A stretch of 32,000 nt of DNA from positions 1,650,001 to 1,682,000 of the forward strand of contig JALDRA010000001.1 in the NCBI GenBank assembly GCA_031316235.1. The letters run 5' to 3'. The stretch comes from Candidatus Scalindua sp. GTDB taxonomy: Bacteria; Planctomycetota; Brocadiia; Brocadiales; Scalinduaceae. A program made the position numbers and the translations under genes. Numbering within the stretch: position 1 is the stretch's first letter; each line of letters begins with the position of its first letter. The notes under the pieces are model-generated. The model made no database searches and was not told the origin of the DNA. It saw only the letters and a list, made by a program, of their open reading frames with translations. This document shows positions 1 through 32,000 of this stretch, in pieces.

Positions 1-590
1 TTATATGACCACATCGTAATGCTGGATTGAATAAGTCCAAAAAAGGCGATAGAAGATGTTTTTGGATCAATTTCACTTTTCACCTTTCCTGACTGTATGG
101 CCGCTGAAAGGATCTCTTCTATGTTGCATAAATACTTTTCTATCAATTGTGAAATCTTTTTTCGTATGACAGGGTCACTGAATTGCATTGCTCCTAAAAT
201 AACAACCAATGATGTCTTGTCGCGGTTTTTTGCCAGGGTGAGCTGGTTAAGCAGGAGGTTTTTCAGATTTTGAATCGGATCATTATCCATTGACGATTTC
301 TCAATAACCTCCATGAGGGTTTCTTCAATATTCTCTATTAAAAGATTCAATATATCCCTTTTACTCTTAAAATGACGGTAAATAGCTCCTTTGGTAATTC
401 CCATTTGCATCGCTATTTCACTTATGGTTACGCCTTCAATTCCTTTAGATGAAATTATGCTTCGAATAATATTTATAATCTGCAGTCTTCTGATTTCTGT
501 AGATTTTCTAACTTGCACAGATTTCCTCCTTCTGTAATGGATGGATATGAATTTTGCAGAAACACATAAGCCGCTGAAACTAGTCAACAA
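1..590 (-). CDS. TetR/AcrR-family transcriptional regulator (3' end runs off the window; start uncertain)
   Basis: The ORF is absent from the track because it has no stop inside the window. Hand translation of the minus strand gives ...CRIINIIRSIISSKGIEGVTISEIAMQMGITKGAIYRHFKSKRDILNLLIEN..., a typical TetR N-terminal HTH. In-frame canonical starts are TTG 587/590, GTG 650 and ATG 662. A strong SD GAAGGAGGA (RC of 525-533) instead precedes an out-of-frame GTG at 519. Confidence 0.8.
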   Translation of the reverse strand, partial: MLTSFSGLCVSAKFISIHYRRRKSVQVRKSTEIRRLQIINIIRSIISSKGIEGVTISEIAMQMGITKGAIYRHFKSKRDILNLLIENIEETLMEVIEKSSMDNDPIQNLKNLLLNQLTLAKNRDKTSLVVILGAMQFSDPVIRKKISQLIEKYLCNIEEILSAAIQSGKVKSEIDPKTSSIAFFGLIQSSITMWSY

Positions 591-791
591 CAGACGGGAA
601 CCGACTATGGTAAGGTAAGAAAAGAGCCGTAAAGTGCAGGAATAAAGCACAAGAGGTACCATCTTTTATGTATTCACAATAAAATTTATACCTTTTTTAC
701 TTACTCCATTTTGACAACACCTGGATCTCCCCCATAGATCTTTCCTTGATCTTGCAGTTCTTTCAGGTCTGCCGGTTATTTTACTATTATC

Positions 792-1349
792 TTATTCATG
801 ACTCCCAGACTTCTTTTTTTGACTGCTTATATCCAACGCGTCCCTCAACCACTGAATTGAATAACCAAATTCATTATAATCTGTGTTCTGTTTCATTGTT
901 TCAGGAACACTATTATACCGCTTTGACTGAAGTGTGGTAACCGCAGCCTGTAAATCATGTTCAATTTCCTGAATCTTACCTAACCTCGCGTCAAGCTCAT
1001 TGATATGTTTTTTCGTTTCGGAAAGCCCCTTTCCAAGTGAACAGTTATTTATCTCAACCCTGCAAACGAGTCCATTCAGTGCCGCCTGAAGTTCTGAGTA
1101 ATTTCCCCCTATGGTATCAATTTTTTGAAAAAGTTCTTCAATCTGCCTTTTCATAATTTCCCTGTCATGGTTGAATGATTGCAAATTTAAGAGTTCCTGT
1201 TCATGATACCGGATTTTTTTATCAACAATTATCAGCCGTTTTTCCTGTTCCTTTTGAATGGCGGCAATCTTTTTTGAAAACCCGCTGCATCCCATAAACA
1301 GGGAAGAGAGGCTGACTACAAGAGAGATAAGAGAAATGTATTTTTCCAT
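792..1349 (-). CDS. Putative lipoprotein with coiled-coil region (hypothetical)
   Basis: ORF 792..1379. The internal ATG at 1349 gives MEKYISLISLVVSLSSLFMGC, a signal peptide followed by a lipobox-like FMGC. The rest is heptad-rich and charged (QKEQEKRL..., INELDARLGKIQEIEHDLQ). No family was recognised. Confidence 0.6.
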   Translation of the reverse strand: MEKYISLISLVVSLSSLFMGCSGFSKKIAAIQKEQEKRLIIVDKKIRYHEQELLNLQSFNHDREIMKRQIEELFQKIDTIGGNYSELQAALNGLVCRVEINNCSLGKGLSETKKHINELDARLGKIQEIEHDLQAAVTTLQSKRYNSVPETMKQNTDYNEFGYSIQWLRDALDISSQKKKSGSHE

Positions 1350-1533
1350 TATTGTGAAATCAGATTTTATCGAATACAAACACGATGATCATCAACCTTT
1401 TTCACCGTCCCAGGCATTTCGGACCAACGGCATCGGGATTATACAAAAGCTCTTTTTATAAGTAAACAAATACTTACTTTTTCTTGACAAACAAGTAAAC
1501 CTGTGTACACTTATAGAGAGGGCAGGGAATTTC

Positions 1534-1572
1534 AGATAATCATTAAAACCGATTTGGTTTTAGTAATTATCT
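1534..1572. repeat. Repeat family fragment: module-B-type hairpin only
   Basis: AGATAATCATTAAAACC-GATTT-GGTTTTAGTAATTATCT forms a 17-bp hairpin with one mismatch and one G-T wobble. The core CTAAAACCGATTTGGTTTTAG is shared with 6269-6289, and in reverse complement with 20525-20544 and 26273-26292. Confidence 0.6.
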
Positions 1573-1623
1573 AAACCCTGTAAAGTCTTTAGTCTCATTC
1601 ACCTTTGCATGGAGGCCGTAGAG

Positions 1624-1971
1624 ATGAAAAAGATATTTATCATGGTAGTATTTTTTCTGTTTTGCTTTCATGGGATATGGATACCCCGGGGAAATGCAAA
1701 AACTGTATCGGTATGGCATGGTCCCATTATAGTGAAGGATCTGGAAAAGGTCCCTGTCGACAACGAAAAGAAACTTTTCTCACTTAATGAAGAAAAAAAA
1801 ATGCTCCCGACTCTTCCAGATCTGGTCCTTTCTGACGATGGTTATGATGTAAGCAATGCGACAGACCCGGCTTCTTCAGACCAGGACTGGTCTGCTCAAC
1901 CGGCATCAAATACAAAATCTTATCCTAAAGTGTATTTGAATCTGTGGCGTTTTATCATACTTAGCGGGTAA
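1624..1971 (+). CDS. Small secreted hypothetical protein
   Basis: ORF 1609..1971. GGAGG at 1611-1615 lies 8 nt upstream of ATG 1624. The N-terminus MKKIFIMVVFFLFCFHGIWIPRGNA looks like a signal peptide. No family was recognised. Confidence 0.5.
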   Translation: MKKIFIMVVFFLFCFHGIWIPRGNAKTVSVWHGPIIVKDLEKVPVDNEKKLFSLNEEKKMLPTLPDLVLSDDGYDVSNATDPASSDQDWSAQPASNTKSYPKVYLNLWRFIILSG

Positions 1972-2257
1972 GAATAAGAGGAAACATTAATTCATTTACC
2001 TGTTCCGGATATCTCAATGCAGAAAGTCATGAGTGGTTGTGGGTCAGTTGATTGCGCAAGAACCCATTCGTTTTGCCGATGTGAATAATTTTTCAAAAAA
2101 AAAGAGATATATGCGAAGGAGGGAATTGTTGTACGGAGATACCTTGGAAAGGGTGAGTTTGAAAGGCCTGGTTTTTACCTCCGGGATGAATTAGCCGAGA
2201 AAAAACAGTACCATTCAAGTTCAGATCTCCTTACATGAGGCACTTTTACAAAAACTA

Positions 2258-3019
2258 ATGAATCCACAATTTCTGATCAAATTATCTGTTATCTTTTTTT
2301 GGTGTTCACTCTTTATCTATACTTCTTACTGGATAACAGGCTTTCTGGGGAAAAAAACAAGATTCTCTGTACTATTGGGCGGTATAATTCTCCATGCATC
2401 TGCGATAACGTTCAGAGGCATCGCCATAGAATACTTTCCATTAACAAACAAGTTTGAATCATTCAGTGGTTTTGCCCTTGCCACATTTATTGTCCTTTTA
2501 TGTAACTCTAAAATAGAGAGCTATGTCTACCGGATCGCTCTTTTTTGTGTTGGATACTGCTTTTTAGTTGCTGCCTCTTTTTTCCCTAAAGATCTCAGCT
2601 ACGCACCACCGCTCATGTTAACAATCTGGTATCTCCTTCACGTCCCGATATCTTTCTTCTGTTATGCCTTATGGACAAGTTCATCAGCAGCTGCATTGGC
2701 GAGGTATTTCTCATCCGGCAATCAGAGACGATTTGAGCAGGTAATAGATTTCGGGTTTCAGTATGGCTTTATAGCATTTTCGATATCAATGATATTTGGA
2801 GGCCTCTGGGGATTTGTTGCCTGGGGCTCATACTTCATGTGGGATGCCAAGGTTCTCTGGTCGGTGATTATATGGTTCTTTTATGCAACGTGCATCCATC
2901 TGGATTACTGGACTGAAGCAAAAAAATTCAAGACACCTTTAGCCCTGGTTGGCTTTATCATACTGCTCACTACGTATGTCGGCACAAGTTTCTTTACCCT
3001 GAGTTCTCACCGATTTTAA
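2258..3019 (+). CDS. ccsA: Cytochrome c biogenesis protein CcsA/ResC (System II heme handling)
   Basis: A polytopic membrane protein with a Trp-rich WWD-type motif, GGLWGFVAWGSYFMWDAKVLWS, and conserved His residues in flanking helices (LLHVPISF, CIHLDYW). Confidence 0.8.
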   Translation: MNPQFLIKLSVIFFWCSLFIYTSYWITGFLGKKTRFSVLLGGIILHASAITFRGIAIEYFPLTNKFESFSGFALATFIVLLCNSKIESYVYRIALFCVGYCFLVAASFFPKDLSYAPPLMLTIWYLLHVPISFFCYALWTSSSAAALARYFSSGNQRRFEQVIDFGFQYGFIAFSISMIFGGLWGFVAWGSYFMWDAKVLWSVIIWFFYATCIHLDYWTEAKKFKTPLALVGFIILLTTYVGTSFFTLSSHRF

Positions 3020-3062
3020 GCAAGACAATATTTCACAAAAACCTCTATAAAACGAGCAATAC

Positions 3063-4028
3063 ATGAAAGTATACAACTTCCTGACATCCCAGAAAACGGG
3101 AATCATTACCGGATTCACCGTAACCGGCCTCATGATCATTGGAAGCCTGATCATGAATTATTGGCCACAGTATTATGCAGGGCTTTCAGGAGAAGATATC
3201 AAATTCTTCTTTCAGGAAGTCCACCCCATTCACATCTGGTTCTATGTGATGTTTCTCGCCTTCATCATGTACGGAATCTCTATTTTTTTCTGTACCCTCG
3301 ACTCCGTTGTCAGGAAGATAAGAACCCGAACTCGAAAATTTCCTTTATATGGGGCTTCCATAGTACATATTGGATTTCTGATTACTCTTGCCGCACACTT
3401 AATAGGAGGTATAGGATCAGAATCAGGCACACCGATTACGGTTGCGGGTTCATGGGTTGCAACCGATGACTTTGAGATCAAGGTTGAAGATTTTAACTCT
3501 ACCTCGTATCCCAATGGAATGCCCAAACGGATTTATGCAACCATGAAGTTAAGAAGAAATGGGCAGGAGATTGAACGTGTCCTTGGATACAACAACCCCA
3601 TTGTTCTGGATCACGGTGCAAAAGAGATTCTACTCAGTACCTATGGCAACATGCCGGAATCAATTATCCTGGATGTCAGTGGAGAGGCATACGATTTGAG
3701 GGTAGGTGATGCCGTTACGATAAACGGAACAAAAGTGTATCTTGCTGATATATTCCTTCCTCCAAGAGTTCGACTCCCTGTTGCCATGTTCGTTTCACAA
3801 GGCGGGGAGACAAAAAACAATCAAATGTATCTCCCCATTGGCAAACAGAATAGACAAAATATTCTTGGGAAAGAGTTAACATTTATTGACATAAACACCT
3901 CCACTGCAGTAGTTTTCACCGTAAAGAACAATCCAAGTATCCCGCTCACACTGGTGGCAATTGGATGCTTTGGTTCCGGTATGCTGCTCGTCATATTCAG
4001 GACTGCCTACAAGATGGTTAGAATATAG
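3063..4028 (+). CDS. ResB/CcsB-like cytochrome c biogenesis membrane protein (short form)
   Basis: It lies directly downstream of ccsA. It has N-terminal TM helices with His (IHIWFYVMF, SIVHIGFLITLAAHLIGG), a soluble middle region and a C-terminal TM helix (LTLVAIGCFGSGMLLVIF). This is the ResB topology, but at 321 aa it is shorter than typical ResB. Confidence 0.55.
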   Translation: MKVYNFLTSQKTGIITGFTVTGLMIIGSLIMNYWPQYYAGLSGEDIKFFFQEVHPIHIWFYVMFLAFIMYGISIFFCTLDSVVRKIRTRTRKFPLYGASIVHIGFLITLAAHLIGGIGSESGTPITVAGSWVATDDFEIKVEDFNSTSYPNGMPKRIYATMKLRRNGQEIERVLGYNNPIVLDHGAKEILLSTYGNMPESIILDVSGEAYDLRVGDAVTINGTKVYLADIFLPPRVRLPVAMFVSQGGETKNNQMYLPIGKQNRQNILGKELTFIDINTSTAVVFTVKNNPSIPLTLVAIGCFGSGMLLVIFRTAYKMVRI

Positions 4029-4178
4029 AGTGAACTTTGAATCGATTCGGTTCCTTTTGCGGGGCCTGCTGATGATGAGAAAAAGAGTGATTTGATTAGT
4101 TGCGAATTTATAAGAAGAGGGAAGCTTTTGTCGCGTATTAAGCAAAAAATAATTTACTCTTTTGTATCATTAAATCCC

Positions 4179-5117
4179 TTACATGTGGAATGACAGGCAT
4201 GGTTTCATTCTACGAGACTTCCCTTTCCTTTCCCCCCAGTAGCTGTTGTTCTCAACGGGTGATTTCTGGTTTGATTTGTTGAAAATCATATCAGTAAAAT
4301 TATAAACAGGATAGCATTTTTTCAGATACGCTATTTGGGAAGAAGGAGCATTCTTGAATATGTCCGTTTTCTCTACAAAAAAATATTTCAAATCTTGATA
4401 GCTGTATTGATATTTATTTAAGAACTTCTCTGGATCGGTTTTTCTCTGGATAAACATACTGTAGCGGTCCCTTCTATCATGTTTCTTAAACTCTTTTTCC
4501 AGTGTGTTTAAGTTGATATATTTGGCTATTGCCGGGGCATTGTTAACCTCATCATACATTTTTAACTCCCCCATGTCTTTGAATAATAAAAAATCATACG
4601 TAATTTTGTGCTTTGGGTGTATGGTGATACAGATAAAGTCGAGTTTAAGAAATTCTTTTGTGTAATCAAGAATGTGTTTAAAGAGGAAGAATACGAGAAA
4701 GAGTTTTTTTGAATTGAGCATCATTGACACACTATTTTTGAATAGTTCCGTATCGCATGCAAGCATAGATATCTCGCATATCTTTTTACCGCCTACTCTT
4801 AACTGATTTAGCTCCTGGTGATAAATTTCATCCATAGGCAGTCCTACAGGAGAATCGAGTATGACAGTTGTTGTGGCAATTACATCTTTTCCGGCAGTAG
4901 CAACAAAAGTAGTCGTTTGAGGATGGGCATTATGTATCGCCAGCCTTAACCTTGAATTTGGATTTTTGATGTATCCTTTCTTTGCATACTCTCTGTGGAC
5001 CAGTGCCGCAGCGCCTTCCAATTCTTCTTTTGTTCTGGCAACTCTAAAATCTATCTTATCGAGAAAGTTACGCAAGCCTGAACGGTTAGAATCATTACAA
5101 TCTTTTGTCAGCTTCAT
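4179..5117 (-). CDS. FeeM-like N-acyl amino acid synthase / GNAT-fold acyltransferase (putative)
   Basis: The N-terminal pattern FRVARTKEELEGAAALVHREYAKKGYI...TTFVATAGKDVIATTTVILDSPVGLPMDEIY...KKICEISMLACD matches my recollection of the N-acyl amino acid synthase (Acetyltransf_5/FeeM) family. The track start 5138 is a TTG, so I prefer ATG 5117 (MKLTKD). About 100 extra C-terminal residues are of unknown function. Confidence 0.45.
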   Translation of the reverse strand: MKLTKDCNDSNRSGLRNFLDKIDFRVARTKEELEGAAALVHREYAKKGYIKNPNSRLRLAIHNAHPQTTTFVATAGKDVIATTTVILDSPVGLPMDEIYHQELNQLRVGGKKICEISMLACDTELFKNSVSMMLNSKKLFLVFFLFKHILDYTKEFLKLDFICITIHPKHKITYDFLLFKDMGELKMYDEVNNAPAIAKYINLNTLEKEFKKHDRRDRYSMFIQRKTDPEKFLNKYQYSYQDLKYFFVEKTDIFKNAPSSQIAYLKKCYPVYNFTDMIFNKSNQKSPVENNSYWGERKGKSRRMKPCLSFHM

Positions 5118-5761
5118 GGTTATCGGCAGAATAAACAATTGGGAGCTAAGGTTGATTTAGAGATGTTCGTAACAAAACAAATAGCATGCCATCTCTTACT
5201 AAAAAGAAAATAAACAGATGAGATCTGTTCGAAATTCAAGCGCACCGTGAAGGGAAATTCATACAGCGATCAATATATTCAAATACTTAAAATCTCGGCT
5301 GTTTTATTTAAGAGGGCAAATAAGAGAGGTAATTGTGGGAAATCATTCACGCAATCGTGTTAATAAAGGCTAATTTTAGCAAAATCTCCTGGACCGACCT
5401 GTTTAAAATATCCACACTTGTCTAAATTTTCAACATAATTCCCCCTGTCAGCCAGTAAAAGGTCGCAAAGATGCGATGAACTCCCGCAAAAAGAGTACCT
5501 CCATCTCTCTTGAGAACAATCAACTAAGACTAATTATATTAGTGTCTTAAACTGGCACATCTTAACCGGCTGATGGTCAGTAAGGTTTGCATTTTTACCA
5601 CGACAGACAGACCCTCTTTTTAACAATGTTTTTAGGATGAAAAGAGCTGTTTGTGTCCAAATTTGCAACAGGTGTGCAAAAATTCAACAATTACGAGGAG
5701 AGTTGGTCTCGATGAAATTGCAAGAAAGCTAGGAAATTATTGGAAAATACGTAGTCCTCTT

Positions 5762-6199
5762 TTATGACGAGTCAATACCGTCTTCCCCCGTGAGGTATGA
5801 AGAGAGTATTTTTCCACATATGAAATTTACATATCGTTGCCTATCGTTATGCTCCATCTTAGAGAATTTCACCCCTACACTATATAGGTCTTCTTTATTA
5901 ACAGCCGGGAGTTCTTCCTGGCATAGGTTTTTTTCGCATCTCACGACTTTGCATTTAAAGATAAGAGGATGGGGGTCCTTGGTTAGATTAATCTTTAGTC
6001 TCAATTCCGTATTTTTTTCTATATCCTTCCTATTTCGAAATCTTAAACCGTCTCCGCCAACATCTTCAACAGTCTGAGGTCCGATCCATTCAGTATCGGG
6101 AAGATATGAATAAAACAGATATACAGGAACAGAGAGCCTTTCACTTCTCCTGCTATCTTGAGAAAGAAGCTCTTTTATTTCATCTTTTTTAGAACTCAT
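5762..6199 (-). CDS. PilZ domain protein (c-di-GMP receptor)
   Basis: It has an RxxxR motif (SRRSERLSV, about 6131-6154) and a D-x-(S/G)-x-x-G motif (DVGGDGLRF). The track start 6235 is a TTG that would make the perfect palindrome at 6216-6233 coding, so I prefer ATG 6199 (MSSKKDEIKE). Confidence 0.75.
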   Translation of the reverse strand: MSSKKDEIKELLSQDSRRSERLSVPVYLFYSYLPDTEWIGPQTVEDVGGDGLRFRNRKDIEKNTELRLKINLTKDPHPLIFKCKVVRCEKNLCQEELPAVNKEDLYSVGVKFSKMEHNDRQRYVNFICGKILSSYLTGEDGIDSS

Positions 6200-6215
6200 A
6201 ATGCAACTTACGGAT

Positions 6216-6233
6216 GTCTGGCTATAGCCAGAC
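6216..6233. promoter_or_regulatory. Perfect 18-bp palindrome GTCTGGCTATAGCCAGAC upstream of the PilZ gene (possible operator or 5'-UTR hairpin)
   Basis: The sequence equals its own reverse complement. It sits 17 nt upstream of ATG 6199 and 28 nt from the end of repeat copy 6261-6403. Confidence 0.4.
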
Positions 6234-6260
6234 AAAATCCAGCAAAGAATCTTCTACCTT

Positions 6261-6403
6261 ATAGTATGCTAAAACCGATTTGGTTTTAGATTTTTCTAAA
6301 AACCCAAGTATGGTTAATGGTATCCCCGGACCAGGCGCAGAGGGCTTTACTCGCTCTATTTTTTTTCGGATTTTATCCGAAAACCATCATACGATGAGTA
6401 TAA
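6261..6403 (-). repeat. Modular hairpin repeat, full copy (modules A+C+B), reverse orientation
   Basis: Its reverse complement aligns along its whole length with 26156-26297. Shared elements are TATACTCATC...TTTCGGATAAAATCCGAAAAAA...GAGCGAG, a GC-rich insert, and ...AAAACCAAATCGGTTTTAGCATACTAT. Confidence 0.85.
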
Positions 6404-6634
6404 CAGCACCTTAAACAATCATTTTACCTCCTTTTTTGTAAAAAGCAATATTTTATGCACTGCCACAACCGTATTATCTTTAATTGACAGAGCGTTAACA
6501 GCTTGTATAATACGCCTGTATGTAATCCTCATACACAGCATCTTCTCTGCAACTTCTGGATTATGGACAAAAAGAGCGATTGCTATACCTTGAATATTTC
6601 CAACCATTTTATGATAAAAACATATTCGCAATAG

Positions 6635-8716
<2,082 letters not shown>

Positions 8717-8828
8717 TTTTGGCATAAAATTTGTGCACAAACATTCAATACTCGTGTCAGGTAAGACATGATTCTCTCTGCCTCGTCAAATACACCGGGC
8801 ATCTGAGAAGAGAAAAAAACCACATATA

Positions 8829-10190
8829 ATGGAAAAGTTAATTAGAAATGCCTTAAAAAACGCAAAAGCTGATTATGTAGAGATCCGGATACAGGAGGGG
8901 AGAAGGACCGGAATCGCTTATGTTGGTAAAGAGCTGGAAAGCATTGGTGAGAGTACTGCAATCGGGGGCTGTGTCCGGGCCTTGGTAAAAGGGGGATGGG
9001 GATTTGTAGCTTTCAATGATATTGAGAACCTGTCCCAGTATGTAAAGATGGCGTGTGTTCAGGCGCAACTTGTTGAAAATAAGGACATATCTCTTGCTGA
9101 AACTGACGTAATCCGCGACCATATAAAAACTAAAGTTGATATTGATCCTGCTGATATTTCCCTGACAGACAAGCATGACTTATGTCATAAATACAATAAT
9201 ATTATTCTCTCTTCAGAAAAAATTCAGACTACCAATGTCAGATATATGGATTCTCACAGCACACTATACTTCGCGAACCTTGAAGGGAGTTTTATTGTGA
9301 GCGAAAATATTTTCTGCGGTGTTTCGTTTATGGCAATTGCGAAAGACGGCATGAATGTGCAGCAGGCATATGATTCTGTTGGAGATCTCAGGGGATACAA
9401 AAACGTTGAAAATCTTGAGAGAAGCTGTGAAGAGGTGTCAAAGAGAGCCGTGGATTTACTTTCTGCAAAACCTGTAGAAGCTGGTAAGTATACCGTAATC
9501 GTCGATCCAAAACTTTGCGGTGTATTCACTCATGAAGCTTTCGGTCATCTGAGCGAAGCTGATTTTATCTATGAAAATGAAAAACTTCGAGAGGTTATGA
9601 AGATCGGAAAACGTTTTGGTTCAGACGATTTAACGATTGTTGACGATGGTACACGAGAAGGTGAGGCTGGTTATATTAAATACGATAGTGAAGGCACACC
9701 CTCGCAAAAAACATACTTGATACAGAATGGGATTCTGAAGAGCCGATTGCATTCGAGAGAAACCGCTGCAAAAATGGATGAACCCCCAACAGGAAATTCA
9801 CGTGCAATTAGTTATGCTCACGAACCAATTGTCCGTATGACGAACACCTATATGGAACCCCGGGATTGGACATTTGATGATATGCTGGCAAGTACAGACA
9901 ATGGTATTTATGCAAAAGGTTCACTTGGCGGCCAGACAAACACGGAGATGTTTACGTTTAGTGCTGAAGAGGCGTATCTCATAAAAAAAGGCAGGCTCTG
10001 CGAAAAAATCAGGGACATTGTCTTAACCGGTAATGTATTTGAGACATTGCTCAACATAGACGCAATCGGAAATGACCTTGTTCTTTTTGGAGGCCTTGGC
10101 GGCTGTGGTAAAGGCGGGCAGGCTCCTCTGAAAGTAAGTGACGGAGGACCCCATATCAGAATAAGGAATGTAACAATTGGCGGGAGATAA
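8829..10190 (+). CDS. tldD: TldD-type metalloprotease (TldD/PmbA family)
   Basis: It contains the HExxxH motif HEAFGHLSEAD that is characteristic of TldD. The glycine-rich C-terminus is family-typical (GGLGGCGKGGQAPLKVSDGGPHIRI). Confidence 0.85.
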   Translation: MEKLIRNALKNAKADYVEIRIQEGRRTGIAYVGKELESIGESTAIGGCVRALVKGGWGFVAFNDIENLSQYVKMACVQAQLVENKDISLAETDVIRDHIKTKVDIDPADISLTDKHDLCHKYNNIILSSEKIQTTNVRYMDSHSTLYFANLEGSFIVSENIFCGVSFMAIAKDGMNVQQAYDSVGDLRGYKNVENLERSCEEVSKRAVDLLSAKPVEAGKYTVIVDPKLCGVFTHEAFGHLSEADFIYENEKLREVMKIGKRFGSDDLTIVDDGTREGEAGYIKYDSEGTPSQKTYLIQNGILKSRLHSRETAAKMDEPPTGNSRAISYAHEPIVRMTNTYMEPRDWTFDDMLASTDNGIYAKGSLGGQTNTEMFTFSAEEAYLIKKGRLCEKIRDIVLTGNVFETLLNIDAIGNDLVLFGGLGGCGKGGQAPLKVSDGGPHIRIRNVTIGGR

Positions 10191-10275
10191 AAAAACACAA
10201 TCTCCTCACCTCCCTCACTCGTTGAATCCAGTATCCGGGCGGTAACTCAACCCCTGATTTTAAGAATTATCTGTT

Positions 10276-10361
10276 ATATACTAAAACCAGATCCTGGTGA
10301 AGGTATACTCGCTCAATTTTATCTCGGTTTTATCCGAAAACCAATATGAGATGAGTATATA
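10276..10361 (-). repeat. Modular hairpin repeat (module A plus collapsed module B), reverse orientation
   Basis: Its reverse complement is ATATATACTCATCTCATATTGGTTTTCGGATAAAACCGAGATAAAATTGAGCGAGTATACCTTCACCAGGATCTGGTTTTAGTATAT. This equals the type copy minus the inner B hairpin. Confidence 0.85.
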
Positions 10362-10527
10362 TGTTTTGTATGCGGAACACAGAATCCTGATTCCTGATAG
10401 AAATTACAGCCGAGGGCACTATTCAGAGTGAAGAATTTATACCTATCCTAACGGCCTGTGCAAATTGCAAGCTCATGAGAGTGACACTTCGGATTCTCAC
10501 ACAATCGGAAAGGAGATAATTTATCAT

Positions 10528-11568
10528 ATGGACATTACCGAGTTACTCAAATTTACAAAGGAGCAGAACGCTTCAGATCTGCACATCAGTGCCGGGGAGC
10601 CTCCAGCCGTAAGAAAGGATGGTGACTTACAGAAACTGGATTCACCGCCCCTTGATAAAGAAACAGTACATACTGTCTTATATGAAATCCTCAATGACAA
10701 GCAACGTAAAATTTTTGAAGAAACAATGGAATTGGATTTTGCCATATCATTTGGCGAAACGTCTCGCTACAGGGTAAATGCCTTTATGCAAAGCAGAGGG
10801 GAAGGTATCGTATTCAGGACAATTCCAATCAAAATTCCAACCTTAACGCAATTAGGCCTTCCTGAAATCCTTGGAAGAATCGCAAAAAAAGAGAAGGGAC
10901 TGGTGCTCGTAACAGGGCCAACGGGCAGTGGCAAGTCTACCACCCTTGCAGGCATGATAGAGCTCGTCAATACCGAAGATAAAGTACACATAATCACAGT
11001 TGAAGACCCCATTGAATTTCAATATGAGCCCAAAAAAGCCCTCATAAATCAGAGAGAACTTGGTCCTCACACCAAGAGCTTTGCAAATGCATTGCGTTCA
11101 GCATTAAGGGAAGATCCTGATGTGATATTGGTTGGAGAAATGAGGGATCTGGAAACAATCTCTCTGGCCATAACTGCTGCTGAGACAGGCCACCTGGTTT
11201 TTGGCACTCTGCATACCTCAAGCGCGCCAAAAACAATTGACAGGATCATAGACGTCTTCCCTGCGGACCAGCAATCACAAATCAGGGCAATGTTTTCAGA
11301 ATCAATCCTTGCCGTTATCAGCCAGAATCTTGTAAAACGAAAAGATAGATCAGGCAGGGTGGCAGCTCTGGAAATAATGGTTGTAACCCCTGCCATAAGA
11401 AATCTCATCAGAGAAGGGAAGGTTGCCCAAATACACTCTGCCATACAAACGGGGAAACAATTTGGAATGCAGACGATGGATAATGCCTTACGAGAGCTTT
11501 ATGAAAACGGGATTGTTGAATTAGATGATATCCAGAAATTATTGACAAACCCCGATATCATAAGATGA
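10528..11568 (+). CDS. pilT: Type IV pilus retraction ATPase PilT
   Basis: It has Walker A GPTGSGKST, Walker B/Asp box ILVGEMRD, His box GHLVFGTLHT and the PilT signature AIRNLIREGK. AAGGAG lies 9-10 nt upstream of ATG 10528. The track start at 10465 is probably an upstream extension. Confidence 0.9.
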   Translation: MDITELLKFTKEQNASDLHISAGEPPAVRKDGDLQKLDSPPLDKETVHTVLYEILNDKQRKIFEETMELDFAISFGETSRYRVNAFMQSRGEGIVFRTIPIKIPTLTQLGLPEILGRIAKKEKGLVLVTGPTGSGKSTTLAGMIELVNTEDKVHIITVEDPIEFQYEPKKALINQRELGPHTKSFANALRSALREDPDVILVGEMRDLETISLAITAAETGHLVFGTLHTSSAPKTIDRIIDVFPADQQSQIRAMFSESILAVISQNLVKRKDRSGRVAALEIMVVTPAIRNLIREGKVAQIHSAIQTGKQFGMQTMDNALRELYENGIVELDDIQKLLTNPDIIR

Positions 11569-11630
11569 AATTTGCCGGTAATTCCTTGTCGAGAAATTTT
11601 ATTCACTATTTTTCAGGATTGATATAGCAA

Positions 11631-12737
11631 ATGGAAATGAGAAAAATTTTGGAAGAGATGGTAAGGCTAGATGCTTCAGACGTCTACCTGACAGTACATT
11701 TCCCACCTGCCTACCGTGTAGACGGCAAAATTACACCGAGTGAAACCCCTGCATTGAAGCCGTATGATACAGAGAGGCTTGCCTTTGATACCATGACAGA
11801 GAAGCAAAAGGCAATTTTCCTTGAAGGGAAAGAGATGAACCTTGCTCTCGGCCTTAAGTCTCTTGGCCGTTTTCGGATAAATGTGTTATATCAAAGAGGC
11901 AGTATCAGCCTTGTTATTCGCCAGATAAAGCTTGATATCAAAACTGTTGATGATTTACAGTTGCCTGAAGTCCTGAAAAGTGTCATAATGGCCAAAAGAG
12001 GCCTTGTCCTCGTAGTTGGCGGTACAGGTTCGGGAAAATCTACATCACTTGCGGCCATGATAGACTATAGAAATACAAACTCTCATGGACATATTATTAC
12101 GGTTGAAGATCCAATTGAATTTATTCACAAACATAAAAAGTCAATAATCACTCAAAGGGAGGTTGGGATGGATACCCTTTCCTTTGCTGATGCCTTAAAA
12201 AATACCCTGAGACAGGCACCAGATGTTATTCTCATAGGTGAGATCAGGGATACAAATACCATGGAATCTGCCATAACCTTTTCTGAAACAGGCCATCTTT
12301 GCTTAGGCACCCTACACGCAAACAATGCCAATCAGGCGATTGAACGTATTATCAATTTTTTCCCATCAGAAAGGCACGATCAAATATATCTTTTACTCTC
12401 GTTAAATCTCAATTCAATTATATCGCAGAGACTGATACCTACAATTGAAGGAGGAAGAGCCGCTGCCTTTGAAATATTAATAAACAGCCCAAGAATAAAA
12501 GATTTGCTGCTCAAAGGTGAAATTGAGTTACTGAAAGAAACCATGTCACAGGGCAACCAGGAAGGCATGTTGACATTTGACCAGTCAATATTTAATCTAT
12601 ACAGATCAAAAATAATAAGTTATGAGAATGCACTTGCGTATGCCGACAGTACAAATGATGTCCGGTTAAGGATAAAGACTGAGAATCTGGAACCAGAGGG
12701 CCAGCAGGTAAAACAAGCTTTTAAGATTAGGGAATAG
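11631..12737 (+). CDS. PilT/PilU-family hexameric ATPase (PilU-like paralog)
   Basis: It has Walker A GGTGSGKST, ILIGEIRD and GHLCLGTLHA. The AIRNLIRE position is replaced by PRIKDLLLKGE, as in PilU-like paralogs. Its stop TAG (12735-12737) abuts the ATG of the next gene. Confidence 0.8.
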   Translation: MEMRKILEEMVRLDASDVYLTVHFPPAYRVDGKITPSETPALKPYDTERLAFDTMTEKQKAIFLEGKEMNLALGLKSLGRFRINVLYQRGSISLVIRQIKLDIKTVDDLQLPEVLKSVIMAKRGLVLVVGGTGSGKSTSLAAMIDYRNTNSHGHIITVEDPIEFIHKHKKSIITQREVGMDTLSFADALKNTLRQAPDVILIGEIRDTNTMESAITFSETGHLCLGTLHANNANQAIERIINFFPSERHDQIYLLLSLNLNSIISQRLIPTIEGGRAAAFEILINSPRIKDLLLKGEIELLKETMSQGNQEGMLTFDQSIFNLYRSKIISYENALAYADSTNDVRLRIKTENLEPEGQQVKQAFKIRE

Positions 12738-14054
12738 ATGAGAGACGCTATAGAAGAAAAGATATTAGACCTCGCCACTAGAAAGGTCGATTCAGCAGAG
12801 GTGATTTACGAAGAAGGAGAATCCAGATCTATCAGCTTTGAAAATAATAAGCTGAAGTCCGTTCACACAAAGTCGATTAGAGGAGTTGGCTTGCGGGTGA
12901 TAAGAGAAGGAAAAATCGGTTTTTCCAGTACAACAGATTTCAGAGATCCCGAGAGGGTTGTCTCAAATGCAATTGAAAGTGCTAAATTTGGTCAGAAAGC
13001 ATATTTCGAGTTTCAATCAAAAACACAATACAAGGATGTGAAACTCTACGATGAAGAGGTAGTTAGTTATCCGATTGAAAAAGGGATCCAAATTGGCAGG
13101 GAGGCGATCGAAAAAGCTCTTACCGTTAACCCAAATTATGAATGTGGGGTTAGTATTGCAAAGGGTGTGGGAAAATATCGTTTACTTAACTCAAAGGGGC
13201 TGGACGTGAGTTCTCAATCTACGTCCATCGGCTTAGGCCTCGACATACTATTAGTGAGGGACAGTAGCCTCTTGTTGGTAAGCGAAGGAGAAAGCTCTAC
13301 AAAATTAATTAAAGATCTTGATAAGCATACCACAAAAGCCCTGAATAGTTTAAGATTGGCAGAAAAGGAGTGTAAGGTTGCAACTGCGGGTTATCCGGTT
13401 ATCTTTACTTCCAAGGCAATTGGAAATCTTCTCGCAACATTTGAAAGCGTATGTAATGGGAAGTTAGTGCAAAAAGGAGCCTCTCCTTTAACGGGAAAGC
13501 TTGGGGAAAAAATACTCGACGAAAGAATTACCATATATGACGACTCAACAATTGACTATGCAGATGGCAGTTTTATCTGTGATGATGAAGGAGTACCTGC
13601 ACAGAAAACCATACTCTATGAATCCGGAGTCCTGAGAAACTACATTTACGATTTACAAACAGCCGGAATTATGAATACAAAATCTACGGGTAATGGAACA
13701 AGAAGCTTTGCATCGCAGCCCTCTCCAGGAAACTCCAATATTGTCGTTGAAACGGGCAACATGAGTTTTGAAGCTATGATTAAGGACCTAAAGCGTGGTA
13801 TCCTTATCGATCAGGTTTTAGGTGGCGGCCAAAGTAACACGTTGGCGGGAGAATTCTCTGTCAATATTGATCTCGGGTATCTCGTTGATAACGGAGAAAT
13901 TGTGGGCAGGGTTAAGGATTGCATGATAGCTGGTAATGTATTTGACATTTTCAACAACCTGATAGCCATTGGAAACCAATCAGACTGGCATGGCTCTCTC
14001 AAGGCTCCTCCTTTCTATTTTCGATCGATAAATGTTGCAGGAAACAAAAGTTAA
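12738..14054 (+). CDS. pmbA: PmbA/TldE-type protein (TldD/PmbA family, no HExxxH)
   Basis: It is colinear with the TldD/PmbA fold (GVGLRVI..GKIGFSST; C-terminal GGGQSNTLAGEFSV...GNVFD) but lacks the metal-binding HExxxH. Confidence 0.8.
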   Translation: MRDAIEEKILDLATRKVDSAEVIYEEGESRSISFENNKLKSVHTKSIRGVGLRVIREGKIGFSSTTDFRDPERVVSNAIESAKFGQKAYFEFQSKTQYKDVKLYDEEVVSYPIEKGIQIGREAIEKALTVNPNYECGVSIAKGVGKYRLLNSKGLDVSSQSTSIGLGLDILLVRDSSLLLVSEGESSTKLIKDLDKHTTKALNSLRLAEKECKVATAGYPVIFTSKAIGNLLATFESVCNGKLVQKGASPLTGKLGEKILDERITIYDDSTIDYADGSFICDDEGVPAQKTILYESGVLRNYIYDLQTAGIMNTKSTGNGTRSFASQPSPGNSNIVVETGNMSFEAMIKDLKRGILIDQVLGGGQSNTLAGEFSVNIDLGYLVDNGEIVGRVKDCMIAGNVFDIFNNLIAIGNQSDWHGSLKAPPFYFRSINVAGNKS

Positions 14055-14405
14055 CGCATGCTTTTTGTGTCACAATAGTATACAGCATTCTCAATTTAAT
14101 ACATGCTTTTCAAAAGCAAGAAAAACCACATAAACCTTCACATGCTTTTTCTTTATCCTCTGGTACCAGCCCGCTGTATTTCAAACCATTGCACTGCAGC
14201 TACTTATGGATTCAAACACCTTGTAAATCTCACCTCAATCTGAACAACCAAAAAAAATAAACCGTAATCCCCTCTTTGAATAGATTTTCGGAAGAGACAG
14301 ACTCAACTCTCTTATTTTCAACACATTGAGATAATTCTCCTGAAACCATTCCTATTGGTACGAAAGTTGTTATACAATAACCTCTACCCTGTTTGCACGG
14401 AACAG

Positions 14406-14465
14406 ATATACTCATCTCATAATGGTTTTCGGATAAAATCCGAGATAAATTTGATCGAGTATACC
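14406..14465 (+). repeat. Modular hairpin repeat, module A only
   Basis: The sequence is ATATACTCATCTCATAATGGTTTTCGGATAAAATCCGAGATAAATTTGATCGAGTATACC. It ends 48 nt upstream of GTG 14514. Confidence 0.85.
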
Positions 14466-14513
14466 AAGTGGAAACAGTAGGTTATGAAAACATTTTTATG
14501 ACAGGAAAAAACG

Positions 14514-15824
14514 GTGCCAGACGAAGACAAGAGAAAAGAACAACTTGCACATAAAATTATAAAGGTGTGTCAACAAGGCAAAGTAACGATGAAAGAGTCA
14601 AATTCTGGCTGTCAAGGAGAGAGAGTTTCATCATCCCAAGATCCAGATCCGATGGATCAGGAAAACGAAGTCATGAAAACCAGAAATCTTGAGTCACTTG
14701 GTATTCTTGCAGGCGGTATTGCCCATGATTTCAACAACATCCTGACTATTATATCAGGTAATATAAGCCTCATCAGGATGCTGGTAACCCCTGAGGGAGA
14801 AATTGCAGGAAGATTGACGGAAATGGAAAAAGCGTTCTTGCGCGCAAAAACCTTGACCCGGCAGCTACTCACCTTTTCCACAGGAGGTGCTCCCGTAAAG
14901 AGAATAATTTGCATCTCCGAATTAATGCGTGATTCTGCTCTGCTTTCCCTGAAGGGGACAGACACCAGATGCTCATTTCATATACCGAATGAGCCATTTC
15001 CTGTTGAAGTTGATACCGAGCAGATGCAACAGGCAATAAACAACCTGATGATTAATGCTGTTCAAGCCCTGCCAGAAGGGGGAAACATTAAGGTAGCGAT
15101 AGAGAATGTAATCCTGGGCTCTGGGAACACTTTGCCATTGTCAAAAGGAAAGTATGTAAAGATAACCATACAAGATGATGGTATCGGTATCTCCCCCGAA
15201 AACATGCAAAAGGTTTTTGATCCATATTTCACAACCAAAGAGATTAACAGCGGTCTCGGGCTTTCCATCGCGTATTCCATCATCAAAAGACAAGGTGGTT
15301 ATATTACCGTCACATCTAAAAAGGAGGTTGGTACCACTTTTTCTCTCTACCTGCCTGCTATGCAACAAGGGATCAGTTTTGAGTCAGGTGTAAAAGAAAA
15401 GAGAGTAAGAGGTAAGACCGCATCGGTTATTGTTAAGAAAATTCTGGTAATGGATGACAAGGAAACGATTAGGAATATTGTGAAAGAGATGCTGATGTAT
15501 ATTTCTTGTGAAGTTGACGTAGCAAGTAACGGTGAAGAAGCCATAAAGCTCTACACAAAGGAGAAAGAATCCGGAAACCCTTTTGATGCAGTTATCATGG
15601 ATCTGATGATAGCAGAGGGTATGGGTGGTCAGGAAACAATAAAAAGGTTGAGAAAAATTGATCCAGATGTTAAAGCTGTTGTTTCGAGCGGTTATTCAAG
15701 TGACCCTGTTATGGCAAATTATGAAAAATACGGTTTTGCTGCCGTACTTCCGAAACCATATAGACTCGAAGACTTGAAGAAGATTTTGCAGAAAGTACTA
15801 GCAGATACTGACGAGCAGTACTGA
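14514..15824 (+). CDS. Cytoplasmic hybrid sensor histidine kinase (HisKA-HATPase-REC), no TM or sensor domain
   Basis: It has the H-box GGIAHDFNNILTII, the N-box QAINNLMINAVQA, the G-boxes DDGIGI and GLGLS, and a receiver domain (ILVMDDKETIRN...VIMDLMIAEGMGG...LPKP). The GTG start may lie slightly further downstream. Confidence 0.85.
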   Translation: MPDEDKRKEQLAHKIIKVCQQGKVTMKESNSGCQGERVSSSQDPDPMDQENEVMKTRNLESLGILAGGIAHDFNNILTIISGNISLIRMLVTPEGEIAGRLTEMEKAFLRAKTLTRQLLTFSTGGAPVKRIICISELMRDSALLSLKGTDTRCSFHIPNEPFPVEVDTEQMQQAINNLMINAVQALPEGGNIKVAIENVILGSGNTLPLSKGKYVKITIQDDGIGISPENMQKVFDPYFTTKEINSGLGLSIAYSIIKRQGGYITVTSKKEVGTTFSLYLPAMQQGISFESGVKEKRVRGKTASVIVKKILVMDDKETIRNIVKEMLMYISCEVDVASNGEEAIKLYTKEKESGNPFDAVIMDLMIAEGMGGQETIKRLRKIDPDVKAVVSSGYSSDPVMANYEKYGFAAVLPKPYRLEDLKKILQKVLADTDEQY

Positions 15825-16188
15825 AATTCTAACCTTGAAGACCCTCACATCGCTCACCCATTTCATCGATAACGCAGACCACAATCTTATACCTATGTCC
15901 CCCTTAAGAAAAGATGTTTGACAAAGGTGACGTATTATCTCAATATATGGGGTAACTGATTGGAGCTATTCGGATGCAGTTATATCAGGGTAGGTGACCA
16001 GCAGGACAGAAATACCGAGAATCTGAGCGGAAATGAGCGATTCCGCGTATCCTTGCAGAAAAACGCGCGCTTCCTGCTGTTAAAAGCCTGTTAACGAAAA
16101 TTAATCTCACGAATGAGACTTCCTGAAAAGGCCTCAATAACAAAGAGTCCTTTACCATGAATATTACGTAAGCCTGAGAGAAATTAAG

Positions 16189-16842
16189 ATGCTTGGATTA
16201 AATGAACATGCTTCGATTATTGTTTTTCCAATACTATTTGTGGTTGTCGTTACGAGGATAGTACTCTATTTTATTGAAAGGGGAAAGATTCGCAATTGCA
16301 GACAACAAGCAGAGCAAAGGGAAAAATCACCACAGGTGATACCGGTAAAGAGAGTAAAAGAAAACAAAAACGAAGAGAAACTTAACGTTGGAAAGGAAGA
16401 GACACGCCGGAAAGTACCAGATGGCATCAATGTCAAACAGCAAAGAGAGCAAACTGATAAACCGGAAGACAATAAGAGTATAAACGTAAGCCAGGGTGAC
16501 AAAATTTCCGTACCTGTTTCGATTCAAGAGCAAAAACAATCAATACATCAACCGGGAATGCTGGCTAGCGGAAAAGAGAAGGCAACGAGTGGGCAATGGG
16601 AAGAAGTAGAAAAAAAATGGATACAAATCAAAAATAACGACTCTTGTAAAATAGTCAGAAAAATCCTTGGGCCTCCAACATCCATAAAACCACTGGAGGA
16701 AAACAGGGAGCTGTGGGTGTATGTTTATGGTTTGAAGGAAAAACGGACCCTGACATTCAATTGCGGAATCTTAGAAAAAACTGAAATTGGAGAAAATGTA
16801 TTCGCTAAGGCCTTAATGGATCTCCAGGCAAAGAAAAGTTGA
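16189..16842 (+). CDS. Hypothetical membrane-anchored protein (N-terminal TM, K/E-rich linker)
   Basis: It has one N-terminal TM helix (ASIIVFPILFVVVVTRIVLYFI) and a low-complexity charged linker. The small C-terminal globular part (KIVRKILGPPTSIKPLEENRELWVYVYG) is faintly BamE/SmpA-like. No firm family was recognised. Confidence 0.5.
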   Translation: MLGLNEHASIIVFPILFVVVVTRIVLYFIERGKIRNCRQQAEQREKSPQVIPVKRVKENKNEEKLNVGKEETRRKVPDGINVKQQREQTDKPEDNKSINVSQGDKISVPVSIQEQKQSIHQPGMLASGKEKATSGQWEEVEKKWIQIKNNDSCKIVRKILGPPTSIKPLEENRELWVYVYGLKEKRTLTFNCGILEKTEIGENVFAKALMDLQAKKS

Positions 16843-16876
16843 GCTCGTCTGCTCTGAATCGCCATATATGGTAAGG

Positions 16877-18655
16877 TTATTTTCTCTTAAACTGTTTTTC
16901 TAACGCAGCTATCTTGAATTCCAGGGTTGTCGGACGACCGTGCGGACAAAAATTCGTCATTGAGCTTTTTTTCTTTTTGCCAAGAAGCTCCTGAATTTCT
17001 AGCGAACTCAGTTTCTGTCCAGATTTAACAGCACCTTTACAGGCTAATATCTTCACGACTTTGCTGAGAATATCATCGGTATTTATTCTTAATTCATTCC
17101 TGTTGATTTCCTCCAGCAGGCACTGAATAAAATCACTGTAATCCAGATTTTTTAGGATTTGCGGATGAGTCCTGATGGCTATGGTGCTCTTACCAAATTC
17201 TTCTATCTCCAGCCCCAGTGTATTTAACTCATCCTTAAGACTCATAATCGCAACGTATTCAGCTGGCCTTAACTCAATCAGCTCCGGGATCAAGAGGTTT
17301 TGCGTAACCAGTTTTGAAGTTTTAATACGATCACATATCTCATGGTAAAGAATGATCTCATGAAGGGCGTGTTGATCGATAATGTTTAAACCCTCATCCG
17401 TTTCTTCTACGATGTAAGAGTTGTGGATCTGCAAAAATGAGGTTAAGAGAGTGTTCCTGGAAGGCTGGAATTGATCCAGGGGCGGTGCAGCGTATTCATT
17501 GCTCTGTCGATTCTCATAAGAACCCGCCTGCGAATCAATCTTTCTCTCTAGCGATTCTGAAAAATAATCTGATATCGACTCCATCACTGATTCTTCTTTC
17601 CTCCCTGGTAGAATTTCTAATTCAGGATACAGAGCCTGGTTTTCCATCTGCAATGAGGGTTGAAATTCTGCTTGTCTTAAAGCGGAATGAATTACTGAAT
17701 AGACCTGATCATGGATAACCCCTGCATTCCTGAATCTTACTTCTCTCTTCGTTGGATGGACATTGACATCAACCTCTTTGCTATCGACATGAAGAAACAG
17801 GAAGACGATAGGAGATCTTTTTGTCATTAAAAGGTTTCGATAGGCATTGTTTATTGCATGAAGTATACTACTATCCCTTATAAACCTTCCGTTGAGAAAG
17901 ATAAACTGCATTTTGCTGTTAGGACGGGTATGGGTGGGAGGCATAACATATCCGTATATTGAAACCTCTGGTTCCTCAGCACTTATGGATATAATCTCTT
18001 TGCACATCTCATTTCCAAAAATCGTTTCAATCCTTTCTCTCGTGTCTCTGGCAGAAGGAAAAAGGGAAACATTTTTCCCGTTGTGCAGGGTACTGAAATG
18101 TATCTTTGGGTACGCAAGCGCAAATCTTGTGACCATTTCAGAGATGTGGGACATTTCTGTTTGTGTGCTTTTCAGGAACTTCCGCCTGGCTGGTGTATTG
18201 TAAAATAGATTGTACACCTCTACCTGTGTACCCTCAGGAGCCCCTTTCTCCTTTACCACATGGAGATTTCCGCCCTCAATCATAATTTCTGATCCTGTTA
18301 AAGCACCCTTGGGGCACGATACTATTCTTGCCTGAGATATCGAACCAATACTCGGAAGCGCTTCACCCCGAAACCCCAGCGTATCAATGGAAAAAATATC
18401 TTCCGCCTTCTTCAGCTTACTGGTAGCATGACTTTGAAATGCCAATTCGACATCATCTCTTTCCATGCCGATACCGTTATCTGAAACCCTGATCAGTTTT
18501 TTCCCACTATCTTCCAGCTGGATTTCGATTCGAGAAGCACCTGCATCAATTGAATTTTCAACGAGCTCTTTAATCACTGAAGCAGGACGTTCAATAACTT
18601 CACCTGCAGCTATTTGATTTACAATTATTTGCGATAAAATCTTTATATTAGGCAC
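16877..18655 (-). CDS. mutL: DNA mismatch repair protein MutL
   Basis: The N-terminus is the canonical MutL GHKL ATPase (IKILSQIIVNQIAAGEVIERPASVIKELVENSIDAGA...DNGIGM). The C-terminal dimerisation region includes CPHGRPT. Confidence 0.95.
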   Translation of the reverse strand: MPNIKILSQIIVNQIAAGEVIERPASVIKELVENSIDAGASRIEIQLEDSGKKLIRVSDNGIGMERDDVELAFQSHATSKLKKAEDIFSIDTLGFRGEALPSIGSISQARIVSCPKGALTGSEIMIEGGNLHVVKEKGAPEGTQVEVYNLFYNTPARRKFLKSTQTEMSHISEMVTRFALAYPKIHFSTLHNGKNVSLFPSARDTRERIETIFGNEMCKEIISISAEEPEVSIYGYVMPPTHTRPNSKMQFIFLNGRFIRDSSILHAINNAYRNLLMTKRSPIVFLFLHVDSKEVDVNVHPTKREVRFRNAGVIHDQVYSVIHSALRQAEFQPSLQMENQALYPELEILPGRKEESVMESISDYFSESLERKIDSQAGSYENRQSNEYAAPPLDQFQPSRNTLLTSFLQIHNSYIVEETDEGLNIIDQHALHEIILYHEICDRIKTSKLVTQNLLIPELIELRPAEYVAIMSLKDELNTLGLEIEEFGKSTIAIRTHPQILKNLDYSDFIQCLLEEINRNELRINTDDILSKVVKILACKGAVKSGQKLSSLEIQELLGKKKKSSMTNFCPHGRPTTLEFKIAALEKQFKRK

Positions 18656-19163
18656 GGAACTCTACCCTCAGGCCGTTCATAAAATCCTTATACCGTTCTC
18701 CATAATACGAGATAAGGACATCTCTTGACGTTTGATTCAGTATTCTCATGATTATCTTTATCTGTTCATCAGGGAGACATTCCGTTATCTTATCAGCCCA
18801 TTCAACAACTGAAACTCCATCCCCCCAAAAAAATTCCATACAGTCAATATCATACATCTGATCCGGTGAATCCAGCCTATAGGCATCGAAATGATAAATT
18901 GGCAGCCGCCCTCTATAGTGATTCATTAATACATAACTCGGGCTGGTTACCACTGATCTATCTTTTATTCCCATACCTTCCGCGATACCTTTTACTATAT
19001 GGGTCTTTCCTGCACCTAACTGTCCTGTGAGGGCTATAACATCACCCGGCTGTAATAGTGAGCCGATACGGCATCCAAGCATTACCGTCTCGGCAACTCC
19101 ATTTGTCTGAATGTGAAGCGTTGTGTCAGATGAACTGTATCTATTTTTTCTTAAAATGTTCAT
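18648..19163 (-). CDS. tsaE: tRNA t6A37 biosynthesis ATPase TsaE
   Basis: It has the P-loop TGQLGAGKTHIVKG in a small (~170 aa) YjeE-type protein with ...YHFDAYRL... and WGDGVSVVEW. It overlaps mutL by 8 nt and thiL by 23 nt. Confidence 0.85.
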   Translation of the reverse strand: MNILRKNRYSSSDTTLHIQTNGVAETVMLGCRIGSLLQPGDVIALTGQLGAGKTHIVKGIAEGMGIKDRSVVTSPSYVLMNHYRGRLPIYHFDAYRLDSPDQMYDIDCMEFFWGDGVSVVEWADKITECLPDEQIKIIMRILNQTSRDVLISYYGERYKDFMNGLRVEFRA

Positions 19164-20067
19164 ACCCCATTGGTAATAACTCCTTTACCTCTCCATTTGA
19201 ATGGTATAAGTCTATGCCCCGGGTCTTTTTAATGCGGCCAATTCTTGATAAACGTGTGGAAAATACGTTTGAATCAAGCAGCTTCACTGATTCAGCCTCG
19301 GAAAGAGTAAAGAGCAGTTCATAGTCTTCACCGTCATAAAGTGCATGGTCAAAGGCGCTTCGGCCTGTTTTACGGGACAATCGATCAGCATCAGAAGATA
19401 CCGGTATTTTATCCTCATATAATTCCGCACCTGTCCCACTCGCCACGAGGATATGATGCAGATCAGCCACGAGACCGTCGCTGATATCTATCATAGCGTT
19501 TATCTTGAATTTTTTGTTCAAAATAAACCCTTCTCTCAGGCGAGGTGTAAAGGTTAAGTGCTTTTTCACTATCGAACCTCCAAGTGTACCCGTTACCAGT
19601 ACCGCATCACCCACTCTCGAAGCTGCTCGTGTCACCGGCTTTAACCCACTATTTTCTCCAAGCATCGTTACGTTAACGGCAAACAGGTGTTTGTTGCTCA
19701 CAACATCGCCACCTATTATCTTAATATCAAACTCATCGGCTATCGCCTTCATCCCCATAAACAGCTCTTTTGCAAACCGTGTTTTTGTTTCTTGAGGGAA
19801 GCAGAGAGAAACCACAGCATATTTGGCTATACAACCCATGGCCGCAATGTCACTGATACTGCACGCAATCGACTTTCTCCCCACCTGGCCGGCTGAAGTC
19901 TTTTTTAGCTCAAAGTGTGTGCCCTCTACCAACATATCTGATGTGATGAGGAGCAAATTACTATCATTAATTTTTATCGAGGCACAATCATCGCCTATGT
20001 CAATGGCAATGTTTTTGTCCCGTTTTTGCTGTTTTTTTATCCAATTTATGAAGGTGAATTCTTTCAT
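19141..20067 (-). CDS. thiL: Thiamine-monophosphate kinase ThiL
   Basis: It has the AIR-synthase-like fold signature IGDDCASI...ITSDMLVEGTHF, plus GGDVV and DISDGLVADLHH. Confidence 0.9.
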   Translation of the reverse strand: MKEFTFINWIKKQQKRDKNIAIDIGDDCASIKINDSNLLLITSDMLVEGTHFELKKTSAGQVGRKSIACSISDIAAMGCIAKYAVVSLCFPQETKTRFAKELFMGMKAIADEFDIKIIGGDVVSNKHLFAVNVTMLGENSGLKPVTRAASRVGDAVLVTGTLGGSIVKKHLTFTPRLREGFILNKKFKINAMIDISDGLVADLHHILVASGTGAELYEDKIPVSSDADRLSRKTGRSAFDHALYDGEDYELLFTLSEAESVKLLDSNVFSTRLSRIGRIKKTRGIDLYHSNGEVKELLPMGYEHFKKK

Positions 20068-20382
20068 CCGTATAAAAAAATTATATTAGCTTTTCCCTTA
20101 AATACCAGCATAATTTATTACAAGTACAAAGAAGCGTTACTGTATTAATTTCTTACTCTTTTAAAGAATTTGCGAGTTATGAGATAAAACTTTATTTGTT
20201 GAAAATATATACAAATTATCAGATAATGAACAGAACCTGATTTATCCACACGCGCAATAAAATATAAATAAGGAAAATCAGAATCCGCACTGTTTAAATC
20301 CATAATGCTGCGTTATTTCAGTTTTTATATCTCACGGCGAGTGTCTCCAAACTATTTTTTAACAGCTGGTTCTTCCCTGTTG

Positions 20383-20397
20383 TGGCACACGAAGTGC
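20383..20397 (+). promoter_or_regulatory. Sigma54-like promoter box TGGCAC-N5-GTGC (GG-N10-GC)
   Basis: The sequence TGGCACacgaaGTGC has GG at 20384-85 and GC at 20396-97. It sits on the correct strand in the thiL/20643 divergent intergenic region, about 40 nt upstream of repeat copy 20436-20549 and 246 nt upstream of ATG 20643. Confidence 0.35.
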
Positions 20398-20435
20398 GGA
20401 TTCAAACATTCCGGTTGGTATAGAATTAATAGGGG

Positions 20436-20549
20436 ATATACTCATCTCATACTGGATTTCGGATAAAATCCGAGATAAAATTGAGCGAGTATACCTTCAC
20501 CAGGATTTGGTTTCCGGTAAAACCGAAAACCAAATCGGTTTTAGTATAT
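20436..20549 (+). repeat. Modular hairpin repeat, type copy (modules A+B)
   Basis: The sequence is ATATACTCATCTCATACTGGATTTCGGATAAAATCCGAGATAAAATTGAGCGAGTATACCTTCACCAGGATTTGGTTTCCGGTAAAACCGAAAACCAAATCGGTTTTAGTATAT. Its ends are inverted (ATATACTCA / TTAGTATAT). Confidence 0.9.
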
Positions 20550-20642
20550 CAAGGGACACACTCCAGAGAGTTCAAAAGAGTTTTGAAGTAATGCAGAAAG
20601 CATATCAAAGTACATTATTATTCATTTCACGACTGAGTTATT

Positions 20643-21425
20643 ATGAACAAAAAAGAAGCTATTCAGGAACACAGTTTACAAAAACTCTCCGACAAAGACC
20701 TCCTTTTTCTCATAGAGAGTTACGTAACAAAACGGGATGACTATGAAAATATTGCCAACTTGATCAGGGGAGATCAAGACATTATCGGACAGATGATTGA
20801 TAATGACAGGATCTTCAATAAGGTAATGAATTGTACAAGTCAAATTCTGGGTATCTCTCCTTTTTTCATGTTTTCGCTATTTCTACGAAGATCATTCAGA
20901 GAGAAAATTTCCGATCCTGAATTTGTTGATCAGGCTATAGCTATCTTAAATAGTGACGACATTGTTATTCCCTGGAATAAGGAGAAACTGATCAGCCTGC
21001 TTGAAGACATGCAGGTTTCCAACTATATTGCAAATATGCTGGTAAAATTTTCCGAAAGTTCACAATTATTTAAAATAAGAGAGGGAGAAAATGAATCATA
21101 TCAATATATTGTAGACATGATTACAGACTCTCTGAAATCGGATACTATGAAAAAATTCTCCATTTACTGCCATATAGGAAACTATACCCTCTTTTTAACA
21201 GGAATGTTTTCAGAATATATCAAGTATAGATTTGAATACCGGCGCAGGCTTGTAGACAGGCAATATTACATAGATTTTGGAAAGGCATATTATGAATTGG
21301 CCTCTAAACATGCCAGTGCAAAAAAAAACAATCTGAGCAATACATTTTTGCAATTATCAAGGGGTTTTGAGATTTTTGCACAGGTTTTACATTTTATGAA
21401 CAGAAAGTATCTTTTCCCTAAATAG
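20643..21425 (+). CDS. Hypothetical protein (260 aa, no recognised domain)
   Basis: A long ATG-initiated ORF with protein-like composition, but I could recognise no motif. Confidence 0.55.
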   Translation: MNKKEAIQEHSLQKLSDKDLLFLIESYVTKRDDYENIANLIRGDQDIIGQMIDNDRIFNKVMNCTSQILGISPFFMFSLFLRRSFREKISDPEFVDQAIAILNSDDIVIPWNKEKLISLLEDMQVSNYIANMLVKFSESSQLFKIREGENESYQYIVDMITDSLKSDTMKKFSIYCHIGNYTLFLTGMFSEYIKYRFEYRRRLVDRQYYIDFGKAYYELASKHASAKKNNLSNTFLQLSRGFEIFAQVLHFMNRKYLFPK

Positions 21426-21538
21426 TGCTTGAACGGCAGAATGACCTGCCCTTCAAAGATAAAGCATGTCCTATCAAGAAAAAATTCATCTCATTCCTGA
21501 GTTTTAAGGCGCTTGCAAGAACGTAACTTCCCGTCTAT

Positions 21539-21587
21539 CAAACTCATCTCATAATAGTTTTCGGATAAAATCCGAGAAAAACCGGAG
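21539..21587 (+). repeat. Modular hairpin repeat, degenerate partial module A
   Basis: The sequence CAAACTCATCTCATAATAGTTTTCGGATAAAATCCGAGAAAAACCGGAG retains the central TCGGAT-AAA-ATCCGA hairpin. Confidence 0.7.
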
Positions 21588-21907
21588 TCTGTTCGTTTTC
21601 CACTATATGCAAAACTGACTTATACCGAAGGCCAGAGGGAGCTTTCCAATAAAGGCGAACAAAAAATGGGCAACCCTGAACGATGAACTCTGCACCTGTG
21701 AACGATTGCACAAATTGTCTATATTCTAAACAATTCCACCTGTTTTCCCTGAGCCTTCCCACCATCGACATGTTCCTGTTATCCTGTATGTAATATATCT
21801 GACGAAAAGCTCAGAGAACATTTTTCCGAGAAATGCAGTCTTCAAGAAAGTAATAGGGCAACTGGTGAAAGTACACCGGTGAAAATAGCACTATTTACCA
21901 TACTATC

Positions 21908-21923
21908 CGGCACTCAAAATGCT
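21908..21923 (+). promoter_or_regulatory. Sigma54-like promoter box cGGCAC-N5-aTGCt (GG-N10-GC)
   Basis: The sequence CGGCACtcaaaATGCT has GG at 21909-10 and GC at 21921-22. It lies immediately 5' of repeat copy 21928-21998 and 125 nt upstream of ATG 22048. Confidence 0.35.
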
Positions 21924-21927
21924 GGAG

Positions 21928-21998
21928 TATACTCATCTCATAATGGTTTTCGGATAAAATCCGAGATAAAATTGAGCGAGTATACCTTCACCATGATT
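21928..21998 (+). repeat. Modular hairpin repeat, module A plus first ~15 nt of B
   Basis: The sequence is TATACTCATCTCATAATGGTTTTCGGATAAAATCCGAGATAAAATTGAGCGAGTATACCTTCACCATGATT. It ends about 49 nt upstream of ATG 22048. Confidence 0.85.
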
Positions 21999-22047
21999 AT
22001 GAATAGGTAAAATTCCTTTCGGAACTTTTTATAAAGTGGGATAGCAA

Positions 22048-25000
22048 ATGGGAAAATCCAACAAATTAAATACCTCTTTCATTAAAATCACCATCGCAAA
22101 CAAGCTCCTGGTCTGGTTTTTTTTAGCGACATTATTTCCTCTCGTTATTGTCGGTACCGTATCCTATCACAACTACACAACAATACTGAAAAAGGAGGTG
22201 GAAAACAATCTGCTCATGCTTGTTGAGAATAAGGCCTTTCAGATTGAAACCTATGTAAAAGAGCGGAAGCGGGATCTTGTTTCCCTCTCACAGACTCCAA
22301 CCATTATCAAGGCACTGGAGAAATTCAATACCATTTACAGTAAGCAAGGTATAAATTCTCTGGAATATATGACCGCCGATAAAGAATTCAGGACCTTCCT
22401 GACCCACTTCAAGGAGACGTCTGAATATTATGATCTTTTCCTTATTTCTCCCTCTGGTGAAGTTGTTTTTACGGTAATTCACGAAGAAGATTTTGGATCA
22501 AACCTGGAAACGGGACATTATAAAGGATCTGAGCTGGCCAAAGTCTTCGCACGTGCACAAACTCTGTCTGAATCAGAAATTTCTGATTCCAAGTATTACG
22601 CAGCATCCGGTGACGGTGCAACATTCCTGGCCCTGCCAGTTCTTAACCGTGGAGTGTTCCTGGGAGTCGTCGCAATCCAGATGAGTTCGGATGAAATCTA
22701 TAAGCTGCTACAAAACAACACTGGCCTGGGAAATACCGGAGAAACCGTTCTCGCATCAAGATTTGATGATTACACATTATTGTTAACTACTCAGAGAAGA
22801 GATTCAGAAGAATTAATTATCAGAAAAGTTTCTCTGGAGTCTGACATGGCATTGCCGGTAAATAAAGCCATGCAGGGGGGAAATGGAATTGATGTTTACG
22901 TTGATTACCGAGGAAAAAAGGTACTGGCTGCATGGAGATATATACCCCATTTAAGATGGGGTATGGTGGTAAAAATTGATACAAAAGAGGCATTCTCCTC
23001 AATTTACCATCTCACATGGTGGTATTCGGTCTTGGGATGTGTTACTTTACCAGGAGTCATTTTTATCGCCTTACTTGTATCCAGGTCAATTTCTCGTCCG
23101 ATTAGTAAATTGACGAGAACTACGGAATTAATGGCTGATGGAGACTTGACCGTAAGGGCAGAGATAGAAAAAAGAGACGAAATTGGCAATCTTGCAAATA
23201 CTTTTAACGATATGATAGGTAAACTTGTGGAAGCCAGAGAGGGTGCCGAAAGACACAACCGGGCGCAAATGGGACAGACATTGTTAAACGTGAAGATGAG
23301 GGGTGAAAAGGATGTGGGAACGTTAGGAACTAATATTATCAGCTATCTGACTGAATTTCTCGAAGCACAGATTGGTGCAATATATATCATGAACAGTAAC
23401 AATCGATTAAAGATGATTGGTAGTTATGCTTATGAAAAGCGGAAAAACCTATCAAATGAATTTTTACCCGGTGAGGGTATTGTAGGTCAGGCAGCCCTGG
23501 AAAAGAGATATCTCCTTATTACCAATTGCCCGGAGGATTATATCAGCATTCATTCCAGCCTTGGAAAATCCGCCCCAAATAATATCCTGGTATATCCGCT
23601 TCAAATTGATAATGAGGTAAAAGGTGTAATTGAACTGGGAACATTACACGAATTTTCTGAAACAGACTTGCATTTTCTTGCACAGGTTCAAGAGGGAATT
23701 GCTATTGCTCTGAATTCTGTCTCTACTCTGGAACAACTGAGCTCTTTGCTCGAACAGACCCAGCTGCAGTCTGAAGAGATCCAGGCCAGGGAAGAGGAGC
23801 TGCGCAGCTACAATGAAGAACTGGAAAACCATACGAAGGCATTGCAGAAGTCTGAGGAGAGATTACAATCCCAGAAGAGAGAACTTCGGGCCTCCAATGA
23901 AGAGCTTGAGAAACAAAAATTGAACGCGGAAAAGAAGAATGAAGAGTTGGAAATTGCCCAGAGACTTATCGAAGAAAAGGCCAGGGATCTGGAGTTAAGC
24001 AGCAGGTATAAATCGGAATTCCTTGCTAACATGTCCCATGAACTCCGTACCCCTTTGAATAGCATACTCCTCTTATCCAGACTCCTTTCAGACAATAAAG
24101 ACCATGTCCTGACAGAAGATTATGTTGAATCTGCACGTTCCATTTATTCCTCCGGTTCAGAACTCCTGGAACTGATCAATGAAATACTTGATCTTTCCAA
24201 GGTTGAGGCAGGCAAGATGGAAATCAATATAGGGGATATGTATCTGCAGGATTTCTGCAATACAATGGAACGGGGATTCAAACCTCTTGCCAAGGAGAAA
24301 GGTTTATCCTTTAAAGTAAAAACCGGAGAAGGGCTGCCGCCCTCTATCCGAACAGATCGACAGCGAGTAGAACAGATAATTAAGAACTTTCTCTCAAATG
24401 CATTCAAGTTCACGAAAAATGGAAGTGTTACCCTACACATTTGCCGACCGGTAAAAGATCAAACAGAATGTACTCCTGAAAAGAGTGTAGTATTTTCCAT
24501 TATCGACACGGGAATGGGTATTCCAAAGGAAAAACAGAAATTGATATTTGAAGCATTTCAACAGGTAGACGGTACAATAAGTAGGAAATTTGGTGGCACA
24601 GGTCTTGGTCTTTCTATCTCAAAAGAGCTTGCAACTCTGCTCGGAGGAACAATTTATATGGAGAGCTTTGAGGGGAAGGGGAGTAGGTTTTCACTCCATC
24701 TGCCTGAAAAGAGGCTTTTGAAGGAGAAAATTTCTACTCCTCATCTCCCGGCAGGACATGAATTAAACAGACACACCAATAAACCTGATGAATGCCAGCC
24801 TTTCCAGTCGGAACCGGCAAACAATAAACAGGAGACTCTTGAAAAAATCAAGGATGACAGGTCAGAAATCTCTCCCAATGATAAATCAATTCTTATTATT
24901 GAGGATGACCCTAAATTTTTAAGAATCCTCAGTGATATCTCCCATGAACGGGGGTTTAAGTGTCTGGTTGCAGAAGATGGTAAAACAGGACTCCAATTAG

Positions 25001-26049
25001 CTGATTATTACAAACCAAGCGCCATAATACTTGATATTTTACTTCCCGATATCAGTGGTTTGACGGTAATGACCAGGCTGAAGGAGAATTTCTCTACACG
25101 CCATATTCCTGTTCACATCGTATCAGCGACCGACAATAAATCAGATGCCAGGAAAATGGGCGCTGTAAATTATTTAGAAAAACCTGTCAGCAAGGAAGAG
25201 CTCAGCCAGGTGTTTAATCAACTGAACAAGATAATTTCAAAAGACATTAAAGAGCTTCTTATTGTAGAGCATGACAGAAGTCAGGCAAAAGCTCTCATAC
25301 AATGTATTGGCGAAGAAGACGTGCACATAACGGTTGCTTCTACCGCTGCGGAAGCTTATGACCACGTTTTAACCGGAAATTTTGAATGTATTATCTTAGA
25401 TCTTCAACTTCCTGATACTTCCGGCGTTGCACTGTTAAGAAAAATCAGAACAAATGAAGATATCTGTTATCTTCCCATTATTGTTTACACGGGTAAGGAT
25501 ATTACGAAAGAAGAGAAAATCATAATAGACCAGTATGCAGAATCGATCATTGTCAAGGGTGTCGATTCTGATCGGAGACTCCTGGATGAGACGACACTTT
25601 TTCTTCACCGAGTAGAGGCAAACCTTCCAAAAGAGAAGCAGGAAGTTCTCAGGATGTTGCATGACAAGGAGGAGATCCTTTCGAATAAAAAAATTTTGGT
25701 GGTGGATGATGATATGCGAAATGTTTTTTCACTGAAAAAGGTGCTTGAAAGCAGGGGGATGCAGATACTGATAGGAAAAAACGGTAGAGAAGCGCTGGAA
25801 TACCTCGACAGGAACCCCGATATTGATTTGATACTTATGGATATCATGATGCCTGAGATGGACGGATATGAAGCCACGAGAAACATCCGGAAACAGCCGC
25901 GTTTTAAGGATCTCCCTGTAATTGCATTGACCGCAAATGCAATGAAGGGAGACCGGATTAAGTGTGTTGAAGCTGGTGCCTGCGATTACCTGGCAAAACC
26001 CATCGATATGGACAGACTGTTTTCAATGTTGAGAGTATGGTTGTATTGA
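22048..26049 (+). CDS. Hybrid sensor histidine kinase: TM-Cache-TM-HAMP-GAF-coiled coil-HisKA-HATPase-REC-REC-REC
   Basis: Two TM helices flank a Cache-like periplasmic region (YYDLFLISPSGEVVFT...). It has HAMP (RPISKLTRTTELMADGDLTVRAEIEKRDEIGNLANTFNDM), GAF (IGAIYIMNS...GEGIVGQAAL...VKGVIELGT) and a NEEL-type coiled coil (EELRSYNEELENH...ASNEELEKQ). It also has the H-box FLANMSHELRTPLNSI, the G-boxes DTGMGI and GTGLGLSI, and three receivers (IIEDD..ILDILLPD; IVEHD..ILDLQLPD; VVDDD..LMDIMMPEMDG..LAKP). Confidence 0.92.
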   Translation: MGKSNKLNTSFIKITIANKLLVWFFLATLFPLVIVGTVSYHNYTTILKKEVENNLLMLVENKAFQIETYVKERKRDLVSLSQTPTIIKALEKFNTIYSKQGINSLEYMTADKEFRTFLTHFKETSEYYDLFLISPSGEVVFTVIHEEDFGSNLETGHYKGSELAKVFARAQTLSESEISDSKYYAASGDGATFLALPVLNRGVFLGVVAIQMSSDEIYKLLQNNTGLGNTGETVLASRFDDYTLLLTTQRRDSEELIIRKVSLESDMALPVNKAMQGGNGIDVYVDYRGKKVLAAWRYIPHLRWGMVVKIDTKEAFSSIYHLTWWYSVLGCVTLPGVIFIALLVSRSISRPISKLTRTTELMADGDLTVRAEIEKRDEIGNLANTFNDMIGKLVEAREGAERHNRAQMGQTLLNVKMRGEKDVGTLGTNIISYLTEFLEAQIGAIYIMNSNNRLKMIGSYAYEKRKNLSNEFLPGEGIVGQAALEKRYLLITNCPEDYISIHSSLGKSAPNNILVYPLQIDNEVKGVIELGTLHEFSETDLHFLAQVQEGIAIALNSVSTLEQLSSLLEQTQLQSEEIQAREEELRSYNEELENHTKALQKSEERLQSQKRELRASNEELEKQKLNAEKKNEELEIAQRLIEEKARDLELSSRYKSEFLANMSHELRTPLNSILLLSRLLSDNKDHVLTEDYVESARSIYSSGSELLELINEILDLSKVEAGKMEINIGDMYLQDFCNTMERGFKPLAKEKGLSFKVKTGEGLPPSIRTDRQRVEQIIKNFLSNAFKFTKNGSVTLHICRPVKDQTECTPEKSVVFSIIDTGMGIPKEKQKLIFEAFQQVDGTISRKFGGTGLGLSISKELATLLGGTIYMESFEGKGSRFSLHLPEKRLLKEKISTPHLPAGHELNRHTNKPDECQPFQSEPANNKQETLEKIKDDRSEISPNDKSILIIEDDPKFLRILSDISHERGFKCLVAEDGKTGLQLADYYKPSAIILDILLPDISGLTVMTRLKENFSTRHIPVHIVSATDNKSDARKMGAVNYLEKPVSKEELSQVFNQLNKIISKDIKELLIVEHDRSQAKALIQCIGEEDVHITVASTAAEAYDHVLTGNFECIILDLQLPDTSGVALLRKIRTNEDICYLPIIVYTGKDITKEEKIIIDQYAESIIVKGVDSDRRLLDETTLFLHRVEANLPKEKQEVLRMLHDKEEILSNKKILVVDDDMRNVFSLKKVLESRGMQILIGKNGREALEYLDRNPDIDLILMDIMMPEMDGYEATRNIRKQPRFKDLPVIALTANAMKGDRIKCVEAGACDYLAKPIDMDRLFSMLRVWLY

Positions 26050-26155
26050 TTAACTATTGAGGATTTGTTAGCGAGATCATAAGTTCAGAGTTGGAATATC
26101 TGTCTCAGGAACCTGCTCTCCCTTGTCTTATTATTTCTACAGGGGAATCTGATAG

Positions 26156-26297
26156 ATATACTCATCTCATACTGGATTTCGGATAAAATCCGGGAAAAAA
26201 ATGGAGCGAGAAAAGTCCTCGGCACCTTTTGTCCGGGGATACCTTCACCAAGATTTGGTTTCCGGTAAAACCGAAAACCAAATCGGTTTTAGTATAC
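26156..26297 (+). repeat. Modular hairpin repeat, full copy (modules A+C+B)
   Basis: It matches the type copy with an extra 28-nt GC-rich module C (26211-26238, AAAAGTCCTCGGCACCTTTTGTCCGGGG). It ends 27 nt upstream of ATG 26325. Confidence 0.9.
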
Positions 26298-26324
26298 TTT
26301 CGTAACTTTATTCATAGACAAATC

Positions 26325-28256
26325 ATGAGCAGAGAGAATGATATCGTATCTCATAAAAACTCACAACAAAAATTGATGTATCTTTTCGTAGGGATGCTGT
26401 CCGTTTTTATAGTTTTTCTCATTGCTTCTTACCTTGTCTCTTCAAAAGCTCTTAAATCCAAAGAACATGATAGTGTATTATTAAATGTTGCCGGTCGGCA
26501 AAGAATGTTGTTACAAAAATATACGAAAGAATTTATCAATGGATTAATTCCCATCCAGGTTCGTAACAGCACACTTAAGACAGCGGAGATAGCAGCAATT
26601 CAAATATCTGAGTATCGGAAAGCATACACCAAAAATGTTGTTGAAAAATTAAAAAGTGAAGCTCCAGATATACACCCGAACATGAATTACACAGCTATAA
26701 AAGGAGGAACCCCTCACCCGGCAACTTTCACAAAAGAGGCATCAGGTACCACAGGCAAGAAAGCTGATTTCAGACATGAGATTCTAAGCAAGTGGAACAT
26801 AAACAAAGAGAAAGGATTAAGAACAGCCTTTGAGAAAGAGGCATTCGATTATTTATGTGCAAATCCGACAGCATCTTTCTCCCGTTTTATGATGGTTGAT
26901 GGCATCTATACGCTACGTTACGCAACCCCTGATTCAGCAGTTTCTGATGAATGTGTACATTGTCATAACTCCCATGAAGAGAGTCCGAAAAATGATTTTA
27001 AGCCTGGAGACATGATGGGGATACTTGTGGTCAGCATTCCCATAGGAACGTTCAGCAGGCAGGCAGAGGCATTCTTTGAAAGTTCAAGTGATGGGACAAT
27101 CGGTTCTGATAACCTTTCCAGGACAAAGCAGGTTTTTGAGATGACACTTGATGCACTTATCAACGGTGGTAAGGTACCAGTGGATACGAACATGACGACC
27201 TTTGCTTCAATAGCCCCATCAACCAGCATTGAGATAACAAGTAAATTGAAAATGATCGAACAGCAGTGGGTCAGGATACAGGAGGATTTCAAGAACCTTC
27301 TAATTGTTGAACCAAATTCAACTGAGTATGCCGACGCTTATACACGTGCTTATAACAATACTACCGGTACCGTGGATACAATGGACGCAGTTGTTCATTT
27401 GATGCAGAAGGGTAGTCAGCAGAGACTTTATAAAGTAAAGGCCTTACAAACTTTTCATTTTGTGGGAGTCTTGTTCTGCTTGATTATCGTGTCTGTTTAT
27501 CTGAAGATAATCCGCCCTCTTGAATTACACAGGGAAACCCTTGAAATACAAAAAGAAGGATTGAGATCGCTCAATCTTGAACTCTCAAAAGCTCTCGATC
27601 GAGATAAACGACAAAACTGGTTAAGGATTGGCCTGGCAGGCTTAAACGATCGGATGCGTGGAGCAGAAGATACAACCTCTCTCAGCCAAGACATAATCGG
27701 CTACCTTGCAGGATACCTCAATGTTCAGGTAGGTACAATCTATCTGGCAGAAGACAACTACTCGTTGTGCCTGTCAGGAAGTTACGCCATCAAAAACTTT
27801 GATTCACTCCCCAAAGAGATCTATTTTGGAGAGGGTTTGATTGGACAGGTTGCCTTAAAGAAAAAGATTCAAATAATTACCAACATACCTCAGGGCTACC
27901 GTGAAATCAATTCAGGGCTAGCAATACTTTCACCCAGAAACCTTTTGATTGTTCCGTTTTTATATGAAAATTGCGTTAAGGGTGTAATCGAATTTGGTTC
28001 GGTCCATGAATTTACCAATAAACACCTCGACTTTATGAATCAGGTTGCAGACAGTATTGCAATTGCCATTAATACCGTTCAATCTCGCCAATGCCTGAAA
28101 GACCTGTTAGAGGAAACCCAGGCACAGGCAGAAAAACTTCAGGCTGGAAATGAAGAGTTGATAAACGTGAATCAAGAACTGGAGAGACATTCGAATACAC
28201 AGCAAATGACCGGAACAGATTCATGGAAACTCTTGAAAGGCACGTATGATGAATGA
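26325..28256 (+). CDS. Transmitter-less periplasmic sensor: TM - PilJ/NarX-like helical region with inserted heme-c (CxxCH, DUF3365/Tll0287-like) domain - TM - GAF - truncated coiled coil
   Basis: I prefer ATG 26325 (MSRENDIV...) because the track start 26229 lies inside repeat copy 26156-26297. It has the AGRQRMLLQKYTKEF signature and CVHCH at 26952-26966 in the context RYATPDSAVSDECVHCHNSHEESPKNDFKPGDMMGILVVSIP. It has a second TM helix (FHFVGVLFCLIIVSVYL) and a GAF domain paralogous to that of the 1333-aa kinase. It ends at ...QAEKLQAGNEELINVNQELERH... with no HisKA, MCP, GGDEF or other output domain. Confidence 0.8.
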   Translation: MSRENDIVSHKNSQQKLMYLFVGMLSVFIVFLIASYLVSSKALKSKEHDSVLLNVAGRQRMLLQKYTKEFINGLIPIQVRNSTLKTAEIAAIQISEYRKAYTKNVVEKLKSEAPDIHPNMNYTAIKGGTPHPATFTKEASGTTGKKADFRHEILSKWNINKEKGLRTAFEKEAFDYLCANPTASFSRFMMVDGIYTLRYATPDSAVSDECVHCHNSHEESPKNDFKPGDMMGILVVSIPIGTFSRQAEAFFESSSDGTIGSDNLSRTKQVFEMTLDALINGGKVPVDTNMTTFASIAPSTSIEITSKLKMIEQQWVRIQEDFKNLLIVEPNSTEYADAYTRAYNNTTGTVDTMDAVVHLMQKGSQQRLYKVKALQTFHFVGVLFCLIIVSVYLKIIRPLELHRETLEIQKEGLRSLNLELSKALDRDKRQNWLRIGLAGLNDRMRGAEDTTSLSQDIIGYLAGYLNVQVGTIYLAEDNYSLCLSGSYAIKNFDSLPKEIYFGEGLIGQVALKKKIQIITNIPQGYREINSGLAILSPRNLLIVPFLYENCVKGVIEFGSVHEFTNKHLDFMNQVADSIAIAINTVQSRQCLKDLLEETQAQAEKLQAGNEELINVNQELERHSNTQQMTGTDSWKLLKGTYDE

Positions 28257-29121
28257 GCTGAGCAATGACGAAAAAATAGAATGCGACCACTTATTACAGG
28301 CAATATTTTTGAAATATGGATATGATTTTAGAAATTATTCAAAATCCTCTATGAGAAGACACATATACAACAGGCTTTCCAGGTATAATTTAAAAACATT
28401 TTCAGAAATGCAGAATACAGTACTCCATGACAAACAATTCTTTGAAAAATTACTCATGGACATGACTATAAATGTAACGGAAATGTTCCGGGACCCTAAC
28501 TTTTTCAAAATGTTCAGGAAATGTGTTATCCCTGACCTGAAAAAAAAACCTTTTGTAAAAATCTGGCATGCAGGTTGTTCCAGTGGAGAGGAAGTCTATT
28601 CCATGGCAATTCTTTTGCGGGAAGAAGGTTTCAGGAATTTTAGAGTCTATGCATCCGACATGAATGAGGCTGTCATTCATAAAGCGAAAAAAGGTGTCTT
28701 TCCCATTGCCAAAATGAAAGGTTATACCCGGAATTACAGAGAGGCAGGAGGGCACGCATCCTTTGCCGATTACTATACTGCTCGATACGACTTCGCTATT
28801 GTGGATAGTACTCTCAGAAAAAATATTACCTTCTTTCATCATAACCTGGTGAACGGGGAAATTTTTGGTGAAATGGATTTGATAGTCTGCAGGAATGTAC
28901 TCATTTACCTTGACAAAAATTTACAAAATCGTGTCTTCAACCTCTTTTTTGAGAGTTTGAGTCCCGGAGGTTACTTATGCATCGGCTCAAAAGAAACCGT
29001 TCGGTTTTCCACCTGTTCTGACAGATTCGCAGATGTAGTACGTGAGGAAAAAATATATAGAAAAAATGATTTCTCTTCAATCCATTTGAATAGTGAGCTG
29101 CTTCTACCAGTCAAAACCTAA
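28246..29121 (+). CDS. cheR: CheR-type protein-glutamate O-methyltransferase (orphan)
   Basis: It has an N-terminal helical CheR domain (LLQAIFLKYGYDFRNYSKSSMRRHI) and the SAM-binding signature FRDPNFF...KIWHAGCSSGEEVYSMAILL...VCRNVLIYL. Its start ATGATGAATGA overlaps the stop of the upstream sensor by 11 nt. Confidence 0.88.
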   Translation: MMNELSNDEKIECDHLLQAIFLKYGYDFRNYSKSSMRRHIYNRLSRYNLKTFSEMQNTVLHDKQFFEKLLMDMTINVTEMFRDPNFFKMFRKCVIPDLKKKPFVKIWHAGCSSGEEVYSMAILLREEGFRNFRVYASDMNEAVIHKAKKGVFPIAKMKGYTRNYREAGGHASFADYYTARYDFAIVDSTLRKNITFFHHNLVNGEIFGEMDLIVCRNVLIYLDKNLQNRVFNLFFESLSPGGYLCIGSKETVRFSTCSDRFADVVREEKIYRKNDFSSIHLNSELLLPVKT

Positions 29122-29305
29122 ACCAGAAATACTCTTTCCCTTCTCATTTTTCAGACTTTTTGTCTGCCAGAAATCCTTCTATAAAAAACTTTTACTCTAC
29201 ACGTTGTTAATGAATTCCGACTCACAATCAGAATAGCCCTTTGTTTGCAGGCAGCCTGTATTGAGCAAAACCCTTACTTTGTTTTGTACAAAAATCATCA
29301 TTAAT

Positions 29306-30688
29306 TCAAACCGGTTTGTCATCGCCCTCAGATTCAGAAAGTACCTGGATTCCGACTATTGGTTGCGATCCATCTGCTGTCCGTCTGACAACAAATCTCT
29401 TAATTTTCAGAAAATGATCCAGTATAAAATTGACTTCAAGTGGTTCTGAAGGGGAATCACCTTGCAGACAGACAATTTTTCCATTACTCAGCCTGGAGAC
29501 ATCCTCTGTCTGTAAGGCCAGACCTTCACTGGAGTAATCACAAATGGTTGCTTTGGTAAGTGCTGTTTTGCACTCATCCAGATAAAGATTCAAAGAGGGT
29601 TGTTTCCACCTCCAGGGCTGTCGGGGGAATATACGTTTATCAGCAGCACAAACAGAATTATCTTTTGATCCATAAAGTACCCCATGTACCTGTTTAAACC
29701 ACCAGGAATGTAAATCTAACAACTCTTTAACAATACGATTACGATCTGCATTGCGAGTTTCAGCATGAAACAAGTCTACGTTTGAGGTAATCCATATTTT
29801 CAGGAAATGGTCTTCCAGTATCCTGAAAGGTACTACGTCTGGTTGTTTCTGGAATTTAAAAACCGGCATGTTATCTCCTATACACATATTTGTTGAGGGC
29901 TGACTTGGGTCTCTACCAAAGGTATATGGCTGATAATTAACTTTGTTGTCTACGATCATTAACCAGCAGTTTGGGGTTTGTGTATAAAACCTGACCTTAG
30001 CTCCAACATTTGGATAGCTTCTAAGCCTGTCACATGCGTGGGCATAGTCGCTAAAAACCCTTTGATGGAAAAAGGGATCAGATGGTTGCACTTTTGTTCT
30101 ATCGGTATTCATAATCTTTGCCGCATCTGAAGCATTGCTCTCAAGTAATGTTCTGAATACCGCTGAAGCTTGAAGTGCATCAAGGAGCAGTATCTTAACA
30201 TCCAGACCGCAAGCTATCTTTTCATCAAGAGAAGAGAGCAAATCGTCCAGATGAACAATTTCAGAATGTGCGATACCGATAAGCCACAACCTTTTCTCGG
30301 CATTTTTTATCGCATGGTATATATCATATTGTGCATCTTTACGGGAACCGTATATATTCGTAAGCCCGCAGTTTGCTGCAGAACCAATGAGCTGATTGGA
30401 AGTAGTTAAAAATTTTTCTATGGATGTTCTATTATCATTAATAAGCTGATTTGTGGGAAAAAGAGCCTCTTTAAAAATACCTTTCAAATGTCCGAATATC
30501 TCCCACCAGAAAAATGCATACTCAATGATGTGAATACACATTATTGCGCTAAGGACAAGGAGCAGGTGCTTGACTATTTCAGGTATGTTGTGCCAGTAAC
30601 GCGGTAACAGAATGTAGAGTGCGACGGTGGTAAGAAAAAAGAAACATACGATCAACATTCGTACAAAGGGTCTTGGTTTCTCGCTCAT
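29306..30688 (-). CDS. Membrane protein: 2 TM helices - unknown ~230-aa domain - C-terminal PilZ domain
   Basis: GGGGAGGG lies 7 nt upstream of ATG 30688. The TM helices are MLIVCFFFLTTVALYILL and LLLVLSAIMCIHIIEYAFFWW. The C-terminus has PilZ motifs KRIFPRQPW (RxxxR, about 29614-29634) and DYSSEG (DxSxxG, about 29522-29540). The middle domain (RLWLIGIAHSEI...VRFYTQTPNCWLMIVDNKVNYQPYTFG...) is vaguely PLD-fold/DUF5919-like but has no HKD motif. Confidence 0.75.
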   Translation of the reverse strand: MSEKPRPFVRMLIVCFFFLTTVALYILLPRYWHNIPEIVKHLLLVLSAIMCIHIIEYAFFWWEIFGHLKGIFKEALFPTNQLINDNRTSIEKFLTTSNQLIGSAANCGLTNIYGSRKDAQYDIYHAIKNAEKRLWLIGIAHSEIVHLDDLLSSLDEKIACGLDVKILLLDALQASAVFRTLLESNASDAAKIMNTDRTKVQPSDPFFHQRVFSDYAHACDRLRSYPNVGAKVRFYTQTPNCWLMIVDNKVNYQPYTFGRDPSQPSTNMCIGDNMPVFKFQKQPDVVPFRILEDHFLKIWITSNVDLFHAETRNADRNRIVKELLDLHSWWFKQVHGVLYGSKDNSVCAADKRIFPRQPWRWKQPSLNLYLDECKTALTKATICDYSSEGLALQTEDVSRLSNGKIVCLQGDSPSEPLEVNFILDHFLKIKRFVVRRTADGSQPIVGIQVLSESEGDDKPV

Positions 30689-30956
30689 CGATCTGCCCTC
30701 CCCAACCGGATGGCGTCTTGCCTTTCCAAATAACCTTTTTCTGAGTTACTGGAAGCAACTCCCGGTTCACTCTGTAACACTGAACCTTCGACGTCACACG
30801 GGTACTAAACGCTATATAAACTTTCATCGATCGATGGTATTATACTCTTTTTGGTTTTACAAAGCAAAAACCAATTTACAGCATATCATGCTTGTAACAT
30901 GAGACAGGGACAGAGCGAATAAAAATCAGGAGTGCCTGACACTCTTCACCTGTCTA

Positions 30957-31112
30957 GTGCGTAAACGAAAACCCCGTGTTTGAACCAAAACTGCCCGGGT
31001 ACAAGGCGCGAAGTAATCACGTAACCGGAGCGTAATCTAGTACATGAGCATTACGTCATTGTTGCAGCAACGCCGTAGATGGGTAGTTTTCGTTCAAACA
31101 CTATCTACGCAC
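30957..31112. repeat. Long (~156 nt) imperfect inverted repeat / extended hairpin downstream of htpG
   Basis: Four arm pairs are consistent with one hairpin. GTGTTTGAACcAAAACTgCCC (30976-30996) pairs with GGGtAGTTTTcGTTCAAACAC (31081-31101). AATcACGTAA (31015-31024) pairs with TTACGTcATT (31051-31060). GGCG (31005-08) pairs with CGCC (31071-74), and GTGCGTA (30957-63) pairs with TACGCAC (31106-12). The region is locally more GC-rich than its surroundings. Confidence 0.7.
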
Positions 31113-31123
31113 AGTAAACCTTC

Positions 31124-32000
31124 TCATCTATTCTGCTGTGCATTCTCAACCATAAGCTTCGCAATAGACTTGGCAAATGAAATAGAGTCTTTTGGTCTTG
31201 ATCCTTCCACCAAGAGCGCCTGATCATACAGGAGATCAGCATACTCCTTCAGGACCTCGCTTTTTTTATCTTTCTCAAAAATTCCGTTCATGGCTTCGAA
31301 GAGTGGATGTTCCGGGTTGATTTCAAGAATCCTTTTTCTTCTGGGAACGTCCTGACCCATTGATATTAAGAGCTTTTCCATCTGCGGATCCATTTCACCT
31401 TCGTCTGCAACAAGGCAACAGGCGGAATCTTTCAACCTCCCGGAAAGCCTTACCTCCTTCAGTTCTTCTTCCAGGTGGTCTTGGATAAGCTTAAGGATCT
31501 TTCCATATTTTTTCTGTGCCTTTTCCTTTTCATCCTTTTTCGATTCATCCAGAGTAATATCACCCTTAATAACAGACTTGAATTTCTTACCCTTGAATTC
31601 AAACTGACCCATGACAATATCGTCAATATCATCCAAGAGAATAAGGACTTCGTAGTCTTTATCTCTTAAGGCCTCTAGGTAGGGAGACTTAAACACTTCA
31701 TCTCGTGATGTCCCGGTAATATAGTAAATGTCTTCCTGCCCCTCTTTCATGTTGTCTAAGTACTCCTGGAGTGTTCTGAAGGTGTCCTTATCTGTTTTCG
31801 TTGAAGGAAAAAGGAGGAGTTCTCCAATCGACTCCCGCTTGGAAAAATCAAAATGAATACCTTCTTTTAAAATCCTGCCGAATTCTTTATAAAATTTGAG
31901 GTACTTATCAAAATCATCCTTTTTCATATCACTGAGAGTGTCGAGCACTTTCTTGGTGATACTGTTCTTTATCGTTTCAACCTGCCGATTATTCTGCAGC
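31124..32000 (-). CDS. htpG: Molecular chaperone HtpG (Hsp90), C-terminal part; N-terminus beyond the window
   Basis: The sequence ...DIYYITGTSRDEVFKSPYLEALRDKDYEVLILLDDIDD...LSGRLKDSACCLVADEGEMDPQMEKLL...RILEINPEHPLFEAM... is colinear with the HtpG middle and C-terminal domains. The reading frame stays open to position 32000. Confidence 0.93.
   Translation of the reverse strand, partial: LQNNRQVETIKNSITKKVLDTLSDMKKDDFDKYLKFYKEFGRILKEGIHFDFSKRESIGELLLFPSTKTDKDTFRTLQEYLDNMKEGQEDIYYITGTSRDEVFKSPYLEALRDKDYEVLILLDDIDDIVMGQFEFKGKKFKSVIKGDITLDESKKDEKEKAQKKYGKILKLIQDHLEEELKEVRLSGRLKDSACCLVADEGEMDPQMEKLLISMGQDVPRRKRILEINPEHPLFEAMNGIFEKDKKSEVLKEYADLLYDQALLVEGSRPKDSISFAKSIAKLMVENAQQNR

Follow-up and report, generated by a model that had tools for sequence, protein, structure and literature searches.

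Typical bacterial MITEs measure less than 200 bp, are AT-rich, have 5'-TA-3' at their termini and duplicate the target site (PMC2229807). The Correia elements of Neisseria (also NEMIS) occur in 107 and 155 bp forms which differ by an internal segment, and RUP of Streptococcus pneumoniae has been tied to IS630-Spn1 (PMC2229807). ISY100, a member of the IS630 family, inserts almost only at TA, duplicates this dinucleotide and requires only 24-bp imperfect inverted repeats (PMC2170065). In a window of 32,000 nucleotides from Candidatus Scalindua sp. (contig JALDRA010000001.1, positions 1,650,001 to 1,682,000), the whole stretch of DNA analysed here, we find a repeat family which we take, with a probability of about 0.8, to be a non-coding mobile element of ca. 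110 bp, a MITE of the Correia or RUP kind that inserts at TA dinucleotides between Scalindua genes. It is an ordinary kind of element and no new class of system.

The Scalindua repeats share with Correia/NEMIS an intergenic location, a size of about 100–155 bp, a copy number of 10^2 per genome, TA termini with a duplicated TA target, short and long forms, and transcripts that would form long hairpins; for Correia no cognate transposase is known (PMC2229807). There is no sequence similarity between the two, Correia having been compared by description and not by alignment. Correia elements possess a contiguous inverted repeat of 24–26 bp and a single long stem, and an IHF site, promoters and RNase III processing have been documented for them; the Scalindua MITE differs in its bipartite repeat (6 + 10 bp, only 6 bp being contiguous), its two separate palindromes and its nested GC-rich hairpins. 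RUP is likewise small (107 bp), non-coding and intergenic and inserts at TA, in other mobile elements too (PMC2229807), but it has a known IS630-family parent with matching inverted repeats, whereas no parent was found here. TA insertion with a 2-bp TA duplication is also the mark of the IS630/Tc1/mariner elements, which, unlike the ORF-less Scalindua MITE, encode their own transposase; in ISY100 some 24–30 bp per end suffices (PMC2170065), and the smallest Scalindua variants (ca. 56 nt), in which a left repeat, a loop and a right repeat make up just two ca. 26-nt ends, offer a parallel to this requirement.

BOX (boxA-boxB-boxC) and the BIMEs (mosaics of REP units) resemble the MITE in being modular and built of short dyad-symmetric units. 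Neither is known to duplicate a TA target or to have defined transposon-like termini. REP units, which are linked to RAYTs, are GC-rich; in the Scalindua MITE only the nested inserts are GC-rich, and the backbone is AT-rich, duplicates TA and behaves as a transposon, which sets it apart from the GC-rich 20–40-nt palindromes or inverted pairs, inserted without target duplication, of the REP/REPIN sequences. Among the likenesses proposed in the preliminary description, those to a hairpin-ended MITE and to Correia elements stand, and BOX and ERIC are poor matches. The sequence was not recognised there as any named family, and this holds within Rfam, plasmids, viral contigs and the literature, and on this comparison the family appears to be undescribed. 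A search of the whole window at the Rfam gathering thresholds gave 0 matches, and at an E-value threshold the best sub-threshold score was 22 bits (E 0.05, the level of chance), where the gathering score is 60. Neither a plasmid collection nor viral contigs matched the family, and a literature search returned no paper with these sequences and none linking Scalindua with MITEs.

In the window, nhmmer with a profile of 44 full copies (mean column identity of these core copies, 95%) recovers seven significant copies and one marginal fragment; a family of at least eight copies had been claimed, and the family is real with seven solid members. A repeat finder independently reported five direct copies of module A (D1) and inverted copies at 6348-6402 and 10284-10360. 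The type copy (20437..20548, + strand; E 9e-36) is a full core copy with modules A and B, 112 nt long including the TAs at 20437-20438 and 20547-20548, and is a recent insertion. It has the host-specific substitutions CATACTGGATTT in common with 26157..26296 (+ strand, 140 nt; E 4e-29), a full copy of structure A+C+B in which the nested GC-rich module C occupies ca. 26211-26238, where it had been placed before. The A+C+B copy on the - strand at 6265..6402 (138 nt; E 5e-23) is diverged and has an alternative B loop, TTTAGAAAAATCTAAAA; its module C, too, lies where it had been placed before (6324-6349). Also on the - strand is 10277..10359 (83 nt; E 4e-20 for a match at 10282-10359, the full span coming from direct reading), which had correctly been said, as 10276-10361, to have lost the inner B hairpin; both termini and both TAs are intact. 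The hairpin was lost by deletion between the GGTTT direct repeats on either side of the B palindrome, and two related loci (L006, L026) have the same hairpin-less variant.

The remaining copies are incomplete. That at 14407..14465 (+ strand; E 3e-16) consists of module A and a linker stub, profile positions 1-59, and two Logan contigs (L001, L002) terminate inside it. The truncated copy at 21928..21998 (+ strand; E 1e-20) was inserted at GGAG-TA, and the related locus L121 is uninterrupted here, reading GGAGTATATAAAATAG...(about 210 nt)...GATATGAATAGG. The insertion was followed by deletion of the right part of the element together with about 210 nt of flank, and the family thereby documents MITE-associated deletions. 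A degenerate fragment of module A at 21539..21588 (+ strand; E 5e-11, match 21542-21588) is old and has an orthologous fragment in the related genome (L121, 2989-3037). What had been described as a copy of the B hairpin only, at 1534-1572, is marginal: 1544..1565 (- strand; E 0.005) matches the right terminus AAAACCAAATCGGTTTTA at 18/18 nt, does not have the TATA end, and may be a solo right-terminus remnant whose membership is uncertain. The sequence at 30841-30874, earlier offered as a possible degenerate relative, was rejected as a copy, as it was not detected by nhmmer and resembles nothing in 118 related loci. As first described, every copy in the window lies between long ORFs. The gene content of the window includes PilT, GAF and hybrid kinases.

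Conservation is 97% up to the outer edges of TATACT...AGTATA and exactly there falls to background. The termini had been given as ATATACTCA...TTAGTATAT; the ends are indeed inverted, and the outermost A and T belong to the flank since conservation falls at that point. The element proper thus measures about 108–109 bp, 5'-TACTCATC...GGTTTTAGTA-3', or 112–113 nt for the core with its TAs, and both ends carry the same bipartite terminal inverted repeat, TA|TACT-N10-TGGTTTTCGG, in which a contiguous stretch of 6 bp is followed by a non-matching spacer of 10 nt and a further 10 bp. Eighteen of 26 terminal positions are identical in inverted orientation, a value reached by none of 20000 shuffles. 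Of 115 copies, 105 have a TA on either side, and the AT-rich, C-depleted preference of the left flank recurs in the right flank when the latter is reverse-complemented (r = 0.80). The target is a TA within an AT-rich symmetric sequence.

Filled and empty versions of the same site were compared at four independent loci, and each shows precise insertion at TA with duplication of the TA. For the type copy, the window reads GGGGA-TA-[TACTC...AGTA]-TA-TCAAGGG and the empty site in L121 reads GGGGA-TA-CCAAGGG, the neighbouring protein being 95% identical. The empty site for L009 and L015 is CCCAGG-TA-CAAGG, the sequence found where a second repeat is uninterrupted (about 40 copies), and further pairs are L099 vs. 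L019 and L036 vs. L095. The L009/L015 site is a case of one MITE lineage having landed in a second MITE family. It also raised the possibility of a 4-bp duplication (TACA or TATA), which was rejected, as there is no conservation in the right flank beyond AGTA-TA and position 3 changes together with the base it pairs with in the element's own stem. In formal terms, an element whose termini are redundant by 2 bp and which inserts without duplication would leave the same picture as a 2-bp duplication.

Outside the window, an exact-pattern scan of species genomes with 27 specified bases, read out as 8-kb blocks, gave at least 118 blocks with a match from four assemblies; among the matches listed, all were Candidatus Scalindua or Scalinduaceae MAGs. 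In 0.95 Mb from five genomes we counted 115 full copies and 58 partial anchor matches (32 to the left end only, 26 to the right end only), a few of the partial ones being diverged full copies. As a rough estimate, there are ca. 10^2 copies per genome. The lengths have modes at 113, 140, 166 and 194 nt. Of 92 copies, only 3 fall within ORFs called by a heuristic that scores 71% of the sequence as coding. Two of three copies within one 2-kb stretch differ in presence between close relatives, and such variable copies can serve as strain-level markers and as a record of recent transposition. Scalindua, an anammox bacterium, is uncultured and known mostly from MAGs, and a repeat of ca. 110 bp at ca. 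10^2 copies breaks short-read assemblies.

Three properties had been named in the preliminary description as those of an ordinary MITE, namely target-site duplication, random orientation and a transposase-bearing parent. The first is borne out by the filled and empty sites, and the second by the flanking tandem genes, with which 27 copies are co-oriented and 24 anti-oriented. The parent did not come to light. None of the window ORFs tested carries a transposase domain, in accord with the earlier remark that no transposase is present there, and the 118 loci contain no multi-copy transposase ORF. Inverted end pairs 0.45–4 kb apart in these loci proved in all cases to be independent MITE pairs or an IS110 insertion, and two metagenome scans for a left end continuing into non-MITE bases gave zero matches in a collection not known to contain the family. 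No IS was seen between a left end and a right end apart from an IS110-family element in the loop of module C. IS110 elements are not known to make TA duplications, and this one is therefore a secondary insertion.

The missing DDE parent, together with a contiguous terminal repeat of only 6 bp and strong hairpins at both ends (z about -5 as ssDNA, for either strand), might be taken to mean that the element moves as a single strand by means of a Y1/HUH transposase, either as an IS200/IS605-derived PATE or as a RAYT-moved REPIN. Hairpins A and B would then be recognition structures, and insertion would occur 3' of a short target with no duplication. We regard this as improbable, for the TA lies on both sides of nearly all copies and only once at the empty sites, the target preference is symmetric rather than a one-sided motif of 4–5 nt, and TGGTTTTCGG stands at equal distance from the tip at both ends, an arrangement typical of DDE inverted repeats. 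The MITE is, moreover, AT-rich, unlike the GC-rich REP and REPIN sequences. Still less probable, and largely refuted, is a structured or cis-regulatory RNA family (a terminator, an attenuator with alternative helices, or an sRNA) maintained by selection on RNA structure. Copies are intergenic and fold well: the type copy reaches -21 kcal/mol as DNA (z = -5.3), and in it the A and B helices form as first described. The AAAACC segment, which had been thought to pair in mutually exclusive helices, is indeed complementary to GGTTT(C) upstream and to GGTTTT downstream; a function as alternative helices finds no support, there being neither covariation nor strand bias. Paired cells amount to 93.1% of the structure against 93.0% in shuffles, so that the covariation check of the A and B helices cannot be distinguished from its controls; both partners are changed in only two pairs, and most substitutions disrupt the pairing. 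Orientation to the flanking genes is unbiased, no copy matches Rfam at gathering scores, promoter- and terminator-like sites show no excess over shuffles, and presence varies between close relatives with TA duplicated at the filled sites, all of which speaks against an RNA.

We consider it most likely that the MITE is mobilised in trans by a TA-duplicating DDE transposase of the IS630/Tc1/mariner type. Such an enzyme, encoded elsewhere or lost, would bind TGGTTTTCGG as its putative site, cut at the TA|TACT boundary and paste the element into a new TA; selection would remove insertions in genes, leaving intergenic copies in either orientation. Modular diversity has three secondary sources: deletion between short direct repeats flanking the hairpins, nesting of GC-rich hairpins at fixed points, and exchange of the central cassette while the locus stays the same, most likely through gene conversion among the ca. 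10^2 copies.

The internal organization had been described as mix-and-match modules, and this is accurate. A terminal unit of ca. 26 nt recurs in alternating orientation, with two complete units at the termini and two diverged or truncated ones inside, which is the reason for the A and B palindromes. The two GGTTT stretches are direct repeats flanking the B palindrome, and it is between them that the hairpin-less variant has its deletion. GC-rich hairpins of 27–33 nt are nested at fixed points, module C after GAGTA and the two main types X (CCTGCCTGTGCG...CGCAGACAGG) and Y (CCCGCCCGGCC...GGACGGG) just 5' of TAAAA in hairpin loops. Copies at the same locus have rare diagnostic substitutions in common and yet carry different central cassettes (L009 vs. 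L015, L037 vs. L093). These are swaps of the central cassette at fixed loci, in which the conserved arms stay in place; gene conversion is their most likely mechanism, and they show that modular repeat architectures can come about by such replacement.

Alternatively, modules C, X, Y and Z may be independent ultra-small mobile elements that entered the MITE singly, the mosaics owing nothing to recombination between copies. X occurs at two places, in the loop of B and in that of A, and at both it lies exactly 5' of TAAAA; X and Y also turn up in a third repeat family and in a few contexts outside the MITE, and X has been observed only in RBC_AMX3. For the modules as a whole we think this unlikely. 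Module C was rejected as an independent element, as it is never found outside the MITE and always at one position, recurrent GC-rich islands lie almost exclusively inside or beside the MITE (30/35, 5/5 and 5/5), and the same-locus exchange of whole cassettes between copies with common rare substitutions favours gene conversion. Similarly doubtful is the narrower proposal that X and Y are ultra-small mobile elements which insert, with no target duplication, exactly 5' of TAAAA in single-stranded loops, a position that is 3' of TTTTA on the other strand. Were it true, the hairpin would be extended on insertion and a single-strand mechanism (HUH/Y1-type or other) targeting hairpin loops would be indicated. 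The closest analogue of the X and Y hairpins is the small dispersed repeats (SDR) of Nostoc and Anabaena, reportedly described by Elhai et al. in 2008 (Genome Res 18:1484; cited in PMC3116915) as 20–30 nt sequences nested in larger repeats and hairpins; these belong to another phylum and have other sequences, and independent mobility of X and Y is hypothetical. There would then be nesting on three levels, a second MITE carrying the Scalindua MITE and this in turn carrying micro-hairpins, beside the IS110 elements and group II introns in the same hairpins. In any case, the hairpins of the MITE serve as landing sites, since IS110-family elements and group II introns were both observed within them.

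The repeat family was recovered in the window both by a repeat finder and by an unfiltered search with a profile HMM derived from alignment A1 (44 full-length copies). The repeat finder returned a 71-nt unit in five direct copies, starting at 14407, 20437, 21539, 21928 and 26157, with reverse-complement copies at 6348-6402 and 10284-10360. The HMM gave seven significant matches: the type copy at 20437-20548 (+; E 9e-36), 26157-26296 (+), 6265-6402 (-), 21928-21998 (+), 14407-14465 (+), 21542-21588 (+), and a copy lacking the inner B hairpin at 10277-10359 (-; matched at 10282-10359). Every one lies between long ORFs, as the preliminary description had it. That description counted at least eight copies. 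Its B-hairpin-only copy at 1534-1572 reaches only marginal significance (E 0.005), with identity to 18 nt of the right terminus and nothing beyond, and its possible relative, the hairpin at 30841-30874, proved by the HMM and the related loci not to be a family member. The 18-nt match lies between the arms of another, 9-bp inverted repeat, AGATAATTA...TGATTATCT, and this region (1531-1578) is either an element remnant or an unrelated small palindrome.

Among 115 full copies, conservation is 97-100% out to TATACT (left) and AGTATA (right), and the next base is at background. The insertion geometry is fixed by four independent comparisons of filled with empty sites. In L121, the orthologous locus of a close relative (neighbouring protein 95% identical), the type-copy site is empty and reads AATAGGGGA-TA-CCAAGGGACAC, while the filled form in the window is AATAGGGGA-TA-[TACTC...AGTA]-TA-TCAAGGGACAC. 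Two SCAELEC01 copies (loci L009 and L015) are inserted within a second, ~150-nt repeat, the empty site of which is CCCAGG-TA-CAAGG in ~40 uninterrupted copies; the other pairs are L099 versus L019 and L036 versus L095. In 4/4 comparisons the single TA of the empty site is found duplicated on both sides of the element, and TA...TA flanks 105/115 copies. The bases beyond TA are AT-rich and C-depleted, and since the left preference matches the reverse complement of the right (r = 0.80) the target is symmetric. The ends are two-part inverted repeats, TATACT followed by an unmatched 10-nt spacer and TGGTTTTCGG, identical at 18/26 positions, which was equalled by 0/20000 shuffles.

Typical bacterial MITEs measure <200 bp, are rich in AT, end in 5'-TA-3' and duplicate their target; the 107-bp and 155-bp forms of Correia elements are an internal segment apart, and RUP has been linked to IS630-Spn1 (PMC2229807). 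For IS630/Tc1/mariner transposases TA is nearly the sole insertion site and is duplicated, and in ISY100 24-bp imperfect inverted repeats suffice (PMC2170065). Of the possibilities originally raised, a hairpin-ended, Correia-like MITE agrees with the boundaries, TA duplication and inverted ends, and the element fits the TA-duplicating, IS630/Tc1/mariner-linked class, where it belongs with Correia and RUP. A DDE transposase of the IS630/Tc1/mariner type would mobilise it in trans, presumably binding TGGTTTTCGG as candidate site and cutting at TA|TACT. A ~26-nt terminal unit recurs in alternating orientation, at 1-26, 57-30 (diverged, inverted), 69-82 (partial) and 113-88, an alternation that accounts for both palindromes. 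In L003 (two copies) and L060 (one), ~56-nt forms consist of left end, loop and right end only, and may represent the expected minimal transposition substrate. The weak point of the DDE mechanism is the missing parent element. A transposase domain was absent from all 20 window ORFs scanned, in line with the initial reading, and no multi-copy transposase ORF was found among 118 loci; two metagenome scans for a left end running into foreign sequence gave 0 matches and are uninformative. The one IS lying between left and right ends (L069, L107) was rejected as the parent, being an IS110-family element inserted in the module C loop.

The B forms without hairpin (window 10277-10359, L006, L026) are deletions between the GGTTT direct repeats which flank the B palindrome, and the ~56-nt forms, to judge from their sequence, deletions between the TGGTTT repeats of A and B. 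Alternative pairing of an AAAACC segment had been proposed; the partners are present but are these same GGTTT repeats, and with no covariation beyond shuffles a riboswitch-like role is unsupported. Module C, a GC hairpin of 20-28 nt carried by about half of the copies, invariably lies between GAGTA and TA(A/C)C, and was never found outside the element in the related loci searched. Other GC-rich hairpins (26-85 nt) occupy the B loop in 27/115 copies, always directly 5' of TAAAACC. Hairpin X (CCTGCCTGTGCG..CGCAGACAGG, 27-33 nt), observed in RBC_AMX3 only, occurs in many B loops (e.g. L032, L081, L098) and also in the A loop, directly 5' of TAAAATCC (L016 twice, ends +4416 and +5878; L051, -3342); in both loops it stands exactly 5' of TAAAA with no duplication. 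Type Z is located in the linker. Nearly all recurrent GC-rich islands in 0.95 Mb of Scalindua loci lie inside or beside the element (30/35, 5/5 and 5/5), with a few in a third repeat family. We consider independent mobility of these micro-hairpins unlikely; their loop-specific nesting is the sole potentially truly unusual part of the system.

The mix-and-match character of the modules was borne out: presence or absence of C, linker allele (CCTTCACC or AACTGCAACC) and four loop types are found in nearly every combination. Copies that share both their flanks and rare diagnostic substitutions differ solely in the central cassette, as in L009 vs L015 (linker allele) and L037 vs L093 (C+Z vs plain). 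The best explanation is that the cassette lying between the conserved A and B arms was exchanged, by gene conversion or allelic replacement. Repeated terminal units, together with secondary deletions, exchange of cassettes and the nesting of GC hairpins, thus account for the nested-palindrome appearance. Two copies from different species, L024 4498-4609 and L114 6827-6939, have ~35 nt of left and ~25 nt of right flank in common and are otherwise identical save for the linker allele (CCTTC-ACC vs AACTGCAACC); conversion of the linker would explain this, as would a larger repeat that is common to both sites and contains the element. The third repeat family, ...GGCCTGAAAATGAGATG-[Y-type GC hairpin]-CAAGAACGACAAGTTATTCTTTCCTGGATCC... 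(L037 ~4031; L061 ~7547; L039 ~972; L122 ~3560-3640), has Y and W GC-rich modules in common with the MITE.

The helices as first described are minimum-energy folds, and the type copy folds as DNA at -21 kcal/mol (z = -5.3), the other strand being similar. In the 44-copy alignment the A/B helices are 93.1% paired vs 93.0% with shuffled partners, covariation is not above shuffles, and two-sided changes affect two pairs only, one being a single TACACTC/GAGTGTA lineage counted twice. Since pairing is as in shuffles and most substitutions disrupt it, the palindromes are not maintained copy by copy but belong to the master sequence. Orientation relative to neighbouring genes is random: between tandem genes 27 copies are co-oriented and 24 anti-oriented, with no strand preference. 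Divergent spacers hold 24 copies and convergent spacers 14; 3/92 lie inside heuristic ORFs, the coding share by the same heuristic being 71%. Sites resembling promoters or terminators are not enriched over shuffles, no Rfam family was matched, and the viral contigs and plasmids searched gave no match to the element. A literature search found the sequences in no paper, and none tying Scalindua to MITEs. The family appears to be lineage-specific and previously undescribed, though of a well-known kind.

A neighbouring 260-aa protein matches MRK01_07045, encoded on a 4.15-Mb contig of a Candidatus Scalindua sp. MAG, with 100% identity. The pattern ACTCATCNNATNNTNGNTTTCGGATAAAATCCG, scanned over one genome per species, gave at least 118 blocks, and among the matches listed all were Scalindua/Scalinduaceae MAGs (SCAELEC01, RBC_AMX3, isolate CBDCUS01, OFTM1). 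The 0.95 Mb contains 115 two-ended elements; anchor matches to the left end alone number 32 and those to the right end alone 26, a few of them being diverged full copies. Discounting the copy per block that led to fetching, the density is 3-6.5 further copies/100 kb, or, as a rough estimate, ~10^2 copies per genome. Of three window copies in the 2 kb that L121 covers, two are missing there and one, a degenerate fragment, is shared, so that the family has been recently active in this lineage. Host-specific substitutions (CATACTGGATTT) common to copies 20437 and 26157 suggest a local master copy. Truncation of a copy can remove flanking DNA as well: copy 21928 lacks its right half along with ~210 nt of flank that L121 has, and the junction shows CAAGAT microhomology. 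A ~700-nt segment with a 251-aa gene (L121 2187-2886) is absent from the window near 21436, and L123 carries a 224-aa gene at that site; this loss is a host-lineage deletion with no obvious link to the MITE.

Several other elements meet the MITE. The second repeat family, represented in the window at 30955-31103 (149 nt, ~20-bp inverted ends TAGTGCGTAAACGAAAAC...GTTTTCGTTCAAACACTA), has at least 55 copies in 118 Scalindua loci, hosts the L009/L015 insertion and looks like another MITE. The IS110-family element (L107 3240-4930, L069 alike; 1.7 kb; DEDD_Tnp_IS110, E 5e-20) lies between CGCCTGG and TTTTGTCC on two different RBC_AMX3 contigs, and its ORF appears frameshifted. Group II introns that exceed the gathering scores of Rfam group-II-D1D4 and Intron_gpII start inside copies at L096 (~5460 onward, directly after module C AAGTCCTCGG) and L023 (~440-2410, -), and the element hairpins are therefore intron landing sites. 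The element also fragments assemblies: two short Logan short-read contigs, identical to the window and encoding one of its proteins, break off inside copies, L001 (10331-14433) at both ends and L002 (12246-14433) at 14433, as expected of an assembly-breaking repeat.

Follow-up and report, generated by a model that had tools for sequence, protein, structure and literature searches.

The window, the whole stretch of 32,000 nucleotides of Candidatus Scalindua DNA analysed here, contains three genes in the order kinase, sensor, cheR with the sensor gene interposed between the kinase and cheR. On balance these genes are best explained as an RsbK/RsbM-type (CfcA-type) kinase-methylation module joined by an extra, kinase-less receptor that would act on the adjacent kinase, and judged from its sequence the sensor is most likely a methyl-accepting accessory receptor modulating that kinase. 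Methylation-based adaptation is textbook knowledge for chemotaxis but has barely been studied for two-component kinases, for which we know of no biochemical support beyond RsbK/RsbM. The novel part of the locus appears to be the kinase-less co-sensor that keeps the first S-helix repeat only, the methylation of a coiled coil by CheR being itself already known. The initial annotation of this DNA had offered such methylation as a new hypothesis, but it had already been demonstrated for RsbK/RsbM (PMC4574943) and the operon type had been described as cfcABCDE (PMC4951495). The features of the locus are:

22048..26049, forward strand: RsbK/CfcA-type hybrid histidine kinase, 1333 aa, with dCache_1 (aa 47-308), HAMP (aa 343-394), GAF (aa 421-555), S-helix (aa 567-655), HisKA (aa 655-722, His664), HATPase_c (aa 770-888) and three REC domains (aa about 941-1333) (Pfam)
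23746..24012, forward strand: kinase S-helix, matching the consensus of 41 CheR-linked kinases
26325..28256, forward strand: heme-c/GAF sensor without kinase, 643 aa (Pfam, orthologues, AF2/Foldseek)
26952..26966, forward strand: CVHCH, predicted heme-c attachment motif (C210, C213, H214), within the Tll0287-like match
27666..28070, forward strand: sensor GAF domain, aa 448-582 (Pfam GAF_2, E about 6e-15)
28104..28190, forward strand: S-helix stub, aa 594-622, LLEETQAQAEKLQAGNEELINVNQELERH, aligned to the kinase S-helix
28155-28157 and 28176-28178, forward strand: candidate methyl-accepting glutamates E611 and E618 (motif positions 18 and 25)
28194..28253, forward strand: non-conserved C-terminal tail of the sensor including DSWKLL (0% invariant columns)
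28246..28256, forward strand: overlap of sensor stop and cheR start, 11 nt, ATGATGAATGA, read from the sequence
28246..29121, forward strand: RsbM-type CheR methyltransferase, 291 aa (Pfam)

Two starts are available to the sensor reading frame (26229 and 26325), the ATG at 26325 giving 643 aa in agreement with the N-termini of the orthologues, while a Shine-Dalgarno-like hexamer, GAAAGG, lies 5 nt 5′ of the cheR ATG. Direct reading of 28246-28256 confirmed the 11-nt overlap described in the initial annotation, and the gene that follows is, as proposed there, a complete CheR with CheR_N (aa 16-63) and SAM (aa 76-253, E 6.6e-45) domains in Pfam. The reported absence of MCP, CheW and CheB from the window was likewise borne out by tblastn of reference proteins, with Pfam analysis of most of the larger ORFs concordant, and downstream of 28256 the same tblastn searches gave no match to HisKA/HATPase, REC, the MCP signalling domain, CheW or CheB. 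Among the window ORFs scanned with Pfam there was no SpoIIE/PP2C, STAS, anti-sigma or sigma-70 family gene, and there was no REC-GGDEF or other regulator downstream in the window. Between 21400 and 29500 the numbers of predicted promoters (16 vs 17.6 expected) and terminators (8 vs 6.9 expected) were at shuffle level, and neither Rfam nor tRNA scanning gave a match in the window. Three small ORFs (1609-1971, 5762-6235 and 792-1379, the last without a Pfam match) added nothing, and a 460-aa ORF downstream had a weak PilZ assignment (E 0.099).

The sensor is composed of TM1, a periplasmic PilJ/Tll0287-like heme-c module, TM2, a helical linker without HAMP, the GAF domain, the S-helix stub and a variable tail. 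The Pfam search suggested in the initial annotation returned PilJ (43-77, E 3.7e-9), Tll0287-like (PF11845; 79-239, E 1.3e-14) and GAF_2, with no HisKA, HATPase or MCPsignal (PF00015). In Foldseek, the modelled periplasmic part (AF2, pLDDT mostly 80-96) matched the Tll0287 heme protein 5B82 best among PDB entries (E 1.2e-3, probability 1.00), followed by the Geobacter heme-c sensor 3B42, and CxxCH (C210, C213, H214) was invariant across 41 homologues in alignments. By PF11845, CxxCH and the modelled PAS-like fold, the periplasmic domain is assigned as a Tll0287-like c-type heme domain with heme binding predicted. The AF2 model of the GAF domain and stub had low confidence (pLDDT 30-63) and served for secondary structure only. 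A phmmer search of the sensor against PDB sequences gave no match, and NCBIfam gave nothing for the sensor and a sub-threshold generic match only for CheR.

The adjacent kinase has an S-helix between GAF and the phospho-acceptor His with heptad-spaced Glu pairs (EE at 576/577, 583/584 and 590/591) in register with the DHp, running from LLEQTQLQSEEIQAREEELRSYNEELENH through a linker and a second repeat, LQSQKRELRASNEELEKQ, to the helix leading into the H-box. The distance from its anchor to the His is 97 residues, and the distances of 55, 76, 83, 97 and 104 found among kinases (83 in the RsbK orthologue) are all 6 mod 7. The motif is strongly conserved in the 41 CheR-linked kinases, which have EE at 10/11, 17/18 and 24/25 as well as L at 12/19/26/33. 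Over 745 aa, identity between the window kinase and the RsbK orthologue of Bacillus sp. N5-665 is 34%, and four loci (L001-L004) have a kinase orthologue of 1333-1342 aa upstream of their sensor. As had been stated, the sensor is paralogous to the GAF/S-helix part of this kinase (BLASTP of sensor 381-627 vs kinase 336-600, 38% identity, 267 columns, E 4e-49), with the quoted strings being those that align and the two GAF domains 42-44% identical. The GAF/stub module of the sensor is about 44% identical to many kinases with the neighbour kinase no closer, such that it gives no co-evolution signal, and an origin of the sensor as a recent duplicate of the neighbour kinase was rejected on the same evidence.

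The stub is a 29-residue EEL-heptad helix of the form QxEELxxxNEELE that corresponds to the first repeat of the kinase helix only, with the sensor stopping 21 residues later. Across four orthologues the proportion of invariant columns was 58% in the stub, 59% in GAF and 0% in the tail, with E603, E611 and E618 (E10, E18 and E25) invariant and adjacent positions variable. Motif positions 18 and 25 align with residues 439 and 446 of the RsbK orthologue, which we take to be S-helix methylation sites of RsbK, the site numbers E439/E446 reportedly coming from Chen et al. 2012. The suggestion that DSWKLL in the tail might resemble a CheR-tethering pentapeptide could not be sustained, as the tail is not conserved, its Trp occurs in the window sequence only among the four orthologues, and one orthologue (P0001) ends 6 residues past the helix without a tail.

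The kinase-less, stub-bearing sensor is conserved in four Scalindua genomes, the window included, with orthologues (P0001, P0002 and P0004) 63-72% identical. At least three other Scalindua assemblies encode kinase-less orthologues whose stub is intact and whose gene adjoins cheR, even where the flanks differ; together with the absence of a kinase-core remnant after 28256 (tblastn), this excludes a local frameshift, as the initial annotation had argued. The order kinase-sensor-cheR is common to L001-L004 and L072. The sensor-cheR junction is a 39-nt gap in L001 and a 4-nt overlap in L004, and on these grounds a sensor-CheR fusion through frameshifting was rejected. P0006 and P0007 are full-length Tll0287-HAMP-GAF hybrid kinases with the N-terminal heme module of the sensor, P0007 being followed by cheR. 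More distant kinase-less orthologues (P0005, P0008-10) end directly past GAF without a stub and adjoin kinases with no cheR in view, implying that a co-sensor role can do without the stub. In the same genome pairs the sensor module is 69-83% identical vs 83-94% for the kinase module, the sensor module thus evolving faster.

Kinase-less stub sensors have also arisen independently elsewhere (L072, L019 and L100). The order in L072 is kinase-sensor-cheR-cheB with a 4-nt overlap, its sensor sharing 50% identity with the kinase of that locus and 35% with the window sensor, while L019 has the order sensor-kinase-cheR-cheB and L067 a GAF/stub fragment at the contig edge 16 nt 5′ of cheR; these three loci were found through CheR and their cheR adjacency is ascertainment-biased. 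In L100 a CHASE3-GAF-stub protein is followed by a kinase. The independently derived sensors stop at the same point, past the first or second EEL repeat, and about 20-25 of the closest 146 50%-cluster representatives spanning the stub have natural-looking ends there.

Clade and sequence identity support assignment of the window CheR to the non-chemotaxis, RsbM-type enzymes, in agreement with its earlier placement outside classical chemotaxis. Among PDB entries it matches B. subtilis CheR (5FTW) best. Its identity is 49% over 264 aa (E 7e-95) with the RsbM encoded in a complete Bacillus sigB cluster (L101), 55% with a kinase-linked CheR and 28% with a che-cluster CheR, the last two coming from one metagenomic organism. 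The L101 cluster, of the B. cereus type, contains a true rsbK-rsbM pair, with rsbV-rsbW-sigB-dps-rsbY beside rsbK, encoding 896 aa with H505 and D827, and then rsbM. Among 38 loci with at least 4.5 kb of upstream sequence, relatives of the window CheR (48-69% identity) lie directly 3′ of an X-(HAMP)-GAF-S-helix-HisKA-HATPase-REC kinase in 28, behind another kinase in three and behind a GAF-only protein in one. The junction of cheR with the preceding kinase or sensor gene is tight (overlap or gap of no more than 30 nt) in 29 of 39 related loci, and 588 of 600 pattern-matched stretches among the matches listed in one scan encode CheR relatives. A gene for CheB (methylesterase domain only) lies 3′ of cheR in 51 of 68 related loci, so that the term orphan used in the initial annotation holds at the window locus but not for the relatives, which normally have a neighbouring CheB. 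The genome-contig search with CheR alone found one distant locus, L013, encoding a CheB-CheR fusion kinase.

Because the truncation of the sensor is no local frameshift and CheR is of the non-chemotaxis type, the best reading is that CheR methylates coiled-coil Glu residues in the sensor or the adjacent kinase. Methylation of the kinase helix is suggested by homology to RsbK/RsbM; methylation of the candidate positions in the stub and interaction of sensor with kinase are proposed. The dedicated target of CheR would be the Glu-rich S-helix joining GAF and the DHp in RsbK/CfcA-type kinases, and not MCPs. The sensor may detect a redox or gas signal via its periplasmic Tll0287-like c-type heme, with the signal passing TM2 and GAF into the 29-residue stub and its conserved putative methyl-accepting positions. 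Having no transmitter of its own, the sensor would most probably act on the adjacent three-REC hybrid kinase, either through GAF/S-helix hetero-oligomerisation or by a kinase REC domain docking onto the stub in a methylation-dependent manner, comparable to the reported RsbK construct without HK-CA-REC, which binds the REC domain with RsbM strengthening the binding (PMC4574943). Methylation by CheR may then set the gain; as there is no CheB in the window, no claim of reversible adaptation is made for this locus. It is tentatively proposed that the first S-helix repeat (about 30 residues past GAF) could be an autonomous methyl-accepting module, with sensor-GAF-stub proteins perhaps being widespread, unrecognised receptors that feed additional inputs, here a heme-c redox or gas signal, into RsbK/CfcA-type kinases via CheR-controlled, methylation-dependent docking to REC or the S-helix.

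A possible but rather unlikely alternative is a sensor that works on the neighbour kinase as co-sensor or inhibitor through GAF/coiled-coil heterodimerisation alone, with the stub only dimerising, CheR methylating the kinase only and the position of cheR being an accident of insertion. The N at ‘a’ and L at ‘d’ positions of the stub suit a parallel dimeric coil, the stub-less orthologues adjoin kinases with no cheR visible, and the nearest CheR relatives (62-69% identical) are encoded directly behind a kinase with no intervening sensor, suggesting insertion of the sensor gene between a paired kinase and cheR. Such a role for the stub is at odds with the end point shared by independently derived sensors, with the invariant stub positions being the equivalents of RsbK 439/446, and with cheR being translationally coupled to the sensor gene not just in the window but also in L004 and L072.

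That CheR is an ordinary chemotaxis enzyme serving Scalindua MCPs with a Tll0287 heme domain, its linkage to the GAF sensor being mere co-regulation, is improbable. More than 100 anammox MCPs (PF00015) share the periplasmic module of the sensor, and that module only, at 45-52% identity, CheW and a Tll0287-type MCP are encoded near a related sensor in L005, and the window has no CheB or other che gene that would contradict it; yet the contexts of 80+ CheR relatives are kinase-cheR-cheB operons with MCP and CheW almost absent and CheA not seen, identity is 28% to the che-cluster CheR vs 49-55% to RsbM and kinase-linked CheRs, and the homologous P. putida pair reportedly plays no part in chemotaxis (PMC4951495). 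Decay of a Tll0287-HAMP-GAF hybrid kinase that lost its transmitter and left a functionless stub would be in line with P0006 and P0007, one of them followed by cheR, and with the faster evolution of the sensor module, but it is largely refuted and very improbable given intact ORFs, 63-72% identical, in four or more genomes, a stub conserved like GAF, no kinase remnant downstream (tblastn) and independent recurrence of the same architecture.

Kinase-cheR(-cheB) operons are very common in environmental bacteria with an EEL-heptad helix strikingly well conserved in the kinase family, and a subset of the family has dropped the kinase yet retained exactly the presumed methyl-accepting repeat. If the stubs are methylated and signal to the neighbour kinase, they would offer a new way to merge several sensory inputs into one phosphorelay, and methylated stubs would be a minimal, tractable substrate (about 30 residues past GAF) for recognition of non-MCP targets by CheR/RsbM. 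In anammox bacteria, the locus suggests that a major hybrid kinase receives a redox or gas input through heme.

One of the closest known systems is that of B. cereus, in which RsbM, an orphan CheR-like enzyme, methylates the S-helix of the CHASE3-HAMP-GAF hybrid kinase RsbK with regulatory effect (PMC4574943). Both loci combine an extracytoplasmic sensor-GAF-S-helix-HisKA-HATPase-REC kinase with a CheR in the same operon and no paired CheB, and the S-helix of the RsbK orthologue has heptad-spaced EE pairs, LLHESQAMTEELQVQSEELQTQAEELQMQAEELR. The window differs in lacking the RsbY PP2C, RsbV/W and sigma-B, in the dCache rather than CHASE3 domain and three REC domains rather than one of its kinase, and in adding a kinase-less receptor with the first S-helix repeat only, none being described in the RsbK/RsbM literature found. 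With no RsbY/sigma-B partner-switch genes among the Pfam-scanned ORFs, the window shares the kinase-methylation core and not the sigma-B pathway.

The kinase-cheR-cheB operon of P. putida is cfcABCDE (PMC4951495), the first gene of which encodes CfcA, a CHASE3/GAF hybrid kinase with three REC domains (PMC4951495; PMC6849547; bioRxiv 10.1101/2024.11.25.625174), while cfcB/cfcC encode the CheR/CheB pair without a role in chemotaxis (PMC4951495); no demonstration of CfcA methylation was found in the literature. Metagenomic relatives of the window CheR show the related order kinase-cheR-cheB-(REC-GGDEF or REC-HK). The window has the multi-REC GAF kinase, but the sensor gene separates it from cheR, cheB and REC-GGDEF are absent and a kinase-less co-sensor is not described for cfc.

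In CheB-CheR fusion PAS kinases, EEL/NEEL heptads (…TTEELQAASDEVQSANEELQSINEELETSKEELESANEEL…) occur in the same polypeptide as CheR and CheB, and the position of NEEL heptads C-terminal to CheR, as given in the initial annotation, was confirmed for one such kinase (L013). Unlike the window proteins, these kinases have the coil C-terminal to the enzymes and no GAF, and their CheR domain shares only 30-33% identity with that of the window.

Compared with MCPs, the sensor has neither MCPsignal nor a CheA/CheW partner, its CheR belongs to another clade, the S-helix motif of sensor and kinase does not match the canonical consensus [ASTG][ASTG]xx[EQ][EQ]xx[ASTG][ASTG], and a parallel two-helix S-helix takes the place of the antiparallel four-helix bundle. 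Like an MCP, the sensor is a membrane receptor without enzymatic output, with a Glu-rich helix as presumed CheR substrate and a periplasmic heme-c domain found in anammox MCPs as well. Were the stub an autonomous methyl-accepting module, such sensors would be an equivalent of mixed MCP arrays that is independent of CheA, and adaptation would act on two-component kinases.

Three genes running in one direction were called as ORFs and assigned to Pfam families as follows:

22048-26049, + strand: kinase, 1333 aa, Pfam dCache_1-HAMP-GAF-HisKA-HATPase_c-3xREC
26325 (ATG)-28256 (stop), + strand: sensor, 643 aa, Pfam PilJ 43-77, Tll0287-like 79-239, GAF 448-582
28246-29121, + strand: cheR, 291 aa, Pfam CheR_N + SAM domain (E 6.6e-45)

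A TTG at 26229 was considered as the sensor start and rejected, the N-termini of orthologues not supporting this upstream codon. No transmitter was detected in the sensor by Pfam. The paralogy of sensor and kinase claimed in the initial annotation was borne out, the strings quoted there being recovered in an alignment of sensor residues 381-627 with kinase residues 336-600 (38% identity, E 4e-49), and the 11-nt overlap of sensor and cheR is present at the sequence level (ATGATGAATGA), preceded by GAAAGG. The accompanying claims of no kinase remnant after 28256 and no other che component in the window also held, with tblastn giving no match to kinase-core, REC, MCP-signalling, CheW or CheB references downstream of 28256 and no MCP-signalling, CheW or CheB match anywhere in the window, in agreement with Pfam on most of the larger ORFs.

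The top matches to the sensor are from Candidatus Scalindua, an anammox planctomycete, with kinase-less orthologues of 629-643 aa in other Scalindua assemblies (63-72% identical) and more distant ones of 603-613 aa in Brocadiaceae (40-43% identity). Fusion of orthologues to HisKA, a check proposed in the initial annotation, was found in two full-length versions of about 1115 aa (P0006 and P0007), in which the heme module is joined to HAMP-GAF-coil-HisKA-HATPase-REC, and not in the Scalindua and Brocadiaceae orthologues of 603-643 aa; a cheR follows P0007 and none follows P0006. Adjacency of sensor and cheR, the other check proposed, is kept in related loci, the triad of kinase (1333-1342 aa), sensor and cheR being maintained in L001-L003 and also in L004, where both flanks are different, such that the truncation is old and maintained. 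The Brocadiaceae-type orthologues stop directly after the GAF domain without the coil; downstream of them come one or two long GAF hybrid kinases, and the visible part of the contig has no cheR. Scalindua-type sensors are without the HAMP domain that is present in the Brocadiaceae kinase-less orthologues and in P0006 and P0007 (columns 421-441 of the sensor alignment), the joint between TM2 and GAF being a helical linker 20 residues shorter (sensor aa ~398-425, window ~27520-27600). Among four Scalindua orthologues the proportion of invariant columns is 58% in the stub, the first repeat of the S-helix coil retained by the sensor, 59% in GAF, 42% in the periplasmic domain and 0% in the tail, so that DSWKLL in that tail, speculated to be a pentapeptide tether for CheR, is not conserved as such.

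The CVHCH motif is invariant among 41 homologues, and the periplasmic part of an AF2 model, which is confident (pLDDT mostly 80-96), has as its top PDB match the cyanobacterial heme protein Tll0287 (5B82), followed by the sensor domain of a Geobacter heme-c chemoreceptor. More than 100 MCPs have the periplasmic module of the sensor alone in common with it, at 45-52% identity. On one Brocadiales contig (L005, 708-3434) a kinase-less Tll0287-HAMP-GAF sensor is preceded, at a distance of a few kb, by a gene for CheW and by an MCP that carries this Tll0287 heme module, such that one sensory module serves chemotaxis and kinase pathways within one genome. Cytochrome c maturation genes of the CcsA/ResB type are located at 2258-4028 (+) in the window and would bear on the sensor only through its predicted need for periplasmic heme-c attachment.

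Proteins that end in the stub occur elsewhere. The order in L072 is a 4HB-GAF hybrid kinase, a GAF-only protein of 787 aa with the C-terminus …LLEQTQLQAEELRVQQEELQQTNEELEERARLFYERGQAT, cheR (4-nt overlap) and cheB; a GAF fragment at a contig edge (L067) has the same ending 16 nt before cheR, and in L019 a 643-aa dCache-HAMP-GAF protein with the coil at its end lies upstream of kinase-cheR-cheB-GGDEF. The sensor of L072 has 50% identity with the kinase beside it as against 35% with the window sensor, which is itself ~44% identical to many kinases, and the two therefore have independent origins. HMMER, run exhaustively with residues 425-643 of the sensor, yielded 12,029 relatives, and among the 146 best 50%-cluster representatives spanning the stub, 37 end no more than 80 residues past the first repeat, about 20-25 of these with ends that look natural, following repeat 1 or 2, and some others being fragments or frameshifts; the main mode of end points lies 720-760 residues further on and represents full hybrid kinases. 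One of these representatives, chosen without regard to CheR, is a complete CHASE3-GAF-stub gene, with a dCache-HAMP-GAF-S-helix kinase 78 nt downstream (L100). Kinase-less stub proteins are a recurrent class, and the kinase-less sensors are constantly paired with a full GAF hybrid kinase.

The nearest relatives of CheR beyond its immediate orthologues (62-69% identity) are encoded in Pfam-checked operons of a dCache-HAMP-GAF-HisKA-HATPase-REC kinase, cheR, cheB and REC-REC-GGDEF, the cheB product, about 200 aa long, having no domain other than the methylesterase. In JGI metagenomes a profile scan gave at least 600 pattern-matched stretches, 588 of 600 among the matches listed encoding CheR relatives, and the best 80 of at least 588 loci (48-63% identity) were surveyed for context by blastp against reference domain pieces. 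Among these best 80, the gene directly upstream of cheR encodes a GAF-S-helix hybrid kinase in 28 of the 38 loci whose upstream sequence extends for 4.5 kb or more, another kinase in three (the GAF kinase being one gene beyond) and a GAF-only protein in one, with nothing within 400 nt upstream in six; CheB directly follows cheR in 51/68 loci, and three loci have MCP-like genes and one has CheW. Of the 39 loci where the junction could be measured, 29 have a cheR start that overlaps or lies within 30 nt of the preceding stop. A plasmid of Brucella anthropi has this operon in its annotation, as CHASE3-GAF hybrid kinase, CheR, CheB and REC-HWE kinase. Across L014-L019 and L020-L099, CheB is about 190-215 aa, the methylesterase domain alone without the N-terminal REC of chemotaxis CheB, and the downstream genes encode REC-GGDEF or REC-(PAS)-kinase proteins.

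A tblastn search of plasmid records with CheR gave a match on a 5.5-Mb replicon of Bacillus sp. N5-665; this 'plasmid p1' is evidently chromosome-sized and almost unannotated in PLSDB (L101, NZ_CP093325.1 4520452-4539243). The locus is a complete Bacillus cereus-type sigB cluster of STAS (rsbV), anti-sigma kinase (rsbW), sigma factor (sigB), ferritin-like (dps) and REC-PP2C (rsbY) genes, with an 896-aa CHASE3-GAF-HisKA-HATPase-REC kinase (rsbK) and then a 285-aa CheR (rsbM) divergent from rsbV-rsbY. Identity of the window CheR to this RsbM orthologue is 49% (E 7e-95), and in L040, where a kinase-linked CheR occurs alongside a CheW-MCP-CheR-CheB cluster, it is 55% to the kinase-linked CheR as against 28% to the one in the che cluster, values that by sequence place the window CheR in a kinase-dedicated, RsbM-type clade.

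Downstream of cheR and convergent on it is a 460-aa membrane ORF of no Pfam family (29306-30688, -), in whose C-terminal 124 aa PilZ is matched only below threshold (E 0.099), RxxxR- and DxSxxG-like motifs being present; a link to c-di-GMP is conceivable because relatives of the kinase-cheR operon carry REC-GGDEF genes. This ORF stands between cheR and htpG (HSP90), a gene that in Scalindua sp. AMX11 comes after cheR in the same orientation (L001 11149-13059, +) and is inverted in the window (31124-31948, -), indicating local rearrangement downstream of cheR. Elsewhere the window encodes a HisKA-HATPase-REC hybrid kinase of 436 aa in which no sensor domain is recognisable (14514-15824, +), located among TldD/PmbA pairs and two ATPases of the PilT/T2SSE type (8829-14054). 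At 4179-5138 (-) it encodes a FeeM-like N-acyl amino acid synthase.

Conservation is strong just after GAF in 41 distinct CheR-linked kinases, where the segment has the consensus L1 L2 x x T5 Q6 x Q8 [AS]9 E10 E11 L12 x x Q15 Q16 E17 E18 L19 R20 Q21 x N23 E24 E25 L26 E27 E28 Q29; in the usual case a linker comes next and then a second repeat, LQxQQEELRxxNEELEE. Leu recurs at 12/19/26/33, with A/Q/N three residues ahead of each of the first three, and on our reading of the register would form the heptad core with the EE pairs facing outward. From L1 to the phospho-acceptor His there are 55, 76, 83, 97 and 104 residues in five kinases (that of the window, 23746-24039, and those of L072, L012, L009 and L014) and 83 in the RsbK orthologue; all six distances are 6 mod 7, and the helix register is therefore held into DHp, with length changing only by whole heptads. 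In the helix of the RsbK orthologue (LLHESQAMTEELQVQSEELQTQAEELQMQAEELR) residues 439 and 446, at motif positions 18 and 25, are each the latter Glu of an EE pair, the second and the third pair respectively, and it was reportedly to E439 and E446 that Chen et al. in 2012 mapped RsbM methylation. In the window sensor stub (LLEETQAQAEKLQAGNEELINVNQELERH, aa 594-622), E603, E611 and E618 (positions 10, 18 and 25) are invariant in the four orthologues, with positions 11, 17 and 24 varying among K, E and Q.

By homology CheR probably methylates the S-helix glutamates of the kinase; more tentatively, the sensor stub may also be its substrate and the sensor may act on the kinase. An RsbK construct without HK-CA-REC, identical in architecture to the natural kinase-less stub sensors, bound the REC domain of RsbK in two-hybrid assays, more strongly with co-expressed RsbM (PMC4574943). 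The stub sensor could likewise dock on a REC domain of the kinase, which has three in the window, with CheR strengthening the contact, or alternatively sensor and kinase could form a heterodimeric GAF/S-helix complex. Since no CheB is present, methylation here may provide a set-point instead of reversible adaptation, a role proposed for the orphan RsbM (PMC4574943).

It is also plausible that the sensor is purely a co-sensor with the stub acting as a dimerisation helix only, in keeping with the existence of stub-less orthologues. A chemotaxis role for CheR is unlikely given its operon context and sequence identity, and the conservation and recurrence of the stub proteins exclude a decaying pseudogene.

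B. cereus RsbK is a CHASE3-HAMP-GAF-S-helix-HK-CA-REC kinase methylated in its S-helix by RsbM, an orphan CheR-like methyltransferase of the same operon, with 127 RsbK-like kinases in 10 phyla (PMC4574943); the genomic association of RsbK with CheR is cited in PMC12848376 as noted earlier by de Been and colleagues. In Pseudomonas putida the first gene of cfcABCDE encodes the CHASE3/GAF hybrid kinase CfcA (PMC4951495; PMC6849547), and the CheR/CheB pair of this operon has no chemotaxis role (PMC4951495). The N5-665 RsbK orthologue, in which His505 and Asp827 match the published RsbK numbering, shares 34% identity with the window kinase across 745 residues. The central hypothesis of the initial annotation, that CheR methylates glutamates of the coiled coil, was largely right in direction, CheR being of the RsbM type, but describes an already known mechanism, and the window kinase-cheR pair is a further instance of the RsbK/RsbM (CfcA-type) system, to which the kinase-less, stub-retaining heme/GAF co-sensor adds, as far as could be found in the literature, an undescribed variant.
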